Made by a program: the position numbers and the translations under genes. A model generated the notes under the pieces. It saw only the letters and a program-made list of their open reading frames with translations, did no database searches and was not told the origin of the DNA. A stretch of 64,000 nt of DNA from a virus (lineage: Duplodnaviria; Caudoviricetes). Below are positions 1-64,000 of the stretch, one piece after another. The DNA lies in IMG/VR virus record IMGVR_UViG_3300010373_000047, positions 273 to 64,272 of that record. One strand, written 5' to 3'. How positions within the stretch are numbered: position 1 is the stretch's first letter; every line of letters starts with the position of its first letter.

Positions 1-590
1 CCCTGGCCCGTCAGCGCAAAACAGATCACAGACTGTGCGGTGCCGGTAGTGAAGGGCGAGCTTGCCGCCGCGCCTTCGGTTAAGACAGGTCGCGGAGTCG
101 TTCCAAGCCCGATACTCGAGTTGCCCAACAGGAGGATTTTTTCCTCGGCGATCATCAGCGAGCGCAAGGTCGCCTGGACGGCCGTGCCGATGGCGTCGGT
201 GTTGAGCCCCTTGGCCCCGAGACGCGCTTCATACGTCACGCTCGACTCAAAGCCCAGCGCCTTGTACGCCGCGATCTGGTCGTCGGTCTGGAGCGCGATG
301 GTTCCGCCGCGATTCCCTTCCGACACGCCCGCCTCGAGCTGGCTGATGTTGATGCCAGAGATTCGCTTCCAGTGAATTGCGTTGCCGCCATCACCAGCGA
401 CGCGAGGGAGCTTGCTGATAAGCGGAATCAGCTCCTTGAAAGGGTAGAGGGACTGAACGATAGGCGACAGGTCGTACCACAAAAGGTTGGTCGCCTGTGA
501 AATCGTGTCAGCCTTTTCCAGAACGCGGCCCGAAAGCTGGTCCACGAACTGGTCGTTTGCTAATAGCTGTGTAATTTGTTCTTCGGTCAT
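1..590 (-). CDS. Major capsid protein, N-terminal part (runs off the window start)
   Basis: Manual translation from ATG at 590, open to base 1: MTEEQITQLLANDQ...LLWYDLSPIVQSLYPFKELIPLISKLPRV...GVSEGNRGG. Lies directly after protease and scaffold genes. Absent from the ORF track because it has no in-window stop. Confidence 0.75.
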   Translation of the reverse strand, partial: MTEEQITQLLANDQFVDQLSGRVLEKADTISQATNLLWYDLSPIVQSLYPFKELIPLISKLPRVAGDGGNAIHWKRISGINISQLEAGVSEGNRGGTIALQTDDQIAAYKALGFESSVTYEARLGAKGLNTDAIGTAVQATLRSLMIAEEKILLLGNSSIGLGTTPRPVLTEGAAASSPFTTGTAQSVICFALTGQ

Positions 591-626
591 GGTCGTGGTC
601 TCGGTTGTGCGCCGGTTCCTCCTTGG

Positions 627-1379
627 TTACTTTTTGGCAGCGCCGCCCTGAAAGGTCGGGTCCAGCGCAACAGGGCGTCCGATGCCCTGCTTGATTCCTG
701 GGATCGTGAGCATCTTGGCGATAGCCTTGCCGACAGCGTTCGGATCGTCCTTGTCGACAGTCTTGGCAGCCTCTTCGGCGCTCCCCACCACGCCCTCGCC
801 GTTACCGCCCATGCCGGTTAGGTCGGCGTCGCCCTTGCGCACGGCATAAGTCTGAACGCGAGGCGCACCTGCTGGTGTATTTGCCGCCTTCACCAGCATG
901 GCTCCTTTGGCAATCGCCGCGTCGCGCGTCGCCATATACGCCTTCAGCAGTTTCGGGGTGGGCGCGAGCTTGGCGATAATCAACGTATCGTCTCCCTCGT
1001 CTGTCGCGACATCTTCAGCCTTGGGCGCTTCGGTAGGCTGGTCGCTTTTTGCGATTTTGTCGCCGTCGTCGTCGCCGTCAGCGTCCGGCTTTGCCATTTT
1101 GGCAAGATGCGCGTTCGCGACGTCCAAATGGTCGCCGAGCGATTCGTGCGCGTCTTTCATGTCGCCTACCGCCTTACGCAGTTCGTCCATGTCGACGCCC
1201 TTACCGCCCTTGTCGGCTTTCTCTACTCCGGAGGCGCCACACAAAGTGTCTGCCTTCTCGATAGCCTTGCCGAGTTTCTGGTGGGCGTCGGCTGCCTTGG
1301 TGACGTGCGAGGCAACCTTGCTCATAGAAGCCTTTTCATCGCGGCTGAACCGCTTGGTGATTTTCTTGTCGTCGGGCAT
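627..1379 (-). CDS. Putative capsid scaffolding/assembly protein
   Basis: 250 aa, charged and helical, located between protease and capsid; TAATG coupling to the protease stop. Confidence 0.55.
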   Translation of the reverse strand: MPDDKKITKRFSRDEKASMSKVASHVTKAADAHQKLGKAIEKADTLCGASGVEKADKGGKGVDMDELRKAVGDMKDAHESLGDHLDVANAHLAKMAKPDADGDDDGDKIAKSDQPTEAPKAEDVATDEGDDTLIIAKLAPTPKLLKAYMATRDAAIAKGAMLVKAANTPAGAPRVQTYAVRKGDADLTGMGGNGEGVVGSAEEAAKTVDKDDPNAVGKAIAKMLTIPGIKQGIGRPVALDPTFQGGAAKK

Positions 1380-2476
1380 TATGCTGCCGCGAGGTCGTCC
1401 TCGTCGTCTCCCTCGCGCTCCTCTTCGATTTCGTCAGTTAGGTAGGCGACCATTAGATCGCCCATGCTTTCGAGAATTTCTTGGACTTTGTCTGCGTATT
1501 TCAGGTCCTTGAGGTCGCCCTCGATACCAGCCTCGGATTTGATGTATTCGCGAATACAGCGGAGCATGTTGAACGCGGTGGCCATATCCTGGACCGTGTA
1601 CATGCTCTTGGTCGTATCGGGCGTCGCTAACATCTCGATGTTGTCGCCGCCGCCAACGTCCGCCGCTTCTTTTTTCGCAGCGTCAAACTGAATGCCGTAC
1701 TTTTTGCCAGCGCTTTCGATGTGAGATTTGATGTCCGCGATCTCTTTGGCGGAATATCCCTCTTGGTTCTTTGGCATGTTGATATACGCCCACGCGGCCC
1801 GAACATGCTCCTCGGAATCAATCGGATATTTGCCGTGTTTTGGATCGGCGTATTTCACATCACCGTAAGGCTTAGGGGCGTCTTTCTTTTCGACGTCGCC
1901 GCCAAAAGCCCACTTAAAAATCCGCTCGCGCCACGAGCGCCGCTCGTCAGCGCTGATGATATCGCCGCCGTCGTTGTCGAGCGGCTCAAGGTCGTTAGGG
2001 TCGCCGACAGCCGCATGTTTCTCGAACGGCTCGGCCACCTTCACTACCTCGATTTTGCAATCAGGGTTTGCAGGACGGTCGACGAGGCTGATTTCAACCA
2101 GGCGAATATCGGTGATTTTGTTCGCCACTTTGGCGACGAGTTCGGCCCCGATGCTAAACCCTTTGTAAACGCCTTCCTGAACTTTATTCCACGCTTCGTC
2201 GTCGACGATTTTCGCGCCAACGTATAGCCCCTCGCCCGAGCCATCCGGCATGTTGCGCACGTCGGCTTCTTTCGCGATACCAACAGCGCTAGGGCGGTGC
2301 ATCTCGCGTATATTCGCCCACTCCATATAATCGGGCAGCGCCTTTTTGATGGCGTCGCTCTTGATTATCTCGCCCTGCGAATCTTTGCGCTCGGTAGAAG
2401 CCCAGCCCCACACCATGCGCTGGTCTTTGTCGACCTTGGCGAGCGGAACGAATATGTCGAACTTAGTAACTTCCAT
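1379..2476 (-). CDS. XkdF-like prohead protease with inserted DUF6582-like domain
   Basis: Likely start MEVTKFDIFVPLAKVD at 2476. Motifs RMVWGWAST, NIREMH, YKGFSIG, EISLVDRPANP; internal KPYGDVKYADP...YPIDSEEHVRAAWAYIN block. Confidence 0.8.
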   Translation of the reverse strand: MEVTKFDIFVPLAKVDKDQRMVWGWASTERKDSQGEIIKSDAIKKALPDYMEWANIREMHRPSAVGIAKEADVRNMPDGSGEGLYVGAKIVDDEAWNKVQEGVYKGFSIGAELVAKVANKITDIRLVEISLVDRPANPDCKIEVVKVAEPFEKHAAVGDPNDLEPLDNDGGDIISADERRSWRERIFKWAFGGDVEKKDAPKPYGDVKYADPKHGKYPIDSEEHVRAAWAYINMPKNQEGYSAKEIADIKSHIESAGKKYGIQFDAAKKEAADVGGGDNIEMLATPDTTKSMYTVQDMATAFNMLRCIREYIKSEAGIEGDLKDLKYADKVQEILESMGDLMVAYLTDEIEEEREGDDEDDLAAA

Positions 2477-2481
2477 CGCGC

Positions 2482-2676
2482 TTACGCGGTGAACGCCACG
2501 ACCACCCAACCGTTCATCAACAGCGAGCAAAGCGTCGCGTTGCTGATGCTGGCGCAAACATACTGTCCGGAACCGTTCGGGGTAATCTGGACGTTATTGA
2601 TCACGATCATGCCCGCCTCGAAATTCGCCGGAGGCGCGAGCGTGACTGAAGTGTAAACGTTTCCTGCTGCTGCCAT
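2482..2676 (-). CDS. Small putative head decoration protein
   Basis: 64 aa from ATG 2676 with RBS GAGGA; resembles the N-terminus of 2764..3315. Confidence 0.5.
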   Translation of the reverse strand: MAAAGNVYTSVTLAPPANFEAGMIVINNVQITPNGSGQYVCASISNATLCSLLMNGWVVVAFTA

Positions 2677-2709
2677 CGTGTCCTCTTGGGTGTTTGGCAC
2701 CGTATATGC

Positions 2710-2742
2710 ACGCTAGCAAAAGACGCGCCACGCGATAATAGG
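2710..2742 (-). promoter_or_regulatory. Putative late promoter (TATTATCG-N17-TAGCGT, extended -10)
   Basis: Motif shared with sites at 3361, 8865, 44094 and 48210. Confidence 0.55.
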
Positions 2743-2763
2743 CACGTCTTTTGCTCCGTATGC

Positions 2764-3315
2764 TTATCGGGTTGAGTTTTCTCCGTGTGCGTTAATCGCA
2801 ACCGTCACGGCCGAACTGGCGATTGTGCTCTTGCTCGAAATCGCAAGCGAGCTGATCGACACGCCATCTTTGCACAAAGAGCGAAGCTGGGCGTTAGTTA
2901 GAGCGGTTGTGCCGGTAGCTGTAGCGGTAAACGTCTGCGATGCGTTGGTGCCGTCAGAAAAGTTTGACACGATCTGCACTGTCGCGGTTTCCGAGCCGAA
3001 CGTGCCTCCGAACACGATGTCGAGAGACAGCGGAATCAGCTCCGTCGCCCCAGGGTCGGGTGTAACGTTCTGAGCGGTGCCGTACGTGCCGAGCGTAGCT
3101 GACGGATTGACGCCAGTGAGCGCCGCCTTCCAAATTCCGCCACCCTGCTTGACAGCAACCACCGACCACCCCTGGATCAATAGTGCGGCAACGTCACCAG
3201 GGTCTGTTATGGTATAAACTCCGTTGTTCGCGCTGTAGAGAGTGCCGCCCTTGCCGTACACGGTGCCGAGACCGAAAGAGGCGGGCGGGACCATTGTCTG
3301 TGGGGTGAAAGGCAT
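2764..3315 (-). CDS. Putative virion structural/decoration protein
   Basis: 183 aa, Gly/Thr/Ser-rich and beta-type, RBS AAGGAG, inside the head module. Confidence 0.55.
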   Translation of the reverse strand: MPFTPQTMVPPASFGLGTVYGKGGTLYSANNGVYTITDPGDVAALLIQGWSVVAVKQGGGIWKAALTGVNPSATLGTYGTAQNVTPDPGATELIPLSLDIVFGGTFGSETATVQIVSNFSDGTNASQTFTATATGTTALTNAQLRSLCKDGVSISSLAISSKSTIASSAVTVAINAHGENSTR

Positions 3316-3360
3316 TTATCGCTGCTCCTTGAAAGGCACAAAGTTTGCTTGCTGCAGTCA

Positions 3361-3394
3361 AATGTAGCAAACGTCGTGCCTATCCGATAATAGG
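3361..3394 (-). promoter_or_regulatory. Putative late promoter (TATTATCG-N18-TACATT)
   Basis: Shared motif upstream of 2764..3315. Confidence 0.55.
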
Positions 3395-3401
3395 AGCTGC
3401 G

Positions 3402-4043
3402 TTATTCGTCGTCGGGCGGATAATACACTAGGGAACAACGACAATTCGGGTGCGCGGGCGGTGCGTGGTCGCCTGAAGTGAAATCGTCGCCGATATCAAT
3501 CGGCCCCTCGTCTGCGTTTTCAGGACATTCGTCGCATTCGGCTTCGTCGCCAGCGTCAAACCACGATTTTGATTGCACGCCGGATGCTTTTGCGCCCTCG
3601 AGCTGTCCGCGATTGTGGGCGAGACTGATCTCGGTGCGCGATATTACAAGCGCACGTTTAACGCCAAACACGTCGTCCATGATTGCCGTGCGCAATTCGT
3701 GAACGCTCGAGCCGGATTCGATAGCTTCGGCGAGCTTGCCTCGAACCATGTTGCGCGTTGTCTCGGTGATGGCAAATTCGGGGTTTGGGTTAGGTACGAC
3801 AGTACCGTCCGACATTACGCGCATCCCGACAAGCTCCGCTCCGCGCCGCTGGGCATAATCCTTGCCAAACACGTCGACGACGTCGAATGCGTCGTCGCTT
3901 GCGCCAAGCGCGGCCACCACCTGCTTGCCTGCCGCTGTGGCTGCCCCGCCAAGCACAAACGCGATATCGTCAAGCAGGTCGCTCCAATCGATATCGAGCG
4001 ATCCTGCTATCCGATCCGCTTCGTGTTGCGGGTTAATTGGCAA
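3402..4043 (-). CDS. Head morphogenesis / minor head protein (MuF, SPP1 gp7-like), C-terminal part
   Basis: RALVISRTE, KSW, CDEC, PPAHPNCRC motifs; probable TTG start at 4043 after GAGG (ORF track start 4100). Confidence 0.85.
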   Translation of the reverse strand: MPINPQHEADRIAGSLDIDWSDLLDDIAFVLGGAATAAGKQVVAALGASDDAFDVVDVFGKDYAQRRGAELVGMRVMSDGTVVPNPNPEFAITETTRNMVRGKLAEAIESGSSVHELRTAIMDDVFGVKRALVISRTEISLAHNRGQLEGAKASGVQSKSWFDAGDEAECDECPENADEGPIDIGDDFTSGDHAPPAHPNCRCSLVYYPPDDE

Positions 4044-5088
4044 TCTGAACCTCGGAGCCTGTATGGGCGTGCCAGACGTTGTTGCAATCGTAAGAATCAA
4101 CCGCTAACGACGCGACGCCATCGATTTGATGTGCCGCCCCTGTCGTGTCGACCTGCCACGACGGATTGCTGCCGCCCTGGCAGGTGTTTTCGACACCGCC
4201 GTTGTACGTCGGCTGACCGTTCAGCGTCAGACACAGATAACAATAGCTCGCATCGTTTGGCGGCTGGGTTGTTACTGTGATCGTACCCGTTACCGTCGAG
4301 CCCATGATAGGCGACGTAACGGCAAACTGGGTCAATCGGGCGCTCGTCTCGTCAGATTGGACGGTCGCGATATACGCCACCGCGCCGCTATCATACCAGC
4401 CGCCTGAATACCAATCGCCCATACACCCCCAGAACATTTGGTCGGTGGTGCCATTAGGGTACGTCGGATACCCAGGCGAGGTCGCCCCTGCCATATATCC
4501 GATGTCGCCAGCCATGCAAGCCTTGAGATAAGCCAGCCGGAAATCGACGTTAAATGCTGTCGAGGACCAATCCATCGGGCTGGTGTTGAAACTGGTGCGA
4601 CGCACCTGCATTAAACCGTAACTGTTCCAACAAAACCCATACGTCGACACCCAGCCGTTCCAATCGCCCGCAGCGCATTGCCCTGCGGTGAACTCGATAT
4701 CGCCTAGCTGGTGGGCGTTCTGTCCTGATTCCGCGACGCCCTCAGCGCGAATGGCGTTGAGGTATGCGGTTAGACCCCATTTTGCTGTGGCCCATTGAAT
4801 GATCGCATCCGTCGAGCCTCGATAATTGCCGGTAACGCCCGCGAAGTCTGCGGGAGGCGGTCCGCCAGCGAAATTCATCGGCGCTGCCAAGAACGACGCG
4901 AGCTGTGACGACGTCGGCACAGTATGGTTTGGAAGGTAATTTTCTGGGTGGCTTTCTGGCGAACCAGAAACCGGCACAACCGCGTTCGCCGCCTGGGCGT
5001 CTGTTAATACCGGACTTGATGTAGCGCCCGCCACACCGCACCACGTCGCTACCGATAGCGCGAGAAAAAGAATCACTAAACGTCGCAT
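4033..5088 (-). CDS. Exported protein with lysozyme-like/lytic transglycosylase-like domain and C-terminal Ig-like domain
   Basis: Signal peptide MRRLVILFLALSVATWCGVAGA; IIQWATAKWG, AEGVAES, SYGLMQV, STAFNVD motifs (ES and GLMQ as in SLT enzymes). Confidence 0.6.
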   Translation of the reverse strand: MRRLVILFLALSVATWCGVAGATSSPVLTDAQAANAVVPVSGSPESHPENYLPNHTVPTSSQLASFLAAPMNFAGGPPPADFAGVTGNYRGSTDAIIQWATAKWGLTAYLNAIRAEGVAESGQNAHQLGDIEFTAGQCAAGDWNGWVSTYGFCWNSYGLMQVRRTSFNTSPMDWSSTAFNVDFRLAYLKACMAGDIGYMAGATSPGYPTYPNGTTDQMFWGCMGDWYSGGWYDSGAVAYIATVQSDETSARLTQFAVTSPIMGSTVTGTITVTTQPPNDASYCYLCLTLNGQPTYNGGVENTCQGGSNPSWQVDTTGAAHQIDGVASLAVDSYDCNNVWHAHTGSEVQIAN

Positions 5089-5105
5089 ACCCCTTGCTCC
5101 CCTTT

Positions 5106-5330
5106 TTAATCGGCGTGCATTTTTGCAAGCCGTTTTACGCTCTTTGAACGGTCCAGCACCACTACCTTATGGAGTGCCCGATGCTTGGCGCACGGATAGC
5201 GCACACCAGGCATCAACCAGCACGCCTGAGACGTTCCAGCGCCAAACAGTCGCGCCGGTAGTTGACGTGGCTGGCACGGCATCGACGTACCGCAATCAGG
5301 ACAAGCGTGCACGTGCCCAGGCGCTGGCAT
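5106..5330 (-). CDS. Small Cys/His-rich hypothetical protein
   Basis: HVHACPDCG...C...CAKH; TAATG-coupled to the upstream gene. Confidence 0.45.
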   Translation of the reverse strand: MPAPGHVHACPDCGTSMPCQPRQLPARLFGAGTSQACWLMPGVRYPCAKHRALHKVVVLDRSKSVKRLAKMHAD

Positions 5331-6430
5331 TACATGATCGGATTGCCGGACGCCATTCGGAGATGAACCCCGACAAGCTCCGCGCTATCCGCTCCGTTGC
5401 TGCCGACGGCCGAACCTTTTTTGAAAATGACTCCGTTTGTCGCAGGAGACGCTGTTATTGAAACCGCCACCCCTCCAGGACACGATGGCCCAGTTCCGAT
5501 TCCGGTGCAGCACGCTGCTGCGCCATACCACGATGTGCCCGATCCGGTACAGGTGTTGGCGGCAACGCACCACGTTTGCCAAGGCGCATACACGTCATTA
5601 CTGCTGGTGGCTGTGTCGACAAGTCCTGGGCTTTGTATGACAACTGGGCTCGCCGGTATGGCCGCGCTATTCCAGCCGTGCCCGTCTGTGTGTGGGGTGC
5701 CGGTGGCGTTTTCGGTTAACGATATCAATAGCGTTGACGGAACCGTTGTGTAGGTGAACGCGAGCGAGCCTTCGTCAATTTTTAGGAACGCGTTGCCAAC
5801 GCCTGGGTCGTATGGATAACACCCCATTGAGCCGTTTGCCAACGTGCCGGTATTGCCAGCAGCAATCGTGACGTCGCCGCTAGGAATGAGGCGCATGTAG
5901 TTATCTAACGGGTCGAAGCTTTTGGCGACTATTTTCCAGTCGCCCACGCCATCCGACCACACACATCGGGTCATTCCCTTGGGCGCAGCAACAGCCGATC
6001 CTCCCGCCGTTCCGCCACCCATCCAAAGTCCGTGCGTCGAGCCTTCTATAGTATCGGTGCCAGGGCTCGCGTTAACTACGACCTTGAACGGAGGTAAATT
6101 GGAATCGTATCGCTTAAAGCAAATAAGGTGGTGCGAATCGGTTGAATTGGTCGGTAGGACTGCGGTAAACAGAGCGCCCGAAGTATTGTTCACGATCAAC
6201 AGCGAATCCGTGTTTAGTACCGTATAACTCGATCCGCTCGTCCCGATAGTCGTGCCTGACCAATGCGCCCCGATAACGGTAGGCGCAGACGAACCCGCGA
6301 CGCTCAATAGATCGCCGCTAAACGCTGGAATGTTGAACGGGTTGCCCTGCGAGCTGTCCATCAAACCGCCCGCATAAACGGGCGCAGCCAACAGCAACAG
6401 CGTCGCGATGATTGCGCGTATTATTTTCAT
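5330..6430 (-). CDS. Exported protein with tail-fibre-like beta domain
   Basis: Signal peptide MKIIRAIIATLLLLAAPVYA; YTVLNTDSLLIVNNTSG..AVLP..FKRYD..VVVNAS..DTIEG resembles a common phage fibre motif. Confidence 0.55.
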   Translation of the reverse strand: MKIIRAIIATLLLLAAPVYAGGLMDSSQGNPFNIPAFSGDLLSVAGSSAPTVIGAHWSGTTIGTSGSSYTVLNTDSLLIVNNTSGALFTAVLPTNSTDSHHLICFKRYDSNLPPFKVVVNASPGTDTIEGSTHGLWMGGGTAGGSAVAAPKGMTRCVWSDGVGDWKIVAKSFDPLDNYMRLIPSGDVTIAAGNTGTLANGSMGCYPYDPGVGNAFLKIDEGSLAFTYTTVPSTLLISLTENATGTPHTDGHGWNSAAIPASPVVIQSPGLVDTATSSNDVYAPWQTWCVAANTCTGSGTSWYGAAACCTGIGTGPSCPGGVAVSITASPATNGVIFKKGSAVGSNGADSAELVGVHLRMASGNPIM

Positions 6431-6822
6431 TAACGTGGATACTCCAGGCAGTTAGCCGTCGAGCCGCTCGCCGAATAACAGTAAACCGCACCCGTAGTTG
6501 GGAACGATGCAACCGATCCGGCATGGTTGCCGGTAGCGTCAGCCGCCAGCACCTGGCCTTGCGTTGCGCCGACGTTCGCGTCGCCGCACGCTATCGGGTT
6601 CGCTCCGGTATTCTGGACGCTGACTCCGTATCGATGGTTGGCGTTCGCAGGGCAAACCTGGATCGGGGTCGTGCTTACCGTAGTCCATGCGTGCGACAAC
6701 GGAGACGCGCCCGACACCGCGATAGGGGTGCCATAATCATCAGCACGCACCGATCCGGTTTTGACTACTAATAGACACAACCCGAACGCTAGCGCGATGG
6801 AGCCGGTTTTAACGCCCAGCAT
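6430..6822 (-). CDS. Small exported protein resembling phage structural proteins
   Basis: Probable start ATG 6822 (RBS AAAGGA); signal-like MLGVKTGSIALAFGLCLLVVKTGSVRA; NxxRxxxxVQNTG..I..G...G..L...GAVY pattern. Confidence 0.5.
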   Translation of the reverse strand: MLGVKTGSIALAFGLCLLVVKTGSVRADDYGTPIAVSGASPLSHAWTTVSTTPIQVCPANANHRYGVSVQNTGANPIACGDANVGATQGQVLAADATGNHAGSVASFPTTGAVYCYSASGSTANCLEYPR

Positions 6823-6918
6823 CGGACGATCCTTTTTTCGGCTGAAGCTTTTGTACGTGCTCATATTCTTTAATGACCTGTTCGCAGATTTTCTCGCCTT
6901 GAGCCTTAAGAAACCGTT

Positions 6919-8580
6919 TTAATATCTGAGCCAGTTTGCGCTCGGCTTGACGGCTGGCCTTAAGTTTTTCGGGTCCACCGAAATGAACGGCTCGCTTGAC
7001 TTTTTTTTTACGTCAGGGCCGTCGAGCTTTTTGGTTTTCGTCGCCGGTTTGGGAATCGGAGTTTTCATTTCCCGATCATGGATCTCACTCGCGCGCTGGT
7101 TTTCGTCGTCGGACTGCGACATCTGCTGGTCGTGACTTTCTTGGGTCCGCTGCTCGTTGTTCGCAGCGAACTGTACCTGCTGCGAGGCCATCGCCACCGC
7201 GTCCTCAAGCTTGGTTGCGCCCGACGCCGTGATGATAACCAGCTCGTCAGCAACGCCACCCTTGGGCGGCTGTCCGATTTTCGACCGCCCCTCGTCTGGA
7301 GTCATTAGCCCTTTGGAAACATAGCCCGTTACGGTCTGCATTTCCTTGAGCTGGTCGAGCTGTTCTTCCTGGGTAAAGACAAACTCGATGTCCGTCCATC
7401 CGAAATGCTCCTGGATGATCGGGTCCATGATTTCGTCTTTGAACCACGCCATGAGCGGCAGGAGGCCTTCTGCGAGCGCCGTTTCTTGCGCCGTTTCGGC
7501 CGTCCCACGGTTCATCATTTTGACGAATGCGCTGGGCGGAATGCTGAACGCAAAACAGAGGATACGAGCGATCCATTCGTCGTAATCGTTCTTTAGGTTC
7601 GGCCCCTTGATCTCGAACGGCTTGGAATCACCAGGGAGAAACCGCACTTTGCTTTTGAGCGCGGTATTGCCCTGCAGTAAAAAATCGAACGTCGCCTGAA
7701 ACTCTGCCGTTTGCGACGGGGTCCATTCTTTCGGCACCGTAACGATCAGGTCCGGAATCGTGCCTTGCGTCCAATAATCGAGCTGGTATAGCTCCCGACG
7801 GATGCCCTGCATGATCTCGAGATACACCTGCTCGACGGGCGAGTATCCGTATGGGCGGTGATCGGGACGCAGGTTCATCGGAGCGTAAATGATTTCGTCT
7901 GCCGTCAAATCGACAATCTGCAACCCTTTAATGATCTGTTGGTATGCCGGAGACGGAGGCTCGGGTCGACGGCCGAAATCATCGATCTTGGGCGTGATGG
8001 TCGCACCATCGATTACGCTGATAGCGTATGGAATGCCCGCCTGGGACGGCTGGATGTACAGCGTAGCAGCATCGCAAACAAACAAATCGTCGAACAGCAA
8101 ACGACACCACGCGTGCCACCTGGTTTGGCGATCCGGCTTCTTGAAAAACTGCTTAAGGTAAACGATGCGCGGATCGACTGGGGTCGTGTCAAACTTGCCG
8201 CGAGGCTTGCCGAGAATCTGAATATCCCACGGAATACGGGTGAGCTGATCTTTGCGGGTTTGAATCAGGGTGCGCAGCAACCCGAAACTGTTTGCCATAC
8301 CGCGAAGCTGCGCAAACGATATCGGCTCGAACTGTCGCGGCCCATAGTTGATGTTGTAGCCGCTGATGTAATCATACCAGCGAGGCTGGGTGACATTCGG
8401 CGGTCCGTACGGCTGAATCGGCTGCTGGGGCGAGAAGAAGTTTTTCGGATCAAGCTCTTTTATGGCATTTTGCGCCTGGGTGCGGTTTATCGGATCGTCA
8501 ACTCGAGGGTTGATACCCTTAACCGTTCCGCCCTGCTGTCGCGCCATCGCCGCTGGGTTCGGATTGTTCTTGCTGGCCAT
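6919..8580 (-). CDS. Portal protein
   Basis: ISFAQLR, DGATI, YGYSPVEQ, DEWIARILCFAFSIPP, NRGTAE motifs; 553 aa. Confidence 0.9.
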   Translation of the reverse strand: MASKNNPNPAAMARQQGGTVKGINPRVDDPINRTQAQNAIKELDPKNFFSPQQPIQPYGPPNVTQPRWYDYISGYNINYGPRQFEPISFAQLRGMANSFGLLRTLIQTRKDQLTRIPWDIQILGKPRGKFDTTPVDPRIVYLKQFFKKPDRQTRWHAWCRLLFDDLFVCDAATLYIQPSQAGIPYAISVIDGATITPKIDDFGRRPEPPSPAYQQIIKGLQIVDLTADEIIYAPMNLRPDHRPYGYSPVEQVYLEIMQGIRRELYQLDYWTQGTIPDLIVTVPKEWTPSQTAEFQATFDFLLQGNTALKSKVRFLPGDSKPFEIKGPNLKNDYDEWIARILCFAFSIPPSAFVKMMNRGTAETAQETALAEGLLPLMAWFKDEIMDPIIQEHFGWTDIEFVFTQEEQLDQLKEMQTVTGYVSKGLMTPDEGRSKIGQPPKGGVADELVIITASGATKLEDAVAMASQQVQFAANNEQRTQESHDQQMSQSDDENQRASEIHDREMKTPIPKPATKTKKLDGPDVKKKSSEPFISVDPKNLRPAVKPSANWLRY

Positions 8581-8858
8581 TAGTTGTCGGCAAACACAAT
8601 CGCAACCGGTGTTTGCGGCACAAAATCAAGCACCGAGCGTTCGATATAGCGCCGCGACGCAGCAGCGCAAAACGCACCAAAGTCGCGCGCCCCGTCCTCG
8701 TCACATTCAAACGCTGCGTGTGTTAGCGACGCGACGATCTCGCACACGACCGTACATCGGGCGCAAAACAGCGAACCGCGCATGTCGCGCAACCCGCCTG
8801 TGGCTTCACCGGTATCGTGACAGGGTTCGCAAACGCGCAAAATAACAGGGCTTGCCAT
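8580..8858 (-). CDS. Hypothetical CxxC protein
   Basis: CEPC and CARC motifs; TAATG coupling to portal; leaderless start after promoter. Confidence 0.5.
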   Translation of the reverse strand: MASPVILRVCEPCHDTGEATGGLRDMRGSLFCARCTVVCEIVASLTHAAFECDEDGARDFGAFCAAASRRYIERSVLDFVPQTPVAIVFADN

Positions 8859-8864
8859 GATGAA

Positions 8865-8895
8865 ATCATAACAAGCCCTGCGACGGCCGATAATA
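8865..8895 (-). promoter_or_regulatory. Putative late promoter (TATTATCG-N17-TATGAT), leaderless
   Basis: TGT-TATGAT lies 6 nt before ATG 8858; heads the portal operon. Confidence 0.6.
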
Positions 8896-8909
8896 TGCGG
8901 TTTGGACGC

Positions 8910-9320
8910 TTAGCCTACTAGCTCGAGGAAATCCCCTTCGTCGAATGCCTTGACAAACGTTTTCAAAACACCAGGAAGCTCGATACGCCTGCACCCCCTT
9001 GCTTTGACGAACGTTTTCAAACCACCAGGAAGATCGACATCCCTAAACCACGGTCGCCCAATGAGCGGTGATGTATTCCACGCTCGTACTAAAGCGTCTG
9101 CTTGTTCTGCGGTAATCTCGTTAGAGTCGAAGACGACCGCGAATTGAGTAACGTGCGCGTTGCCGAGCGCTCGCGATATCGGACACCCGCAAGACTGTTG
9201 CGGCTGCCCAAGCGGAATAGCCTCGAGCGGCTCTTTACCGAGCGCGCGTCGCGCGATGTTGATCGCCTCGAGCGCCCGCGCCTTGTATGCCTCACGCTGC
9301 GTTTCGCGCATCTTCATCAT
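8910..9320 (-). CDS. Hypothetical protein with internal 18-aa duplication
   Basis: Start MMKMRETQ with RBS AGGAGG; CGCPISRAL motif; LPGxLKTFVKA occurs twice. Confidence 0.6.
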   Translation of the reverse strand: MMKMRETQREAYKARALEAINIARRALGKEPLEAIPLGQPQQSCGCPISRALGNAHVTQFAVVFDSNEITAEQADALVRAWNTSPLIGRPWFRDVDLPGGLKTFVKARGCRRIELPGVLKTFVKAFDEGDFLELVG

Positions 9321-11382
9321 TTCCGTGTCCCTCCTGGTTGAAAATTTTACCATAGATACCGGTGGTGGCAAGCTGGCGACGGTACTTGCGCACAATCCGC
9401 TTGCCGAGCGCCGCTTGTTTGGCTGTCAATCGCGCCGACTCGGCTAGGCTGTGGCCAATCTGGGCGTCGATCTTGTTAAAGCCTATACCGTCAAACGTAC
9501 TCGCCCAGTTACATACGCCAGCAAGCATCTTAAGCGCCGTGTGGATGGCCGCAATCTGATCGTTAGGAAGAGCCACGGCCTCGCGAACGATATCCTCGCG
9601 CTTGGCTTTTTTGGTTGACGCCTCGTAGTTCGAGGTCGGAGCGGGCGCTTGCGCCTCTTCTGGCGAATCCTCGACCGCCAAATCAAGCGCCTTGTCTGCG
9701 ATCTCTTGTTTGGCGATGCAAACCTTGATCATTTTGACAGCCACCGATCCGTTCAAAACCAAATGCTGGATTAGGCAAGATTCGCGCTGTCCGATGCGAT
9801 GCACGCGATCCTCAGCCTGGGTAATGTTCCCAGGAACCCAGTCTTCCTCGACGAACACTACGTGGCTCGATGCCGTCAGGGTGATGCCGACGCCCGCCGC
9901 CGTGATCGAGCCAACGAATACTTGACAGCTTGGATCGGTTTGGAATCGCTGCACCGCCGCATCGCGATCCGCCAGCTTGGTTTCGCCGTTGACCCGCACC
10001 GCCGCATCGCCGAACGCATCCGCGATGCCGTTCAGGACGTCGTGGTGCCAGCCCATAACCACGATTTTGTGGGTCGGATCGTCCTCAGTTGCATCCTTGA
10101 GGAACTCGATAGCCTTCGGCAGCAGCGCTACCGCCTCTTCGTGCCGAACGCGAGCCAGCTCGCTAAACGCGATACCCTTTGCAGCCTTAAGCCGCGCCAC
10201 CGCCTCGTGGTAAACGTTCTCGTCGTCGCCCGCCTTGGCTAGCTCGACGGCCGCTTCGAGGTCGTCAATTTCTGATGCCAGCCTGTCCATGCGTTCGCGC
10301 CCTGATGTTACGACGCCCGTTGCGCCGTTCGCGTCGAGCTCGACTACTTGACGGCGCTTTGCAGGCAATTCGGTTAACACCTCGGCCTTCAGCCGCCGTA
10401 TCAGGATCGTGGTCCGGAGGATATCCTGTAGCTCGCCCAGATTGCTCGCGCCGGTAGGTGCACCGGTTCCTGGAGCCCAATTACAAAACCTCTTCGCGAA
10501 ATCATAGAACCTGGGGCGAACCTCGCCCTGTTTGTTAACGTATGTCCAGGTTTTCGGATCGAGCCTGAGCAGAAACGGCCACAGCTCGACGGGGCGATTG
10601 ACGATTGGCGTGCCCGTCATATAAACGCGCCGCTTTGCCGCGATCTTGTCGATAGCCTCGGAGCGCTTAGCCTTTGGGTTTTTCAGCCGATGGCATTCAT
10701 CCACCACAAGCAAATCAAACTCCCGCATCAGGCTAGCGTGCCGCAGCTTAGCAGTTGGCTTATGCTGTTTTTTGCTTACCGTCTTGTTGTACGCGATGGC
10801 GTCTTTGTCGGCTTCCCATACCGACTCGTAATTGATGATTACGATATCGGTCGCTGGGCATTCCTGGCTCGCCCCGATGCCGATGCTGAACGGGCGCACC
10901 AGCCATTTTTTCATCTCGCGCGCCCAGTTGCCCTTGAGCGTCGCTGGGCAAATCACGCAAACCGTCTGGATTGACGGATCGTAATTGATTAACCCGATGG
11001 CCTGGATCGTCTTACCGAGGCCCATTTCATCGCCGAGCAGCGTGTTTGGGCGCTTGCTCATGAACGAGATACCGGCCTTCTGGTACGGCAAATAATCGCA
11101 TCCGGCTGGCGCAGGAATTTGGATCGCTGCATCCGTAGCCTTGCTAGCCTCGAGCGCCGCGCGCCGCGCCTCGAGCGCTGTTTCGTTCAACGAGGATAGC
11201 TCGGCCTTGAGCGTCGCGTCGACGGCAAACGAGGCTAGCTTTGCCGCCTTGGTTTTGTCGTCGGTCCACCATTCGCGCCTGTCGGGGTTCCACCGAAACT
11301 TTGCCGTCTTGGCAACTTCCTTCTCGTCGAAGGTGCAGCGGAAAACGTACCGGCTCGGGTTGTCGAGGTGTATTAGCTCCAT
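9292..11382 (-). CDS. SNF2-family (SMARCAL1/HARP-like) helicase
   Basis: LGDEMGLGKT, DECH, MTGTPIVNRPVEL, GVGITLT, QAEDRVHRIGQ. Confidence 0.92.
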   Translation of the reverse strand: MELIHLDNPSRYVFRCTFDEKEVAKTAKFRWNPDRREWWTDDKTKAAKLASFAVDATLKAELSSLNETALEARRAALEASKATDAAIQIPAPAGCDYLPYQKAGISFMSKRPNTLLGDEMGLGKTIQAIGLINYDPSIQTVCVICPATLKGNWAREMKKWLVRPFSIGIGASQECPATDIVIINYESVWEADKDAIAYNKTVSKKQHKPTAKLRHASLMREFDLLVVDECHRLKNPKAKRSEAIDKIAAKRRVYMTGTPIVNRPVELWPFLLRLDPKTWTYVNKQGEVRPRFYDFAKRFCNWAPGTGAPTGASNLGELQDILRTTILIRRLKAEVLTELPAKRRQVVELDANGATGVVTSGRERMDRLASEIDDLEAAVELAKAGDDENVYHEAVARLKAAKGIAFSELARVRHEEAVALLPKAIEFLKDATEDDPTHKIVVMGWHHDVLNGIADAFGDAAVRVNGETKLADRDAAVQRFQTDPSCQVFVGSITAAGVGITLTASSHVVFVEEDWVPGNITQAEDRVHRIGQRESCLIQHLVLNGSVAVKMIKVCIAKQEIADKALDLAVEDSPEEAQAPAPTSNYEASTKKAKREDIVREAVALPNDQIAAIHTALKMLAGVCNWASTFDGIGFNKIDAQIGHSLAESARLTAKQAALGKRIVRKYRRQLATTGIYGKIFNQEGHGNDEDARNAA

Positions 11383-11388
11383 ACCGTC

Positions 11389-11417
11389 ACCATAACCTAA
11401 CGCTAGGTTTCGTGCAA
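11389..11417 (-). promoter_or_regulatory. Sigma70-type promoter with palindromic operator AACCTAgCGtTAGGTT, leaderless
   Basis: TTGCAC-17-TATGGT, 6 nt before ATG 11382. Confidence 0.75.
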
Positions 11418-11421
11418 GCGA

Positions 11422-11589
11422 CTACCAAGAAATATCTTCGTCGTCTGGCGGTAATTCGCCAATCGTCACCGGCTTGTTTGGTATCGGCTGCTCAAACACC
11501 CAAGAGCCCCAGCGTCTATTGAGCTCGTCTTCGATCTGCTTGAACCATTCGCGATAGTGTGCCCGCAAAATTGGATCGTCTGCGTTCAT
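11422..11589 (-). CDS. Small hypothetical protein
   Basis: MNADDPILRAHY..., directly after TTGACT-18-TACAAT promoter. Confidence 0.45.
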   Translation of the reverse strand: MNADDPILRAHYREWFKQIEDELNRRWGSWVFEQPIPNKPVTIGELPPDDEDISW

Positions 11590-11625
11590 GGTTGTCGATT
11601 GTATCAAGCGGGGTGCGTGAAAGTC

Positions 11626-11660
11626 AAAAAAATGGGGTGCCGGATCGCTCCGACACCCCG
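11626..11660 (-). terminator. Rho-independent terminator
   Basis: GGGGTGTCGGA-GCGA-TCCGGCACCCC followed by a T run. Confidence 0.65.
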
Positions 11661-11678
11661 CGCCCGTTGTAAGGCGGA

Positions 11679-12257
11679 TTAGTGCGTTATGGCTCCGTTG
11701 CCGTTCAGCGGTTTGCTCGCCTCCTGTTCCATGATTTCGGCCGTCGCCTGAGAAGCCGGAATCACGTGGATGCCGACGCGGTCATCTTTACTCACACGCA
11801 GCACCTGCCGTCCCTTAACCTTGCCCGATGCGTCTGTCGTCTGGATGACGACGGCCTCGAGGCGAGCAGGCGTCCCTGGGTTATGCTCGGCGATTGCGCG
11901 CTCTAGCAGCTCGACATAAAGGTTCGCGTCGTCTTTGACGTCGGGATACACCTTCATCAGAACCGCAACCAGTTCGCTCTTCGCGTCAGCGCGCACCGCA
12001 TCGGACGAGATTTCTTTGTATGCCGCCAACATATACGGGATATCAATCGAGCCCGCACGTCCTGTCTTAAGGTTCAGACAAAACGCCCGATTCTTGGCAA
12101 TGCGCTCGATCCGCACGATTCGGTGCGGATAATTTTTGTTGCGCATTTGATACACCTTGCCGACCATATCGGAATACGCCGATTTGCTCGCAGGTCGTGT
12201 TGCCGGTCCGGCCGTCCGCTTTGTCTGGCGTGTAGTTTTCTCGGTTTTGCCTTTCAT
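11679..12257 (-). CDS. Hypothetical protein
   Basis: Likely start MKGKTEK with RBS GGAGG. Confidence 0.5.
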   Translation of the reverse strand: MKGKTEKTTRQTKRTAGPATRPASKSAYSDMVGKVYQMRNKNYPHRIVRIERIAKNRAFCLNLKTGRAGSIDIPYMLAAYKEISSDAVRADAKSELVAVLMKVYPDVKDDANLYVELLERAIAEHNPGTPARLEAVVIQTTDASGKVKGRQVLRVSKDDRVGIHVIPASQATAEIMEQEASKPLNGNGAITH

Positions 12258-12396
12258 TGCCCGTGCCTCCGTGCGCCCGAATTTTTTTGTTTTGTGGCGC
12301 ACGGAGGAGCATTGCATTACCGATGCCAATCGTCAATATGGATAATTTTGGCGTATCTTGGATGAGATTACATCAATTAGCGCCGCGTTGCGCTAC

Positions 12397-12747
12397 TTAT
12401 TCGTCCGCCCAACCCTGCCCAGGGCGGTAAACCTTGCGCGGTTCTTTGCTCTGCTGCTCGATAACTTTTGCACTTTCGTCAGTTGTGTTAGCAGCAGGTA
12501 CAAACAGCTCGACGTGTCCGTCTGGGTGGATAAAGCGCGTCGTGCTGTCAACGCGCACCCCAGGCGTTTTCATCTTCTCGAAAAACGCGCGACCGGTCGC
12601 GGGCGCGATGTTGTTGATTGTCCGGATCGTAATCGTTCCGTCAGGCGCTTCGCTGTATGCGGTCATCGAAAACATCTTGAACCGTCGGTTCAGCATTTGC
12701 CCCGCGAGTTCAATCGCGCCATCGTTTTTAAGCTGCTTGCTGCCCAC
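12397..12747 (-). CDS. Hypothetical protein
   Basis: 116-aa ORF in operon-like chain. Confidence 0.45.
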   Translation of the reverse strand: MGSKQLKNDGAIELAGQMLNRRFKMFSMTAYSEAPDGTITIRTINNIAPATGRAFFEKMKTPGVRVDSTTRFIHPDGHVELFVPAANTTDESAKVIEQQSKEPRKVYRPGQGWADE

Positions 12748-13141
12748 TTGCCACCTCGTATATTTTCGTGAGCCCGTTTAGGCGCGTCGTTAAACGACCA
12801 TCGCGCTCAAGTTTCCGACATACCACTTTGACGTGTTGCGGATTTCGGTTGATGGCTTGCGCCACCCATCGGCTCGACGCGCCGCCTCGCCTAGATAGGA
12901 ACTCGACGGCCATCCGTTCGACGGTTTGCAAATGTGGGGCGGATTCAAGCCGTCCAATCAAGCCATCAACCCTGCGTATCTCCTCGACGAGCGCGCGCCG
13001 ATATGCGTAAACCTCGGCGTGCTCTAGGCGTTTGCGCGCCATCCACGCCCGTTTGTACTCGCGCTGGCATGGTGTGCAATGATAGCGGGCGAGTCCGTGT
13101 ACGCACGGTTTGACGCGACCCATTAGATACGCCACCACCAC
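12728..13141 (-). CDS. Putative Zn-finger + winged-HTH protein
   Basis: CVHG...CTPC, then SSRWVAQAINRNPQHVKVVCRKLERDG. Confidence 0.5.
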   Translation of the reverse strand: MVVAYLMGRVKPCVHGLARYHCTPCQREYKRAWMARKRLEHAEVYAYRRALVEEIRRVDGLIGRLESAPHLQTVERMAVEFLSRRGGASSRWVAQAINRNPQHVKVVCRKLERDGRLTTRLNGLTKIYEVASGQQAA

Positions 13142-13455
13142 ACGTCAGGCTTGGGTCCGTTGTAAGTACAGTCTGGACACACCACACCGACAATAGCGCT
13201 ACGCGCCCTTAGCGTCATGTGGTGCGTGTCAAGAATACCGTAGCTCGGCTCATGTTGACGAATCAGCGTCCACTCGAACGTTTCGCCGCCACCGCCATTC
13301 CACGGAGTTCTACGGGTGCATCGCGAGCAGTTTTGTATGGCGCTAACGGTACGCTCCTCTAAGGTAAAAAATCTTTGCGTCGCGCGACGCACGGATGCCG
13401 CGATATCGCCGCGAATGCCTTCGTCGAAGGCTTGATCTAGCGTATAACCCGCCAT
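13123..13455 (-). CDS. Hypothetical Zn-ribbon protein
   Basis: CSRC and CPDC motifs; probable start MAGYTLDQ. Confidence 0.4.
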   Translation of the reverse strand: MAGYTLDQAFDEGIRGDIAASVRRATQRFFTLEERTVSAIQNCSRCTRRTPWNGGGGETFEWTLIRQHEPSYGILDTHHMTLRARSAIVGVVCPDCTYNGPKPDVWWWRI

Positions 13456-13459
13456 TGGA

Positions 13460-13726
13460 TCAGCCAACGTTCGCACATACCCCAAAGCGCTCTTTGTGTG
13501 AGCGCTTTCGCGTATGAGCAACGCGCGCCGATGCCGCAACCACCGCCCGCCGCCGCTGCGCCTTGTACCCCTTACGGGTCGACTTCGATCCGTGGTTGGT
13601 CGTCCAGTTAGACCGGTGCGGGTTGATGCGTCGGTGCCCCTGGACGGTAAACGGATTATTCCGCTCTGATAAAAACGCCCGCGCGATTATGCTTTCGATT
13701 GCCGGATCGATGTTGGTAAACGTCAC
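13460..13726 (-). CDS. Hypothetical basic protein
   Basis: GTGA overlap with the ligase stop. Confidence 0.35.
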   Translation of the reverse strand: MTFTNIDPAIESIIARAFLSERNNPFTVQGHRRINPHRSNWTTNHGSKSTRKGYKAQRRRAVVAASARVAHTRKRSHKERFGVCANVG

Positions 13727-14643
13727 TTGTCGCTCCCGTTAAACTGTTGCTCGAGTAGTCTCTCCTTGTACCATTCCGGCAGCCCGCGCGTCAAAAGTCG
13801 CTGGATTTGAGGCCAAGCCCACGCGAACAGCTTGTCGCGGATTTCAGCCTCGCATTCCGCGCGCACGTCAACCGGCACAGATTTCATCAGTGCTCCGATA
13901 TCGCGAGGCGAGTTGTCGAGCGTGCCGTCCTCGGCGAGGCGCTGAACGGCTTTCGCCCAGCGTGCGGGCGTGCGAAGCTGTTCGCCCAGCATCGTGACGA
14001 TATCCTGCGCGCCAGGATTGCGGGTTTTCCACTCTCCGGCGTGCGTCTCCTTGAATAACTCTGAGACAAACTTTCCCATAAGCACGTGACCGTCGATGCC
14101 GAAGCGCCGATAGTTCTTCAGCACGACGCCTTCGATTTTCTGTCCGCCGAGTACTGATTCGCGCTCGAGGTATTCGCGCACGTCGGCAACGCCGAGACGA
14201 TCCACCTTGTAGCACGGCACGCATTCGATTCCGATGCGCCCCGCTTCGTCAAGTTTGGCCTCGGGCGATAAATAAGACTCGATGCCATCGTTGATGTCGA
14301 ACAGCATCAAATAATTGAGCGGCACGCGCTTGTAACACAGCGTGTTGTGTTTGGGTTTGGCCAGATACTCGGCGCGATAAACCCACCCAGGCGTCAGACG
14401 TTCGGCGATGGCGCGAACCGTATCGCACGCTTCGGCAAACATCTTCGGCGGTGCGTCAATCGGAAACGTAGCGTTGTGCGAACGCACCAGCAGCGGCCCG
14501 AGCGGATGGTCGGGAAATAACCCGAACGAAAACTGGGAGCCGTCGATTTTTTCTTCGACGACGACCGGATCGTCAAGCAAATGCTCGAGCGCCCGATGCC
14601 CGAGCGCGTATATCTTGCCGTAGCTATTCAGCGAGTCCATCAC
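13723..14643 (-). CDS. RNA ligase family protein (Rnl2-like adenylyltransferase domain)
   Basis: EEKIDGSQFSF (motif I), YRAEYL, LFDI, EGVVLK, MGKFVSELFKE. Confidence 0.75.
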   Translation of the reverse strand: MMDSLNSYGKIYALGHRALEHLLDDPVVVEEKIDGSQFSFGLFPDHPLGPLLVRSHNATFPIDAPPKMFAEACDTVRAIAERLTPGWVYRAEYLAKPKHNTLCYKRVPLNYLMLFDINDGIESYLSPEAKLDEAGRIGIECVPCYKVDRLGVADVREYLERESVLGGQKIEGVVLKNYRRFGIDGHVLMGKFVSELFKETHAGEWKTRNPGAQDIVTMLGEQLRTPARWAKAVQRLAEDGTLDNSPRDIGALMKSVPVDVRAECEAEIRDKLFAWAWPQIQRLLTRGLPEWYKERLLEQQFNGSDK

Positions 14644-15107
14644 CCACCCTCGTTCTTTGATTCCTCGAATGCGCGCTGGAACGCCCGCAGATCTGCTGCA
14701 TACGCCCCGTAGCGCCTAATAATAGACTCGAACTCCTCGACGTCGTGTCGAACGAGGCGCAGTCTAACCAAGTCGGAATCTGGGTCGCGTTTTGGCTCTC
14801 CGGTTTCCTCGTTTACCACTACGCCAACATGCGCCAGCTCGTGATCGAGCACCGCAACCTGGAACGTTTTGTCGCCGCGCTTTTCCAGCTCGCCCCACAA
14901 ATCCTTGGCCAGCGTAATGACGAAATCGAATCCGTGGAGGGTGCGATCCTGGTCGCCAACTTTGCGGCACGTACCGCATTTTCCAGGCATCTCGTCCTTA
15001 AACATATAGGCGATCCGCAGAGCGTTGTCGCGGATTACCGGATAGTGATCGTCGATCAGCCCTTGCGCCATATCGGCCAGCATTTGTGATTGCTCAAATA
15101 GTGCCAT
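14640..15107 (-). CDS. Putative phage metallopeptidase
   Basis: DFVITL..W, LDHELAH, RHDVEEF..IIRRYG. Confidence 0.75.
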   Translation of the reverse strand: MALFEQSQMLADMAQGLIDDHYPVIRDNALRIAYMFKDEMPGKCGTCRKVGDQDRTLHGFDFVITLAKDLWGELEKRGDKTFQVAVLDHELAHVGVVVNEETGEPKRDPDSDLVRLRLVRHDVEEFESIIRRYGAYAADLRAFQRAFEESKNEGG

Positions 15108-15125
15108 GTCGTGATTATCCGGTTG

Positions 15126-15329
15126 TTACGACAAATTGTCAAAAATTGGCCTGGTGTGAATTGCCGCGATTACAGCTTCGCGCCTCGTACGTCCGCGCGC
15201 CAGCTCTTTGTATTTGTGAGGCTCGAGGCTAGAACCGTCAAACACGATCCATTCGCGCCCATGCCGCTCGGCAAACCAACGACGTATTCGCAGCTCTGCT
15301 ATGATGCCGCTTGGTGACGTGTCTATCAA
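15126..15329 (-). CDS. Hypothetical protein
   Basis: 67-aa ORF in operon chain. Confidence 0.35.
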   Translation of the reverse strand: MIDTSPSGIIAELRIRRWFAERHGREWIVFDGSSLEPHKYKELARGRTRREAVIAAIHTRPIFDNLS

Positions 15330-15790
15330 AACGAACCCCGATGTTTGTTGCTTTTGCTGCGGTTACAGCGCCCGCACAGTAACTGCAGGTTATCGGCCGT
15401 CGTCTCGCCGCCCTTGCTATGGGGTACGATGTGGTCGAGCTGAAGATCGTCGGTTCGCCCGCACCGTTTGCATCGGCACATATCGCGAGCGAACACCTCG
15501 ACGCGAACGCTGTCCGGTATCGAACGCGACGCACGCTTGTCGACACCAGGATCGCGTTCGTCAGCGACCTCCTCGATAAAACCCTCGGCCTGCAGCGTCG
15601 CGTTGATTTTATCGACGCGCAGTGGGTTGCCGGTTCGGCTGCCTTGTAGCATCAGCTCGACGAGCGCCCACTTTTCTTCATCCGGCAAACCCGCAAACCG
15701 ACCGTCGCGCAACAAGCTATCCGGCAGCAGGATCGATCCGCGCCGCTTGCTATCGACAAACTGAGATAGATTCTTAATCTTGATCCGCAT
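15326..15790 (-). CDS. HNH endonuclease
   Basis: VFARD..RCKRCG...LQLDHIVPHSKGG...NLQLLCGRCNRSK. Confidence 0.9.
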   Translation of the reverse strand: MRIKIKNLSQFVDSKRRGSILLPDSLLRDGRFAGLPDEEKWALVELMLQGSRTGNPLRVDKINATLQAEGFIEEVADERDPGVDKRASRSIPDSVRVEVFARDMCRCKRCGRTDDLQLDHIVPHSKGGETTADNLQLLCGRCNRSKSNKHRGSF

Positions 15791-16235
15791 ACACCCACAC
15801 TTGCGCTGCGCGCCCGCTAATGCTTGGACGCGTGCACCGGTCCTTCTTCTGAATTAGCCCCTCGCTAAACAGCTCGGTAATACGCGGACGCACGGCCAGC
15901 ACAGACGCCCCGAGACGCGCCGCGACCTCGTCTGCCGTCAATCCGTCAGGCGAAGAACATATCGCCGCCAGCGCATCGCTGCGTAACGTATGCGCCCGCG
16001 ATATGATGGCGACGGCAGCCTCTTTGGTGCCCTGTTCTGCGGATACCACCTGTGGCGTGTCGACCAGATTGTCGAAATCGAGTCCGTGTTTAATATCTTT
16101 CGCGAGCCGCGCCAGTTCGGTCTCGCGTTCGGCAATGCGCGCCTCGATGAGCGCGATGTCGTTATGGTCTTTGCGGTTTTCGCGCTTTAGTGCTTCGAAG
16201 CGCTGCACCTGATCGGCTAACGAGTGGGTCGACAT
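15774..16235 (-). CDS. Coiled-coil + winged-HTH DNA-binding protein
   Basis: GLTADEVAARLG.SVLAVRPRITEL...GR.A.VW. Confidence 0.7.
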   Translation of the reverse strand: MSTHSLADQVQRFEALKRENRKDHNDIALIEARIAERETELARLAKDIKHGLDFDNLVDTPQVVSAEQGTKEAAVAIISRAHTLRSDALAAICSSPDGLTADEVAARLGASVLAVRPRITELFSEGLIQKKDRCTRPSISGRAAQVWVYADQD

Positions 16236-16258
16236 TTGTAACTACCTCCTGTCCAACA

Positions 16259-16288
16259 GGATTAACCTAACGGTCGGTTAAATGTCAA
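16259..16288 (-). promoter_or_regulatory. Promoter with degenerate operator AACCGACCGTTAGGTT
   Basis: TTGACA, operator in the spacer, RBS AGGAGG before 16235. Confidence 0.6.
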
Positions 16289-16480
16289 TTATTGCTTTGT
16301 GCGTATAGGGCGTGAGCAGTGCCGTGGTGCGTATCCCATATCACACAAGACGATCCGAAGTCGACGTGCCTATCGAGATCGGCAAAGTAGCTCGGTCCAA
16401 ACATCGGGATCATGATCTGCGCAGCACGCGAGAATCGTGCCGCGCGAGCGATCTCGTTGCCGAATGTGCCTAACTCGATT

Positions 16481-17437
16481 TCACTTGATGGTTTGTCCAT
16501 ATAGCGCCACGATTATCATCGTCCGGATCGTCTTGTCAAAATCACGCGGAGTCGATTGCAACCATAGCGCCCCTGGGTCTTTGGCGTCGGCGTTGAACCG
16601 CATCGGGTGAACGCGCCCCGCGATGCACGAATTGCGCAGCGCGTTGATTAACGTCTCGCCGCCTCGGTCCGGCTCGGTGGCCACCACAATCGTAGAGTAT
16701 TTTGCAAGCTCTTTGGCGTCGCGTTCCTCTACCCAGCTTGACGCACCAGGAACGCCGATAGCATGGAACCCGCGCCGCCATAGCACGTGACAATCCGACT
16801 CGCCTTCGACGAGGATTATGGGTTTGGTCGGCTTGACGGACCACAACCGCCACAAGCCGTAAAGAATCGTATCGTCGCCCATTTGGTGGCGAAAGCGGTC
16901 GCCGGTCAGTCCAATGCGGTATCGCTTGCAGACTGGTTCGCCAAAATCTCGATAGTACGGAATCTCGACGGCCGGTATCGGCTGCTCTACGCCCTTACCC
17001 TGCCATGTTGTATCACGCAAACCCCATTCCTTGAGCGCGGCGCGATCCAGGCGTTTAGACTCGGCATATTGCGCAAGCGTACAGCCCGACGGCGGGAGCT
17101 TGGGCTTGGCTGTCTGTTGTCGGGCTCTACCAGCGGCAACCGCCCGCGCGACACGCGCCGCCTTGTCTATTTTGCGCTGTTCGCGCCGCGACGCAATCTC
17201 GTCAGGGCTGTCTTGCCATCGCGCGCCCATAACGTCGCGCCAAGTTAGCCCGCTGGCTTGAACGATATCGGCAACCGCACCCTTGCCGCACGCAAAACAG
17301 TGCAGCGCAATAAAGCCGTCCGGCTCCTGCAGGACGTGGAGCGAGCCGTTCGGATCGTTATGGTTCGGACAGATTGCTAGATAGCCGGTTGCTGATTCCG
17401 GTCCGACAGGAGGCCAGATTTCTTTTGCGTTGATCAA
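16481..17437 (-). CDS. DNA primase (Zn-binding + TOPRIM)
   Basis: CPNHND..SL...HCFAC; ILVEGESD; PGA; EPDRGGE; AKDP. Confidence 0.8.
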   Translation of the reverse strand: MINAKEIWPPVGPESATGYLAICPNHNDPNGSLHVLQEPDGFIALHCFACGKGAVADIVQASGLTWRDVMGARWQDSPDEIASRREQRKIDKAARVARAVAAGRARQQTAKPKLPPSGCTLAQYAESKRLDRAALKEWGLRDTTWQGKGVEQPIPAVEIPYYRDFGEPVCKRYRIGLTGDRFRHQMGDDTILYGLWRLWSVKPTKPIILVEGESDCHVLWRRGFHAIGVPGASSWVEERDAKELAKYSTIVVATEPDRGGETLINALRNSCIAGRVHPMRFNADAKDPGALWLQSTPRDFDKTIRTMIIVALYGQTIK

Positions 17438-17577
17438 TTACCACCTTAAAACCGCATTTGCGGCACTCGAGAGTGAGGGATTCGGCGTGCTGTCCTGTGT
17501 GTCCCCTAACGCCTTGTGGGCAATATGGCAAATGGTAGCGTTTGAAAGCTTCGATGCAGTCCGTGCGACTCATATAC

Positions 17578-18447
17578 TCAACACGTCACGCTTCTGCGCA
17601 ATTTATCGAGCATGTTTAAAATTTCAGTTTGACATTTACGCGGTATAGCGCCCCACGCCCGTCGCGCAGGAATCCAAAAACAATCTCCCGACTTGACGAA
17701 TCGCAACGCCCGCGCCGCATAGTATGGGTCGAGATATGTACCGTCGGGCAAGATAGCAGCTTCCCATGAGCCGTATCTACCGTCGGTGTAAACAACATCA
17801 ATCGGTGGCAGCGGCTTATCTGTAAAGTTCGCAGCCTGGGAAACGATAGCGTCACGCTTAGCCATTGGAGAAGCAGCGACAACAAAAATAGGTGTTAACA
17901 AGCCGATTTCAGCCATGCCAGCGGCAACCCCAGCGGCAACCTGGCCCGACCCGCTAGCAACCACGATGCGCGTCGCGCTTGACGGCAAATTAACGCATTG
18001 CTCGATTATGTCTCGAATAGCTACGTCGCCGCTCCATTTCACGACGGACGGCAATACGCCGATCACTTCTCTAGCCTTGGCGCGACAGTTCGTCAGATAG
18101 CCAGGGCGTACCTCGATAATTTGCACCCCTAATTGCCCAGCATAGCTTGTGGACGGCGAGCGCTCTTTGCGCGCAGGCACGACAATAATGCCTCTGCGTT
18201 GAAAACGGACCGCAGCCTCTGCGAGGTAAACCTGCATCGCGCTATCAGCCGAACAGCCAACAACAAGAGCCGCCTTGTCGCCCGCCGCACGCACCATTTT
18301 GGTATATTGCCTAACTTTGCTGCCGCTTGATTTCCAATACGACGATTGACAAGCCATGTCGTCGCGCTTAGCCCACCAGCCATCAAACTCGTAGATCGGA
18401 GTAATCTGCACGTTTAACACCACCATCCCGTCATCAAAACGCCCCAA
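17578..18447 (-). CDS. PLP-dependent enzyme (fold type II, cysteine synthase/ACC deaminase-like)
   Basis: ITPI..DGWWAKRDD...GSKVRQ, IVVASGSG..AAGV, LDPYY...FW. Confidence 0.65.
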   Translation of the reverse strand: MGRFDDGMVVLNVQITPIYEFDGWWAKRDDMACQSSYWKSSGSKVRQYTKMVRAAGDKAALVVGCSADSAMQVYLAEAAVRFQRRGIIVVPARKERSPSTSYAGQLGVQIIEVRPGYLTNCRAKAREVIGVLPSVVKWSGDVAIRDIIEQCVNLPSSATRIVVASGSGQVAAGVAAGMAEIGLLTPIFVVAASPMAKRDAIVSQAANFTDKPLPPIDVVYTDGRYGSWEAAILPDGTYLDPYYAARALRFVKSGDCFWIPARRAWGAIPRKCQTEILNMLDKLRRSVTC

Positions 18448-18724
18448 CGTCAGAGATGCGATCTGTTTGTGGCGTAACCAAACGCGGAGCCACCTGAACT
18501 ATGCGCTCATTGTCGCCGAGTCTCAAATCAGGATAAATATCCAGTGGTCCTAGATATTCGAGGGTTGGATACGAACCAGCCCACGGGTAGGTGGCGTGCA
18601 TCTCGGATATAATCGTCTGCCACGTCGTCAGATCGACCTCTAGTTTGGCGATCCCCTTGTTTATCCGGCACGCCTCGACTAACGCGCCCAAAGTCGGCTG
18701 ACCCTTAAATTCCGCTTCCATCAT
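18434..18724 (-). CDS. Hypothetical protein
   Basis: 96-aa ORF overlapping both neighbours. Confidence 0.4.
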   Translation of the reverse strand: MMEAEFKGQPTLGALVEACRINKGIAKLEVDLTTWQTIISEMHATYPWAGSYPTLEYLGPLDIYPDLRLGDNERIVQVAPRLVTPQTDRISDVGAF

Positions 18725-19302
18725 TCCCTCTTGGTGACAGTTTTTTCCACCCGTTCAACAAAGTCAATTATTACGACATAGCGCTCGTCGTTCTTGTCAA
18801 GCCGCCCGCTGACGAATATCGGCTCGCCGCACAGGATATCAGCCTCGTGCTTTTTCAGCACCTCCTGCCATGCGGTGCAGTCGCACGCGCCGGTTCGATC
18901 CTCGAGCGAGAACGTAACGTATTGCTTGCCTGATTTGCCGGTCTTGATCTCGACGCTGTTCGCGATGCCGCATAGTCGTACTTTTGCCTTGTCGTCGAGT
19001 TCCGATAGCTGATCGACGGTATGGGATATCATCGCCGCGACGGCCGATTCTTCGAAGTAGTCGAGTGGGTGCGCCGTGATGTAAAAGCCGAGCGCCTCTT
19101 TCTCGTTTGCCAGGATTTCCTTGACCGTCCACGCTGTCGCCGGTTCGGCCTTGGGTTTGGCTGCGTCTAGAACCGCCCCGCCGAATAGATCGCCCTGGCC
19201 TTTGGCTTTGTCTTTCGATGCAGCCTTAGCCTCGCCGATCTTGTCTTCGACGAGGCTCGATAGGTGCGCCCGCAGCGCACCGATTTCAGCAAGGGTGGGC
19301 AA
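18721..19302 (-). CDS. Stand-alone DNA polymerase III alpha (DnaE) C-terminal fragment: clamp-binding motif + OB fold
   Basis: GQGDLFGG, W..KEILANEKEALGFYITAHPLD, TGKSGKQY.TFSLEDRTG...SGRLD. Start uncertain (TTG 19302). Confidence 0.8.
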   Translation of the reverse strand: MPTLAEIGALRAHLSSLVEDKIGEAKAASKDKAKGQGDLFGGAVLDAAKPKAEPATAWTVKEILANEKEALGFYITAHPLDYFEESAVAAMISHTVDQLSELDDKAKVRLCGIANSVEIKTGKSGKQYVTFSLEDRTGACDCTAWQEVLKKHEADILCGEPIFVSGRLDKNDERYVVIIDFVERVEKTVTKRE

Positions 19303-19477
19303 TGTGACGCGCCAGAGCCAAGCATTCAGCACACAGGTGCATTGATTCAGGGTATTTGAACGCAACAAAACTCTCGATAGTGTCTAGCGACATTACGCCC
19401 GTTTCCCCACACAGCGTGCGCCAGCCGCCGCCTAGTTTATTATCCCATGCGTGCAAATCGGTAGTTGTATCAGCCAT
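19286..19477 (-). CDS. Small Zn-finger-like hypothetical protein
   Basis: H...TLCG...CAEC pattern. Confidence 0.45.
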   Translation of the reverse strand: MADTTTDLHAWDNKLGGGWRTLCGETGVMSLDTIESFVAFKYPESMHLCAECLALARHIAHPC

Positions 19478-19595
19478 TTATTTTTTCCGTTGACGAAATA
19501 ACCGGTTGTAGTCCTTGCGCGATAGATAAACGCCGTTGACATAAGCGCCAATCGCATCACGAGGCAGCTTAGGCAAGCGGAAAATCGGACACAAT

Positions 19596-19811
19596 TTAGC
19601 TGGTTTTGGCATACGCCTTTACGCGATACGCAGCGCCGTATCCGTTGCGAAACTTGCTAGCCTGGCGAACCGTCGGATGTACGTTCGCGTCAGCGCAGCA
19701 CGCATTGAACGCCTCGTCGGTGTTGGCGAAGTTGCGATTAGTGAAAGCCGGACGTTTGTCGATACGGCTTGCCTGCACGCGCACCCACTTGCCGTTCACT
19801 TTCTTGCTCAT
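19596..19811 (-). CDS. Hypothetical protein
   Basis: MSKKVNGK...PTVRQASKFRNGYGAAY. Confidence 0.45.
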   Translation of the reverse strand: MSKKVNGKWVRVQASRIDKRPAFTNRNFANTDEAFNACCADANVHPTVRQASKFRNGYGAAYRVKAYAKTS

Positions 19812-19942
19812 GTTAACCCTCGCTGCTGAACTAACCCGCACTTAACACAGCGTCGCGTGTTTTGCCAGTCGCGTACCCACCACATTGTCCAACGGTGCTG
19901 CCACCACCAGCAATGCTTGATCGGCTTGGTAACTTCCGGCAT
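19808..19942 (-). CDS. 44-aa Trp-rich C/H zinc-finger microprotein
   Basis: Manual translation MPEVTKPIKHCWWWQHRW...RRCVKCG; ATGA overlap with the next gene. Confidence 0.45.
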   Translation of the reverse strand: MPEVTKPIKHCWWWQHRWTMWWVRDWQNTRRCVKCGLVQQRGLT

Positions 19943-19943
19943 T

Positions 19944-21599
19944 TTACGCGACCCCTAGTTCGCGTGCGCACTTGATGTGATAAATTATCTCGCCCATTTC
20001 GATCCGTGAGCCTGTAATCGGTTGCTGGCAATGTTTGCACAACTTGGCTCCGATTGTCAATTTTTGCATTGTGCGTGTGTATGTGTTCTCGCTATGTGGG
20101 GTAACGGGCGGACGTTCAGCCGGTGCTTCGATGTCGGGCGAAAGCAAGCCTTCGGATTTAGCAACGCGCCGCGCTTCGTCGCGATAGAATTTCAGGATTG
20201 ACGGCTCGGTGTTTCCAAGCGCTAAAATGAGCGCCTCTGCGCGATCCGGAGACTTGACTCCGCGCTTCTTGGCTTCCTCTTTGCGCTCGATGGCAATGCG
20301 CCCACGGTCGTCCTCTTTGTACCGGATTGACGCTAGCTGTTGGATCGTCTCCTCGTCGTTCAACCCCGCAATCAATCCGTCGCGAAACAATCCGCGCACG
20401 TGCCAGAACAGCTCGGCTTTGTAAAGATTGAACTCGGTGTCGTGTAGCGCCTTGTCGCCAAAGTTAACCGGCTGAACTGGAAACCCGTCCTCGGCAATGG
20501 TCGGCCAGAAATAGGTTCCGATGCCGGATCGGTCGATAGCGACCGTTTCGAGCATATCTTTGTTCTTGCGCAACTCTGCAAGACAGGGCTGGCGCGAATC
20601 TCCGTGCCATGCACGAAAGCCGAGTATGTTGCCGCCTTGCGTCAGATACATCACGGTCTCGTCGTCGCCAGGACCGGCAACGTCAACGCCTGCGCGCATT
20701 CGTTCGGAATTAGGCACCAGGAGCCGTTTCTGGGCGTCACGCAGCCATGCCATCGGAAAGACGCTATCCTCTGCCTGGTCTGGAAACACGCCCCGCACAC
20801 GCGATTGCCAATGAGGGCTGTTTTCGCCCCATGCGTGGTATTTCTGATACACCCACCAACGCGTCACCAAACCCAAGACAGGCTCGTGCCGGAATATCGG
20901 GTTTGACTGGTCGAGGTCTTTCGGTAGCGCCCGCAAATCGTCCACCGTAAAGCCCTCGAGGTTCGGAGTCTCGAAGGCGTCGATGGTGATGCGTTTGTAT
21001 TGATTAGCAGCCTTGCCGTGAAACGCGTCGTAATAGTATCCGCCCAGGATTGTTGGGTTGCCGAGCATCAGCAAGTGCGCCTTGCCGCCCGCCAGGTTGC
21101 CCTCGATAGCCTCCCACGGAATATCCGGAGACGACGCCTCGTCGACGATTATCAGGATGTGCCCTGCGTGATGACCCTGCATCCGTACCGCGTTCTTGGG
21201 CGCGATACCGATAACAATCGGCCGTCCCTCTTCGTCGCGTGCTTCGGCTTGCGCGTTCAGGTCCGGCAGCTTGATCCTGGATGATTGCAACGCCGCTCGA
21301 TACTCGACGCTGGCGATATTCTTAACCTGCTGCCATCCGGCAGCCGTTATCAGCACCTTGCCGTCGCTTGGATAGCGGCAATTCCACCAGGCGATAATGC
21401 GCCCGATCAAGAACGATTTGCCGGATGCGTTACACGCCTCAACGGCTACTCGGTCGTAGTCACGGATCGCTAACGCGATCTCCTCTTGTTTGCGCCACAG
21501 CTCGGTGCGCAGAACTACCGGAATGAATACGGTCGGATCGTCAACGAGGTCCGCCCAGCCTTGGGCGTCGTCGGGGTCGATTACAAGCTGTGCGCTCAC
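19944..21599 (-). CDS. Terminase large subunit
   Basis: AVEACNASGKS (Walker A), IIVDEAS (Walker B), LGNPT, GVDVAGPGDDET, SPDRAEAL; C-terminal CKHC...HIKC finger. Confidence 0.92.
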   Translation of the reverse strand: MSAQLVIDPDDAQGWADLVDDPTVFIPVVLRTELWRKQEEIALAIRDYDRVAVEACNASGKSFLIGRIIAWWNCRYPSDGKVLITAAGWQQVKNIASVEYRAALQSSRIKLPDLNAQAEARDEEGRPIVIGIAPKNAVRMQGHHAGHILIIVDEASSPDIPWEAIEGNLAGGKAHLLMLGNPTILGGYYYDAFHGKAANQYKRITIDAFETPNLEGFTVDDLRALPKDLDQSNPIFRHEPVLGLVTRWWVYQKYHAWGENSPHWQSRVRGVFPDQAEDSVFPMAWLRDAQKRLLVPNSERMRAGVDVAGPGDDETVMYLTQGGNILGFRAWHGDSRQPCLAELRKNKDMLETVAIDRSGIGTYFWPTIAEDGFPVQPVNFGDKALHDTEFNLYKAELFWHVRGLFRDGLIAGLNDEETIQQLASIRYKEDDRGRIAIERKEEAKKRGVKSPDRAEALILALGNTEPSILKFYRDEARRVAKSEGLLSPDIEAPAERPPVTPHSENTYTRTMQKLTIGAKLCKHCQQPITGSRIEMGEIIYHIKCARELGVA

Positions 21600-21898
21600 G
21601 CCTTGATGTGCTGTCCGTGTCCGGTGCCGTCACGCTTCCATTTGCGGGCGCGATTGATCTTCATTTTGGCGTCGATTTCGCGCCGCAGGTCGACACCAAG
21701 ATAGCACGCCATACGCTCGAGGGTGATAACCACATCGGCAATTTCTTTGGCGACCTCGGCTATCGGCTTGTCGAACGTTACAGCGTCCTCGAGTTCGTCG
21801 AACTCTTGACGTGCTCGCGTCAGCGCCGCCTGCAGGCTTGTGCATTCGCCAAACGTCTCGTCCGCCCACATACCGATGCTGTACTGCGTCTCGTGCAT
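21596..21898 (-). CDS. MazG-like / DUF550-type dATP/dGTP pyrophosphohydrolase
   Basis: WADETFG, EFDEL, EIADV, KMKINRARKW...QH; start MHETQYS. Confidence 0.75.
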   Translation of the reverse strand: MHETQYSIGMWADETFGECTSLQAALTRARQEFDELEDAVTFDKPIAEVAKEIADVVITLERMACYLGVDLRREIDAKMKINRARKWKRDGTGHGQHIKA

Positions 21899-22200
21899 CT
21901 CGCCATCCTCGACAATAGCATACGCACCCGAAGGCGATGCGATAACGGCAGGGACGCTCAGCCGAGAATAAGTTTGCAAGACAACAACACCAATCCGACG
22001 CACAGCGCAGCCACTGCCATACCGCAAATAAACGGATACGTCACGACGACCACCCATAATAAACACGCTTGCGCGGTGCGTTCTCGGGGTCGCGTCGAGC
22101 CTCGCGACGCATCATGCGAGCGGTGCCGCGCTTGAGATATCGCTTGTAATTAGCGCGCTCGCCCTTGCAAATTTTTTCGTTCAGCCGCACACAGCCCTCG

Positions 22201-22347
22201 TCACGCACGATCGCGTGGGTACTTGATCTCGAATCGAGCCGATTCGCATTTAGCTGCTGCGTACAGCAGCCCAAAGAAACCAAACACGCCCAAAGTGACG
22301 ACCACCGTCACGGTAGCAAGAATTGTGGTTCCGATAATGTGTAACAT
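22201..22347 (-). CDS. 48-aa single-TM membrane protein
   Basis: Manual translation MLHIIGTTILATVTVVVTLGVFGFFGLLY...; own TTGACA-17-TATAGT promoter and GGAGG RBS. Confidence 0.55.
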   Translation of the reverse strand: MLHIIGTTILATVTVVVTLGVFGFFGLLYAAAKCESARFEIKYPRDRA

Positions 22348-22398
22348 GATTGCCTCCAACTATAATCGACGCCTTGCGCCCTGTCAAAAGGTGGCCCC

Positions 22399-22671
22399 TT
22401 ACTGCGCCACCCCAATCACTTCGATCATGCTTAACGCGCGCTCCATTTCGCGCACCATATCCACCGCCATGCGAACGCCGCGCCCTTTGGCCTCGTCGAG
22501 GGTGGCTGCGCGGTTCAATAGCGTGCGCCCCATGAACGCCACCTTGTAGCCGGTTTCACCAGGATCGACGGAGGTCGTCAGCGTCAATACTGCATATTTT
22601 GAACGCCCGATTTGCGCGCTGTAGTTGCCGTGATTTTCTACCCAGGTCAGCTTGTCTCCGTGTTGCGCCAT
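22399..22671 (-). CDS. Hypothetical early protein
   Basis: Follows operator-promoter and conserved leader with GGAGG. Confidence 0.6.
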   Translation of the reverse strand: MAQHGDKLTWVENHGNYSAQIGRSKYAVLTLTTSVDPGETGYKVAFMGRTLLNRAATLDEAKGRGVRMAVDMVREMERALSMIEVIGVAQ

Positions 22672-22700
22672 CGTTCCGTCCTCCGTCCTTGATGATTCGA

Positions 22701-22729
22701 AGAATAACCTAACGATAGGTTTACGTCAA
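22701..22729 (-). promoter_or_regulatory. Operator-promoter (TTGACG-AACCTATCGTTAGGTT-TATTCT)
   Basis: Repeat family member. Confidence 0.75.
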
Positions 22730-22874
22730 GCGTTTTCTTTGTCGATTCTGATTATCCGTGTCCACTTTTCGAGAAAACTCTCGCGTTTAACGATCTTTTC
22801 TTGGATGGCGCGTTTCCGGCTGCGCTGGACCTTGATCGCGGGCGCAGCCGGTTTGCGGAATTTCGGATAATCCT

Positions 22875-23066
22875 TCACGTCAAAGATTCTAGTGTGTCGA
22901 TTGCATTCTCAATGGTTTCGAGCTGCTCTTGTAGCGCCTCCCCTTTTGCGCCGTCTTGCTGCTTTGCGCTGAGGTCGTCGTACTCGTCTTGTACGAGGTC
23001 GCGCAACGCTGACACCGCATCGATAACTGTCCGCAGTACCTTTTTGCTATCGGCGTTCACTGCCAT
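22875..23066 (-). CDS. Hypothetical acidic helical protein
   Basis: QDEYDDLSAKQQDGAKGE pattern; RBS GAGGAGG. Confidence 0.55.
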   Translation of the reverse strand: MAVNADSKKVLRTVIDAVSALRDLVQDEYDDLSAKQQDGAKGEALQEQLETIENAIDTLESLT

Positions 23067-23313
23067 CCTCCTCTAATAGTAGCGTTTTCAACCCTTCTAC
23101 GACGGACGCCAACCGGAACTCGCCCTGCAGCATACGTCGCGCTCGCCTATCCTGGCGCTCGATATACATGGTGGCCTCGAGCGTAAACTGAGCCAGGTAT
23201 TTTGCCGCCTGCACGAATCGCCCAAGCTGTTGTGTGCTTGGTGTCTTTTCGCGCCCAAGCATCTCGACGCGCTGCGCCGCCCTGCGTGCCGCCCGAACCT
23301 GCGATCTTGTCAT
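23047..23313 (-). CDS. Hypothetical protein
   Basis: RBS GGAGGG; overlaps neighbours. Confidence 0.45.
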   Translation of the reverse strand: MTRSQVRAARRAAQRVEMLGREKTPSTQQLGRFVQAAKYLAQFTLEATMYIERQDRRARRMLQGEFRLASVVEGLKTLLLEEDGSERR

Positions 23314-23888
23314 ACTGTCTCGCCCTCCTGCTCGACGCTTGTGGTATAATCGCTTGCTCGGCTTGCCGCAAACGCTAAGCGATTATATCGGCGGGCGTCA
23401 GCCGTCAGCGGATACTCGCAGTTATAGCAACAGCCCGCCCAGGATTCGTTCTGCGCCCCGTATTGATGCGCAGGGCAATGGCTGATCGTCTGCCATTTTT
23501 TGGGGCGTTCTTTGCATCCGCAGGCGTAATCGATTCCGCCCTCGACAGCGATTGCCTCGACGAGACGCATTGCGCGACAAGCCAGCGTGACGTTATGCGT
23601 CGCGCTCGGCTCGCGCTCGAGCGCCAGCGGATACGGGGTGTGGCAGTTCGGACACTGCTCGACCTTAAGCCACGCCCTGTTCTTGCGCTCGCGCCGTGCT
23701 TTCGTCTTGGCGATGGCGATCAATCCGCACCGCCCACATAAACGAGGGGCCACTTTGTCAAACTGGTTGTATGCGTCGACCAAGTAGCGCTCGTTGGGGC
23801 CGACGGCCTTGCGGCATTCCGTACACAGGAACGTTGTATAGGCTGCCGATCCATTGTTACACCAGCGCGGCTCGTAGATTTGTTGCAT
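23310..23888 (-). CDS. Cys-rich multi Zn-finger hypothetical protein
   Basis: Several CxxC pairs; RBS AAGGAGG. Confidence 0.5.
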   Translation of the reverse strand: MQQIYEPRWCNNGSAAYTTFLCTECRKAVGPNERYLVDAYNQFDKVAPRLCGRCGLIAIAKTKARRERKNRAWLKVEQCPNCHTPYPLALEREPSATHNVTLACRAMRLVEAIAVEGGIDYACGCKERPKKWQTISHCPAHQYGAQNESWAGCCYNCEYPLTADARRYNRLAFAASRASDYTTSVEQEGETV

Positions 23889-23933
23889 GGTTTGAACGAT
23901 ACGCCTCCTTGTGTCGTGTAGTCAAAAACCGGC

Positions 23934-24476
23934 TCAAACCGGCTTTAGTTCCGTGGGTTTCCAGTTCGCGATCCGCTCGCGCTGCCATACGATATACGCT
24001 GCAAACCGATTTGCCTGCGCCCGAACGTGCTCAATATACTGTTTTTTGTTTGATTCGCGGGTTGCAGTGCTGCGCGATATCCTGCCAAGCTTGGAGCGGT
24101 ACACCAGATAAGCGCCGCCGTGCTCCTGGTTCATCCGGACCTCTTCGTCGGTCGCCAATCGCCAAAAATACCCACCGAGCGGATCGTTGCGGAACCGCGC
24201 TGATTGATAATCATGTATCCAGATGTGCGTCGGATCGTCGTTTGCCGCTTCGGCGTTCGCCAACGCCTCTAGGCGGTCGCGTTCGGCCGTCGCACGCTCG
24301 ATTGCGCCCTCAATCAGGCTGATATCTTTTTCGAAGGGTAGCTTGCCCGCGCCCCAGCACACACCCTGAAACATATTCCATTGCACCGTGTAGCCGTGCT
24401 GCGAGAGCACGCCATTTGGCAGTTTCTGTTCGTTGCCGCAAACCTGGCAGTGGCCTTTGTGTGTCGCCTTCTTCAT
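23934..24476 (-). CDS. Hypothetical early protein
   Basis: ATHKGHCQVCG...HGYTV.W..FQGVC.G...PFE; leaderless after operator-promoter. Confidence 0.65.
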   Translation of the reverse strand: MKKATHKGHCQVCGNEQKLPNGVLSQHGYTVQWNMFQGVCWGAGKLPFEKDISLIEGAIERATAERDRLEALANAEAANDDPTHIWIHDYQSARFRNDPLGGYFWRLATDEEVRMNQEHGGAYLVYRSKLGRISRSTATRESNKKQYIEHVRAQANRFAAYIVWQRERIANWKPTELKPV

Positions 24477-24802
24477 GCTCCCACCATAAACCTAGCGATA
24501 GGTTTAGTCAAGCGCAAAAAGCTCATCAGTTAGGCTAGATATCCTCTACTATTGTGGTTGCTTGGTAATACGGCGCTCGGGCTTTTCCTTCTGCGATTGC
24601 TCGGTCGCGAGCCTGTTCGAGTGTAGACTTCAGATCGACGACCATCTCGCGCGGGTAGACGTTTGCATCTGAATGACTGACTGCGAAAAGTCCGTCAACG
24701 TCGCGATAAATCCGAATCTGACAGGTTTTGCTTTTGGTCATTATGCTTTCCTCTTCCTGCTCCCACCATAAACCTAGCGATAGGTTTAGTCAAGCGCAAA
24801 AA
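24476..24802. repeat. Two identical 45-bp direct repeats (24476-24520, 24758-24802), each containing an operator-promoter
   Basis: TGCTCCCACCATAAACCTAGCGATAGGTTTAGTCAAGCGCAAAAA occurs twice, 282 bp apart. Confidence 0.9.
24535..24741 (-). CDS. Hypothetical early protein flanked by the direct repeats
   Basis: 68 aa, RBS GAGGA. Confidence 0.55.
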   Translation of the reverse strand: MTKSKTCQIRIYRDVDGLFAVSHSDANVYPREMVVDLKSTLEQARDRAIAEGKARAPYYQATTIVEDI

Positions 24803-24833
24803 AGCCGGATCGAAAAAAATTCTCGATCCGGCT
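24798..24833 (-). terminator. Rho-independent terminator
   Basis: AGCCGGATCGA...TCGATCCGGCT plus T run; same arms at 34607-34638. Confidence 0.75.
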
Positions 24834-24841
24834 GATGCGCG

Positions 24842-25849
24842 TTACGGATGTGCTGCGTGTAGCATCGCAAGCGCCGTCTGGTTGGTCGACGACAAGATGT
24901 CCGGCTCATACACCTCGGCCCATTGCAGTTCGGGTTCCTGTGCCGCCAGATTTGCCGCCTGTGGGAACGCCGAACCGAGGGTGCCTACCTCTTGCCATAC
25001 CGTTACGGGGCGATTGTTGTCGTCCCACGTCAAACCCCACTTTTGGTTCCAGCCGTTGTTCTGAATGTTGCAATGAATTACGAGACTCTCGCAATCGGCC
25101 GTGAGGTCGTCCTCGGTTGCGCCCCAGGTTTCGTTGACGACGGGCGAATCGTTAGGAAATCCGAACGGAACGATCATGAGGTCGGTCGCGATATTCGGAA
25201 AGTCGTACTGGTAGCGTCGCGCCAGCGTATCGAACGCGCCGCGCACGAGCGGCTCTGTGTAGCCATCAGCAACCCAGTCTGCCGTGTCGTCCATCGAGAA
25301 ACATTCTCCGTTGTTGATTGACGTTCCGGCGACAGATCGAGGCAACAGCGTTTCATCGGTCGATGCGCCGATGCCGTCGAGCTTGACAGCATACAGGCTC
25401 GGATCGCTACCGAATTGCGCCGCCATCGCGTCGATAAAATCGCGATACTTGCGCAGATACACGTGGTCCCACGGTACGGGCGCTTTGGCCGTCGAACAGA
25501 TCGGCATACCCCACGTTTGGTTCCACACCCACGTAAACGATTGTGCTCCATCCTGGTAAACCCATTGCGGAGCAGACCATGCCGCGCTCGAGTCCAGTTC
25601 GTATAGCTTGCCAGCCGCCTTCAGCTTGGCGATCTCGGCCTGCACGCCCGACCAATCGTATTGCCCCTCGAGGGTCTCTACGGTGCCCATACGCACCTTA
25701 ATCAATCCGCCGTCGACGTTCGGGTTGGCGAGCGCCGTGGCTGATAATCCGTTCGGACTGGTTGGATAGTCCCAGATCATAATCGCGTGCGCGGGCGCTG
25801 CAGCTAACAAACAGGCGAGCAAAGCTACCGTTAGTATCTTCATATACAA
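24842..25849 (-). CDS. Exported glycoside hydrolase-like protein (clan GH-A TIM barrel, GH42/GH35-like)
   Basis: Signal peptide MKILTVALLACLLAAAPAHA; VET.EGQYDWS, APQWV, PVPWD..YL, TDETLLP. Confidence 0.65.
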   Translation of the reverse strand: MYMKILTVALLACLLAAAPAHAIMIWDYPTSPNGLSATALANPNVDGGLIKVRMGTVETLEGQYDWSGVQAEIAKLKAAGKLYELDSSAAWSAPQWVYQDGAQSFTWVWNQTWGMPICSTAKAPVPWDHVYLRKYRDFIDAMAAQFGSDPSLYAVKLDGIGASTDETLLPRSVAGTSINNGECFSMDDTADWVADGYTEPLVRGAFDTLARRYQYDFPNIATDLMIVPFGFPNDSPVVNETWGATEDDLTADCESLVIHCNIQNNGWNQKWGLTWDDNNRPVTVWQEVGTLGSAFPQAANLAAQEPELQWAEVYEPDILSSTNQTALAMLHAAHP

Positions 25850-26291
25850 TCACCCCTCGTGGTTGCTTCGAGGGGTGATTGTATCAATCGCGATGCCCGT
25901 TGATTAGGCTGGCGCTTGCGGGTGTCTCGCGCTGTGCGCGCTCGGTGTTATCGCCACAGGAGTCAGTAATACGTTTGTATATGACAAACTCGCTTGGGTC
26001 TAGTGGGTTATGGTAGTATCCGCGCTCTGTTTCGCGCTCGATGTAGTATACCCTCGGACGAAACTCGTTGCGCGTGTCGATGTGGATGATTTTCGCGCCA
26101 TCCGGCAGATCGATGCCAATCGCGAGTTGGTCAGGATCAAGCACCCTGCTTTTAAGTCTCATTCTTGCTCCTGCTCGGCTTTGCGCATTTGTTCGCGCAA
26201 CCATTGCTTTGCCTTTCGGTATCGATAGAACGCACCCCAAGGCAACGCGACCAGAAACCCCGCGACGCCAACCCCTAGCACAACGGCAACG

Positions 26292-26534
26292 TTAAGCATT
26301 GCACGCACCTCGCTGCTCTGCGGCCTTGTGGAGAAGTTCAATTTTAAGCTTGTCGCAATCGGCGAACTCATGCGTGAACACAGTACGCCCTAGAACTTTC
26401 TCGACCGATTTATGAAACACGTTGAAAGGCACACAGAGCGTGTCCTCAGACAACTGCAACAGAGCGATTTCGCGCGGGCTCAGCGCTTCCCAGAATCGCG
26501 AGCGGTAAAGGGTTAGAGCGTCTTTCCTGGTCAT
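26292..26534 (-). CDS. Hypothetical protein
   Basis: LCVPFNVFHKSVEKVLGRTVFTHEFA, a phage-type motif. Confidence 0.55.
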   Translation of the reverse strand: MTRKDALTLYRSRFWEALSPREIALLQLSEDTLCVPFNVFHKSVEKVLGRTVFTHEFADCDKLKIELLHKAAEQRGACNA

Positions 26535-26824
26535 GTCGTCTCCTTGAGTTTGGTGAGCAGTGCGCGGGCTTTTGCTACTTCCTCGGGGTATTGTGCATCG
26601 TCGATGTAGAGCTGAAGAATCGGTTTCGCCTCCGCCAGCAGCCTGCGCGCGGCGCGGAGTTCTGTGATGAGCGACAACATGATTGTAGATTTGATTTGAA
26701 TAGCAGACCCTTGCTTAGCGACGCGCTCCACCTCGTCTAAAACGGACTCAACCATTACCTTCCTCTTTATGCGGATGCTCGGACGTATCGTGGTCGGGCG
26801 ATCCACAATGCCAGCATTCATCAC
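26531..26824 (-). CDS. Hypothetical protein
   Basis: ORF in operon chain. Confidence 0.4.
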   Translation of the reverse strand: MMNAGIVDRPTTIRPSIRIKRKVMVESVLDEVERVAKQGSAIQIKSTIMLSLITELRAARRLLAEAKPILQLYIDDAQYPEEVAKARALLTKLKETT

Positions 26825-26935
26825 GCTGCCTCTCGGGGTTCCACATGATTGCCTTCCTCGTTTGGTAGCTTGGCGAGCAGAGCTACGTCGTCAGATTTGG
26901 GCTCCTCGATCCGCCCCTCGAGCCTGCTCGGTAGC

Positions 26936-27406
26936 TTACTCATGCGGCGATTGTCCGTCTTGTTGTGGTTGTGTACGCGCAGCCCGATGCTTATCAGCTT
27001 CTTTTAACAAATCCTTCAACACCGACGCAACGCTTTCTTTGTCGTCAGTGCCGTTGTCGCCTAGCCCGAATATCTCGCCGAGCTGACGCGACGCCTGCAG
27101 CACCAGGCGCGCGCTGGCGATGTTAGCCCTGCCGCGCTGGTCAGCATCTATCGCCCGAGGGTGGTGGAACTCGATTATGTCGTTCAGATATTGCGCGATA
27201 CGCCCGCGCTGGATTTTGATGTCCTCGGTTCCTGCCGCCTTCCATTCTTCGATCAGCGATTTCACGTCGCGCGATACGGTAGCCTGGTTAACACCAACAA
27301 GCATCGCGATCTGTTCTTGCGATTTGCCCTCTTTGAGCAGCTTGGCGACGCGAGCGCGCCGTTCGGCTATCTCGAGCTGTTTTGCCGCGTTAGTCTTGCG
27401 CGCCAT
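26936..27406 (-). CDS. HTH protein, probable terminase small subunit
   Basis: RRARVAKLL.EGKSQEQIA..VGVNQATVSRDV followed by helical region ..IFGL. Confidence 0.55.
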   Translation of the reverse strand: MARKTNAAKQLEIAERRARVAKLLKEGKSQEQIAMLVGVNQATVSRDVKSLIEEWKAAGTEDIKIQRGRIAQYLNDIIEFHHPRAIDADQRGRANIASARLVLQASRQLGEIFGLGDNGTDDKESVASVLKDLLKEADKHRAARTQPQQDGQSPHE

Positions 27407-27746
27407 ACGTTTCTCGTCGATGCGTACCGAAATGTCCGGTCACGGCTCCACATTCCGTGCATTTTTTTAGGTTTCGCTTGCCTCCTGTTCCATACTGGAA
27501 CCCGTTGCAATCGACGGGCTTCGTGGTGCGCTTGACGAGCATCGTGAGCGCGTTAATGCGCGCTTTGCCCTCGGGCGTCAAATCAAACAACGCCCACGCT
27601 CGCGCCCGCCACAGACGCCACTCGTAGTTGGCCTCGTCGTTCAGCACTTCGACTGCGCGCACATGGGCGTGTAGCCGAGCAAGCAATGCGTTCGCTTCGT
27701 CGAGGGATACGGCACGCAAAGGAGGGTCGAAATCGAAAATCTCCAT
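27390..27746 (-). CDS. Hypothetical protein with C-terminal CxxC
   Basis: Probable start MEIFDFDPP. Confidence 0.4.
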   Translation of the reverse strand: MEIFDFDPPLRAVSLDEANALLARLHAHVRAVEVLNDEANYEWRLWRARAWALFDLTPEGKARINALTMLVKRTTKPVDCNGFQYGTGGKRNLKKCTECGAVTGHFGTHRRETYGAQD

Positions 27747-28030
27747 CACGCTCTCCAATACCAGATCGACGCGATTGTCGTCAAATATAGGGCGATTTCG
27801 AGCATGATACAGTAACGCGCCGCCCGTTCCTGTGGCATCGCGCGCCGATAGAAATGCACCATGAGGGTTAGCGCCAAGATAACAGCCCAATAGCCGCTGA
27901 CGGCTTGTCCGCGCGCCGTGTGCGCCATCCACATACGCACCGTCTGGCTGGCTGCGTTCCAGCAAAAGAACGGCGTGATTATGATCGGGATGGCGCTAAC
28001 AAAGCGCGGGTGGTTGATCCATTTCAGCAT
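27746..28030 (-). CDS. Small multi-TM membrane protein
   Basis: Three hydrophobic segments in 94 aa. Confidence 0.5.
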   Translation of the reverse strand: MLKWINHPRFVSAIPIIITPFFCWNAASQTVRMWMAHTARGQAVSGYWAVILALTLMVHFYRRAMPQERAARYCIMLEIALYLTTIASIWYWRA

Positions 28031-28205
28031 ACGTTATTGCGCGTGCTCTTTGTCGTAGAGGGTTTTCCGTCTGCAGCCAACGCTCTTCGCATCCGATAGT
28101 TTTGCCCAAGGCGCAGTATCGTAGTAGCCGCACGAACAAAACACCCAGAAAGCATTACGCACTTTCTTAATTGTCGTGTTATGCAACATGCTTGCTTTGT
28201 CGTTC

Positions 28206-28550
28206 TCAGTCATTGGAACGCTCCAGATAATCCAGCACGGCAGAGAAGATAGCTTCAGCGGGGTCGTGATCGAATCCTCGAAATTCCGTTGTGCCGGAGT
28301 AATTGTCGAGACCGATCACAAGGGGAATCATTAAAAGCTTCCGCAGGCACGCCATCGCATCCGCGTCGGTGAGCGGCGGACAGGGGATGTCGTGCGAATG
28401 TGCGACAAAACCATTGCCGCCAAATACGCGCTTTCCGCAGGGTGCTGTGTGGACGTGGCGACCATCAGCCGGAACTGCGTATTCACACTTCTCGCCTGGC
28501 TTCCAGCGCCCCAGCCATTGCTGAATCTTTGCAGTCTGCTCGTCCGTCAT
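28206..28550 (-). CDS. Hypothetical protein
   Basis: 114-aa ORF. Confidence 0.45.
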   Translation of the reverse strand: MTDEQTAKIQQWLGRWKPGEKCEYAVPADGRHVHTAPCGKRVFGGNGFVAHSHDIPCPPLTDADAMACLRKLLMIPLVIGLDNYSGTTEFRGFDHDPAEAIFSAVLDYLERSND

Positions 28551-28633
28551 ATCAATTCACGTCGACCCCTTCGTAGTTCTAGCCGCTCCGATACAAAGCC
28601 TCGGAGCAAGGGCTCGTCGAATCCGCGTGCGCG

Positions 28634-29251
28634 CTAAACGATATCAGCAGCGAGCGTCTCTTCGTATTCCACAACGAGCTCGGCTGGGACCGGAATCATC
28701 ACCGACTCGTAGTTCAGGCCCTCGAGCTGAATGATTGTGTCAACGCTGGCTGCGTCATCGTTCATGATCGCGACGACAGCCTGGGTGCGTCCGTCCTCGA
28801 GAACGAGAAACCCGCGCTTGACAAGCGGACATTCGTAGCCTGTATCGAGCATATCGATCATGTGCGCCATATTGTCGAAGCCGACACCCACGGCTACTTC
28901 GTCCTGTTCGGCCGTCCATTCCTCGTCGTTGCCAAGATCGAGCTCGAGCTGTTCCGGCTGATAATCCATCTCGTCGTCAACGGGACGGATACGGGCTTGA
29001 TGTACGCTGCTCATCACATCAACGACCTCGAAGATCGTGTTGCCGTCGTCGCTCCAAGTGTAGTTGCCGAACATGAACTTTGCCGTGTCGCCAACTCCTA
29101 GTCCGGAAAAGCTATCGTGCTTGAACGTTTTAGTGTCCTTATCCCAAACGTACACCGCAACATATGGGTGCTGATAATCAACCCACGTTTCCAAATCGAA
29201 ACCCGTTTCACCAGGCGCTTTTTCCACGAACGATTGAACGATTGATTCCAC
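28634..29251 (-). CDS. Acidic hypothetical protein
   Basis: 205 aa, very D/E-rich, includes QLELDL; RBS AAGGAG. Confidence 0.55.
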   Translation of the reverse strand: MESIVQSFVEKAPGETGFDLETWVDYQHPYVAVYVWDKDTKTFKHDSFSGLGVGDTAKFMFGNYTWSDDGNTIFEVVDVMSSVHQARIRPVDDEMDYQPEQLELDLGNDEEWTAEQDEVAVGVGFDNMAHMIDMLDTGYECPLVKRGFLVLEDGRTQAVVAIMNDDAASVDTIIQLEGLNYESVMIPVPAELVVEYEETLAADIV

Positions 29252-29293
29252 GATCTTCGATGCTCCTTTTTGGCTTTGAGTACGTTTCGTTAT

Positions 29294-29388
29294 TGGTGTG
29301 GCGGTGCTCTATGCGTAGCTTCGCGTCTCTGAGCTATGGTCGGGATATCCGACCCCGCGTGCGCGACGTGCGCCCCTCCGCCACACCC
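29294..29388 (-). ncRNA. Candidate circularly permuted tRNA-like RNA (Y RNA/YrlA-like)
   Basis: 10-bp terminal stem GGTGTGGCGG/CCGCCACACC, closed stem GGTCGG-ATATC-CCGACC, then TA-GCTC-AG...A-GAGC-A D-arm signature; intergenic. Confidence 0.45.
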
Positions 29389-29424
29389 TTTTCCCTCCGC
29401 TTGCCTCGGAGGTGGCAAGACTGT

Positions 29425-29769
29425 TTAGAACGGCATCATCTCTTTGACCGCCTGGGCTTCGTCTAGCACCACGGTTTCCGGTTCGGCCGTCGGAACGCCA
29501 GGAAATTTTGGTCCGTCCAGTTCTGCGGTTTGCGCTACCGCAAGCTCGCTTATCTTTGCTTCGGCTGCGCCCGCGAACGGAGCGTAATGCGCCTCGAAAA
29601 ATTTGCGCGAAATCTTGCGGTGCCGCCCCGTGTAGCCGTGAGGCTCAACGATAATCATATCGCTGCGCGGGTTGCCGTCTAGCGTCGGCTGTACGCCGGT
29701 TACTCGCACTACGCGCTCGGGGTGATCTTTACCCTGGGCTTGATACAGTTTTCCTACTTCGTCGCTCAT
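29425..29769 (-). CDS. Hypothetical protein
   Basis: 114 aa ending ...MMPF; preceded by a 5-codon uORF. Confidence 0.55.
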   Translation of the reverse strand: MSDEVGKLYQAQGKDHPERVVRVTGVQPTLDGNPRSDMIIVEPHGYTGRHRKISRKFFEAHYAPFAGAAEAKISELAVAQTAELDGPKFPGVPTAEPETVVLDEAQAVKEMMPF

Positions 29770-29943
29770 TTGTTTTCTCGCATGGTTCCTTTCTCGGTTG
29801 TGTACTCAATCCAGGACGGTGACTAGCGAAGGAGTGCTTACGGTTCGATCCGTATTTACACCAGATTTATCGCCCTCGCTGTCTGCCGCCCCGAATCATT
29901 TGATAACCACAAGCTAGCGCAACGTGCGTGCAAAAGTCAAAAA

Positions 29944-30465
29944 TTACGATCCTTTGATTTGTTCGATGGCGAGACGTTTGTCGCTTGATGGCGCGTCGTA
30001 CAGATTCGCAGGCGTAACGTCTTGCGACGGAATACCCACCAGCGGTTCGCCGTTGGCCTCATATGAGGTTGCGGGAATATACGAGCAAATCGGCCAATGC
30101 TTCAGAACTTGCGCGCCCAGGATATCAGTAAACACCACAGAACGCGCGACGATATCCAGCGCCTGGAGCGCTAGGTCGAGCGATCCGTAGAGATCGTCAC
30201 AGAATCGTAGCGCATACCCCACAATCGCCTCGCGTTGCTCATCGATCGCACCGTCGGCACGATGCAGCCAATATGCCGCGCTCGCATCCTTTAGGCATAC
30301 GTCGAGCGGGCGTACAGTGACGCGAGGCGTGATGGCCTCGATTACGATGTGCGGGTTGACGCCCACGAGCATCGCCGCGTGGGATACGTGGGAATGGGTC
30401 ATGCGGGCGATGGCATCAGATAATGCTCCGGTGCCGCGAACCAGGATAATGTCGGCTGGTTTCAT
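29944..30465 (-). CDS. Permuted papain-like (YiiX/YebB-like NlpC/P60) enzyme
   Basis: MKPADIILVRG....S.AI...T.S..SHAAM, IEA, YG, ICSY, VTPANL (His before Cys). Confidence 0.75.
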   Translation of the reverse strand: MKPADIILVRGTGALSDAIARMTHSHVSHAAMLVGVNPHIVIEAITPRVTVRPLDVCLKDASAAYWLHRADGAIDEQREAIVGYALRFCDDLYGSLDLALQALDIVARSVVFTDILGAQVLKHWPICSYIPATSYEANGEPLVGIPSQDVTPANLYDAPSSDKRLAIEQIKGS

Positions 30466-30689
30466 TCCGTCCAGTCCTCCTCGCTGTAGTGCTTGCCGAA
30501 CACCGAACGATCCGCGATGCGCTGGTGCACAACGAGGTCGTGCCAGATTGCCGTGATGTGCCGCTTCAGCCGTGCGAACGGATACCAACGTGAATGCCCT
30601 TCGGCGTTGTACCCGCAGGAGCATTTGATTGTCGATACCCACCAGTTGCCGCGCGGTGCCCAGCCTGGTCGTGTGGTTGGCTTGCTCAT
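30462..30689 (-). CDS. Hypothetical protein
   Basis: CSCG motif; ATGA overlaps. Confidence 0.45.
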   Translation of the reverse strand: MSKPTTRPGWAPRGNWWVSTIKCSCGYNAEGHSRWYPFARLKRHITAIWHDLVVHQRIADRSVFGKHYSEEDWTE

Positions 30690-32080
30690 GCGTTCTCCAG
30701 AATTGATGCCGCGAGCTTTGCGTCGCCTTTACAGAACGAATGCACGTTCTGGTGGGTTTTGACGCACTTGCGGGTTGCGGTGAACTGCTTGGGCGCTCGA
30801 ATCGATGCGCTGCCGATTGCGGTATAAAGCACAATCTCGTTGTGCAGCCATAAACCAGCACGCTCGAAACAGTCCACAGTGTAATTGGGAAAGCGTCGAT
30901 AGCGCCCCTTGGGTTCGCGCACGTCGCCGGTTACGAATGCCGCGAAGCGATTCGGCTTCAACAGCGCGCACGCTTGAGCGATGATTGAATTGTACGCCTC
31001 GCAGAATCCCTCCCAGCCGAGCGTCGATAAATCGTTCGGATCGTCGCTGTAAACCTCGAGGTCGAAATAGGGCGGACAGCTAAAAATAAAATCGAACGGC
31101 GCTGCTGGCTTTGCAAGCTCGCCAAGGTTCCGGCTATCGCCAACGATCCATATCGGATCGGGAAACGGATAGTGCTGGCCCTTGACGTTCTTGATGCGCT
31201 CCCATTGCGCTCGGTTCGCCTCGACTTGCTCTGGCCGCAGCTCGATGCCGACATACCTGCGCCCAAGACGCGCCGCGACGATGCCGCGAACGCTGCCGCC
31301 CGCAAACGGATCGAGAATGAACCCACCTGGCGGACAGTACCAGTAATACATAACCTCGCATAGCACCGGATCGAATATGCTGGTGCCGGAATGGTTCTGG
31401 GCGCATCCGCTATCGATGTTCTCTTGGCACCACCCTTGGGTTTTGATTGCCACCGTATCGCCGTATCGCGCGCCTTTGTCGCGATAGACGCTATTCTCGC
31501 CCGCGCCACCTGGTATGGCGTCTTTGTTACGGTGGCGCATGAAATCCAAATCGGGTCCGGTGTGCCACGTTAACGGCTTGCCGCGCTCGTTGTTGGCCAG
31601 CCGATCCGCCATGCCGCCGCCGCCCGATGGAATGACTGCGCCAGACTTGGAATAGTCTGCTCCGTCCGAATGCTCGCCGCGCATCAAATCCTGGCCAAAC
31701 GTGCGAGCGAAGCTGCGCCCCTTGCCGTCACCTCGTACCGTCTTGCCGTCTGTTCCGAGCGTAGCCGCTGGCATTAGCGAACGCCCTGGGCTTGCCATGC
31801 GCGCCCGATACTCGTCTTTGTCGTACCTCGCCGCTTCGTTCGCTTCGCCCGACAGCCCAAGAGCGTTCTCGCCGCGCCCGAGTTCAGACTGGATGCCTAG
31901 ACTGATCCAATCGCGCTTACGCGACTGCCATCGATCCGATCCGGCGTTCAGAACCGAGAACGGAGGCTCTAGCCATTTGTCGGTCAGCTTAACGCCCGCC
32001 TTGTCTGCGGCTGATGGCTCTGGTGCGAGGTTGATCTCGTCGACGAACGATAGCTGCGCCCCGTGCGATTCCTTTGCCAT
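30686..32080 (-). CDS. DNA methyltransferase (amino-MTase) with long low-complexity insertion
   Basis: PPFSVL, TSIFDPVLCE, ILDPFAGGSVRG, GIELR, FSCPPYFDLEVYS; start MAKESHG after TTGACT-18-TAATCT. Confidence 0.85.
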   Translation of the reverse strand: MAKESHGAQLSFVDEINLAPEPSAADKAGVKLTDKWLEPPFSVLNAGSDRWQSRKRDWISLGIQSELGRGENALGLSGEANEAARYDKDEYRARMASPGRSLMPAATLGTDGKTVRGDGKGRSFARTFGQDLMRGEHSDGADYSKSGAVIPSGGGGMADRLANNERGKPLTWHTGPDLDFMRHRNKDAIPGGAGENSVYRDKGARYGDTVAIKTQGWCQENIDSGCAQNHSGTSIFDPVLCEVMYYWYCPPGGFILDPFAGGSVRGIVAARLGRRYVGIELRPEQVEANRAQWERIKNVKGQHYPFPDPIWIVGDSRNLGELAKPAAPFDFIFSCPPYFDLEVYSDDPNDLSTLGWEGFCEAYNSIIAQACALLKPNRFAAFVTGDVREPKGRYRRFPNYTVDCFERAGLWLHNEIVLYTAIGSASIRAPKQFTATRKCVKTHQNVHSFCKGDAKLAASILENA

Positions 32081-32253
32081 ATCGACAAAGATTATCAGTG
32101 AAAAACACAAAAAGTCAAAAATAGTATGCACGGCGATGTGTATGCGCACTAACTATTGGCCTACTAATAGGCCAAATCGCGATGTGGTGGCGTCGTGGTG
32201 GCGATTTCAGGCGCGTGCATAGCATCACGCCGGAATACGCATTAAATAGGGGT

Positions 32254-32457
32254 TTAAGCGGGTTCGTGTGGCGTTTTATGCGCCACAAATGGGGTAGCAA
32301 AGGTTAGACACTCGATACAAACCGGCCAGAATCGCGCCTTGGTAACGCGGGCGTTGGTGCGGACCCATTGCCTGCAGACGCTGAGCGCGTGGTTGAACCG
32401 ATGCCATTTGCCGTCAGGCATTATCGCCCAGCCTTGTATTACTTCTGGGTCGTTCAT
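32254..32457 (-). CDS. Small Zn-finger-like protein
   Basis: WH...SVC...CIEC. Confidence 0.45.
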   Translation of the reverse strand: MNDPEVIQGWAIMPDGKWHRFNHALSVCRQWVRTNARVTKARFWPVCIECLTFATPFVAHKTPHEPA

Positions 32458-32626
32458 CGGCCGTCGCCGCCCGATGTCGCACCGTTGCGAGCGTGCGCCT
32501 TGAGCGCCGCGTTCTCGATCTCGAGTCGCGTCACCCTATCGTAAAGCCGGATAACGCGAACCCCAAGAAAGACAGCAGCAAGGGTGGACGTCCACGCCCA
32601 CGCTACAGCTATAATAACCGCGATAG

Positions 32627-32854
32627 TCATTCGTGCGCCTCAGCGTTTTTGCATCGTGGACAGAAATGAAGTTCGAGGTGGCGGGCGAAACTTGCGGTTG
32701 CTTCGGCATCGGGCTTGTTCTCGTGCGCCTCGACGAACTTGCGCATCTGCTCGTGAACCGTGCCGGATGCGAGAATTTCAACCGCATCCGCGATCCGTTC
32801 CATAGCCTCGGCTTGACGCTCGAGACGATCACAGATTGCCGTTTCGGTGCTCAT
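32627..32854 (-). CDS. Hypothetical protein
   Basis: ATGA overlaps; C-terminal CPRC. Confidence 0.45.
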   Translation of the reverse strand: MSTETAICDRLERQAEAMERIADAVEILASGTVHEQMRKFVEAHENKPDAEATASFARHLELHFCPRCKNAEAHE

Positions 32855-32988
32855 GGTTTTGGAATATCCTTTCTCGGCCGTCCGCCCTTTTTGCCGTTCG
32901 CTGCTGATGCCTTGGCTTTCTTGGGCGTTCGGATCGAGCCTAGCGCCCGCGCAGCCTCGCTTATGGGGTGATGATCTTGTTTTTTCAA
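32851..32988 (-). CDS. Small basic protein with AT-hook-like tail
   Basis: AARALGSIRTPKKAKASAANGKKGGRPRK; probable TTG start. Confidence 0.55.
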   Translation of the reverse strand: MKKQDHHPISEAARALGSIRTPKKAKASAANGKKGGRPRKDIPKP

Positions 32989-33010
32989 ATGACTGCCCCG
33001 AATCCAGCGA

Positions 33011-33769
33011 TTAAAAAACGTCCCCTCGTATCCGCCCGCACCCAAACCGTTCTTTCAGCGCTGTAATGATTTGCTCAGCCTGGGTTTCTGTAGCGTAGCT
33101 TACCTCGATATCGACGAGACCATCGCCGCTAGCCGTTTCGCGAGCAAGAAGCCGCACACAGAGCGCTTTGCCGTCAACCATAATCTTTGACTCGATCTCG
33201 TCAAGCCGGTGCTGGAGCGCCTTCTTCGCCTGATACGATGCTTGCTGACGCTGAAGAAGCTTTTCTTTTTCAGCTTTCGCCTGGGCGATGCGATTAACCG
33301 CGTCGATAATCTTGTCCCATGCGCGCGATCCGTCTTTGCGCAACGGATAGCGACCGCCACGCGCGTTGTGGTCGTAGCCGTCAACAACCACAACCGTTTT
33401 GTCGTAGTTTGTCGATCTGTGCCACGTTCCGCCGATTGACTCAAACTCGACGTACACGGTAACGCCGCTCACCCGTAGACGCGACGAGCCCCACGACCAC
33501 GACCTATCGCTACGCTTCGCCTGTAATCCGGCATCGTAAAAACGACGCTCAAGCTCGCCAACGACAGCCTCAAGCTTTGCCGCCTGTTGCCAAGCCAAGC
33601 CGCGTTTCCCTGCCTCGATCTTCTCTGCTGCCGTCCACGGCTCTTTAATGCCGCATAGATCGCACTGTTTGCCGCGCGCCACTGGCGTTAACGGGCTCCA
33701 GGAATGGTCGTGCGGTATCAGACCGATGGCGAGCGCGCTCTGGTATTCTGTGCTGTTTGTGTCGATCAT
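33011..33769 (-). CDS. Hypothetical early protein
   Basis: Leaderless start MIDTNSTEY after TTGACA-17-TAGGAT with a degenerate operator at 33779-33791. Confidence 0.55.
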   Translation of the reverse strand: MIDTNSTEYQSALAIGLIPHDHSWSPLTPVARGKQCDLCGIKEPWTAAEKIEAGKRGLAWQQAAKLEAVVGELERRFYDAGLQAKRSDRSWSWGSSRLRVSGVTVYVEFESIGGTWHRSTNYDKTVVVVDGYDHNARGGRYPLRKDGSRAWDKIIDAVNRIAQAKAEKEKLLQRQQASYQAKKALQHRLDEIESKIMVDGKALCVRLLARETASGDGLVDIEVSYATETQAEQIITALKERFGCGRIRGDVF

Positions 33770-33810
33770 TTCCTTTATCCTATCGGTCGGGTGAGAAGTT
33801 GTCAAAAAAA

Positions 33811-34092
33811 TTAGATTTCGACCTCGCGCTGCCCGCACAGACAGAGCCCGTTCTCGTAGCAATGGCGATGCTGAACGCCCTCGACGAGCAGTTCGGTATA
33901 TGCCGCCGAGCCGGTAAGAGATCGCTCGCCATTTGACGTGCGCCCCGCCCTGAGCGCCCCGTTCTTGCCGACCCAGTACATGCTTCCGTTGAGCGTCCAG
34001 CATTCGTACTTGCTCGTATCTTTCGAGCTGTTGTGACGACCGCCGCGCATCAGTAATCCGATTACCAGGTTTGTCTTTGTCGAGCTTGCCAT
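33811..34092 (-). CDS. Hypothetical early protein
   Basis: YWVGKNGALRAGRT...SLT motif; conserved leader. Confidence 0.6.
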   Translation of the reverse strand: MASSTKTNLVIGLLMRGGRHNSSKDTSKYECWTLNGSMYWVGKNGALRAGRTSNGERSLTGSAAYTELLVEGVQHRHCYENGLCLCGQREVEI

Positions 34093-34120
34093 CGTTGCCG
34101 CCTCCGTCTTTGATGATTCG

Positions 34121-34149
34121 AGATTAACCTATCGATAGGTTTCTGTCAA
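34121..34149 (-). promoter_or_regulatory. Operator-promoter (perfect palindrome AACCTATCGATAGGTT)
   Basis: TTGACA-17-TAATCT. Confidence 0.8.
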
Positions 34150-34328
34150 TAGCCGTGATAAAGAATTTTAGGAGCCGGAACTAATCCGGCCCCTCTGTAG
34201 CGCCGTTTTTCGTTCGTGATATTTGTCGAGCCGCAGTGCCCGCACTTGGTCGCCGGACCTTCCTGCTCGTACCACATGTGGCAATAGCCGCACACCACCT
34301 TATACACCGCTGTCTTGATACGTGCCAT
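34146..34328 (-). CDS. Zn-ribbon microprotein
   Basis: CGYC...CGHCGS; RBS AAGGAGG. Confidence 0.55.
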   Translation of the reverse strand: MARIKTAVYKVVCGYCHMWYEQEGPATKCGHCGSTNITNEKRRYRGAGLVPAPKILYHGY

Positions 34329-34341
34329 TGTAGCCTCCTTG

Positions 34342-34539
34342 TTATTCCCAGTAAGTTCCGCCGAGAGCTCCGCGAACCTTGGTTAGCCCGAGGCTGCGCA
34401 TAATCGCCTCGCGCTCTTTGCGCGCCGTCCGTTTGCGAGCCTTTTTCATCTCGGCAAGGTTCGCCCCTTCGCAAGTCTCGCAATAATTGTCGCCGTCGCG
34501 CCCACCGATTTCTACTCCGCAATTCTGGCAAACCTTCAT
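34342..34539 (-). CDS. Zn-finger microprotein
   Basis: CQNCG...CETC...SLGLTKVRGALGGTYWE. Confidence 0.6.
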   Translation of the reverse strand: MKVCQNCGVEIGGRDGDNYCETCEGANLAEMKKARKRTARKEREAIMRSLGLTKVRGALGGTYWE

Positions 34540-34568
34540 CTTCTAGCCCTCCGTTCTTTGATGATTCG

Positions 34569-34638
34569 ACCATAAACCTATCGATAGGTTTTGTCAAGCA
34601 TGAAAAAGCCGGATCGAAAAATAAATATCGATCCGGCT
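34569..34638 (-). promoter_or_regulatory. Terminator hairpin followed by operator-promoter
   Basis: Hairpin 34607-34638, then TTGACA-AAACCTATCGATAGGTT-TATGGT. Confidence 0.8.
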
Positions 34639-34662
34639 CGCGCCGCTTCGTTGGGTGGGCGC

Positions 34663-35784
34663 TTATTCCGGCTTGGCTGCCGGAAACGGCATCGTGATTA
34701 GTGTAAAACCTGGGTGTGCTGGCGTCGTAATGCGCGCAGGCGTAGTCGGTCCGGTTAGCTCGATATCGGCAATCGTTTCGGGCTCGAACAGCGCGAGCGC
34801 GCCCCGAATATGATCGAGGTTATATTGCGCCCATTCATCAGCCGAGGAATTGATTGTGATGGCATCTTCGGGCGAAGCATGAACCGTCTCGTCGTAATCC
34901 GGCTCGTTAACCTGGCCCACTAATAGACGCAACGAGCCCTGGGCGACCTTGATCCACACTTGCGGCTCGTTCGGACGTGCGAGAGACGCACGCATAAAAT
35001 AGCGCCCTAATTTGCCCGCAGGACCGCTGATGATAGATGTCGGTTGTTGGAACGCGGGGTGGTTGACGATTGGGTGGTATTGCGGATATTCGCCCTCGAG
35101 TACAGGACATTGAACCTTGACGCCCGTTGTGTGTAGCCGGAACATTCGCGCCGTTGACGCGACAGAGACGGATGCGCCTTCCTCTCGCTTGGCGATAATC
35201 TTCGTCAGCGCGAGTGCCGCTTTAACCGGCATCACGACAGGGGTTGGCATTTTCGCCGGAATCATTTGCTCGAGTAGCCGCTTGCCGTCTGTGCCGACTA
35301 CGTGGAGCGTTTCGTTGTCTCCACCTGGCAACAACCCGACGCCCGCAATGATGCGCGCCCCGTTCTTTTCGCACGCAGGAGCGGCCCACGTCAGCGCTTG
35401 TGAGAACACGTCGGGCGACAACAGCTCGACCATATCATCCGTGCCGATCTCTAGCCGAGGAAAAGCGTTAGGGTCGATAGTGGGAAAACGGTATTTCGAT
35501 TTTCCGATACGGACCTCGAGCATGAAATCGTTGATCGAGTTGATCTCGATGCTTGGCGCATCGCTCGCCTGCGCTACCGCACGCAGCCGCTTCATGTCGA
35601 TCACAGCTTCGCCTGGTTCGTCGACCTTACAAATCGTCGACGCTGATATCGCGACGTTGTCGTCTCGGCACTGAAGGTCGGCACCGCCATCTGTTACGGC
35701 GCTCAACAATCCCTCGTCTTTGTCGGCGATCTTGATTAGTTCAATCGCCTCGGCAAGCAGCCCACGATCAAAGGTGATCTTCAT
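34663..35784 (-). CDS. dnaN: DNA polymerase III beta sliding clamp homolog (divergent)
   Basis: MKITFDR..L, VDEPGEA, FPTIDPNAFP, VVGTDGKRL, VMPVKA, LEGEYPQY; 373 aa. Confidence 0.8.
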   Translation of the reverse strand: MKITFDRGLLAEAIELIKIADKDEGLLSAVTDGGADLQCRDDNVAISASTICKVDEPGEAVIDMKRLRAVAQASDAPSIEINSINDFMLEVRIGKSKYRFPTIDPNAFPRLEIGTDDMVELLSPDVFSQALTWAAPACEKNGARIIAGVGLLPGGDNETLHVVGTDGKRLLEQMIPAKMPTPVVMPVKAALALTKIIAKREEGASVSVASTARMFRLHTTGVKVQCPVLEGEYPQYHPIVNHPAFQQPTSIISGPAGKLGRYFMRASLARPNEPQVWIKVAQGSLRLLVGQVNEPDYDETVHASPEDAITINSSADEWAQYNLDHIRGALALFEPETIADIELTGPTTPARITTPAHPGFTLITMPFPAAKPE

Positions 35785-36143
35785 TGCGGTTTTGTGGTTC
35801 CCTCGTCGAGATAGTAGTCGGCTACACGCGTAACCGGATTGATAGAGACGTGGATTTTTTGGATATCGTCGTCGACACCAAGCTCCCAAGGCTGACACGC
35901 GATGTGGTTGCCGGATGCGCGCAGAAGCTTAACCGCCAGAACCTTGTAAACAGCCGCCCTCGCCGTGATTCCCGCGACGTATTCTTTGATCTTTTCGTTG
36001 GCCTCTGTTTGTGCTCGTACCTCGATGTCGCGCTGCGTAATACTTGCGATCATATAGCGTCGCGCGTTGTAATAGAGAAAGCCGTATCGCACCGCCAAAC
36101 CGGCCGTCGTCCCTAACGAGAACGCCGTAACAATTGCGTTCAT
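35781..36143 (-). CDS. Hypothetical protein with N-terminal TM
   Basis: ATGA overlaps. Confidence 0.45.
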   Translation of the reverse strand: MNAIVTAFSLGTTAGLAVRYGFLYYNARRYMIASITQRDIEVRAQTEANEKIKEYVAGITARAAVYKVLAVKLLRASGNHIACQPWELGVDDDIQKIHVSINPVTRVADYYLDEGTTKPQ

Positions 36144-36514
36144 CGCCGTAACCCGTGCTCAACAATCATCGCGTACAACGGACCGATTCGGTACGACGCA
36201 CGCAGCAGCGCTACCGTCAACTGCTTAGCGTGCGATATCGTCTCGCCCACCTTAACCAATTCGCAATCCACCCATTCCGCAACGTAGTCGCGGAGCTCGG
36301 ATTCGCCCTTGATGGCCTTGGGCGTTCGCACCTTGATCTGGTGATCAGAATAAGACTGCGCCCCGTCGACAAATTCCTGTGCTTTCTCGACGTTGGGCGC
36401 TAGGTTAAGCACCATATCACGAACTCGCACAAAGTCTGGGGTGTCGGCGATTGTGGCGATATCGATAACAATCACCGCGTTGACGAAATCCTGTAAAACG
36501 CTTGCTGGTTCCAT
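36140..36514 (-). CDS. Hypothetical protein
   Basis: Leaderless after TTGACT-18-TAACTT. Confidence 0.45.
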   Translation of the reverse strand: MEPASVLQDFVNAVIVIDIATIADTPDFVRVRDMVLNLAPNVEKAQEFVDGAQSYSDHQIKVRTPKAIKGESELRDYVAEWVDCELVKVGETISHAKQLTVALLRASYRIGPLYAMIVEHGLRR

Positions 36515-36553
36515 GATGGACAAGTTACGCGCCTAGATGGCAAAAAGTCAAAA

Positions 36554-36877
36554 TCACGTCTCGAGGATGTCGATGTGATGGATCGCGCGCATCAGCTTTT
36601 TTTTGATGCGATACACCGCCGTCTTGACACCTTTGCAGTCCTCGACTATCTGTTCGCCAAGCGAACGATAACGAAAGTCTGCAATATATGTCGCCACCTT
36701 CTCTCCGGCGACGTCGAGCCGGTATTTCGGTTGCGTCTCGTAATCCTGGATCAGCCCGAAATGGGCGAGCGCCGATAACGTTGCGCAGCGCCTCGCCTCT
36801 TTTTTGCTATCGTGTTTTTTGACGCATCCAGCCCAGCACACCGTGCGCTTTGCTTTATATTTCGAGAATTTCAGCAT
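36554..36877 (-). CDS. DUF1064-like PD-(D/E)xK endonuclease
   Basis: SKYKAKRT, HDSKKEARR, QPKY.L, YIADFRY, VEDCKG.KT.VY.IKKKL. Confidence 0.85.
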   Translation of the reverse strand: MLKFSKYKAKRTVCWAGCVKKHDSKKEARRCATLSALAHFGLIQDYETQPKYRLDVAGEKVATYIADFRYRSLGEQIVEDCKGVKTAVYRIKKKLMRAIHHIDILET

Positions 36878-37400
36878 GTTTGGGGTGTTTTCTGCGTCGT
36901 CCGCGCCTATTGTGGTGGTATAGCCCGATCCTTACCGGCAGCCCGATATCGTTCATAGCGATCCACTGTTTGATGGCGGTGCGTATCGATTTTTTATCGA
37001 GGTTCAGCATCGCGCACACACTATCGAACGAGAACGGATAATAGATCGGTTCGTTTGTTCGCCAAACCCACGTTTCGCGCGTGGTTGTCGGGCGCAGCTT
37101 ATTGCGCTCGTCAGGCAACCATAACGTATGTCTGAGCTGGGTTGGTTCGTGAAGCACCCAAGACGATAAACCGTCGTCGTGCATGAACCACGCGACGGTT
37201 TTCGGCAGGATGCGTCCGAGGTGCTTTTGTTTGTCGGTTGGGTTCGGATCGTTGATCGCTTCGTAACCACCCTCAAGGTCTGCGAGCGCTTGGTACAGCA
37301 CCGCGACGAAAATGCGCCGCTCGTTGGGCGACACAAGCTCTGTTGCCGTTTGGGACGGCAACAGAGAGTTTTCATCGTTGGTTAAGCCTGGGTCGTGCAT
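36855..37400 (-). CDS. Hypothetical helical protein (paralog A)
   Basis: ERRIFVAVLYQALADL...WF...PFSFDSVCAMLNLD. Confidence 0.6.
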   Translation of the reverse strand: MHDPGLTNDENSLLPSQTATELVSPNERRIFVAVLYQALADLEGGYEAINDPNPTDKQKHLGRILPKTVAWFMHDDGLSSWVLHEPTQLRHTLWLPDERNKLRPTTTRETWVWRTNEPIYYPFSFDSVCAMLNLDKKSIRTAIKQWIAMNDIGLPVRIGLYHHNRRGRRRKHPKHAEILEI

Positions 37401-37810
37401 CGGCCCGCGATCAGATCGAGGGCTTGCTGGCGATAGATTTCAGCCTTGCGACCCAAGATATCGAGACAGTGGGAAAACGACCAATCGCCGCGCGATCCGT
37501 TCGTAAACCAGTCGCGAGCGTCGTCGCGGTATGATGCGCGCACCTCCGGCGTAAGCTGCGGATCGGACTCGAACTCGCCTTTCAGGTCGTCGAGCGCTCG
37601 CTGTACCGTGTGGTACGCCAGAACGATCATTGATCGTTGCTCGATTTCAGCTTGACGACACGCCTCGACAAAGCGCTCTGCCGTTTCGCAGCGGCGCTGT
37701 TTGCGCTTAGCGCCCGTCAACAACCGGACCATGCTCGCGGAAAACTCGAGCGGCTGTGGAGCAGCCGCCGCCAGATCGGTGAAATCAACAACCATTTTCG
37801 TGTAACCCAC
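37382..37810 (-). CDS. Hypothetical helical protein (paralog B)
   Basis: TVQRALDDL...ARDWF...WSFSHCLDILG. Confidence 0.55.
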   Translation of the reverse strand: MGYTKMVVDFTDLAAAAPQPLEFSASMVRLLTGAKRKQRRCETAERFVEACRQAEIEQRSMIVLAYHTVQRALDDLKGEFESDPQLTPEVRASYRDDARDWFTNGSRGDWSFSHCLDILGRKAEIYRQQALDLIAGRCTTQA

Positions 37811-37817
37811 CCCCGAT

Positions 37818-39119
37818 TTACGTTGACAAGAAGCTAGCGCACGGCCCGTAGAATGTCAAATTTACCACTCCTGTTTCGCCGTCGCGCTGTTTGGCAATAA
37901 TTACCTCGGCTGTGTCTTTGGCTTTCGGGTTATAGAATTTCGGTCGATATAACAACAGAACCAGGTCGCCGTCCTGCTCGATTTGACCAGAGTCGCGTAA
38001 ATCCGACAACGTCGGACGAGGTTCGTTGCGCTCCTCGCATTTGCGGCTGAGCTGCGCAAGCGCAAACATGGCGACGCGCATGTCTTTCGCGATATTTGTT
38101 AACGCGATGCTGACTCCGGCCACCTCCTGTTCGCGATTTTCGTTTCGCTTGCCGGTAACGCCTCGCATTTTTTGCAGATAATCCACGATGATTAAATCCA
38201 ATCCGCCAGCCTCGCGCGCTATACGCATCGCCGAAGCCTTGAGCGTAACCGGATTGACTGTTTCGTCGTGGATATAGATCGGTAAATCGGCAAACGCTTG
38301 TGATGCCTCTTTAATGCGTTCGATCTCCTCCGTGGTGTATGGAGGTGCGTCAGTACCGCGCCGCGACCGAACCTTGGCGCGCGAGCATATCGCGCGAACC
38401 GTCAACGCCTGAGCCGTCATTTCGAGGCTGAATATCGCAACCTTGGCCCCTTTGTCTGCGGCGTTGTTCGCGATATTGAGCGCAAGCGCTGTCTTTCCCA
38501 TTCCTGGGCGAGCGCCGAGAATCGTCGTCGTTTGCGGATGCAAGCCTCCCGTGATGGCATCGAGCCGCGCGAACCCTGTAGGCACCCCGACGGTTCCGTC
38601 ACCGCTCAGCATCCTATCGGCCGTCGCGCCCGCGATATCGCCTACTTTGACGTGCGCCCGACGGACGTCGCGATGGAATATCTCAGCCAGCTCGCGTTCC
38701 GCCTCGGAGCAGATTTCGGCCGTCGCTGGGATCGGTAGCGCAAGCGCTCTTGTGCGGTATTTCTCCATCGCAGCCGCCATCGCGCGGAGCACAGCCTTGT
38801 CGCGGATTTCCGTAACGTACATATCGAGGTGCTCGATTTGCGCACCCATCATGCACGCCGTCAAATACGAGCGCAGCGCATTCTCGCTGTTGATAAATTT
38901 TCCTTTCGCAAGCAGGCGGTCCGCGAGGATACCTTCGTCGATTGCCTCGGATTTCATGTCGGGAGCGAGCGCTAACAATTCGGCATACACGGCTCGGGAT
39001 GCCGGTTGGTAAAAATCGCTAGGCTCGAGCGCCGCCTGGATCGGATAAATCAAATCAGCTCTTTTGAGCACGCATCCGATCAATCGATCCTCTTGGTGGG
39101 TTGCTGCCGGTTCTTTCAT
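37818..39119 (-). CDS. dnaB: Replicative DNA helicase
   Basis: GVPTGF..LD, LGARPGMGKT, FSLEM, IVDYLQ, AQLSR, DLRDSGQIEQDGD, IIAKQRDG. Confidence 0.95.
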   Translation of the reverse strand: MKEPAATHQEDRLIGCVLKRADLIYPIQAALEPSDFYQPASRAVYAELLALAPDMKSEAIDEGILADRLLAKGKFINSENALRSYLTACMMGAQIEHLDMYVTEIRDKAVLRAMAAAMEKYRTRALALPIPATAEICSEAERELAEIFHRDVRRAHVKVGDIAGATADRMLSGDGTVGVPTGFARLDAITGGLHPQTTTILGARPGMGKTALALNIANNAADKGAKVAIFSLEMTAQALTVRAICSRAKVRSRRGTDAPPYTTEEIERIKEASQAFADLPIYIHDETVNPVTLKASAMRIAREAGGLDLIIVDYLQKMRGVTGKRNENREQEVAGVSIALTNIAKDMRVAMFALAQLSRKCEERNEPRPTLSDLRDSGQIEQDGDLVLLLYRPKFYNPKAKDTAEVIIAKQRDGETGVVNLTFYGPCASFLST

Positions 39120-39883
39120 CGGACGTTAGTTTTCATCACTTTCTCAACGGCCTCGGCAAGCACCGGATCGAGCTCGCCAGAATCGTAATCGTTAAGGTCG
39201 CGATAGACGGGCGCAGGCTGTTTGACGCGAGCGGCGGGCTTGTTCCATTGCGCATACTTGCGCACCCACGTATGCCAAGCCAAACCCCAATCTTTCATCA
39301 GCGATCCTCGCCCCTCGTGGTGTTCTCGGAACCCATCGAACTGGTCGTCGATTGCAGACTCTGGCATTCCACGGTCGAGCGCGAACTGTCGCAGCTTGTC
39401 GTCGAGTTTGAACGAATCCGGCAGCGAGTGTCGTTGGCGTGGGCGCGTTGCGCGCACCACAGGTTCTATTGACGGATCACATAACGGATCACATAACGGA
39501 TCTCCGGCACCGTGTGCCGGAGGGAGCGGCACCGTGTGCCGGAGGTCCTGGCACGTCGTGCCGGAGGGAGCGGCACCGTGTGCCGGAGGGAGCGGCACCG
39601 TGTGCCGGAGGGTTAGCATATACACGAGCTGATACACATCGCTAGAGCGTGCACCGCTTGCGGTAAAGCGGTCTTGTCGTCGAATCAACCCAAGCTCCTC
39701 GAGGACGGCGAGCTGCTTCCGCACACCGCGCTCGGACTGCGACGATATATCGCTGATCGTTTTTTGGCTTGGCCACGCATACCCCTGGTCGTTTGCGTAG
39801 TTCGCCAAAGCGATCAAAGTCAGTTTGGTTTGGGCGCTCAGGCCAGTAAGCTTGAACGCCCCTGAAATCGCTTCGATGCTCAA
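39116..39883 (-). CDS. Replication initiator (lambda O-like, N-terminal wHTH)
   Basis: TTG start overlapping upstream stop; KLTLIALANYANDQGYAWPSQKTIS...SERGVRKQL..LEELGLI; C-terminal F..HH.....KDW..AW.TW; directly upstream of dnaB. Confidence 0.8.
   Translation of the reverse strand: MSIEAISGAFKLTGLSAQTKLTLIALANYANDQGYAWPSQKTISDISSQSERGVRKQLAVLEELGLIRRQDRFTASGARSSDVYQLVYMLTLRHTVPLPPAHGAAPSGTTCQDLRHTVPLPPAHGAGDPLCDPLCDPSIEPVVRATRPRQRHSLPDSFKLDDKLRQFALDRGMPESAIDDQFDGFREHHEGRGSLMKDWGLAWHTWVRKYAQWNKPAARVKQPAPVYRDLNDYDSGELDPVLAEAVEKVMKTNVR
39472..39612. repeat. Probable origin iterons: 5 x 22-bp CGGCACCGTGTGCCGGAGGGAG plus 2.5 x 12-bp ACGGATCACATA
   Basis: Units at 39505, 39527, 39549, 39571 and 39593 inside the initiator gene. 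Confidence 0.8.
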
Positions 39884-41079
39884 AACGGAATCTCCTCGGT
39901 CGGTTCGGTTTTCGGTGCTTCTAAACCCCACGCAACCCACCCCGCCCGCGCCCGTCGAGCAAATAGCTCGATCTTCGGCACGTCCGGATACATACGCTCG
40001 AGAATGTCGTATATCTCGTCGGGCTTGCGCGAATGCTCGCGTCGTGGCGCATTCACCACGGATGATACCCGATTCTCGGGCAGTGGGGTAATAGGAGCGC
40101 CTCGCGAACCCACAAGTAAAACCTCGTGCTGTGCGCGAAAATAGTATCCTGGCCCGATGCTGGGCTTGACCCAAATCGCTTGCGAGCGGTACGAAAATCC
40201 CCAACGGTTCAGGATGCCAATCGCCTCCTCGACCTTCGCGGGCGGGCACCACAGGAACAGCATCGCGTCCTCGGTTAGAACGTTCTTGACTGGCAGCGCC
40301 CCGATGGCGTCGAGGGTCATCGTCGGATACTGATTTTCGACGTCTCGCGAATCCGATACAGGATGTTCGTATTGCCACGGCGGATCGGCGAGCACAAGCG
40401 CGAATTTCGCGCCCTGAAACTCCATCGTCGGGGTGCCTTCGTCAATCAGCTTGCCGATGCGCTTACGGAACCGCGCTGCATCAGCCGCCCGACGAATTTC
40501 CTTGGTGTTGCCTGCCGCCACCGTCGCCTGTTCGGGTTGCGGCAAATCAAGCAGGTGGTAGGCTTGCCCGACCTTGCACTTACCAGATTCGATTGCCGCC
40601 ACCAGCGCCGGATCGCCATCGCGGAGAACAGCCGCCGCCTGGTCGACTGTTGCGCGACCGACGGCGAAATCGTCGGCTGCTTGTTTACTGAGTCGCCCAA
40701 CGACTTTTTTCGGTAACGCCTCGCCGTTCGGCCCCGCGATCTCCTGGGCATAAAACGGCTTGGCTCGCGCCGCCGCGAGCGCTCGTTGCGATTCGTTCAG
40801 GTGGCGTCGGTAGAAGTTGACGCTCAGCACGAAATCTACAAGCGATCCGTTGCCGTCCCAAAACCGAACCGGCACGGGTTCGATGCCGAGCTCTTGCGCC
40901 GCGCGATAGCGGTGTCGGCCGTCGATGATTTGGTCGTTGTATAGCCAAATCGGCTCGCGGATTCCATGATCTTTGATGTCGCGCTTAAGCTCTTGGAAGT
41001 CCGCCTCCGGCATCACAGGAAGGATGCCGGTAACTGGGTGGCACTCGAAAGGCACCTGTCGTGGTTCGATTGTGATCAT
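39880..41079 (-). CDS. ParB-like N-terminal domain fused to MT-A70 family adenine methyltransferase
   Basis: LKRDIK.HGIREPI...IIDGRHRYRA; N.YRRHLNESQRA; LADPPW, LFLW, WVK, HEVLLVGSRG, HSRKP, ELFAR. Confidence 0.9.
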   Translation of the reverse strand: MITIEPRQVPFECHPVTGILPVMPEADFQELKRDIKDHGIREPIWLYNDQIIDGRHRYRAAQELGIEPVPVRFWDGNGSLVDFVLSVNFYRRHLNESQRALAAARAKPFYAQEIAGPNGEALPKKVVGRLSKQAADDFAVGRATVDQAAAVLRDGDPALVAAIESGKCKVGQAYHLLDLPQPEQATVAAGNTKEIRRAADAARFRKRIGKLIDEGTPTMEFQGAKFALVLADPPWQYEHPVSDSRDVENQYPTMTLDAIGALPVKNVLTEDAMLFLWCPPAKVEEAIGILNRWGFSYRSQAIWVKPSIGPGYYFRAQHEVLLVGSRGAPITPLPENRVSSVVNAPRREHSRKPDEIYDILERMYPDVPKIELFARRARAGWVAWGLEAPKTEPTEEIPF

Positions 41080-41150
41080 AGGTGTCTATTATTAGACACC
41101 TCCTCGAAAACGTCAAAATTTGACTTTGTGGATCGGACTACGCAATCCTA
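41080..41150. promoter_or_regulatory. Divergent promoter region with palindrome AGGTGTCTA-N4-TAGACACCT
   Basis: Back-to-back TTGACG (-) and TTGACT (+) at the strand switch. Confidence 0.55.
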
Positions 41151-41447
41151 TTCGAGGTGACGCGATGGCAAAAAATACGACGAACCACAAAGAGTGCATT
41201 GTCGATGGTTGCCATCGTTCGCGCCGCGCGTTGGTTCCGAGCCGTGGTTACGTTATCAGCAAACACCACGATTTGTGCCGCCAGCATTTCCAAAGCGCCC
41301 TGTTATCAATTCGGGCGAATTTGATGCGTGGACAAGCTACCGAAAGACGCTCTGTCGATCTGGGACCAGCTATGCGCCCGTGGGTATTGGGTAGTCACGG
41401 GCGATATTTTTGACAATTCACGAGACGAGGCGCATTTTAGGTCAATC

Positions 41448-42170
41448 ATGGCAGACAAACAGCCTTTCGAGACAGCGCGGACGGTGCCGTTCGGTGTACG
41501 GCTGGCGATGGTGCGCCAGCAGCTCAGTTACATCGAAAAAGACGGCTTTAACGAGTTTCACAAATACAAGTACGTCAAAGCCGAGGACGTCCAGGCACAA
41601 GTGGGCAAGGCGCTCGCCGAAAACTTTATTTTGGTTCGCACGCGCAACGCTTTGCACGAGTTTAAAGCCATCTCGGACAAAGAGATGGAATGCACGCTCA
41701 GAATCGAATACGGGCTCGCGGACGCGTTCGAGCCAGAAAACGACGCGAAGGTGTTGTGGTTTCCCGTCTGCGGCATCGGGCGCGACAAGGGCGACAAGAG
41801 CGCATACAAGGCGAGCACCGGAGCGCGCAAGTATTTCTTGATCGACGCGTTATTGCTGCCGATTGGCGACGACCCCGAGGATTCCGCGAAAGACGACGAG
41901 GAACGTGCCAAGGGTAGCGTCGCGACGAAACCTCAATCTGGTGCGCCCGCCTCGCCTGATACAGCTCAGCCGTCCGGCACAAAATTAACGGGTGACCAGG
42001 TGGCTGAATTGATGCAGCTTGTCGAGGCCACCAACAGCGATCTCGGGCGCGTTCTTAATCATTTCAAAGTGACGATAATCGCCGACGTGCCGTATAAAGA
42101 GGCCAAGTCTCTGCTTGAGAGAAAACGCGACCAGATGCGCGCCGCCGAAACCGGAACGCCACAGCCGTGA
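41448..42170 (+). CDS. ERF-superfamily single-strand annealing protein
   Basis: IEKDGFNEFHKYKY, G.GRDKGDK..YKA.TGARKY.L...LLP.GDDPE. Confidence 0.85.
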   Translation: MADKQPFETARTVPFGVRLAMVRQQLSYIEKDGFNEFHKYKYVKAEDVQAQVGKALAENFILVRTRNALHEFKAISDKEMECTLRIEYGLADAFEPENDAKVLWFPVCGIGRDKGDKSAYKASTGARKYFLIDALLLPIGDDPEDSAKDDEERAKGSVATKPQSGAPASPDTAQPSGTKLTGDQVAELMQLVEATNSDLGRVLNHFKVTIIADVPYKEAKSLLERKRDQMRAAETGTPQP

Positions 42171-42445
42171 AATATCGCATCGCAAAAATAGTCTGGGTCG
42201 ATTCGTTCGACCCTCATGGCGGATCGTGGGGAGATTTATCGCGACTACAGCCGCAAGACTATGATGCTCGGTGTATTAGCGTGGGGTACGTGATGGATAG
42301 CCCCGACCCTGCATTGCTGGTGATCGCCCCGCATATTTCCATCGAAGCCGATCAGCGAATCGGTCAGACGAATGGCGTGTTGTGTATCCCGCGATCCGCG
42401 ATCGTCGCAGACGAGACGATTTTTGAAACAGACAACTTGATATGA
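42167..42445 (+). CDS. Hypothetical protein
   Basis: IVWVDS...W...C.SVGY...IPRSAI, a phage-type motif. Confidence 0.6.
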   Translation: MKYRIAKIVWVDSFDPHGGSWGDLSRLQPQDYDARCISVGYVMDSPDPALLVIAPHISIEADQRIGQTNGVLCIPRSAIVADETIFETDNLI

Positions 42446-43404
42446 ACGATCCAGTAATCATCAACGATTCGGCAAAAGAAATCCTCCTCGAGCAGAACTC
42501 TCCCGACTGGGACGCATGGCGCAAGAAAGGAATCGGAGCGTCAGAGGTGCCGACTATCATGGGCGAGAACCCCTACGGAAATGCCTTGACGCTGTTTCGC
42601 GTCAAGCTCGGGCTCGAGCCACCTTTCCAGGGTAACGCCGCTACGCGAAGAGGACACGCGCTTGAGCCGCTCGCGCGCCGCGCCTATTTCGAGCAAACGG
42701 GCGAATCGGTTGTGCCTCATATCTACCAATCGCTCAGGGTGGCGCACCTGCGGGCGTCGGTTGACGGCATCAATTTCGATTGCGATCTCGTAGTCGAAAT
42801 CAAATGCCCATCCGTTCCTAAGATTTTCAATATGGCGCGCGAGGGGATTGTGCCGTCGTATTATTACGGGCAGGTGCAAGCACAACTATTCGTCACTGGT
42901 GCTAGGCGTGCCCATTTTTGGGTGTGGTACGACGGCGTTGGGGCGTTAGTCGAGGTTGCGCCCGACGCTGAATACATATCACGCATGATTGATGCTGCGG
43001 ATCGCTTTTGGAATGCGGTTAGCGCGGGAGCATGGCCCTGGGTTGGTCATAACGTTCCGGCTGTTGCCGCGCCAATCGCCGACGGCGGTGCGCAAGCCGA
43101 CGCGACCACCAAAACAAAATCCTATGACGGTGACGATTTGTGGAAGGTCGCTGCTGCTGGTTATCGTTTCTGGAAAGGCCAGGTGGACGCGGCGCAGAAG
43201 GAGCTCGAGGAAAACGAAGCGGTTTTGCGCAAGATGGCGGACGGCTTCGACCACGCTACGGGCGCAGGCGTCAGCGTGACAAAGACCAACAGAAAGGGTC
43301 AAATTGACTTCAAGTCAATTCCCGCCGTAATCTGTATGTCCGAGGCCGACCTCGAAAAGTATCGCAAGAAGCCCAGCACGGTTACGACGATTACGGTGGA
43401 GTAA
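42442..43404 (+). CDS. YqaJ-like (lambda-type) exonuclease
   Basis: W..WRKKGIGASE, GH.LEP, ASVDG, VEIKCP, YY.QVQ.QL. Confidence 0.92.
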   Translation: MNDPVIINDSAKEILLEQNSPDWDAWRKKGIGASEVPTIMGENPYGNALTLFRVKLGLEPPFQGNAATRRGHALEPLARRAYFEQTGESVVPHIYQSLRVAHLRASVDGINFDCDLVVEIKCPSVPKIFNMAREGIVPSYYYGQVQAQLFVTGARRAHFWVWYDGVGALVEVAPDAEYISRMIDAADRFWNAVSAGAWPWVGHNVPAVAAPIADGGAQADATTKTKSYDGDDLWKVAAAGYRFWKGQVDAAQKELEENEAVLRKMADGFDHATGAGVSVTKTNRKGQIDFKSIPAVICMSEADLEKYRKKPSTVTTITVE

Positions 43405-43406
43405 AA

Positions 43407-43697
43407 ATGGAACTGACGCCACAAGACACAACGCGGCTGTATCGCGAGATTTGGGTGGCGCTTTTGCCGCACGACAAACCGGTGCCGGAATCGTTCTCTG
43501 TCGAGTTTCTCAAGGCGTCGATTGATATCGTCAAAGATCGCGCACACGCCAGCGTCGCGTTGTTTGGCGCGAACGGAACGTGGGCGTGCGAGATACGTTC
43601 AGATCGGGTTACAAGCGAACGCCTGCTCGGTGCTGATTTTGATGAGGTGAGGTTGCGGGCGCTCGCTGCATTTATTCGACTAGGAGGACTACGTTAA
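43407..43697 (+). CDS. Hypothetical protein
   Basis: Operon chain; RBS GGAG. Confidence 0.45.
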   Translation: MELTPQDTTRLYREIWVALLPHDKPVPESFSVEFLKASIDIVKDRAHASVALFGANGTWACEIRSDRVTSERLLGADFDEVRLRALAAFIRLGGLR

Positions 43698-44086
43698 TGC
43701 CGTCATACCAGAAAATGATCGTTGTCGGCCACCTGGGGCGCGACCCCGAGGTGCGCTATATTCAATCCGGCACCGCCGTTTGCAATTTCTCGGTTGCTGT
43801 CACCGACAAGTACAAAGACAAAGAAACCACCACGTGGTTCGCTGTTACGGTCTGGGGTAAACTTGCCGAAAGCTGCGGAGAGTATCTCAAAAAGGGTCGG
43901 CTTGTTCTAATCGAAGGCAAGGTCGATCTCGAAACCTACGACGCCAAAGACGGCACCAAACGCTCCCAGTTACGCCTAACAGCTAGCAACGTGCGTTTCA
44001 TGGGTGGCGGATCGTCGTCTGGTGATGGCGGACGCGAGAACGCCCGCCACGAGCGTGCCGTCGCCGACGAAGAGATCCCGTTCTAG
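43697..44086 (+). CDS. ssb: Single-stranded DNA-binding protein
   Basis: VGHLGRDPEVRY..SG.AVCNFSVA, TTWF, YLKKG..V.IEG, acidic DEEIPF tail. Confidence 0.95.
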   Translation: MPSYQKMIVVGHLGRDPEVRYIQSGTAVCNFSVAVTDKYKDKETTTWFAVTVWGKLAESCGEYLKKGRLVLIEGKVDLETYDAKDGTKRSQLRLTASNVRFMGGGSSSGDGGRENARHERAVADEEIPF

Positions 44087-44093
44087 CAATGCG

Positions 44094-44125
44094 TATTATC
44101 GACTAGCCGATAGCAGCGATACGAT
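44094..44125 (+). promoter_or_regulatory. Putative late promoter (TATTATCG-N18-TACGAT)
   Basis: Same motif as the - strand late promoters; upstream of the block ending in spanins. Confidence 0.5.
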
Positions 44126-44318
44126 GGCCAGAGCCAAACGATGCCAAATCTGTGTTGCGCCCGAGCGCGACGTAATCGACCGCAAGATACTGAGCGGTGA
44201 TTACAGCCCGACCGGCACCGTGCTTTGGCTACACGAAAAGCGAGGTTATCCAATAACGATCTATGAAGCGCTCCGCAGCCACAGACAACATTTCCACCAC
44301 CTCCGCACTAGAAGCTGA
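44124..44318 (+). CDS. Small CxxC...HxxH protein
   Basis: MARAKRCQIC...LRSHRQH. Confidence 0.5.
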   Translation: MARAKRCQICVAPERDVIDRKILSGDYSPTGTVLWLHEKRGYPITIYEALRSHRQHFHHLRTRS

Positions 44319-45465
44319 CCTCGACCAGTTTCTCGGCGAACGCAAAGCCGCAGAGCATCCCGACGAGGAAAAACGCGAGCTGCGGCAGGCGAACTATCGC
44401 CTTGCGCGTCAGCTCCAGCGTTTGCGCGAAGATCGCGACGAGGTGGTGCGAGCGGTCATCGAATCGGTAAAGACCGCCGCGATGGCGCTCGAGATTCCGT
44501 CCGTGCCGAGCCCCGCAATCGCGAAAAGTCGAGGAAACCATCGCGAGGAACAGGCAATCATCTGTGTAGGCGATCTCCAGCTCGCCAAGGTCACCCCGAC
44601 CTACAACACGTCAGTGTGCGAGCGACGGATGCAGACTTACGCCGAGGCGATTCGGTCGATTATATCGATCCAGAGAGCCGACCATCCGGTTAAGGTCGCT
44701 CGCGTTTACATGCTGGGCGATATCATCGAAGGCGAGCTGATTTTTCCGCACCAGCCATACCAAATCGACGCGTCGCTGTTCACCCAGCTTATGGTTGACG
44801 GTCCGCGCATTTTGATCAATTTCCTGCGCACGCTGTTGACGTTCGTCGACCGCGTTCATTGCGTTTGCATTCCTGGGAATCACGGCAACATCGGCGGACG
44901 CGGCTGGAAGGCGTACTCGCCAGCGACGAATGCCGACCGGATTTTGTACGCCCACATCCAGGCTGCGCTCGCGAACGAGCCGCGCATTTCGTGGGCGATT
45001 CCGTACCAAGAGCACGAAGCCGCTTGGTATGCGGTTGACTATCCGTGGGCACCGGATACTCGTGGAGGCAACCTGCTTTTTCACGGCCACCAGATTCCAA
45101 ACGCCTCGAGCGCCTCGGTAGCTACCGTCGCGCGCCGCATCTGGGGGTGGTCGTCAGGCGGGGTGCCGGAACCGTTCGACAACGTGTTTTACGGACATTG
45201 GCACACGCCAAAATACAGCCAAGCAAATCGTATCAAGATTATTTGTAACGGCTCGACAGAATCCACCAACACATACGCCCAAGAGCGGCTGAGCGCCATC
45301 GGCCAGCCGGTCCAGTTCCTTGGGTTTACTCACCCGCGTCGAGGCATCACTGCGCATTATTGGTGCGAGCTGGAGCGCGAGCCGGTAGTCTCGCCACAAG
45401 CGTACAACCTGCCCGCACCGCAACCGCTGCCGCCCGTTCGCAAAGCTAGGACAAAGCGTGGTTGA
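44263..45465 (+). CDS. Calcineurin-like metallophosphoesterase
   Basis: GDLQ, LGDIIEG, PGNHG, FHGH, GHWH. Confidence 0.85.
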   Translation: MKRSAATDNISTTSALEADLDQFLGERKAAEHPDEEKRELRQANYRLARQLQRLREDRDEVVRAVIESVKTAAMALEIPSVPSPAIAKSRGNHREEQAIICVGDLQLAKVTPTYNTSVCERRMQTYAEAIRSIISIQRADHPVKVARVYMLGDIIEGELIFPHQPYQIDASLFTQLMVDGPRILINFLRTLLTFVDRVHCVCIPGNHGNIGGRGWKAYSPATNADRILYAHIQAALANEPRISWAIPYQEHEAAWYAVDYPWAPDTRGGNLLFHGHQIPNASSASVATVARRIWGWSSGGVPEPFDNVFYGHWHTPKYSQANRIKIICNGSTESTNTYAQERLSAIGQPVQFLGFTHPRRGITAHYWCELEREPVVSPQAYNLPAPQPLPPVRKARTKRG

Positions 45466-45585
45466 TGAAAAGCAAATCATAACGGTCGCCGGACGTCGCT
45501 GTTGTAAATACTGCGGGCGCGAGGTGTCGCCAGCGGCCATTCTACACAACTGCGAACCAGGCACCATCAAAGAGGACAAGTCAGA

Positions 45586-46332
45586 ATGAATAGTATGTAT
45601 ATAGGCGGTCCGAACAGTGTATATATAGCTGGTCCGATGACAGGCTACCCCGAGTTTAATTTTCCGGCGTTCGACCGCGCCGCAGCACTTGGACGTTCTA
45701 TAGGCTGGGAAGTGGTCTCGCCAGCCGAACAAGACCGTGTTGAAAACGGTTTCGACCCCACAGGGCTATCTGGTGATCCGAAAGAGCTCGACGGCAAATG
45801 GGACATAATGAAAGCCGCCGCTTGGGATATCAAGATGGTCATGGAATGCGCCGCTATCGCCATGCTGCCTGGGTGGGAGAAGAGCAAGGGCGCGACGGCC
45901 GAACATGGGGTGGCGAAGTGGCTCGGCAAAAAAATCCTCGACGCCACCACATTCCTGCCGCTAGACGAAGCGCCGACCGCCCTGGGCGAAGCGTCGGCTA
46001 TGCGTAATTTCGGAACCGGTGCGACGCGCAACAACGACGCGACGCTACCCGATTACGAGGGGTTCGTATCGCCGCTCGCTCTGCGTGCGTTTGGCGAATA
46101 TATGCACAAGCACCGCTTCCAGGCTGATGGAACCGTGCGCGCCAGCGACAACTGGCAGAAAGGCATCCCGCTCGAATCTTACATCAAGTCGGGCTTTCGA
46201 CATTTCATGGACTGGTGGCTGTTTCATCGAGGCCAGACCGGTCGCGAAACCTTGGTCGATGCTCTATGTGCGTTGATGTTTAACGTGCAGGGGTACCTAC
46301 ACGAAATCCTTAAAAAGGAGCAAGAATCGTGA
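45586..46332 (+). CDS. DUF4406 (nucleoside deoxyribosyltransferase-like) fused to dATP/dGTP diphosphohydrolase-like domain
   Basis: YIAGPMTGYPEFNFPAF, LPGWEKSKGA.AE; then F.TGATR, NWQKGIP, RH. Confidence 0.75.
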   Translation: MNSMYIGGPNSVYIAGPMTGYPEFNFPAFDRAAALGRSIGWEVVSPAEQDRVENGFDPTGLSGDPKELDGKWDIMKAAAWDIKMVMECAAIAMLPGWEKSKGATAEHGVAKWLGKKILDATTFLPLDEAPTALGEASAMRNFGTGATRNNDATLPDYEGFVSPLALRAFGEYMHKHRFQADGTVRASDNWQKGIPLESYIKSGFRHFMDWWLFHRGQTGRETLVDALCALMFNVQGYLHEILKKEQES

Positions 46333-46718
46333 TCGTTGAGTTGGTTCAGCTCGTCGCCAATTACTGGTACATTCCGGTGATTGCGTTCTTGGCGCTCGCG
46401 CTGCGTATTTCTCGCCTGCAGGTCGCCGCAAACGCAGGCAAGGTGGCGACGGCGAACGCAGAAATCCGCCAGCAAAATGCTAATTTTGCGTCGCTACAGG
46501 ACAAAGCCGACGAGCAATCCAAACAGGTAGAGGCTTTGAACGTCGAGCTCCAACAGCGATCTAAGATGCTCGCCGATGCGAGCGAAAAGCTGCGCGCCGC
46601 TCGGTCGCGAGACCACGGCACAGCCGTCGCGATGGTTCGCGGAGCGGATCGTAACAAATCATGCACCCAGGCGATGGAGGATGCGGTGTCTTATTACCGC
46701 ACGCATAACCACCAATGA
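46329..46718 (+). CDS. Inner-membrane spanin (Rz-like)
   Basis: N-terminal TM, coiled coil, C-terminal Cys. Confidence 0.65.
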   Translation: MIVELVQLVANYWYIPVIAFLALALRISRLQVAANAGKVATANAEIRQQNANFASLQDKADEQSKQVEALNVELQQRSKMLADASEKLRAARSRDHGTAVAMVRGADRNKSCTQAMEDAVSYYRTHNHQ

Positions 46719-47068
46719 GCTATTTCCCACACGATCCAAAACGCGAATTTCGCCTCACGGTGTTGGGTACGATGTTGTTGCTCGCGAGCATGTTCGCGAT
46801 TGCCGCGCTAGGCGGGTGCGTAGCTCGTGTCGAGCCCGACACTACATGCCAAAGCGTTGTGGTTAAAGTTCCGGTCGCTACGTGTCCTGTGCCGCCCGTT
46901 CTGACGCCTCCACACGAATTTGTTTATGATCTTGACGGCAGCGCGTCGCCGGATGAAATCGAAAAAGCACAAGAGGCGACGATTCTCGAGTTAGAATCGT
47001 CGCTAGGTGAATGCTCGGGGTACCTCGACGCCTATCGCTCTATTCCGTCGCCGGTGCCAACTCCGTAA
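46715..47068 (+). CDS. Outer-membrane spanin lipoprotein (Rz1-like)
   Basis: Hydrophobic stretch then lipobox LGGC; Pro-rich VKVPVATCPVPP. Confidence 0.65.
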   Translation: MSYFPHDPKREFRLTVLGTMLLLASMFAIAALGGCVARVEPDTTCQSVVVKVPVATCPVPPVLTPPHEFVYDLDGSASPDEIEKAQEATILELESSLGECSGYLDAYRSIPSPVPTP

Positions 47069-47636
47069 CGTCTGCCAGCTTCTTGCTATACGCTCGTAGC
47101 CGTTCGGCCCGCGCCAGCCACCCTTCAAGAAATCGCCCCTGGTCGGGGTGTTCGACCGCCACGCGCTGGTGGTGTCCGATTCGGAGATCGATATAGTTAT
47201 CGATTGTCGGCCCACATCCGGCCCTGTGTAGCGCCGCAAACAAAGCAGGCGATACTTGATGCGAGACCGGCAAATTGACAGCTAGACGCGCCCACGCGAT
47301 GGCGTATCCTGGCCCGCACAGTATCGCCGTGTCGCCGATTGCAACCGCATACCACGGGTCCATGACGCCGCACGAACAGGCATCAAAGTATTGCGTCTTG
47401 TAGATATCGCGAACCTCGTCAAGCGTAATGAGCCGGACGGCTTGGCTTGGGAGGTTGTGTCGGTATCTGTACGCCGTATATACGACTTGCGTGACGCCGC
47501 CCGATGTTGCGCCTCCGCGATCATGCGGATCGTTGACGTAACCACCCTCTTCTCTGAAGGTGAAGTCGAAAAACAAGTCGAAATTACTTTTTGACGAGGG
47601 TTTCGCGGAGGTCGTTAATGTCGGATCGGATATCAT
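47040..47636 (-). CDS. Endolysin, glycoside hydrolase family 108
   Basis: EGGYVNDPHDRGGAT..GVTQ, IYKTQY, FLEGWLAR. Confidence 0.9.
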   Translation of the reverse strand: MISDPTLTTSAKPSSKSNFDLFFDFTFREEGGYVNDPHDRGGATSGGVTQVVYTAYRYRHNLPSQAVRLITLDEVRDIYKTQYFDACSCGVMDPWYAVAIGDTAILCGPGYAIAWARLAVNLPVSHQVSPALFAALHRAGCGPTIDNYIDLRIGHHQRVAVEHPDQGRFLEGWLARAERLRAYSKKLADVTELAPATE

Positions 47637-47910
47637 GTACCGCTCCTGCAAACTCGGAGCGGATCGCGGTATGGAACCGCTCGTCGGATTCGCGATGCTG
47701 TTGTAAATCGCTGCGCAGCAAGCCGATCAGCTCTTTGTGGTGGGTATCCATGCCGGTAATTTCCGATGAGGTTTTTGCCTCGAGCGCCTGTAACGCCGAT
47801 TTGTCCGCCTTGCTGCGAACGACCGCAACAATCGCTCCGACTAACGCCGACGCCAAAATGCTGACGGTTGCGATTAGCGCCGCGTCGAGCCCTGTCGTAC
47901 CGGCAAACAT
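47584..47910 (-). CDS. Membrane protein (holin/antiholin candidate)
   Basis: One TM plus coiled coil, immediately upstream of endolysin. Confidence 0.5.
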   Translation of the reverse strand: MFAGTTGLDAALIATVSILASALVGAIVAVVRSKADKSALQALEAKTSSEITGMDTHHKELIGLLRSDLQQHRESDERFHTAIRSEFAGAVHDIRSDINDLRETLVKK

Positions 47911-47911
47911 T

Positions 47912-48199
47912 TTAACGGGGCTCGGACTCGCGTTTTGCGTTGATACCCCAACAAGCAACCCCGAGAAACGCCCCGAACGATCCAATGAGCGTAGCTAGGT
48001 GGGTGGCTAGTGACGCGGTGCCGCTTAATAGCTCGGTGTAGGATGCCGGTTTAACGATAAACGCCCCGACAGCGGCGACAGACACGTCGGCAAGGGTCAC
48101 TATCAGTAACGCCCCAAGAACAACTGCAACTGACACGCGAGCGATATCGCCGCTTTTGTTGTCTGCTCCAGTCAGCGTGCTACGCCAAAAATCGCTCAT
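47912..48199 (-). CDS. Putative holin
   Basis: MSDFWRSTLTGADNKSGDIARV, two TM segments, basic C-terminus. Confidence 0.55.
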   Translation of the reverse strand: MSDFWRSTLTGADNKSGDIARVSVAVVLGALLIVTLADVSVAAVGAFIVKPASYTELLSGTASLATHLATLIGSFGAFLGVACWGINAKRESEPR

Positions 48200-48209
48200 A
48201 ACGCCTCGT

Positions 48210-48239
48210 ATCATAGCACCAAGGTTGACGCCCGATAAT
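48210..48239 (-). promoter_or_regulatory. Putative late promoter (ATTATCG-N17-TATGAT)
   Basis: Shared motif heading the lysis genes. Confidence 0.55.
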
Positions 48240-48248
48240 CCGGTCCGG

Positions 48249-49409
48249 TTATGGTGCGGTCCGTCCCTTGGTGTTGTTGGCGATCCAGTGGTATGCACAC
48301 ACCGCGCCCTGGTTTGCTGGGTTGCCGAGACCGGTGCTGTTCGAGCCATACGAATCGTACTGATACACGCCCCACGCCAAATTTGACACCGCCTGCTGCG
48401 CAAGCGTGTCCTCGCTTGTCGCTGCTTGGCCCCCAACCGGCATAAGCGACGCGTCTTGTTTGATAAACGGAGGCGCGAACGTCGGCCCCATGCCGTCGTT
48501 ATACATCTGGACCACTTGCCCGTACCCGTTCTTGACCATGTCGCGCTGAATATCGGTGATCATCACTGTATCTTGGGCGTTGGGACCGCTCGATACGATG
48601 TTTCCGCTATCGTCAATGGGAGGAAAGTTCGACGGCGATAGATCGAGCTGTAGCTTTGGTCCGTTCAGTCCGAACGAGGCCACATACTGCGCCGCTATGC
48701 TAAGTAGCGCATTGCGCACCTTGAGCCGAGTATAGCCAACCGCCTTCCATGCCGCAGTATCGTTTTGGGAACAGCATTGATATTGCGCCGCCGAGCCGTT
48801 GCAAGACACCGTGCCGGTTCCGATTCCATTGATGGCGTTTTGGTACGGTAACGCCATTATCGTCGCCTGGTTAGCGAACCCGCCAACCATGATCGCCTTG
48901 ACTACTGGCTGCCACGTGCCTGGAAATGTGGCATCTAGGTGCGCCTTGAGCGCTGCGATCATAGCGTTCCATTTTGTTAGAAAGGTGGCGTTGTACGGTA
49001 CGTTGACCGTGTATGCAGAACAGGTCGTGGTGTCTGCGTTGTTAGCGTTAGCAATCGACGAGAACGCGGCCGTCGGGTCCTCGGTATAAAGCCACGCAGG
49101 GGTTGCTGACCCAGGCTTGATCGCAATCGTAATTGTCTTGCCGTCGGCTATGGCGCGATTGATGAATAAATCGACTGTGGCCGACCAAGCATACGTACCG
49201 TCAGCAGTCTCGAGGGTTCTCCACCGAAAGCCCGCCCAGTAACTATCCACACACGAATTATGCTGGATGTTTGACGGAACCGACAGCGTCGTCCAGTTCG
49301 AGTCGATGTTGGCGACGTAACCCCACCCCACAGCGGGCGCTTGCGCCGCGAGCCCAATAGTAGGCGCGAACGCAAAACAGGCCATTACAATGAAAACGAG
49401 TTTTCGCAC
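48249..49409 (-). CDS. Exported GH-A-like TIM-barrel protein, paralog of 24842..25849
   Basis: GTG start with RBS AAGGAG; signal peptide RKLVFIVMACFAFAPTIGLA; WRTLETADGTYAWS, TPAWLY, VPYN..FL, DTAAW...GYT. Confidence 0.65.
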   Translation of the reverse strand: MRKLVFIVMACFAFAPTIGLAAQAPAVGWGYVANIDSNWTTLSVPSNIQHNSCVDSYWAGFRWRTLETADGTYAWSATVDLFINRAIADGKTITIAIKPGSATPAWLYTEDPTAAFSSIANANNADTTTCSAYTVNVPYNATFLTKWNAMIAALKAHLDATFPGTWQPVVKAIMVGGFANQATIMALPYQNAINGIGTGTVSCNGSAAQYQCCSQNDTAAWKAVGYTRLKVRNALLSIAAQYVASFGLNGPKLQLDLSPSNFPPIDDSGNIVSSGPNAQDTVMITDIQRDMVKNGYGQVVQMYNDGMGPTFAPPFIKQDASLMPVGGQAATSEDTLAQQAVSNLAWGVYQYDSYGSNSTGLGNPANQGAVCAYHWIANNTKGRTAP

Positions 49410-49420
49410 TCGGATGCTCC

Positions 49421-51145
49421 TTACCGATACGATTGCCACTCGACCAGAGCGGCGGTGCCGACTGGCACGCTATCGATATTATTAGCAGGCGCCTCGACTG
49501 TGAATGTGTTGCCCGCCGCACGCGCCTGTAGTGAAACTGTACACGATCCGGTAGCCGCGAACGGGTTAGCACCACCGCCATAACTCAACATCATGTCCGG
49601 AAAGTGCTCTTGACGGAAACGGTCGCCAACGGTCGGCCCAAGTGCTGAATAATAAGCCGGATCGAGACCGTGGGGGTCGGTGTTGCTGCTTGGACATGTA
49701 GCCAACAACTGAAAATCAATAGCCGTTGGATACGCGCCGGTCTGGAACAACATGTCGAGTGTGCCGCCCTTGAGCTTAAAGGCGCTATTCGATCCGCCAG
49801 GATTTGCGCCCAACGGTCCGATAGTACATGAGGCAATTGTGGTCCATGCGCCACCTGTTCCGGTAGCAGCTACCACAACATTGCCCGACGGAATTGCTTT
49901 GCACGCGCCCCAATTCGCGCCGCTTGAGCGCGGGGTGCGCATATCGACAGTGGCGTTACCAGCAGCGGCAATCGTTTGTGTTACGCACCCCAGAATCGGC
50001 TGCGAAGTAACGGTTGCGAGCGCAATGAGCGCCGCGCCATTAGTACACGAAATGCCGGTATCGTGCGCGCTGCCGTCAACGGTTGTTGAATTGATGAAAG
50101 CGTGTCCGCTTGTAGTCGCGCCATCAAACGCCAACGTACACGAACCAGTATAAACCAAGTCTGCGACGAGCTGGCTCGATCCATTGGTGCCGACGCCCGA
50201 TACGCATCCGCTTGCGCCAATATCGGTGTGTAGGTTTTTCGTCACGGTGGCGCTCATCGGTCCAAACCCAAAGACAAGTTTCCCCAGGTTGTTCACCACG
50301 GGCGCTGTCGCATTTTGCAACAAAATATCCTGGGAGGGGTTGCCCGCTGTGGCGCTTGCCGAGCTCGATGCGCCAGCCGCAGGATACCAACCCGTGCCGC
50401 TATACCATACACCACACGGCGTCGATCCGCCGCCTGCCGTTATCTGTGTTCCTGCCGTACATGATGGCGCATCTGTTATCGAGCACAGCGTTCCCGCACT
50501 TGGCGACGCTGGGAGCGCAGCAAACGTACTCGCCGCGCCGCACGCCGTGCCGCCCGAAGAAACCGGTAGCGGGTTCGTAAGCGCGAGATTAGAAAAACCG
50601 ACGGACGTACCCTGAATGGCATAATTCAACGGCACCGACGGCTTGTACGCGAAATTAAAAATCGACGCTTGGCTCGCGACGCGCTCCCATTGATAGACGT
50701 CGCACGCCCCGCCACCAATAGGCCCCGATCCGGTTGATAGCCCAGGGAGCGAGCTGGTTGCCTGTGCGATTGGATTGTCTCCGTCGTCGTCAGCCCAGGC
50801 CACAGTGTACGCATTAGCGCCGGTTTGACACGCGACGATAAACGGCTGTTCTCCGTCACCCATGTTGTGCAGATGTAGCGTGGTGTTGGCCTGTACGCTC
50901 ACGAAGAAATTAGGCGTCGAGCCGTTGCCGCCGTTCAGTGTGGTCGAGGCGGTGGTAGCGTTGACAACCGTAAATGGTCCGCCGCCGGAGCCGCCACTAG
51001 ATATAGCGTTGATGCACGCTTGGACTTGAGCGAGGCTTGCCGCTCCGGTCAGCTTGGCGTCTAGCGTGCACGACGCCTCGGCTCGCGCCGCAACACACAC
51101 CGCCAATAGCGTCGCCGCAATGATCGTTTTGCGCATCCAATCCAT
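49421..51145 (-). CDS. Exported, Cys-rich tail-fibre-like protein
   Basis: Signal peptide MRKTIIAATLLAVCVAARAEA; LPVSSGGT, TFAALP..GTLCSITDA..GGGS..VWYSGTGW, FDGATTSG motifs; occupies the tail-fibre position. Confidence 0.6.
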   Translation of the reverse strand: MDWMRKTIIAATLLAVCVAARAEASCTLDAKLTGAASLAQVQACINAISSGGSGGGPFTVVNATTASTTLNGGNGSTPNFFVSVQANTTLHLHNMGDGEQPFIVACQTGANAYTVAWADDDGDNPIAQATSSLPGLSTGSGPIGGGACDVYQWERVASQASIFNFAYKPSVPLNYAIQGTSVGFSNLALTNPLPVSSGGTACGAASTFAALPASPSAGTLCSITDAPSCTAGTQITAGGGSTPCGVWYSGTGWYPAAGASSSASATAGNPSQDILLQNATAPVVNNLGKLVFGFGPMSATVTKNLHTDIGASGCVSGVGTNGSSQLVADLVYTGSCTLAFDGATTSGHAFINSTTVDGSAHDTGISCTNGAALIALATVTSQPILGCVTQTIAAAGNATVDMRTPRSSGANWGACKAIPSGNVVVAATGTGGAWTTIASCTIGPLGANPGGSNSAFKLKGGTLDMLFQTGAYPTAIDFQLLATCPSSNTDPHGLDPAYYSALGPTVGDRFRQEHFPDMMLSYGGGANPFAATGSCTVSLQARAAGNTFTVEAPANNIDSVPVGTAALVEWQSYR

Positions 51146-52314
51146 TATAACTTGATACCTCTTAACTGGACTTGCTTGAGCTTGAAAAATCGGTTCATAA
51201 ATTCCTCGAACTCGAGGTTGTCTTGCTTGAACCGCACCCGATAATAAAAACCGCTCGATAGGATCACCGACACCCCAACCGACACCGTTTGCGCCAGCGT
51301 AACCAGCCCTGTCGAGTTTACCGACCATGCCGCCGATCCGTTCGCCTCCGTAAACTGCGGCACCATCGAGAATCCGGTTGGCCCGATTGGCGCGATGCCG
51401 AAATTATACCACGTGATTGCAGTGCTACCCGAGCCGTCACTGACCGTTGCGCCGAATGTTTGTGGCCATGTTGGTGTCACGCCGCCAGAAACGCCGCCAC
51501 CTGGCGTAACGAAGCAATAGCCACCCGCGTTACCCGACCCAGGAACAACGCACGCGTTCGCGCCGTATGTATGCGTTGATGCCCACCCGCTTAATCCGCT
51601 AGGAGCGTCAAGCCATAACTGCGACACCGGCCCTTGGTTGACCCACGACGTTGTGCCGTCTTGTACCACGTCGTTAAAATTTGATGCCTTGCGCCAATCT
51701 GGTTCGGTCGTGCCGGTCGTGCCGGTCGTTCCTGGTGTGTAGTAACACGGCCACCCAGCCGTCTGCCAATGTCCGTATAGCCGTTGTGTGCCTAGCAACA
51801 TGCCGACCGCCGTTGGTACGAGCGATCCAACGCCAGCCGTAACCGGCAAACCAGCGCTCCAAGTGCCACACCCGAGCGGAGTGCCGTTCAAATTCTGAAC
51901 TACTTCGGAAAATTCACCGCGTTGTCGAATCGCTTGAAAATTGACGTTTCCGGTGGTGTCACCTATGCCAAGCACCGCCTGCGCGATTGCATTATCGGTC
52001 GGATCGTCAAACAGAAAATCATCGAACGCCCCACCGCGCGCAAGAAAGAATCCTGATAGTGCGTCGAAGTCGTTTGCCTGCATGGTGGCGGGCGATATCA
52101 ACGTGCCCGAGTTGGGAATTTGCCCCACGTAGGCATAAGGCTGGCGCGACTGCAGATAATTGAACGTGAGCTCGATGTTCCAGATTGGATTGGTCCAAAG
52201 CGACAACCGCGATTCGACACCCGACGTCGCCTCGGATATCAGCGTGCGCATCTGGGGCGTCTTGATAACGCTAAACGCCTGACCAGGAAATTTCGGAAAG
52301 ATGACGTTACTCAC
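51145..52314 (-). CDS. Distal tail protein, DUF2460 (GTA-like), with inserted repeats
   Basis: GTG start; FSVIKTP..RT....SGVESR...W, GFFLARGG.FD.FLF.DP.D, FYYRVRF..D.LEF. Confidence 0.8.
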   Translation of the reverse strand: MSNVIFPKFPGQAFSVIKTPQMRTLISEATSGVESRLSLWTNPIWNIELTFNYLQSRQPYAYVGQIPNSGTLISPATMQANDFDALSGFFLARGGAFDDFLFDDPTDNAIAQAVLGIGDTTGNVNFQAIRQRGEFSEVVQNLNGTPLGCGTWSAGLPVTAGVGSLVPTAVGMLLGTQRLYGHWQTAGWPCYYTPGTTGTTGTTEPDWRKASNFNDVVQDGTTSWVNQGPVSQLWLDAPSGLSGWASTHTYGANACVVPGSGNAGGYCFVTPGGGVSGGVTPTWPQTFGATVSDGSGSTAITWYNFGIAPIGPTGFSMVPQFTEANGSAAWSVNSTGLVTLAQTVSVGVSVILSSGFYYRVRFKQDNLEFEEFMNRFFKLKQVQLRGIKL

Positions 52315-52696
52315 GGACAACAATGACCAAAGGATCGGATCGATAGCGAGCATCGCGCACAACAATGCGATGCTCGCCAGCCGTTCTTGGGCGAAATAGA
52401 TAAGGGCTCGTCTGCGTCGCCACAACTGGCATTCTGTTGATCCACAGTTTCACCGGATCGATAGCCTCCCATGATACCAGCGCGATATCGCCCGCGTTAA
52501 TAAGCCGATCCCGCGCAGCCAGCTTGATGTTGCGCTTGCGTACAATGCGGGTTCGGCCGTCGCACGTCATAAAGTGCGGCTCGCGCACAAATGCCGTTGT
52601 TGCAAACCAGTCAAACGGATCGCCCATTTGGGTGAATAACGATAGCGGCACCTCGTATGCGCGACCATCAAGCTCGACGGTGTGTGTTAGTATCAT
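52307..52696 (-). CDS. Hypothetical tail protein
   Basis: ATGA overlap with the tail tip gene. Confidence 0.5.
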   Translation of the reverse strand: MILTHTVELDGRAYEVPLSLFTQMGDPFDWFATTAFVREPHFMTCDGRTRIVRKRNIKLAARDRLINAGDIALVSWEAIDPVKLWINRMPVVATQTSPYLFRPRTAGEHRIVVRDARYRSDPLVIVVRE

Positions 52697-55600
52697 TGCC
52701 CAGACACCGCACGCGAAACCGCAGGCGACGCAGTCAGGTTCGCGACATCTACCGCAAAGGTGAATTGGCCTGAACCGCTTCCGTTTGTCACTTTAATTTG
52801 AGCGGTCAATGTCAAAAGCCCCGAATACCCTGAAATTGTGCGCGAGAACATGGTGCCGAATTGCTCCATCGAGTTCTCGGTACCGACCTGGAGCGTTACG
52901 CGCCCGCTGGCGATTACCGTCGAGCCGTCTAAGATTTGCCAATGCACCCGGTCGCCTGGACTGAAATTCGAGAACGCCCACGATCCATCAACCGCGACCA
53001 CGGTTTTGGTTTTTTTCGATGCGATGTTAACCGCGCACGTTGCGAGAGTCACCCATGTATTATATGGGTTCATCGCCCCGAGGCCTTCCCACTGCAGCGA
53101 GATATCTTGTGTGATGCCGCCAAGCGCAGTGCTCCATGCCGGAGCGGACGCGCCGGTTACTCCGCTAATCGTGAGCTGTGCGGTGCTGCCCCACGCAAAC
53201 AACGTCAGAATCTGCCACCCTGCTACGCCGCTGATAGTCAGTCCAGGCGCTTGTGGCGCAGCAGTGGTGCCGGTAGTTTGGGCGCTTTGACTGACACCGC
53301 TAACGCCCGAATAACCGACCATCGCCCCGTTATTATTGCAGCTAGCACCCAGGGTCCAGGCGTAGGTCGCGGGCTCGCTCGCTGGGTTCGATACCACGTG
53401 GTAATACAAATACGACTGGATCGCTGAACCGTTAGCGACGCCCTCGATCAAGGTCCATCCGGCTGCCGAACTGACTGTTGTTCCGGCGTGCGCAACAACC
53501 TGGGCGATCAAGATATCGCCAACGTTCATTACGGGCGGAGTGGGGATCGTCACAGATACCCCGAGCGAATCCGTACCTTGGCCGATGCCGGTTACGGCTA
53601 TCGTTTTCCCAGCAGCTTGCTGGAGCACCACGGTTTGCCCGACCCACGCATTAGACGCAGACAGGCTTTGCGTTACGCCTAAAAAAGTGCCTGCGGATGG
53701 CCACGCAAAATCATACAGCGCTAAGCCTGGGTGGGACGATTTATTCGAGTTATAGTTCCATTCAATGCCGCCGATGCTGACGAGTTGTTGGCCTTTGCCG
53801 TTCGAGTCGATCACAATTGCCCCGAGCTCCTCGGCTGTGCTTGCGGTCCAATCTGGTGCTATGCCGATCCCTAGCGCGCTCGGTAACGTTCCGTTGCCGT
53901 TTGGATCGTTATACGCGGTGCCGGATACGGTGTACTCGAACGCCTGAACCGACGAGATATCTTGTTCTTCGTCTCCGTACTGGTTGAAAGAGGTGAATTT
54001 CAGCCAGATACTTTGCCCGATGAGGCGTGTGGGATATTCCCATTGCAAAATCGCTTGATCGATATTCTGGAGCACGTTCAAAAAACAGAACTGCGCGCCA
54101 TCGTTATGAGCACCAGCAGTCGATCCGAACAGCCCGCGATTTAGACGCGATAGCGTGTAGTGGTTTGGCGTCGTTAGTGTTGTCGCCGTGGTGAACGACA
54201 TAAACTCGCCATCAACCCAACAGAGGTTGTTGTACGCATCCGCCAAAGCGTTAGACGTGCTTTGCAACGCGACGTATGCGGCCGTCGGCGATTCGCTCAA
54301 ATCAACCTGCAGGGCGTGGGTGGTGTCGGGGTTGGTGCCGGTATAGGCTAGAATGTTCGCCAGGAGAGAGCCTTGCGTTGCCGCCTGTTTGATGGTGCCG
54401 AGCTGGGAGTACGTCGATCCGTCTTGTGACCACCATACGTGACAGCCGCCCCAATCCGAGCCATCAAACTGCCCTGTCTGTTGTCCAGACACCCCTATCC
54501 AAATTTGCGGAACGCCGCCCACCATATCGGACGTTGGCTCAAAGATAGCGGGCGTGTTCACAAACGGTGGCTGTGCGCCGCCGTCATTCAGGATAGTGCC
54601 TGTCGGAGGCTGTGTAGAAAACCCTGGGTTGGAATTAGTGCCGATATCCTCGGCCTCGATTTCGAGCTCTCCGGTTTTCTCGTCTTCTTGGATCGATACG
54701 ATTCGCACCGGATACTCAGCCAGCCCTAGTTCCGGTCGCGTAATGCTGACGATATCAATATGCGGATCGAGCAAGATAAACCGCTGCGGGAGCCTAAACT
54801 TGTAGCTATTGCGTACAGTCAAACCCTGTACGAGCTTGAGATATGCCGTGTTGTAGGCGAGCGCAGGCGATGTAATCGGATGGAATTGTTTTGTCTGTGC
54901 GGGCTTGAGCGTATATGCGTCGATATCGCCCTGGGAAAACGCTGTTACGACCTCGATCTTGTAATCGTTCGAGCGATTGACGTACTCGACACGCCACAGA
55001 TTGTAACGGTCTTGCGGGTTCTTGCGCGTGACTACTATCGGAGGCTCTTTGTCGGATGAGCAAATATCGTTATCGGTGAGGTTGTACACGGGAGCGAGCT
55101 GCGGAGTATAAGTTATCCCGTTTCCGGTAATGGTCTGGTCGTAATATGGCGCGAGTTTTAATTCGCCCTCCGACCAACATCCGTCAGCGTGTACGGTGTC
55201 TAGTATTAGGCGTATCCATTCGCCTACCGTTTTTTGTTGGTCGATCAGCGGCGAAATAAACGTCCCTGATGCGATGCAGTACGAGCGTAGCTGTGCGGCT
55301 GAAACCGGAAAATTCATCCCTATTCCGTGGGTGGGGTCAGTTAAAATATCCGAGATGATTGCCGTCGGCTCGGCGTCCACGATGCCGCTGCCGTACTGAA
55401 GCAGACCAGCCACCTCCCACTGAAATTGCGGTAGGTTGGGCGATCCGCCCATTGGAATGTCTGTGTTGCAAACGTATGCCGTCAGGCTATAACTGAGCGC
55501 CGCCCCTGGGTGGACGCTCGCTAGATGCGACCAGACAGTTTGCCCTTGAAAGCCCTCGAACAGCTCCCAGCCGTTCGAGGCAAGGAATGACCACGGGTGG

Positions 55601-55893
55601 CTTTTATGTACCGCGCCGTCAGTCCAGCGACGCAATACGCCAGCAATCGGTCCACGGCACAGCGCGAATATCGCCGAGCAGGTATAGGTGTCGGTGTTTT
55701 GCGACTGGCCACCGCCCTTGCCGCCGCTGGTTTGGTTTTGGATTGTCGCAAGATCGCCCGCCCAGACCACATTGCTAGGCATCCGCACCTGTCCGTAGAC
55801 GATAGGCACCGCGATGTTGTATTGCGCGCCCTGAACCTGGAGCTGGTAGTAGCGCCGATTTTGCGAGCCTGATCCTTGTCCGCCGCCTCCCAT
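52693..55893 (-). CDS. Tail tip / host-specificity protein (GTA megatron/J-like central domain)
   Basis: VPIVYGQ.R...NVVW.GD, LPQF.WEV.G, WSEGELKL.PY, RGLFGS, LKFTSFN.YG; C-terminal beta domains. Confidence 0.85.
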   Translation of the reverse strand: MGGGGQGSGSQNRRYYQLQVQGAQYNIAVPIVYGQVRMPSNVVWAGDLATIQNQTSGGKGGGQSQNTDTYTCSAIFALCRGPIAGVLRRWTDGAVHKSHPWSFLASNGWELFEGFQGQTVWSHLASVHPGAALSYSLTAYVCNTDIPMGGSPNLPQFQWEVAGLLQYGSGIVDAEPTAIISDILTDPTHGIGMNFPVSAAQLRSYCIASGTFISPLIDQQKTVGEWIRLILDTVHADGCWSEGELKLAPYYDQTITGNGITYTPQLAPVYNLTDNDICSSDKEPPIVVTRKNPQDRYNLWRVEYVNRSNDYKIEVVTAFSQGDIDAYTLKPAQTKQFHPITSPALAYNTAYLKLVQGLTVRNSYKFRLPQRFILLDPHIDIVSITRPELGLAEYPVRIVSIQEDEKTGELEIEAEDIGTNSNPGFSTQPPTGTILNDGGAQPPFVNTPAIFEPTSDMVGGVPQIWIGVSGQQTGQFDGSDWGGCHVWWSQDGSTYSQLGTIKQAATQGSLLANILAYTGTNPDTTHALQVDLSESPTAAYVALQSTSNALADAYNNLCWVDGEFMSFTTATTLTTPNHYTLSRLNRGLFGSTAGAHNDGAQFCFLNVLQNIDQAILQWEYPTRLIGQSIWLKFTSFNQYGDEEQDISSVQAFEYTVSGTAYNDPNGNGTLPSALGIGIAPDWTASTAEELGAIVIDSNGKGQQLVSIGGIEWNYNSNKSSHPGLALYDFAWPSAGTFLGVTQSLSASNAWVGQTVVLQQAAGKTIAVTGIGQGTDSLGVSVTIPTPPVMNVGDILIAQVVAHAGTTVSSAAGWTLIEGVANGSAIQSYLYYHVVSNPASEPATYAWTLGASCNNNGAMVGYSGVSGVSQSAQTTGTTAAPQAPGLTISGVAGWQILTLFAWGSTAQLTISGVTGASAPAWSTALGGITQDISLQWEGLGAMNPYNTWVTLATCAVNIASKKTKTVVAVDGSWAFSNFSPGDRVHWQILDGSTVIASGRVTLQVGTENSMEQFGTMFSRTISGYSGLLTLTAQIKVTNGSGSGQFTFAVDVANLTASPAVSRAVSGQ

Positions 55894-56325
55894 TTATTCC
55901 CAATAGCTCCAGATTCCTGCAAACCGTTTCGCGAGCGCGCCCTTGGTGGCGTTGCCATACACGACGGCCTTTGCCGGTTTATATGCGTGGATGATTCGAG
56001 GCCACTCGACTACGAGCGCCCCGTGGCTGATACATAAACCCCACGTAAACATTGCCATGTCCCCTGGCTTGGGTTCGCGCCCAACCTTACGCATCCCAAA
56101 CGCCTCCATCTCGCGCACGTAGCGCGGATCGGCGTTGTGCATAGCCCAGTCTTCGGGGTAATAATCGATTACCCGATGTGGGGTAATTCCAGCCTGCTCG
56201 AACGCCTCGAGCGGCAAATGCACACAATCCATTCCGCCCGTTGAGCGACCCATGTGGCGATACGGCGTGCCGAGATACCGGACCGCAACCTCTACTACTT
56301 TGCTGCGCTGCTCTTGCTCGTCCAT
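55894..56325 (-). CDS. NlpC/P60 tail-associated peptidase
   Basis: YLGTPYRH.GR...GMDC, PGD, SHGA, IIHA. Confidence 0.9.
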   Translation of the reverse strand: MDEQEQRSKVVEVAVRYLGTPYRHMGRSTGGMDCVHLPLEAFEQAGITPHRVIDYYPEDWAMHNADPRYVREMEAFGMRKVGREPKPGDMAMFTWGLCISHGALVVEWPRIIHAYKPAKAVVYGNATKGALAKRFAGIWSYWE

Positions 56326-56327
56326 AG

Positions 56328-58025
56328 TTAAAACGCTGTCTCGTTGCTCGGTACAAAAGGAAAGCCGCCAAAATTAGCAGCGTTGTTAAATTTCCGTTGG
56401 CATGTCGTCATCATGTGGTCGTCGCCCGCCGTCAGCGACATCAAGTCGCCCGAAGCGGGCGCAAACGGGAGCGCTGAAAACAAGGTGATCAACCCCTGGG
56501 TGGACGTGCTCGGATTGTTGGTGCCGATACGATAGTGGGTCGCGACTTGGTCTTGGCTAAGCGCGTAATTGTAGATCGCTACCTGCGCAAGATAACCGTC
56601 GAACCAAACGTTAAAATTAGTGTTGCTGTATCCGCCCGAACCAGCCGTCGCTCTGCCGATAGTGGCCCCTTGCCAGATAAACGTATCGCCACCCGCAGCC
56701 GATCCGCCCGCGCTATACAAGCCGTTGACGTACACGTCGACATAGCGCCCGCCACGCCAAATCGCGACGACGTGAGACCACTGATTTGGCGTGCATGCGA
56801 ACCCGACACCAGGCTTGTTAGGGGTCCATTGCATCGCGCTAAACGACAATCCGCTGCCTGCTGGTATGGTATTGCGCAACGCCGACCCAGGAGCGCCGTT
56901 CGAGCTCAAACCAGAGGGATTCGAGTCAAATATGCCCTGGAACGTCGCCACCAACGGTTTACACCAGAACTCGACGGTGAGCGCCGCGCCGTAGTTTGCC
57001 GTTTTTTGCGGATTCGGCACGACCGAAATCGACAAGTATCCTGTCCCTCCGTCAAAGAGCGCGGCTGTGGTCGTATCGCCAACCAGCGGCCCGACCTGTC
57101 CGAACGTCACGCCCCCATTAACAGCGGCCCCATAGAAATTGCCGCTCGAGTCAGCAGCAGTACTCGCCCCGACAGCATCGCCGAGTGTCCAATACGCAAG
57201 CGGAGAATCGTTGATAATTGCCTGTTTGTAGAAACGTTGGTTGCCCGCCCCGATGCTCGTTACGATAGATCGCACCAAACCCTGGTTCTTGCCGCTAGTA
57301 AAAACTACCTTGCCCTGGTCGAGCCATCCGTCTGGCATTGGCGTGCCGCCCTTTGGGATTCCTGCGGGAAGGTTGAATTTCGGAATCACGATTGCGGATT
57401 GTGTCGACCCACGACCTGCCGCGATGTCGGTGACGGTAAAATTCGACTCGGTTAAGCCGCACGACGCGCTGTAGGTGAAAAACGGACACGCGGCTTGAAA
57501 AACGTCGCGCGGATACGGCTGCGCTAAAAAGTCAAGCGCGGGCGAACATGTGATCTCTGCTTTGACGCTATCCACGTCAGCGTCAGCAACATACCCGACA
57601 AAAACCACCACCGATCCGTATGGGGTGGCGTCGACGCTGTACGCCGTGCCGCTATTGATGCGCACCGGATTGAATATCCTGTCGATGCGAATCGTCGCGC
57701 CGTCAAACAACCCCGCAACAATCGCCTGTTTAAGCGTTAAACCGAGAGCCACAAGGTTTGCGGAAGTTGATTGGATCGTGATCGTAACCGCATCGACTTT
57801 GACTCCGCCGATATCCTGGGCTAGTCGTTTTTGTTTGATTGCGGTGCGCTCGATAATCGGATCGGTATGTAGATACGTGACGCCATTAAACACCACGTCT
57901 GCGTCGAGGCTCGTGATATAAAACACCTGTCCGGTTACGAGCGTAATCGTGTACAAATCGGCTGTGACGAGATGCGCCGATGGCGTCGCAAGTAGCGTTT
58001 GCAATGCGGCCGTCGCGGTTTTCAT
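56328..58025 (-). CDS. Baseplate hub DUF2163/BR0599-like protein with inserted LamG domain
   Basis: ADLYTITL, GLFDGA, FQAACP..Y...CG, C..KFNN..NFGGFPFVP; insert PLAYW.L...TVEFW...WSHVV...VAIYNYALS..V..HY. Confidence 0.85.
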   Translation of the reverse strand: MKTATAALQTLLATPSAHLVTADLYTITLVTGQVFYITSLDADVVFNGVTYLHTDPIIERTAIKQKRLAQDIGGVKVDAVTITIQSTSANLVALGLTLKQAIVAGLFDGATIRIDRIFNPVRINSGTAYSVDATPYGSVVVFVGYVADADVDSVKAEITCSPALDFLAQPYPRDVFQAACPFFTYSASCGLTESNFTVTDIAAGRGSTQSAIVIPKFNLPAGIPKGGTPMPDGWLDQGKVVFTSGKNQGLVRSIVTSIGAGNQRFYKQAIINDSPLAYWTLGDAVGASTAADSSGNFYGAAVNGGVTFGQVGPLVGDTTTAALFDGGTGYLSISVVPNPQKTANYGAALTVEFWCKPLVATFQGIFDSNPSGLSSNGAPGSALRNTIPAGSGLSFSAMQWTPNKPGVGFACTPNQWSHVVAIWRGGRYVDVYVNGLYSAGGSAAGGDTFIWQGATIGRATAGSGGYSNTNFNVWFDGYLAQVAIYNYALSQDQVATHYRIGTNNPSTSTQGLITLFSALPFAPASGDLMSLTAGDDHMMTTCQRKFNNAANFGGFPFVPSNETAF

Positions 58026-58027
58026 TT

Positions 58028-60799
58028 TTACTGTGGTGTCGAAATGCCGCGCGCACCGCGCTGGATTGTGCTGATGATCGTATCAGCGTGATCTTTAAAG
58101 AATCGCCGCACGTCGCGCGAATCCATCGCAGAGACGTTAAAATGCACGTGGGTTTGGCTTGACGGATCGTCACCCTTGTCGAGCATGTTCTGAAAACCCT
58201 CGGATAAATAAGCAGGCAACACCATCTCTTTCGGATGCAGAATTGACGGAATGCCGTTGCCGTTTGATTTTCCCACGACCATGCCGCCCGCTGCGCTTGG
58301 TACGATACCACCACCGGCGAACGTCGTGCCAAAAATTGACGGCTTGGCAAAATTGGCAATATCGATTGATAAAATTTCGTCGAGCGTCAGGCTGATTGCC
58401 GTCAGGAGCGCCGCTTGTGTCGCTGCCGCACCCATTGTCGAAGATGCAAATATGCCGCTCAGCGTAGTTGTCTGAACGATCTTGGCCGCGAGTTCTTTTG
58501 CAGCGGTTGCGGTCATGGTTGCCGCCAATCCGCCCGCCGCGCCACCAGCCTGCTGGCCAGCGCTGTTGCCGCCGCCGCCCTGCCCGCCGCCAAATGTTTT
58601 CGATAAGAACCCACCGACCGATCCAAACAACATGCCGACGAGACCGCTACCGCTATTGCCCGTAATTGCCCCAGAAATGCGTTGTGCGACGCTCGGACCA
58701 AGCAGCATCCCAATGATGCCACCCGCACCGCCCGCACCCGTCAGCGCCCCAAACGCGCCGCCGCCGAGGCCTTTCTGGCCGAATGCCGCCCCACCGAGCG
58801 TACCCTGTGCGCCGCCGAACAGCGCTGCGAACCCTGCGTCTTTGCCGAGCCCAAGCAGCCATTTTTTCATCAGCACAGAAACGCGATCCTGGCCTTTGCC
58901 GGTAGCCGACAGGATCGAGTCAAACATGTGTTGAATGTTATCGGTGATTTTGTTCGATGTTTGCTTCCACGCGTCGACCGCTTTCGCCGCCGCCTCGTCG
59001 TTGATTTTCTGTATTGCGAGCGAACCCTTGGTGGCGATACCGGCGAGCTGGTTTTCGTAGTCCTGTTGTGCGACAAGGATTTCGCTCTGCGTTTTTTTGA
59101 TCGCCTCTGAGTTGAGCGTGCCGTGCTCTTGTAACACGGCTAGCTGCTGGTTTAGCGAGCTGACTTTATTGGTGTATTGTACTTGCGCCTCGGCTTTTAG
59201 CGCATCGGTTTCGGTTTGTGCCGCCTTGAGCGACGCCGCCAACGTATCCGCAGCCGAACTGTCGTGCATCCTCATCGACTGTCGGATGCTTTCCTCTTGT
59301 GCCGCAGCTTGCGCGCGAATCTGCTCCACCTGTCCCGCTACGGCTTTTTCTGATAAGGCTTGCGATTGTTGTAGATCGCCGAGACGTAGGCGCTGCGTCT
59401 CAGCGATCTGTTCGTTCACAGCGCGTTGCACCTCGACTGCTTGTTTTCGCGCCTCGGTCGAAGTCGCGCCGAACAGTTTGACCGCCTCGTTGTAGATTTT
59501 GCGCTCTGCCGTAATCTTAAAAGCGACGTCTTTGTCTTTCTCGGCTTCCTCGAGGTGCTGCTCGTCAGAAAACGCTTCGAACCTATCCTTGAGCGCCTTG
59601 GCTGCGTCGGAATTGTATCCGGCTCCGATACCGCCCTCGCCTTGATTCTCTCCGCCAAACAGCGCAGAGACGCTACCGATATCGTGCGCCGCTTTGATCT
59701 TGTTTTGAAACTCGGTGAAACGTTTTTCAATATCGTCGAGAGCCGCGCCACCGCCTCCGGTGCGCACCGCATCGCCGAACGCCGAACTAATCGCGTTGCC
59801 CGCCTCTTTGATTGCGGCCGTGAACGGATGCAGGATACGCTCAACCGCGCCGATGGCTGGTTGTAGTTTGGTGTACAGCCAAGACGCCAAATCTCCCACG
59901 AGCTCGCCCAGCGTTTCGACCGCAAAAATGTTCACGGTCATAGATTCTCCCCACCCCTGGATGGCTGGGGATATCACCGAGACTATCGACCGACCGAGCG
60001 ATTCAGCAGCCACCTTTACGGTCGAGAGCGCTACGTGGTCAGCGTCAAACGTATGCGCCTGCTGGTCGGTAGTCGTGCCGAGCAGACGAAAATCGGCCAC
60101 CAGGCGCCTGATGGTGCCGGACCCTTGATCCATTGCAGGGATGAGCTGGGTGCCAACGCGAGCGCCTAACAGATTCGCGACTGCGCCAGCCTTTTCGGTG
60201 CCGTCTTTCATCGCACCTACGGCATCCGCCATCGCATAAAATTGTTCTTCTGGGTTCAGCGCCTTGAGCTTGGCAAGACTTAAGTGCAGTTCGGAAAACG
60301 CCCCAACGGCTGTCTTGGAGCCGTTTTCAGCTTGCGTCAGCTTGAGCGCCATCTGGCGCATTGCGCGCTCGAAGCCCTCCATGCTGACGCCCGCCAGTGC
60401 GGTAACTTGCTGCAGACCAGCAAGCTCGTCGACCGCGACCCCGGTGCGTTGGCTCATTTGCTCGAGTTCGACGCCGCCGTGAATAGCGGCCTCGGCCATC
60501 TCGCGCAGTTTGTTGACCGCCTCGAAAATAAAGCCGATGATTGCAATCTCGCCGAACGACTTTAGTGTGGCCTCGAGCCCCTCCGCTGCTTCGTTTGCGG
60601 CATGAAACACGCGAGGCAACCCAGATACCGACTCTTCGACCTTTTTAGGCTCGCGAGTGCCGGAGCGCCCGAACTTTTCGAGCGCCTCGGTCATTTTGGC
60701 GCACGCCGCCGCAACCGCTTCCGACGCCACCTCCATGCCGCTTTTCAGCTCGGACGTGCGCGCCGTTAGCTGTACGGCTAATGTTGTGTCACTGGCCAC
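58028..60799 (-). CDS. Tape measure protein
   Basis: 923 aa, Ala-rich helical; LEQMSQRTGV..L..L; C-terminal FAGGG.VP...LHPKEMVLP...SAMD. Confidence 0.9.
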   Translation of the reverse strand: MASDTTLAVQLTARTSELKSGMEVASEAVAAACAKMTEALEKFGRSGTREPKKVEESVSGLPRVFHAANEAAEGLEATLKSFGEIAIIGFIFEAVNKLREMAEAAIHGGVELEQMSQRTGVAVDELAGLQQVTALAGVSMEGFERAMRQMALKLTQAENGSKTAVGAFSELHLSLAKLKALNPEEQFYAMADAVGAMKDGTEKAGAVANLLGARVGTQLIPAMDQGSGTIRRLVADFRLLGTTTDQQAHTFDADHVALSTVKVAAESLGRSIVSVISPAIQGWGESMTVNIFAVETLGELVGDLASWLYTKLQPAIGAVERILHPFTAAIKEAGNAISSAFGDAVRTGGGGAALDDIEKRFTEFQNKIKAAHDIGSVSALFGGENQGEGGIGAGYNSDAAKALKDRFEAFSDEQHLEEAEKDKDVAFKITAERKIYNEAVKLFGATSTEARKQAVEVQRAVNEQIAETQRLRLGDLQQSQALSEKAVAGQVEQIRAQAAAQEESIRQSMRMHDSSAADTLAASLKAAQTETDALKAEAQVQYTNKVSSLNQQLAVLQEHGTLNSEAIKKTQSEILVAQQDYENQLAGIATKGSLAIQKINDEAAAKAVDAWKQTSNKITDNIQHMFDSILSATGKGQDRVSVLMKKWLLGLGKDAGFAALFGGAQGTLGGAAFGQKGLGGGAFGALTGAGGAGGIIGMLLGPSVAQRISGAITGNSGSGLVGMLFGSVGGFLSKTFGGGQGGGGNSAGQQAGGAAGGLAATMTATAAKELAAKIVQTTTLSGIFASSTMGAAATQAALLTAISLTLDEILSIDIANFAKPSIFGTTFAGGGIVPSAAGGMVVGKSNGNGIPSILHPKEMVLPAYLSEGFQNMLDKGDDPSSQTHVHFNVSAMDSRDVRRFFKDHADTIISTIQRGARGISTPQ

Positions 60800-61079
60800 T
60801 TGTCGCCTCGTTCCATCGCGAGAACAGGCTCTCGATGCTTTCTGTCTCCCATGTCAATTCCGGCGTGCGTTCTTTAATCACACCCAAATACGATCCGACC
60901 AGGATGTGCGTTGGAGGATACTGCGCCCAATAGTCGACTAGCATGTTGTAGTCAGCCATCGTGACGTGCTGGCGTATGTAGTCGAGCGTCCATCCGGTAA
61001 CGGTTACGAGAGTGCCGTACACCTCGCCCCAGTTTAACTTGCCGCGCCGCTGGGCTCCGTCACGGCTGCCGTTTTTCCC
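60789..61079 (-). CDS. Tail assembly chaperone, -1 frameshift extension (G-T type)
   Basis: Slippery G GGA AAA at 61073-61079; the -1 frame reads KNGSRDG...LNWGEVYGTLVTVTGWT...YWAQYPP to the stop at 60789. Confidence 0.75.
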   Translation of the reverse strand, partial: GKNGSRDGAQRRGKLNWGEVYGTLVTVTGWTLDYIRQHVTMADYNMLVDYWAQYPPTHILVGSYLGVIKERTPELTWETESIESLFSRWNEATSGQ

Positions 61080-61384
61080 TCTTCGACCCCGACCGCAGCC
61101 TGAACCGCATTGATCAAATCCACGGGCGTAAAGTTGTCGCGAATATCGTCGATGGTGACGTTCGGATAGTTTCGCCCTACAGCCTCGACGACGACGCGCA
61201 GCATAATATCACGCCGCTCCTGCGCGTTTGGCCCGCCCTCGGCCTCAGTTGTGCCGAGCTTGGCGATATCGTCTTGAAGCTCCTCGAACGAGCCGAGCGC
61301 CAACATCGGCACCACCACGTCGCATTCTGGCGTTTGGACGGTGAGCCCCTTGATTGGTCTTTTGTGAGTTGTATCGAATCCCAT
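61034..61384 (-). CDS. Tail assembly chaperone
   Basis: VVPMLALG, RNYPNVT; lies between tail tube and TMP; leaderless after TTGACG-18-TACTTT. Confidence 0.75.
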   Translation of the reverse strand: MGFDTTHKRPIKGLTVQTPECDVVVPMLALGSFEELQDDIAKLGTTEAEGGPNAQERRDIMLRVVVEAVGRNYPNVTIDDIRDNFTPVDLINAVQAAVGVEEGKTAAVTEPSGAAS

Positions 61385-61428
61385 AGAAGGAAAGTATCGC
61401 AAAAAACCACTAGCCGTCAAATATACGC

Positions 61429-61456
61429 TTGACAAAACCTATCGATAGGATAAAAA
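61429..61456 (+). promoter_or_regulatory. Operator-promoter driving the antisense gene
   Basis: TTGACA-AAACCTATCGATAGGA-TAAAAA. Confidence 0.7.
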
Positions 61457-61465
61457 TTCCCCACC

Positions 61466-61849
61466 ATGACAAACCCAGAACTGGAAAAGCGTTTCATGAC
61501 CCCAGCCCAGGTGAGCGAAGCTGCTGCCATTCTTGCAGCCGAGTTTGGCATACCAGAACCATCGATCCAGTATGGCCCTCGCACGAGAAACGGGCGATAT
61601 AGCCCATCCTCCACAACGATCAAGGTTGGCGCGATTGCATGGCGAGGGGTCGAGGTTTCGTTTCTTCACGAGTTCGCCCACCACCTAAATACGTGTAGAG
61701 GAGGCGGAAACCACGACAAAGGGTTTTGGAATGCGCTTCTTGAGATTACGCGAGCGTGGTATGGCGACCCCGTCCGCTATCCGTGGGGAACAGAATATAA
61801 GGCTGGGCAAAACTTTGCCGAACGTCGCGGCATTCGCCGCCATCGATAA
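61466..61849 (+). CDS. Small zincin-like (SprT-like) metalloprotease
   Basis: LHEFAHHL...HDKGF. Confidence 0.7.
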   Translation: MTNPELEKRFMTPAQVSEAAAILAAEFGIPEPSIQYGPRTRNGRYSPSSTTIKVGAIAWRGVEVSFLHEFAHHLNTCRGGGNHDKGFWNALLEITRAWYGDPVRYPWGTEYKAGQNFAERRGIRRHR

Positions 61850-61885
61850 AAACAGCCGGTCGGAGTGCTAAATTCCGACCGGCTG
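61849..61885. terminator. Hairpin between convergent genes (probable bidirectional terminator)
   Basis: CAGCCGGTCGGA...TCCGACCGGCTG, T run on the - strand. Confidence 0.65.
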
Positions 61886-61965
61886 AACTCGAGGGATAAC
61901 CGACGGCCGAGGCGTCCCGTTCGACCGTCGCCTTGTCTATTGCTAGACGCCCTTCACCTCGAGGG

Positions 61966-63069
61966 TTACTCTGCGAGGTACAGATAGCCGACGTTTCCGC
62001 TCGGACCAGCAAATGCCTCGAAGTCGATTTCCGACATCACGAAATCTTGCTGTTTGGTCGGAATCGAGAATTTGTTGCTCACGCAATTCGGCAGCCACAA
62101 CCCAATGCGCCGGTTGGCGTAGCGACCCTGGTAGCGTAGCCCGAAAATCCCGACCGCGCCCTGTACCGTCTGGTTGATCGTCACGGTGTAGCCGCTTGTC
62201 GCGGTATAGGCGTAGCCAATCAAAACGTTCACACCCGCGTCGGCTGCGTTGAACGTGTACACGCCTGCGGCGACAGAATACTGGCCGACAGACGGGCTCG
62301 ATGCGACAGGCTGCAAAAATATACCGCTCGAGGCATACGCAACCCCAAGATCGCCCAAGAACGTCGAGGCGTTCACCACCGTGGACGTGTTGACCGTGAT
62401 GGTCGGCAACGCGGTGCCCGCGATCAACCCAGACGCTGGCTCAACCCATGCTGACGTTAGCGCAATAGGCGTGGTGTTTTGCTTGGTTTCCGCGCCAGCA
62501 CCGCCGCCGCTCGTGTTGCTCACGTACACATTCCAGCCGGTTGCCCAGGCTGGCGGACTCGCAGGTGCCGCGACGTTCAGAACAAGATTCGCCAAACACG
62601 CCAGGTTGGTTTCGACAGCCGCTGGGCTTTCGTCGCCCGTGGTGCTATTCACCCAAGTGCTGCGAACGTAGTATGTCGTTGCAGTGAGCGATCCGGCTGC
62701 CGTCGAAGTTAACGTGCCGTTAGTTGGCGCAGCCGTAACCGGATAGTGGGATTCGGGCGGATCGGCGACCAGCGTGCGGCCCGAAGTAATGCCGCCGTTC
62801 GATCCAAACACGGTATCGTTGATCATGCCGGAGTTGAAACGCCCGTTCTTGATCTTGCCCGTCACTTTACCTTCGCCGATACCAATCGCCTCGGGAAAGA
62901 TGTTTTGTCCGGTAAGCCGCTTGATCGTTAGATCGAAATCGACCGACAGCTCCTGCAGCACGTCAATCTTGCGCGGTTGCGGTATTGTAGGTGCGGTGCC
63001 GTCCGTATAGGTCCCCAGCGTCGCGTACACGACCCCAGGACCGAAAACAAACTGCCGAGAATCAGCCAT
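61966..63069 (-). CDS. Major tail (tube) protein with inserted FN3/Ig-like domain
   Basis: FGPG..Y, LQE.SVDF....K.L.GQ..FP; GQYSVAAGVYTFNAAD; TKQQDF...EIDFEAFA; insert TYYVRSTW...ES...ATGWNVYV. Confidence 0.85.
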   Translation of the reverse strand: MADSRQFVFGPGVVYATLGTYTDGTAPTIPQPRKIDVLQELSVDFDLTIKRLTGQNIFPEAIGIGEGKVTGKIKNGRFNSGMINDTVFGSNGGITSGRTLVADPPESHYPVTAAPTNGTLTSTAAGSLTATTYYVRSTWVNSTTGDESPAAVETNLACLANLVLNVAAPASPPAWATGWNVYVSNTSGGGAGAETKQNTTPIALTSAWVEPASGLIAGTALPTITVNTSTVVNASTFLGDLGVAYASSGIFLQPVASSPSVGQYSVAAGVYTFNAADAGVNVLIGYAYTATSGYTVTINQTVQGAVGIFGLRYQGRYANRRIGLWLPNCVSNKFSIPTKQQDFVMSEIDFEAFAGPSGNVGYLYLAE

Positions 63070-63084
63070 TGTCGTAAGCTCCTT

Positions 63085-63540
63085 TTAATGATCCACCAGC
63101 ATCGCAAGCTCAAGGACCGTGATGCTCAAGCGCCCCGCTTGCGTTGCGATATAGTCGGACATTCGCCCTTCAAGCCAGCAATGCTGAACCAAATCGCCGA
63201 GCGTCTGCACTCCGAGAGCCGGTATAGGCGCGATTGCATCCTCGACGTTGTCGCACAGATTATTGATCGTCGCCGCTGGGACGTCTGACTCGAGGTCGCA
63301 CATCGCGTACATATACGCCTGTGCCATCAGCGTGACTTTTGCCGGACCGCCGAGCATTGATTGCTCGTAGCGTTCACCCAGCTCATGCAAAAATATCGCA
63401 GGACAATCCGATTCGGTTAACTGCGACGCCGCTGTCATTCTGCGCGACACGGTATTGAACGCACCGCCATTTGCCGCCGACAAAGATAGCGACAGTTGAT
63501 TAAACAACGCCGTATAAATCGTTTCACGCCCGATTGCCAT
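63085..63540 (-). CDS. Tail terminator/completion protein
   Basis: RETIYTALF, SRR, PAIF, QTLG.LVQHCW.EG; immediately upstream of the tail tube gene. Confidence 0.7.
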   Translation of the reverse strand: MAIGRETIYTALFNQLSLSLSAANGGAFNTVSRRMTAASQLTESDCPAIFLHELGERYEQSMLGGPAKVTLMAQAYMYAMCDLESDVPAATINNLCDNVEDAIAPIPALGVQTLGDLVQHCWLEGRMSDYIATQAGRLSITVLELAMLVDH

Positions 63541-64000
63541 TACAACCCCGCATCTTCGCGCGCACGTTCGATTGCGCGCCGCAGCGACGCCTCGTAATCG
63601 GGTTTTATCGCTGTCAGGCTGGGTGCCATGAATGGCTTAGGTCCGAGCGTCACGCTCGACCGGAGCGCGAATAGCGGCACGATTGATCCGCCTTGCTCGC
63701 GCGCATACAGAATCCCGCGATTAAAAAAGGTGCCCTCGAAACCGCCCGCGCCAGGATTCTCGATAATTTGTCGCGCCGACCAGCGCATTACACCCGCGCC
63801 GGTTAACGCCGCGCTGAGCGGTATCGTCAGAAATTGGGCGTTCTTGGGATAGATCGTACCGCCCTTTTCTTGTATGCGGGCGTAAATCGTATTGGTGCCG
63901 ACCGGTCCGCGAATTTCGTCCTCGGTTTCCTGGATCGGCTGGACGGTAGTCGATTCAGACAGCTTACCAGAACGCACGTGCAGCGGATTGCCGCCACGCA
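63540..64000 (-). CDS. Neck / head-tail joining protein (5' end off-window)
   Basis: VRSG.L..S, VGTN..YARIQE.GG.I.PK, PFM.PSL. Confidence 0.7.
   Translation of the reverse strand, partial: RGGNPLHVRSGKLSESTTVQPIQETEDEIRGPVGTNTIYARIQEKGGTIYPKNAQFLTIPLSAALTGAGVMRWSARQIIENPGAGGFEGTFFNRGILYAREQGGSIVPLFALRSSVTLGPKPFMAPSLTAIKPDYEASLRRAIERAREDAGL

Follow-up and report, generated by a model that had tools for sequence, protein, structure and literature searches.

Why would a tailed phage equip proteins for export when their genes lie among those for its head and tail? The question is raised by a single-contig virus record, of which 64,000 of the 64,272 bases were analysed (hereafter the window). Six ORFs on the minus strand of this window encode proteins that combine signal-peptide-like N-termini with even numbers of cysteines (Table 1). 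A first-pass annotation interpreted them as possible virion appendages, exported for oxidative folding and loaded onto the particles at or after lysis, or alternatively as a surface-remodelling kit secreted late in infection. Apparently exported proteins with paired cysteines in late operons are indeed what we find; a role as virion appendages is not borne out, and the secreted kit fits better. The reading we prefer, which we hold about as likely to be right as wrong, is that the six proteins constitute a late-made kit for cutting and binding the host surface polysaccharide and are not parts of the virion.

Organization of the six genes

All six ORFs are present, and a Shine-Dalgarno (SD) sequence stands behind each of the starts, which were assigned from the upstream sequence: ATG at 5088 for P0001 (GGGGAG/AAGGGG upstream), ATG at 6822 for P0003 (AAGGA), ATG at 25843 for P0004 (GAGGGG) and GTG at 49409 for P0005 (TAAGGAG). 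The P0004 frame was called correctly before, but its start was placed at 25849, a TTG two codons 5' of the ATG. P0002 begins with an ATG at 6430 that overlaps the stop codon of P0003 (TAATG) and couples the two genes translationally. Likewise, the ATG of P0006 at 51145 overlaps the stop codon of the DUF2460 gene (TAATG); the overlap reported for the tail slot is therefore real, but it links DUF2460 to P0006 and not P0006 to P0005, which are 11 nt apart, with the P0006 stop falling within the P0005 SD. A longer P0006 frame reaching upstream to 51328 is probably not translated, because it overlaps the DUF2460 frame, whose C-terminus is kept in Brevundimonas phage Polewnik, the nearest cultured phage, and matches TIGR02217.

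The head cassette further contains orf74, whose ATG overlaps the P0002 stop (TAATG) and whose coding status is uncertain owing to a GC3 of 0.57. The MuF gene likely starts with a TTG at 4043 behind GAGG, yielding an 11-nt overlap with the end of P0001. As noted previously, five of the six genes are located inside late structural operons. The exception, P0004, sits in the replication region outside the virion operons as a self-contained unit that has a terminator to itself, which counts toward an insertion character, and the 3' arm of its upstream hairpin contains the P0004 SD. Downstream of P0005 follow holin-like ORFs and then the endolysin, and the Rz-like spanin with its lipobox protein implies a host with two membranes.

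Table 1. Features of the window (signal peptides are predicted; Cys counts refer to the predicted mature proteins).
Feature	Position	Strand	Description
P0001	4033..5088	-	351 aa; signal peptide MRRLVILFLALSVATWCGVAGA, then lysozyme/SLT-like domain, then 4-Cys C-terminal domain; 8 Cys
P0002	5330..6430	-	366 aa; signal peptide MKIIRAIIATLLLLAAPVYA; 8 Cys
P0003	6430..6822	-	130 aa; signal peptide; mature ~103 aa, 4 Cys
P0004	24842..25843	-	333 aa; signal peptide; GH42-like, 4 Cys
P0005	48249..49409	-	386 aa; signal peptide; GH42-like, 6 Cys
P0006	49421..51145	-	574 aa; signal peptide; 16 Cys
orf74	5106..5330	-	74 aa; CPDCG zinc-knuckle-like motif, without signal peptide; inside head cassette
P0004 intrinsic terminator	24803..24833	-	14-bp stem then U run, directly 3' of P0004
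P0004 upstream hairpin	25846..25884	-	16-bp perfect stem, -27.5 kcal/mol, z = -8.9
Portal protein	6919..8580	-	PF04860
MuF-like head protein	3402..4043	-	PF04233
DUF2460 / Rcc01695-family distal tail protein	51145..52425	-	true start uncertain
"Megatron" / host-specificity protein, GTA g15-like	52693..55893	-	Phage-tail_3, Rcc01698_C
Endolysin without signal peptide	47040..47651	-	phrog_315
Rz-like spanin (46329-46718) and lipobox protein (46715-47068)	46329..47068	+	

Signal peptides and cysteine pairing

Signal peptides were called among the 492 six-frame ORFs of at least 50 aa with a crude, home-made scan of n-, h- and c-regions plus an AxA site (not SignalP), which looks for a basic n-region, 7-15 uncharged hydrophobic residues as the core, and a small residue at both -3 and -1. 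The six proteins show all of these features and score 4.87-5.56. The only other ORF of at least 100 aa to reach 4.8 (21596-22003, score 4.84) has a weak 8-residue core; the lipoprotein at 46715-47068 beside the Rz-like spanin scores 4.73, and two short ORFs (55 and 58 aa) score 5.67 and 5.04. As controls, none of the 61 annotated CDS of Polewnik was flagged, and 19 of 967 ORFs were flagged across 80 related viral loci, compared to about 6 of 68 ORFs in the window (Fisher p=0.004).

The mature cysteine counts given previously (8, 8, 4, 4, 6 and 16) proved exact upon recounting. In related phages an even number of cysteines is found in 22 of 26 predicted exported ORFs versus 521 of the 1006 remaining ones. 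Within the P0001 family, C138 and C153 occur together in 32 of 37 members and C191 and C222 in 35 of 37, P0001 has other residues at both positions of a third, frequent pair, and the four C-terminal cysteines are present in all seven members having that domain. P0004 and P0005 have two aligned cysteines in common. The cysteines of the exported proteins behave as pairs, and the scan, the P0001-family pairs and the parity in relatives together uphold the description of the six as Sec substrates with paired cysteines; their predicted export by Sec and their predicted oxidative folding are well supported.

Three proteins of bacterial, glycan-enzyme type

The division of the set into three glycan-enzyme-like proteins (P0001, P0004, P0005) and three of phage-fibre type (P0002, P0003, P0006) is confirmed. 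P0001 is a member of a large, unnamed lysozyme/SLT-like family; of 3146 candidates, 191 proved to be relatives at E<=0.001. Of 599 pattern matches, 533 were confirmed in bacterial genomes, on contigs of up to 4.3 Mb, and the bacterial relatives of P0001 on chromosomes accordingly number 533 or more, with Candidatus Binataceae, "delta proteobacterium" MAGs and Ktedonobacteraceae predominating in the titles of their records. Near the 79 bacterial loci that were fetched, no phage genes were found except for a single Ig-like stretch. Within 4 kb of these loci, annotation of one representative per neighbour cluster returned Wzy_C (16), GT4 (13), GT2 (5) and Poly_export/SLBB (5), which places the family in the Wzy/glycosyltransferase/Wza polysaccharide clusters of soil bacteria. 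One relative even has a precomputed Wzy_C match alongside its P0001-like region, and many start with signal-peptide-like segments as well.

Pfam SLT is matched by 7 of 37 family members (best E=6.5e-5) and Glucosaminidase by 2 of 37. P0001 itself matches no Pfam family at E<=0.1 and does not reach the SLT (PF01464) cut-off, which counts against an enzymatic kit; a search of the PDB with the family profile found no lysozyme. SLT/GH23 enzymes are characterized by a catalytic Glu followed by Ser, and by a downstream motif of the S-Y-G-x-x-Q type. In the 37 family sequences Glu120 and G158 are invariant, and S121 and S156 are at least 90% conserved; with its SYG motif, P0001 carries the Glu-Ser and S-Y-G signature of SLT/GH23. 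P0001 is dispensable for lysis, since the holin-endolysin-spanin set, which lacks signal peptides, is complete.

P0004 and P0005 are paralogous (E=3e-15) and may adopt a TIM-barrel fold like that of GH42 or clan GH-A. In the ESM Atlas they resemble bacterial clusters of ~370-aa proteins (feature score 0.96; TM 0.69-0.75, based on the Atlas's own model with a pTM of 0.76), in which 43-64% of the members carry GH42 (PF02449), and one cluster row reaches the service's bar for the GH42 name. Against the Pfam model of GH42, P0005 attains 17.4 bits over residues 69-128 only, below the cut-off of 21, and P0004 yields no match; catalytic residues were identified in neither protein. Both observations weigh against the kit. 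The first-pass annotation had named homologs that are ordinary host secreted proteins, without synteny to structural genes, as evidence that would speak against virion appendages; such homologs are found for three of the six proteins.

Three proteins of phage-fibre type

P0002 consists of one fibre-repeat-like stretch, a ~90-aa domain, a mid domain and a Cys-rich C-terminal module. The ~90-aa domain (YTVLNTD...LP...DTIEG) also occurs in tail-fibre proteins: residues ~60-135 align with the C-terminal ends of a fibre-repeat protein (654 aa) and of two fibre-like ORFs (1501 and 1958 aa), the latter two being encoded on unrelated viral contigs (L081 and L082) and having signal-peptide-like N-termini themselves. 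Among nine other proteins having this domain, five start in a signal-peptide-like manner (seven by eye). P0002 also matches T4 gp10 (E=0.057) and T4_gp9_10_N weakly. P0006 has ~80 aa in common with the mid domain of P0002 (E=3e-5); it is an orphan at the sequence level, with weak leads in the ESM Atlas (score 0.82, TM by row 0.67-0.71). P0003 is a small, partner-like protein with a weak look-alike at the same position in a related locus (L157). The fibre-type sequence of P0002 and P0006 counts against the kit. None of the three proteins has a match in 80 portal-clade loci or 13 post-megatron regions, and no conserved N-terminal virion-attachment region was found among those relatives.

Cargo sites in related phages

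Each cassette separates genes that are neighbours in relatives. In Polewnik, portal and MuF form a single gene, which is split by the head cassette in the window; in most of 70 related loci the two are adjacent, and in 19 of the 70, portal and protease are separated by varied cargo of at least 2 kb. Uncultivated relatives often encode other signal-peptide ORFs beside the portal, and two of them (L109 and L135) carry Wzy_C genes near the portal, next to small signal-peptide ORFs. At the tail site, the lysis genes of Polewnik directly follow the megatron gene. A large signal-peptide ORF within ~5 kb after megatron is encoded by 6 of 14 phages (13 relatives and the window), and two of these six ORFs are pectate-lyase-like. 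One of the two, a 1585-aa ORF in L171, also has a K1-lyase_C domain, which is typical of virion spikes; this ORF, and the fact that the side fibres of relatives occupy the same slot, count against the kit. In at least one relative, L177, an ordinary fibre without a signal peptide coexists with large signal-peptide ORFs.

Signals of autonomous transcription are scarce. The head cassette contains no promoter-like sites, and its terminator-like sites are no more frequent than in shuffled sequence; promoter- and terminator-like signals of the tail cassette are at the shuffled level, too. GC and GC3 of the cassette genes are within the range of the core genes, which also counts against the kit. A promoter, terminator and deviant composition of their own, as expected of morons, are not found for these genes, with the exception of the strong P0004 terminator.

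A proposed late-made polysaccharide kit and its alternatives

According to the reading we prefer, the six genes would be expressed late in infection, and the Sec pathway would carry their products into the periplasm of a soil host with two membranes, where disulfide bonds would form. As soluble, non-virion factors they may act on a host surface polysaccharide of the Wzy type (EPS or O-antigen), initially within the periplasm and, once the cell has lysed, in the matrix around it. P0001 would be a host-derived glycanase of polysaccharide-cluster type with a lysozyme-like fold, P0004 and P0005 bacterial-type proteins of a GH42-like glycosidase fold, and P0002 and P0006, together with the small P0003, glycan-binding or adhesin modules derived from phage fibre domains. 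The anatomy, relatives, gene contexts and cysteine pairing are observed, whereas export, disulfide formation, substrate and benefit are inferred. The benefit would probably lie in releasing progeny from the polysaccharide and in destroying or covering the receptor that remains on the dying cell and on debris. Against this kit count the tight translational coupling of five genes in head and tail operons without a promoter or terminator of their own, and the fact that Sec alone delivers no further than the periplasm.

An unlikely alternative is that some of the proteins, P0006 and P0002 at a minimum and possibly P0003 as their adaptor, are exported, oxidatively folded and docked onto finished particles at lysis. 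The location in the head operon and the fibre slot, the TAATG coupling to DUF2460, the fibre-type domain and T4-like matches of P0002, the stretch common to P0002 and P0006, the large post-megatron ORFs of the lineage, the L081 and L082 proteins and the exported trimeric fibres of Bdellovibrio (PMC10769870) all favour such docking. However, no N-terminal anchoring region is conserved with relatives, L177 makes its fibre without a signal peptide, a megatron host-specificity protein is already present, three of the six proteins are plain bacterial enzyme types, and a literature search found no tailed-phage precedent. Similarly doubtful is the broader notion that this soil siphophage lineage with GTA-like tails routinely exports fibre- and depolymerase-like proteins by Sec for disulfide maturation and adds them to virions at lysis as appendages of head or tail. 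If true, periplasm-made proteins would join cytoplasm-built virions, an assembly route undescribed for tailed phages. Other phages block their receptors with lipoproteins such as T5 Llp and Cor, and the fibre-derived proteins might mask the phage's own receptor glycan by binding rather than cleaving it, from the periplasmic side or on debris, and prevent further adsorption. The combination of receptor-binding-type domains with export signals, the adjoining host-specificity gene, the Wzy_C surface-glycan genes of relatives in the same hotspots and the Wzy genes acquired by seroconverting phages (PMC4815439) are consistent with such superinfection exclusion, which we nevertheless regard as improbable given proteins far larger than known exclusion proteins and their enzyme-like partners.

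A lysogenic role is unsupported, since neither an integrase nor a repressor was seen in the ~46 of ~85 ORFs scanned, and the missing integrase also speaks against receptor masking. The proposal that the six are conversion morons, expressed from a prophage and altering the surface polysaccharide to the benefit of the host, draws on the cargo at hotspots, the terminator and regulatory-looking hairpin of P0004, and three relatives (G002, G004 and G006) classed as proviruses by IMG/VR; yet the cassettes are tightly coupled to late genes and their promoter- and terminator-like signals do not exceed shuffled expectation, which renders this proposal quite improbable. Finally, the signal peptides might be chance hydrophobicity, mis-called starts or uncleaved membrane anchors, as the home-made heuristic also flagged some spurious short ORFs. 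The SD behind each start, the unflagged Polewnik CDS, the strong link between cysteine parity and the flag, and the similar starts of many P0001 relatives and P0002-domain proteins make this very hard to believe.

Comparison with known systems

Accessory cargo inside late operons is exemplified by the lom/bor-type morons of phage lambda. The window resembles them in that exported-protein genes are inserted between structural genes adjacent in relatives (portal/MuF and tail/lysis), but its cassettes differ by lacking promoters and terminators (except for that of P0004), by their core-like composition and by translational coupling; moreover, classic morons are far smaller and fewer. Bacterial-type glycan enzymes with signal peptides do occur on phage genomes: among prophage CAZymes, 5% (3261 of 64,678) possess a signal peptide (PMC13507307). 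Compared to these, none of P0001, P0004 and P0005 attains a curated Pfam model of the CAZy type, and the window enzymes (except P0004) are located in virion operons, where exported proteins of fibre-like character accompany them. Phages of Porphyromonas gingivalis, which represent another phage group and host, are also reported to have ORFs without known function whose products are predicted to pass through the general secretion system of the host (PMC10367356); a link to cysteine pairing or fibre domains is not described in the portion of that report considered here.

Phage genes acting on Wzy-dependent polysaccharide are known from seroconverting phages (PMC4815439), and L109 and L135 likewise carry Wzy_C; the window, however, has no Wzy gene and encodes soluble, exported proteins instead of polytopic ones. 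The MAT fibres of Bdellovibrio (PMC10769870) are fibre-like mosaics with an N-terminal signal peptide and, at the opposite end, variable tips for binding, but they are encoded by a bacterium rather than a phage, and their signal peptide is followed by a conserved anchoring domain of ~130 aa, with many ending in S74. Neither a MAT-type anchoring domain nor an S74 domain was found in the window proteins. P0001 can be compared to WceF of Pantoea stewartii, a tailspike-like EPS hydrolase that is encoded in a Wzy-type EPS cluster, exported and trims the polymer (PMC7949094). As WceF shows, proteins resembling phage spikes are able to function in the periplasm or the matrix. A bacterial beta-helix trimer exported by Tat, WceF differs from P0001, which is phage-borne, lysozyme-like and has a Sec-type-looking signal.

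Gene content and relatives of the phage

Of a virus record consisting of a single contig (64,272 bases), the window covers 64,000 bases. Judged from the sequence, its genes are those of a siphophage whose tail is GTA-like. It encodes a terminase, portal, MuF, prohead protease and SNF2 helicase, as well as a tape-measure-sized ORF, a gp84/BR0599 hub, a DUF2460/Rcc01695 distal tail protein and a g15-like host-specificity protein termed the megatron (Phage-tail_3 plus Rcc01698_C). A further ORF resembles the annotated endopeptidase of the Brevundimonas phage Polewnik. The replication block comprises a primase, an O-like initiator, a clamp and an RNA ligase. The lysis genes include an endolysin without a signal peptide, holin-like ORFs and an Rz-like spanin with a lipobox protein; the presence of this spanin pair indicates that the host has two membranes.

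At the DNA level, no close relative emerged among 50,697 deposited phage genomes when 24 kb of the window was compared by Megablast. The nearest cultured phages are Polewnik and Strzyga, both infecting Brevundimonas (portal identity 41%); a portal scan of metagenomes yielded two loci at 45-48% identity and nothing closer, and single-protein IMG/VR scans with P0006, P0002 and the portal gave no confirmed match. The sequence is present in one public run only, labelled as a soil metagenome. The DUF2460 gene lies 3' of the megatron in the window and before the hub gene in Polewnik (38014-40464), and its GC3 of 0.52 is the lowest among the genes measured.

Coordinates of the predicted exported proteins (P0001 to P0006) and of associated features in the window
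Feature	Position	Strand	Mature Cys	Start or context
P0001	4033-5088	-	8	
P0002	5330-6430	-	8	
P0003	6430-6822	-	4	
P0004	24842-25843	-	4	ATG 25843
P0005	48249-49409	-	6	GTG 49409 behind TAAGGAG
P0006	49421-51145	-	16	51145, overlaps DUF2460 stop
orf74	5106-5330	-		
ORF with Gly-rich N-terminus	2764-3315			
Contig break in P0001	4609-4801			
Weakly scoring ORF	21596-22003			
Hairpin at P0004	25846-25884	-		
Open frame upstream of P0006	51145-51328	-		
DUF2460 gene	51145-52425	-		
Megatron	52693-55893	-		

Export signals and cysteine pairing

All six proteins are encoded by open frames on the minus strand, and a plausible ribosome-binding site precedes each start that exposes a hydrophobic N-terminus. 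Signal peptides were scored with a crude, home-written n/h/c plus AxA scan of 492 six-frame ORFs, in which the six reach 4.87-5.56. Among the other ORFs of at least 100 aa, one weak case attains 4.8 (score 4.84), and two short ORFs of spurious appearance (55 and 58 aa) score as high as the six. The same scan flagged 0/61 annotated CDS in Polewnik and 19 of 967 ORFs in 80 related viral loci versus approximately 6/68 in the window (about 9% of the larger ORFs; Fisher p=0.004), and thus the window is enriched in predicted exported ORFs. The signal-peptide-like N-termini noticed in the first-pass annotation are upheld by frames, ribosome-binding sites and scan scores, and the even cysteine counts of the mature regions were confirmed as originally given.

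The frame of P0006 is open for 61 more codons upstream, over the end of the DUF2460 gene, a stretch judged non-coding because the DUF2460 C-terminus is conserved. For the same reason, a P0006 start at 51328 and a frameshift fusion to DUF2460 were rejected. Tat export of P0001, the N-terminus of which reads MRR, was dropped, since its signal peptide comprises 22 residues and is strongly hydrophobic.

Within a 37-member alignment of the P0001 family, cysteines come and go in pairs: C138/C153 are both present in 32/37 members and both absent in 5/37, C191/C222 are both present in 35/37 and both replaced in 2/37, and the four C-terminal cysteines occur together in all seven members having that domain. 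Another pair of the family (30/37 and 33/37 members) is alanine at both sites in the phage protein. P0004 and P0005 have two aligned cysteines in common and extra private ones in each. In 86 related loci (L084-L165 plus L171-L174), an even mature cysteine count was found for 22/26 flagged ORFs versus 521/1006 unflagged ones (Fisher p=0.001), the flagged set stemming from the crude scan and including a few probably spurious ORFs. Such a link is expected for proteins folding in an oxidising compartment. Export and oxidative folding of the six predicted proteins are well supported, though indirectly.

P0001, a probable lysozyme-like protein with relatives in polysaccharide clusters

P0001 matches no Pfam, PHROG or NCBIfam model, tblastn with P0001, P0002 and P0006 against 50,697 phage records gave no match, and the P0001-family profile retrieved nothing meaningful from PDB sequences. 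Its relatives are bacterial: 191 were found at E<=0.001 among 3146 candidates, the top one at 51% identity, and at least 533 of 599 pattern matches were confirmed in one-genome-per-species bacterial contigs. The titles of 79 homolog loci examined (contigs up to 4.3 Mb) point mostly to Candidatus Binataceae, “delta proteobacterium/proteobacterium” MAGs and Ktedonobacteraceae. No other phage ORF was found near these 79 loci, bar an Ig-like 100-aa megatron stretch in locus L018. There, megatron residues 753-848 resemble positions 7311-7610 (33% over 100 aa), immediately upstream of the bacterial P0001 homolog; the likeness is probably due to a shared Ig-like domain.

The family features an invariant Glu with a conserved Ser directly after it, an S-Y-G motif and Pfam matches to SLT (7/37 members), Glucosaminidase (2/37) and Big_7 (13/37), which together suggest a divergent family of lysozyme-like proteins that frequently carry Ig domains. 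By scan, 19/37 members begin with a signal peptide or anchor, and by eye more of them do. Within 4 kb of the bacterial homologs (79 loci; one representative annotated per neighbour cluster), the top neighbours are Wzy_C O-antigen-ligase-like proteins (16) and GT4 glycosyltransferases (13), followed by GT2 (5) and Wza-like Poly_export/SLBB proteins (5), and one relative carries a precomputed Wzy_C match beside its P0001-like region. Based on this gene neighbourhood, we read P0001 as a putative host-derived periplasmic glycanase of Wzy-type polysaccharide clusters, a testable role for a large, so far unnamed bacterial family. An endolysin or peptidoglycan lysin was considered and rejected, as the phage's own signal-less endolysin, holin-like ORFs and spanins form a complete lysis set.

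P0004 and P0005, GH42-like paralogs

P0004 and P0005 are paralogs (28% identity over 215 aa, E=3e-15). P0005 yields the only Pfam, PHROGs or NCBIfam match among the six, a sub-threshold one to GH42 (17.4 bits, cut-off 21). A word-indexed homolog search with P0005 returned itself only, and PDB sequence searches with both proteins gave nothing meaningful. In the ESM Atlas, P0005 lies close (feature score 0.96, TM 0.75) to bacterial clusters of approximately 370 aa from Acidobacteriota, Planctomycetota and others, in which 43-64% of the members are assigned to GH42 and some bear a T9SS sorting tail.

P0004 is located in the replication region, is directly followed 3' by a canonical terminator and looks like the sole one of the six to form an independent unit. 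Its Shine-Dalgarno sequence is contained in a perfect hairpin of 16 bp (-27.5 kcal/mol, z = -8.9) that stops 2 nt short of the ATG; the hairpin may gate P0004 translation or terminate the upstream gene without a U-tract.

P0002, P0003 and P0006, proteins of phage type

When all 1.84 billion representatives were searched with HMMER, P0002 had only six non-self matches: one full-length relative at 43% identity, and others that have a domain of ~90 aa in common (consensus YTVLSTD...LP.A...G...KK.D....G.DTIDG...W). This domain forms the end of a fibre-repeat protein (654 aa) that lacks a signal peptide, is also found in proteins beginning with signal peptides, and ends two giant fibre-like IMG/VR ORFs of 1501 aa (L081 6451-11841) and 1958 aa (L082 4397-10273), both with signal-peptide-like starts and both on viral contigs outside the portal-search results. 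Export of fibre-like proteins may be common among uncultivated phages. In L081, a small signal-peptide ORF stands on either side of the fibre-like ORF, adjoining a glucosaminidase-like gene. As leads only, the best PDB match of the domain profile is the T4 baseplate protein gp10 (E=0.057), and T4_gp9_10_N weakly matches one member of the domain set.

Within P0002, the Cys-rich tail has a match in a fragment of 99 aa from the representative library, and the stretch from residue 180 to 256 is similar to residues 416-497 of P0006 (31% identity, pairwise E=3e-5). Otherwise, P0006 has no detectable relative in a word-indexed search (self only), tblastn of the 50,697 phage records, the IMG/VR scan or the PDB; in the ESM Atlas it gives weak leads, all viral. 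P0003 is a small predicted exported protein coupled to P0002. Its sole look-alike, a lead only, is a 125-aa signal-peptide ORF at the same place in L157 (36% over 73 aa; pairwise E=1e-4, E=0.19 in a database of 7287 ORFs), which is followed by a 750-aa signal-peptide ORF. No similarity was found between P0003 and the small L081 ORF.

Cargo between terminase, portal and protease

In Polewnik, portal and MuF domains reside in one 774-aa gene, directly followed by the protease gene. In the window, portal and MuF are separate, and a head cassette of P0003, P0002, orf74 and P0001 lies in between, linked end to end by TAATG overlaps and running into MuF with an 11-nt overlap. The product of orf74 comprises 74 aa, has a CPDCG knuckle-like motif without a signal peptide and is TAATG-coupled to P0002; with a GC3 of 0.57, below that of its neighbours, the frame may be non-coding. 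An assembly chimera at the cassette is unlikely, as each of its two outer junctions is crossed by independent Logan contigs, with equal depth at both. These contigs stem from one soil-metagenome run and break inside P0001, so that no single contig spans the cassette. At the break, a 152-nt piece has a depth of 2.6 compared to about 7.5-7.9 on either side; strain variation, or a branching of the graph with related host genes, may be the cause.

For comparison, the best 80 of 266 portal-clade IMG/VR relatives were analysed using our own greedy ORF picks. No relative of any of the six was detected in these loci; by eye, the signal-peptide ORF near the portal of L144 ends in a P0002-type domain. 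Varied cargo of at least 2 kb separates portal and protease in 19 of the 70 loci having both genes. Signal-peptide ORFs are present between terminase and portal in L109, L124, L135, L144 and L160, and after the portal in L138 and L157. The terminase-portal interval of L109 (7275-8603) and L135 (8308-9558) encodes Wzy_C, O-antigen ligase/polymerase-like membrane proteins, each beside a small signal-peptide ORF (~160 aa, 4 Cys); these small ORFs are homologous, and L124 has one as well.

Other features of the interval vary among the relatives. In L157 (3365-7570), the ~750-aa signal-peptide ORF with pectate-lyase-like and repeat domains is stop-free in frame into the portal gene, which could be a fusion, read-through or a chance open frame. 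L084, the closest complete relative (62.7 kb, direct terminal repeats), harbours an additional gene block of ~7.7 kb in the MuF-protease interval (12326-19427), and the first predicted ORF of this block, to judge by its N-terminus, may begin like a nucleotide-sugar epimerase. An ORF of ~110-240 aa with a Gly-rich N-terminus and without a signal peptide recurs between MuF and protease across the portal clade (the window, L084, L085, L087, L089); no family was found for the window copy.

Predicted exported proteins in the slot after the megatron

The slot after the megatron was compared in 13 relatives, again using our own greedy ORF picks. The closest megatron (L171, 41% identity) is followed by a 1585-aa, 26-Cys ORF with an SD-backed signal/anchor start and pectate-lyase-like and K1-lyase_C domains, and then directly by the endolysin. 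The slot holds three successive signal-peptide ORFs with 8, 6 and 6 Cys in L173, a pectate-lyase-like signal-peptide ORF of 485 aa in L178, one of 545 aa with 12 Cys in L182, and one of 764 aa with 14 Cys in L177, where an ordinary fibre without a signal peptide is present too. Only small signal-peptide ORFs occupy the slot in L174 and L181, and none was found there in L172, L175, L176, L179, L180 and L183. Overall, 6 of 14 phages (13 relatives plus the window) carry a large signal-peptide ORF (>=400 aa) within ~5 kb after the megatron, and pairwise BLAST of the exported ORFs reveals a mosaic of common modules.

Possible functions of the predicted exported proteins

The weight of evidence favours the six as soluble accessory factors, which would act on surface polysaccharide. 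This reading is based on three of the six being bacterial enzyme types, one of them from polysaccharide clusters, on insertion sites that are cargo hotspots (holding Wzy genes in relatives and the 7.7-kb block in L084), on the lack of a conserved virion-attachment region, and on the fact that conventional fibres can coexist with such proteins. The enzyme types, the missing attachment region and the conventional fibre of L177 speak at the same time against the proposal of the first-pass annotation that the proteins are virion appendages matured in the periplasm. We consider such appendages unlikely, yet several points weigh against the soluble reading and keep the proposal alive: the cassettes are tightly coupled to structural genes, have a core-like composition and no signals of their own, and the fibre slot of relatives holds predicted exported spike-like proteins.

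Receptor masking is a further possibility, and so is lysogenic conversion, which would fit the classification of three relatives as proviruses by IMG/VR, yet no integrase was seen among the ~46 annotated of roughly 85 ORFs. If the six are soluble polysaccharide-directed factors, the periplasm may be a place from which soil phages manipulate the exopolysaccharide of their hosts. Whether fibre-like proteins made outside the cytoplasm are ever part of a tailed virion is a testable question, and annotation pipelines should not, by default, label a large ORF in the “tail fibre slot” as a virion protein.

Comparison with known exported proteins of phages and bacteria

Prophage CAZymes with signal peptides are a documented minority of 5% (PMC13507307), and signal peptides have also been described on phage ORFs whose role is unknown (PMC10367356), as has the acquisition of Wzy by phages (PMC4815439). 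In bacteria, WceF is an exported tailspike-like protein (PMC7949094), and the Bdellovibrio MAT fibres are exported fibre-like proteins (PMC10769870). Full-text searches outside subscription journals and supplements yielded no description of a tailed phage whose tail fibres or spikes bear signal peptides.

Genes for exported proteins are known on phages, mostly coding for small exclusion or lysis proteins or for scattered “auxiliary” enzymes. In the phage studied here, ~9% of the larger ORFs encode Cys-paired predicted exported proteins that are wired into the head and tail operons, and uncultivated relatives carry similar ORFs at the same spots.

Follow-up and report, generated by a model that had tools for sequence, protein, structure and literature searches.

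A Candidate -1 Slip Site at the End of a Phage Portal Gene and the MuF Helix Encoded in the Overlapping Frame

Does the portal gene of this tailed virus give rise to a second, longer protein? The window, which is the whole stretch of DNA analyzed here (64,000 nucleotides of the IMG/VR virus record IMGVR_UViG_3300010373_000047), carries a run of nine adenines close to the end of a portal gene on the minus strand. The original prediction, made from the letters of the window, was that slippage at this run gives a fraction of the portal subunits an extension resembling the helix at the start of MuF-type minor head proteins. Comparison with relatives has added a conserved site, conservation of the -1 frame and homology of the encoded peptide to a MuF helix, and from these sequence relationships we infer that a trans-frame portal-helix protein is probably made.

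The slip site and its reading frames

The portal gene occupies positions 6919 to 8580 (minus strand). Its frame 0 product of 553 amino acids matched PF04860 in a Pfam scan (4.8e-17) and phrog_2662 in a PHROG scan (4.4e-70), the latter over profile positions 35 to 476 of 717 only. The protein ends with KKK and 26 further residues, the last four being W-L-R-Y, before a TAA stop (6921-6919). The slip site, A9G, lies at 7000 to 7009 (minus strand), with the nine A's at 7009-7001 and the G at 7000. Rereading of the sequence confirmed the predicted codons GAC (7014-7012), GTA (7011-7009), AAA, AAA and AAG, the frame 0 stop at 6919 and a -1 frame open as far as 6809, whose translation was identical to the peptide quoted originally. 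The heptamer A_AAA_AAG (7006-7000) is a canonical X_XXY_YYZ sequence in phase with the upstream portal frame, with AAA (7005-7003) in the P site and AAG (7002-7000) in the A site. The final A of the A9 run is supplied by the Val codon GTA, which makes up 14% of the Val codons among 12,236 codons sampled; the KKK of the slip site is the only KKK in that sample.

From 7012 the -1 frame runs without a stop as far as a TAA at 6811-6809. ATG, GTG or TTG occurs in 0 of its 67 codons, in agreement with the expectation that no start codon lies near its beginning. The overlapping ORF has no canonical initiation signal and contains a single CTG. The run at 7009-7001 is the only A9 run in the 64-kb window, against 0.74 expected, and at least one such run was present in 43 of 100 shuffles; AAAAAAG occurs 11 times, against 8.3 expected. 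The A9/heptamer motif by itself is therefore within chance, and its significance rests on the comparison with relatives.

Downstream RNA structure near the slip site was not significant (fold z score of -1.04 in the window and -0.03 in the relative L076). A conserved upstream Shine-Dalgarno stimulator was not found on reading the two sequences, GGAG being present 9 nt upstream in L076 and absent in the window. The window site thus has neither a detectable stem-loop or pseudoknot nor a Shine-Dalgarno element as a stimulator; to our knowledge, not every known -1 frameshift site has one. The threshold run length for transcriptional slippage is about nine or more A or T residues, and the window has a homopolymer of this length at the frame junction.

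If the run were the product of a sequencing or assembly error, the real run would be A10 (or A7), and portal and helix would form one ORF. Homopolymers are error-prone, relatives with a natural A10G occur, and the sequencing depth is low, at about 7.9. At the level of contigs, such an error, a concern already attached to the original prediction, was not borne out. Logan contigs of run X1 aligned to window positions 4802 to 7400 showed 0 differences and 0 gaps; X1 is probably the source sample, so these contigs are not independent data, but the second assembly does agree over that interval. No single Logan contig spans positions 4608 to 4802. Among the sequencing runs listed as containing the stretch, one was a DNA run, probably the source sample, and none was an RNA run, which carries no information on expression. 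Moreover, the A9 and the frame relations are identical in L076, which comes from a different metagenome record, and unfused portals of 555 to 576 amino acids with the KKK...W-x-x-Y-stop end were called for P0008, P0009 and P0010. A miscounted run is highly improbable.

Conservation and homology of the -1 frame

The window-type DNA sequences compared were two, the window and L076; for the closer relatives P0008 and P0009, only protein sequences are available. L076, from another metagenome, has a portal 66% identical to that of the window and carries the identical GAC GTA AAA AAA AAG. Its slip site is followed by a start-less -1 ORF of 54 residues, a cassette different from that of the window and an ATG-started gene for the MuF C-terminal domain (MuF-C). 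The 15-mer GACGTAAAAAAAAAG at the portal/MuF junction occurs in the window, L076, L095 and L246/L266.

From the slip site to the NTG codon, the -1 frames of the window and L076 aligned with a score of 43, compared to 11.6 +/- 3.9 for shuffles, of which 0 of 5000 reached 43. Frame 0 over the same interval scored 7, compared to 13.4 +/- 4.5 for shuffles, of which 97% reached 7. In the interval from the slip site to the portal stop, conservation between the window and L076 is confined to the -1 frame. The heptamer is conserved together with a -1 ORF that shows coding constraint in its own frame. The alignment of portal 3' ends, put forward as a check on the original prediction, found the same A9G and -1 ORF in L076 and a -1-frame MuF in more distant relatives.

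The CTG at 6932 to 6934 (minus strand), 13 nt before the portal stop, is the only candidate for independent or reinitiated translation of the -1 ORF. Translation from it would release a free peptide of about 41 amino acids, and the portal would not be extended. The codon at this -1-frame position is ATG in L076; among the 56 loci of the clade with the heptamer C_CCT_TT[AC], 46 have CTG and 10 have TTG there. The gene call for P0128 begins a few codons upstream of the equivalent position. With ATG in L076 and TTG in those 10 loci, separate initiation is possible in some lineages; the window, however, has CTG, as do the other 46 loci, and no Shine-Dalgarno sequence was seen before it. Over the 19 to 22 codons upstream of the CTG, conservation between the window and L076 is limited to the -1 frame, with 0 of 5000 shuffles reaching the score, which indicates that these codons are translated in the -1 frame. 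An independent start also leaves unexplained the conserved in-phase heptamer and the constancy of its first base, which occupies a wobble position. A free peptide started at the CTG is unlikely as the explanation of the -1 ORF.

The -1 extension (6809 to 7006, minus strand) comprises 63 residues after KKK, followed by the TAA, and has the core AERKLAQILKRFLKAQGEKICEQVIKEY; it corresponds to the N-terminal helix segment of MuF. In BLASTP it matched the segment after the A-run of the in-frame fusion L077 (E value of 1e-6, 14 of 30 residues identical). In the profile check it aligned by hhalign with the helix at the beginning of the -1-frame MuF in 14 other relatives (E value of 0.0031, 23 columns). 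Both comparisons support the resemblance to a MuF N-terminal helix noticed originally. The peptide and MuF-C together tile a whole relative without loss (alignments A4 and A5), the peptide being a homologue of the segment that precedes the domain in intact MuF or portal-MuF proteins. BLASTP of the peptide against the Polewnik fusion and the L095 fusion gave nothing significant. In L095, the standalone MuF family phrog_2468 aligned, from profile position 44 onward, over a stretch that includes the helix region.

The 63 residues themselves gave no match in Pfam or PHROG, the Phage_Mu_F domain included. Since PF04233 is matched by a separate ORF (4043-3402), the -1 peptide is a piece of MuF outside the Pfam domain and not a MuF protein. 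A search of 1.84 billion representatives with the helix profile (A5) returned two matches, both of them MuF ORFs of the C_CCT_TTA clade with doubtful called starts; the profile is too short for wider reach. Sequence comparison thus shows a conserved, in-phase heptamer, a start-less -1 frame that is under selection as protein from the slip site onward, and homology of its peptide to the segment after the A-run of in-frame fusions.

A MuF in two pieces

Three features had escaped the original prediction: the -1 ORF holds the N-terminal helix of MuF only, the Pfam MuF domain lies 2.8 kb downstream, and the phenomenon is family-wide. The MuF-C gene (3402 to 4043, minus strand; 213 amino acids) has a TTG start at 4043-4041 with GAGG at 4053-4050, and its start overlaps the stop (4035-4033) of a 351-amino-acid ORF. 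The product matched PF04233 (3.7e-11) and phrog_2662 profile positions 528 to 707, and it is 62.5% identical to the L076 copy. Its N terminus, MPINPQHEADR, aligns with the ATG-started MPVDPKHLAEQ of L076 and MPLSPDEADE of L006. MuF is thus split in the window clade, the N-terminal helix (63 amino acids) being what the frameshift would add and the C-terminal domain having a gene of its own. Portal and MuF do not share one uninterrupted ORF; stops lie at 6919 and 6809, and MuF-C is separate.

Between the two MuF pieces lies a variable cassette of four genes (4033 to 6864, minus strand; 2.8 kb). Its ORFs, all on the minus strand, encode 144 (6864-6430), 366 (6430-5330), 74 (5330-5106; Cys-rich) and 351 (5088-4033) amino acids. 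Only the 144- and 74-amino-acid ORFs have homologues in the L076 cassette, with 48% identity in each case. Three of the four have N termini that resemble signal peptides by eye. No Pfam or PHROG family was found for the cassette ORFs, and an Atlas search with the 351-amino-acid protein returned only weak leads, all under 0.9. The GC content of 0.55 to 0.59 is like that of the flanks and gave no signal of foreign DNA. A self-splicing intron interrupting MuF was likewise rejected, as neither window positions 3300 to 7200 nor L006 positions 8300 to 9500 had an Rfam match at E <= 1, group I and group II introns included.

The -1 ORF may also be viewed as a relic of a portal-MuF gene, fused or frameshift-coupled, that was cut by insertion of the cassette and whose stump is unexpressed or has no role. 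The MuF frame does end after 63 codons, its remainder lying 2.8 kb away with its own start, and in L022, which has no insert, a comparable stop precedes an ATG restart. The split is, however, older than the divergence of the window and L076, and both keep the open, start-less -1 ORF. The length differences between these two ORFs amount to whole codons, and the ORFs are conserved at the protein level. L006 and L007 share the split point with the window yet have another insert, which in L006 is a GIY-YIG/NUMOD3 endonuclease gene. The helix is also predicted to pack on MuF-C, and a stump of no function is improbable.

The packing was predicted by modeling the complex of MuF-C with the helix peptide, which scored 0.87 in three runs, compared to 0.45 for the best of three controls. 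Of the solved complexes, 58 of 80 reached the mark applied, as did 2 of 110 mismatched pairs. The pLDDT of the partner was 80 to 81, and the runs agreed in at least 94% of contacts. MuF-C and the helix would be halves of one fold, and the model was given alignments prepared in this analysis; homologous halves would therefore be expected to pass. A sequence search for a solved MuF-like structure returned none.

The best explanation of the locus, to which we assign a probability of roughly 0.55, is that a ribosomal -1 slip at A_AAA_AAG yields a portal with a MuF helix extension, on which MuF-C docks. Most ribosomes would translate the portal in frame 0 and terminate at 6919, producing the 553-amino-acid portal. 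A minority would slip one base backward at the heptamer (7006-7000), read 63 more codons in the -1 frame and terminate at 6809. The slip product would consist of portal residues 1 to 527 and a C-terminal segment equivalent to the N-terminal helix of a MuF of the SPP1 gp7 type. In relatives, the same recoding would attach the whole MuF to the portal. In the window clade, the C-terminal domain made from its own gene (4043-3402) would dock on the portal-borne helix and complete the MuF fold. A few MuF copies per portal of twelve subunits may in this way be tethered inside the head. The ribosomal nature of the slip, its efficiency, the docking and the role in stoichiometry are what we infer.

Recoding across the family and the route of slippage

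Of 90 loci examined, 57 have a portal ending in W-x-x-Y-stop. Each of these carries an X_XXY_YYZ heptamer in phase, and in each the -1 frame stays open past the portal stop. The heptamer is C_CCT_TT[AC] in 56 and A_AAA_AAG in one, and a W-x-x-Y-stop end without a heptamer occurs in 0 of the 90. A MuF domain lies downstream in 53 of the 57. Many of these loci are near-identical (35 distinct contexts), so they do not represent 57 independent events. In the 45 nt past the portal stop, the 35 distinct sequences vary mainly at third positions of the -1 frame (0.34, 0.27 and 0.87 for the three positions). The first base of the heptamer is always C, while the other two bases of that frame 0 codon vary (CGC, AAC, GCC, CAC, GAC and AGC). 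No canonical -1-frame start precedes the helix in 36 of 56 loci. The conserved frame 0 stop, formed from codons rare in the -1 frame, had been read as proof of selection on frame 0; this reading was withdrawn because TGG...TAC TAG is present in the A10G fusions as well, in their +1 frame, where it cannot be translated.

L095 and L266 are in-frame portal-MuF fusions whose junction retains the 15-mer; a -1 slip there would therefore give a short portal. In the in-frame fusions L077 and L079 to L082, the site is A10G, and the one A more than in the window type fuses the portal and MuF frames. The pattern GTA9G...W-x-x-Y-stop was found at 58 loci in IMG/VR and GTDB genomes, portal-linked only in L095. 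The 15-mer alone was present at no fewer than 115 IMG/VR loci and, among the matches listed, was MuF-linked in L095 and L246. Patterns derived from P0001 alone retrieved no relatives from IMG/VR. A scan of genome contigs yielded 11 relatives that are prophages, most of them in MAGs of Acetobacteraceae or Stellaceae. One is an in-frame fusion; the remaining ten end the portal differently and lack a MuF in the locus, so that the set is uninformative on the slip site.

The same trans-frame portal-helix protein could be made mainly by transcriptional slippage, with RNA polymerase adding one A to give A10 mRNAs. Runs of nine or more A's support such slippage, for example in Thermus dnaX and in IS elements. 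Four separate contexts (the window, L076, L095 and L266) have a run of exactly nine A's, completed each time by the Val codon GTA, which is rare and which the ribosomal heptamer does not need. This exceeds the requirement of the heptamer and points towards slippage by RNA polymerase. The A10G variants are the DNA form of such a slipped transcript, and the missing stimulatory structure in the window and L076 fits as well. On the other side, A_AAA_AAG is itself a classic ribosomal slip site, and the 56 C_CCT_TT[AC] loci have no homopolymer run, so ribosomal slippage is required there. The two routes are not mutually exclusive; that the transcriptional one predominates is possible but doubtful.

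Ribosomal slippage at the window site has a counterpart in E. coli dnaX, where the same heptamer, also in phase, gives two products with a common N terminus, tau and gamma. The dnaX site is a programmed -1 frameshift that produces a truncated protein and is stimulated by a Shine-Dalgarno sequence and a stem-loop. The dnaX shift truncates, whereas the window shift would extend the protein, and the upstream Shine-Dalgarno sequence and downstream stem-loop that boost dnaX have no detected equivalent in the window. The shift in L095 and L266 would truncate as in dnaX, the mirror of the window arrangement. The transcriptional slippage systems of Thermus thermophilus dnaX and IS elements share with the window a nine-A run at the junction of overlapping frames; unlike them, the more distant window relatives have a non-homopolymer heptamer.

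The lambda tail chaperone pair gpG/gpGT likewise depends on a -1 slip late in a structural gene, by which the protein gains a C-terminal extension. The lambda extension is reportedly made at a fixed low ratio, and the slip is said to be conserved across phages with differing heptamers. Portal and MuF, in contrast, belong to the head module, and among the window relatives, unlike gpG/gpGT, some are direct in-frame fusions and others are split. In Aeromonas phage Aeh1, nrdA is a gene in pieces owing to insertion of a homing endonuclease gene, and its two products are thought to reassemble. The feature shared with the window is inserted DNA that divides a phage gene at a linker. L006 resembles Aeh1 in having an endonuclease gene at the split site, whereas the window has a four-gene cassette without an endonuclease, and its reassembly is a modeled prediction.

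Programmed frameshifts are known in phage tail chaperones, tail tube proteins and some capsid proteins. Direct portal-MuF fusions of the phrog_2662 type are present in Arthrobacter phage Sonali and Brevundimonas phage Polewnik, and Microbacterium phages of clusters EA and EB are described as having direct portal-MuF fusion proteins (PMC7302621). The order of parts is the same in the window, where they cover phrog_2662 positions 35 to 476 and 528 to 707. The window differs from the direct fusions in that no single ORF exists, a frame change links the parts and the MuF domain lies behind the 2.8-kb cassette. Full-text searches of the literature found no description of a frameshift between portal and MuF. 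What is new in the window is a split MuF with a frameshift that would add the N-terminal helix only.

It may be suggested, tentatively, that portal/MuF recoding is a general and previously unrecognized device of tailed phages, by which one gene gives a plain and a cargo-bearing portal and so sets the number of copies of an internal head protein carried on the portal. Three interconvertible states would then exist, namely a short frame 0 with a long -1 product, a long frame 0 with a short -1 product, and a fusion fixed by one extra A. The helix of the split lineages would serve as a docking adaptor for the separately encoded MuF domain, and the gap would be a hot spot for the insertion of new genes. 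MuF proteins of many temperate phages deliver toxin domains into host cells (PMC5576092), and a rule for MuF copy number is therefore of wider interest. The relatives form a natural series for the evolution of a recoding site, with A9G in either frame order, A10G fusions, C_CCT_TTA sites and split genes with endonuclease or cassette inserts. The comparison also corrects annotation, in that MuF genes without a true start had been called from spurious upstream or downstream starts, as in P0127 and P0128.

Probable slip site and reading frames at the portal end

The portal gene (8580..6919, minus strand; 553 aa; PF04860, 4.8e-17; phrog_2662, 4.4e-70) ends in frame 0 at a stop at 6921-6919. The minus strand reads GAC GTA AAA AAA AAG as originally predicted; the nine A's span 7009-7001 and the G that follows is position 7000. 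Because these codons are in phase with the portal ORF, the A_AAA_AAG at 7006-7000 is a correctly phased heptamer of the X_XXY_YYZ type. In the -1 frame, no stop intervenes between 7012 and the one at 6811-6809, the quoted peptide was reproduced, and none of the 67 codons is ATG, GTG or TTG, which confirms the predicted lack of a start codon with an RBS near the beginning. The slip motif by itself is unremarkable in the window, where A9 occurs once (0.74 expected) and AAAAAAG 11 times (8.3 expected). A second AAAAAAG (6832-6838, minus strand) occurs towards the 3' end of the -1 ORF. Divided as A_AAA_AAG, it fits the frame of a 144-aa ORF if that ORF starts at ATG 6864, but lies upstream of the ORF's alternative start, ATG 6822. 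It is not kept in the related locus L076, where the gene order differs.

The source IMG/VR virus record has 64,272 bases and is rated complete by CheckV. A homopolymer error, for which a check of reads had been proposed, was examined on contigs. Logan contigs of run X1, the single public run holding the stretch, matched window positions 3300-4608, 4648-4799 and 4802-7400 with 0 differences and 0 gaps (depth ~7.5-7.9), leaving A9 unchanged; this run is probably the source sample and represents a second assembly, not independent data. The A9 count is independently backed by L076, a 62.8-kb contig from another metagenome record, which has GAC GTA AAA AAA AAG in the same phase and whose portal (P0010) is 66% identical to that of the window.

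Conservation and selection in related loci

In a search of 5.8 billion proteins, 8000 candidates were scored, of which 1542 were portal relatives at E <= 1e-20, comprising unfused forms (~550-600 aa) and MuF-fused forms. The closest, P0008 (77% identity), P0009 (63%) and P0010, are all unfused and end as in the window, with [V/L]KKK followed by 23-26 residues and W-x-x-Y*. The DNA of 90 related loci (L004-L093) was collected, and all were classified by one script. The W-x-x-Y* end was present in 57 loci, every one of which has an in-phase X_XXY_YYZ heptamer and a -1 frame open across the portal stop; no W-x-x-Y* end without a heptamer was found among the 90. The heptamer is C_CCT_TT[AC] in 56 loci, many of them near copies representing 35 distinct sequence contexts, and A_AAA_AAG in L076, where the A9G run is followed by a -1 helix ORF, the arrangement that the original prediction proposed to look for in relatives. 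A MuF domain lies downstream in 53 of the 57 loci, and the remaining 4 end too soon. The other loci were in-frame fusions (11), other portal ends with no MuF in the locus (16), portals running off the locus (4) and loci without a portal-core match (2). Four unfused portals available as proteins only (P0019, P0022, P0025 and P0028) share ...G-K-x-A-G-x-P-F-R followed by dissimilar tails; the tail of P0022 is similar to the helix frame in its first residues (L-S-A-L-E-S) but diverges after them, a hint that frame changes may also occur at other sites.

In the C_CCT_TTA clade, MuF lies in the -1 frame, overlaps the final 37-40 nt of the portal gene and opens with a conserved helix, P-F-S-K-A-G-K-S-L-E-Q-[VI]-L-A-A-Y-L-K-R-K-G-K-E..., spanning the portal stop. 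No canonical start precedes the helix in the -1 frame in 36 of the 56 C_CCT_TT[AC] loci. Over the 45 nt past the portal stop, mean entropy was 0.34, 0.27 and 0.87 at -1-frame positions 1, 2 and 3 (35 distinct sequences). Variation mainly at third positions indicates that the -1 frame of this stretch is coding; in most loci of the clade, the stretch lies ahead of the first canonical start downstream of the helix. The first base of the heptamer, a frame-0 wobble position, is invariably C in the C_CCT_TT[AC] loci, while the codon holding it otherwise varies (CGC, AAC, GCC, CAC, GAC, AGC), a pattern that would be expected if the base were needed for tRNA re-pairing after the slip. In L012 (8296-10131, plus strand), the -1-frame MuF ORF has 611 codons, ~330 more than its neighbours; the surplus may be a C-terminal extension of the cargo or toxin type known from MuF proteins.

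The window and L076 were compared in both frames over the same nucleotides, from the slip site to the codon lying 13 nt ahead of the portal stop. In frame 0, the peptides scored 7 against 13.4 +/- 4.5 for shuffles, that is, no better than shuffles, whereas the -1 peptides scored 43 against 11.6 +/- 3.9, a value reached by 0 of 5000 shuffles. Since only the -1 peptides beat the shuffles, the -1 frame is under protein-level selection from just past the A-run. The selected stretch begins upstream of any conceivable start, which makes a separate start of translation at the codon that ends it (CTG, 6934-6932) unlikely in the window, although translation may start there where this codon is ATG (L076) or TTG. 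The predicted likeness to MuF N-termini was borne out by a match to the post-A-run segment of L077, an in-frame fusion (47% identity over 30 residues, E 1e-6). Against the C_CCT_TTA-clade helix, hhalign gave E 0.0031 over 23 columns with a probability of only 10%.

Portal-MuF fusions and the route to a probable trans-frame product

The window portal matches positions 35-476 of the 717-position profile phrog_2662, and an ORF 2.8 kb downstream (4100..3402; Pfam MuF domain PF04233, 3.7e-11) matches positions 528-707. The profile therefore describes a portal-MuF fusion, of which the window carries the two ends, separated. Portal and MuF form a 774-aa fusion in a single ORF in Brevundimonas phage Polewnik, the nearest named phage, and the C-terminal part of this fusion matches the downstream MuF ORF of the window (E 6e-19). 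Arthrobacter phage Sonali has a direct fusion by annotation, and passages of PMC7302621 describe direct fusions in Microbacterium phages.

The A-run was also found in other configurations. L095, found by pattern scan, has a portal 39.6% identical and the same 15 bases in phase; its frame 0 continues into the helix and MuF (751-aa fusion; phrog_2662, 1.7e-102), and its -1 frame gives a 23-codon tail ending W-E-N-Y*. Scanning with the 15-mer alone hit at least 115 IMG/VR loci, and among the matches listed only L095 and L246 were MuF-linked. L246/L266 encode a 725-aa fusion with the 15-mer at the junction (PF04233, 2.8e-15), the portal part belonging to a different Pfam family (Portal_T4, 3.7e-9). 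Five more in-frame fusions (L077, L079-L082) differ from the window arrangement by a single added A, reading GAA AAA AAA AAG (A10G). An A-run is thus found repeatedly where portal and MuF meet, in both frame orders. In every case, one of a plain and a MuF-bearing portal comes from frame 0, and the other would come from a -1 shift. The W-x-x-Y* end overlaps helix codons in the 57 unfused loci (window 6919-6933), closes the -1 tail in a different register in L095 (L095:4521-4535) and is present but untranslatable in the A10G fusions; in most lineages it appears to be a by-product of helix codons.

From these comparisons, the probability that a trans-frame portal-helix protein is made is estimated at about 0.8. 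Ribosomal -1 slippage is somewhat favoured as the route, because A_AAA_AAG is a classic ribosomal slip site and the heptamer of more distant relatives is not a homopolymer. The latter speaks against RNA polymerase slippage, an improbable but appreciable alternative given that A9 is kept to the base in four contexts, that it extends into a GTA codon, used for 14% of Val residues and superfluous for the heptamer, and that no stimulatory RNA fold was found (z -1.04 in the window and -0.03 in L076). Sequence comparison supported and extended the predicted portal extension with a MuF-type helix: recoding at the junction appears to be conserved across the phage family, with MuF additionally split in this phage. 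No description of a portal-MuF frameshift was found in the main text of openly accessible articles.

The split MuF and its inserts

The window's -1 ORF ends after 63 codons. The separate MuF-C gene (TTG 4043 to 3402, minus strand) has GAGG 6 nt upstream, and its start overlaps the stop codon of the ORF before it. The encoded N-terminus, MPINPQHEADR..., can be aligned with those of L076 (MPVDPKHLAEQ...) and L006 (MPLSPDEADE...), in both of which the gene starts with ATG. Taken together, the helix peptide and MuF-C cover the intact MuF of relatives with nothing missing. When MuF-C (213 aa, alignment A4) was modelled as a complex with a 65-aa helix peptide (A5), all three runs scored 0.87 and the best of three control complexes 0.45; 58 of 80 solved complexes reach the mark used, as do 2 of 110 mismatched pairs. 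The partner had a pLDDT of 80-81, the runs shared at least 94% of contacts, and helix residues 4-55 were placed on MuF-C residues 8-46, 96-147 and 202-211. The model supports binding of the helix to MuF-C; as the two are halves of one fold and custom alignments were used, the pass mainly reflects membership of the helix in the MuF fold. A search by sequence found no solved structure resembling MuF.

Four ORFs (144, 366, 74 and 351 aa) lie between helix and MuF-C in the window. None has a family assignment in Pfam or PHROG, three have signal-peptide-like N-termini by eye, and the GC content of the cassette is like that of its flanks. L076 has a 54-residue -1 ORF after KKK, a 3.3-kb cassette sharing only the 144-aa and 74-aa ORFs with that of the window, and an ATG-started MuF C-terminal gene. 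L006 (8504-9067, plus strand) and L007 carry a homing endonuclease gene (GIY-YIG, 2.8e-11; NUMOD3, 2.5e-14), positioned precisely in the gap that separates the frameshift-added helix ORF from the ATG-started MuF-C gene. In L034 (5971-7155) and L057, an in-frame ~145-aa insert without a Pfam match separates the helix from the MuF domain in the -1 frame of the portal; its D-G-N-H-R motif is reminiscent of ParB/sulfiredoxin-type nucleases. L022 has a stop and then an ATG restart without an insert. With cassettes, endonuclease and in-frame inserts all at one linker, this linker is thus a repeated insertion point. An intron at the split was rejected, as Rfam gave no group I or II intron match (E <= 1) in window 3300-7200 or in L006 8300-9500, around the endonuclease gene.

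The 351-aa cassette protein (4033-5088, minus strand), with a signal-peptide-like N-terminus, gave only weak leads in an Atlas search, namely a cluster of which 15% carry SLT (score 0.85) and Ig-like Big_7 folds (TM < 0.4); the protein may be secreted and act on the cell wall. The L076 cassette encodes a collagen triple-helix repeat protein (L076:11391-12326, plus strand; PF01391, 8.8e-8) with a signal-peptide-like start and without a counterpart in the window. A 183-aa ORF directly after MuF-C (2764-3315, minus strand) belongs to a small family without a family assignment, which has three copies in L076 (12499-12849, 13822-14352 and 14455-14637), one inside the cassette. The window layout is unusual in that ~11 kb, holding a SNF2-type helicase (PF00176, 4.4e-34) and other genes, separate the portal from the large terminase (phrog_2) upstream of it; two ParB-like/DNA methyltransferase fusion genes are present in the replication region (jointly, window 9292-11382, 19944-21599, 30686-32149 and 39880-41079).
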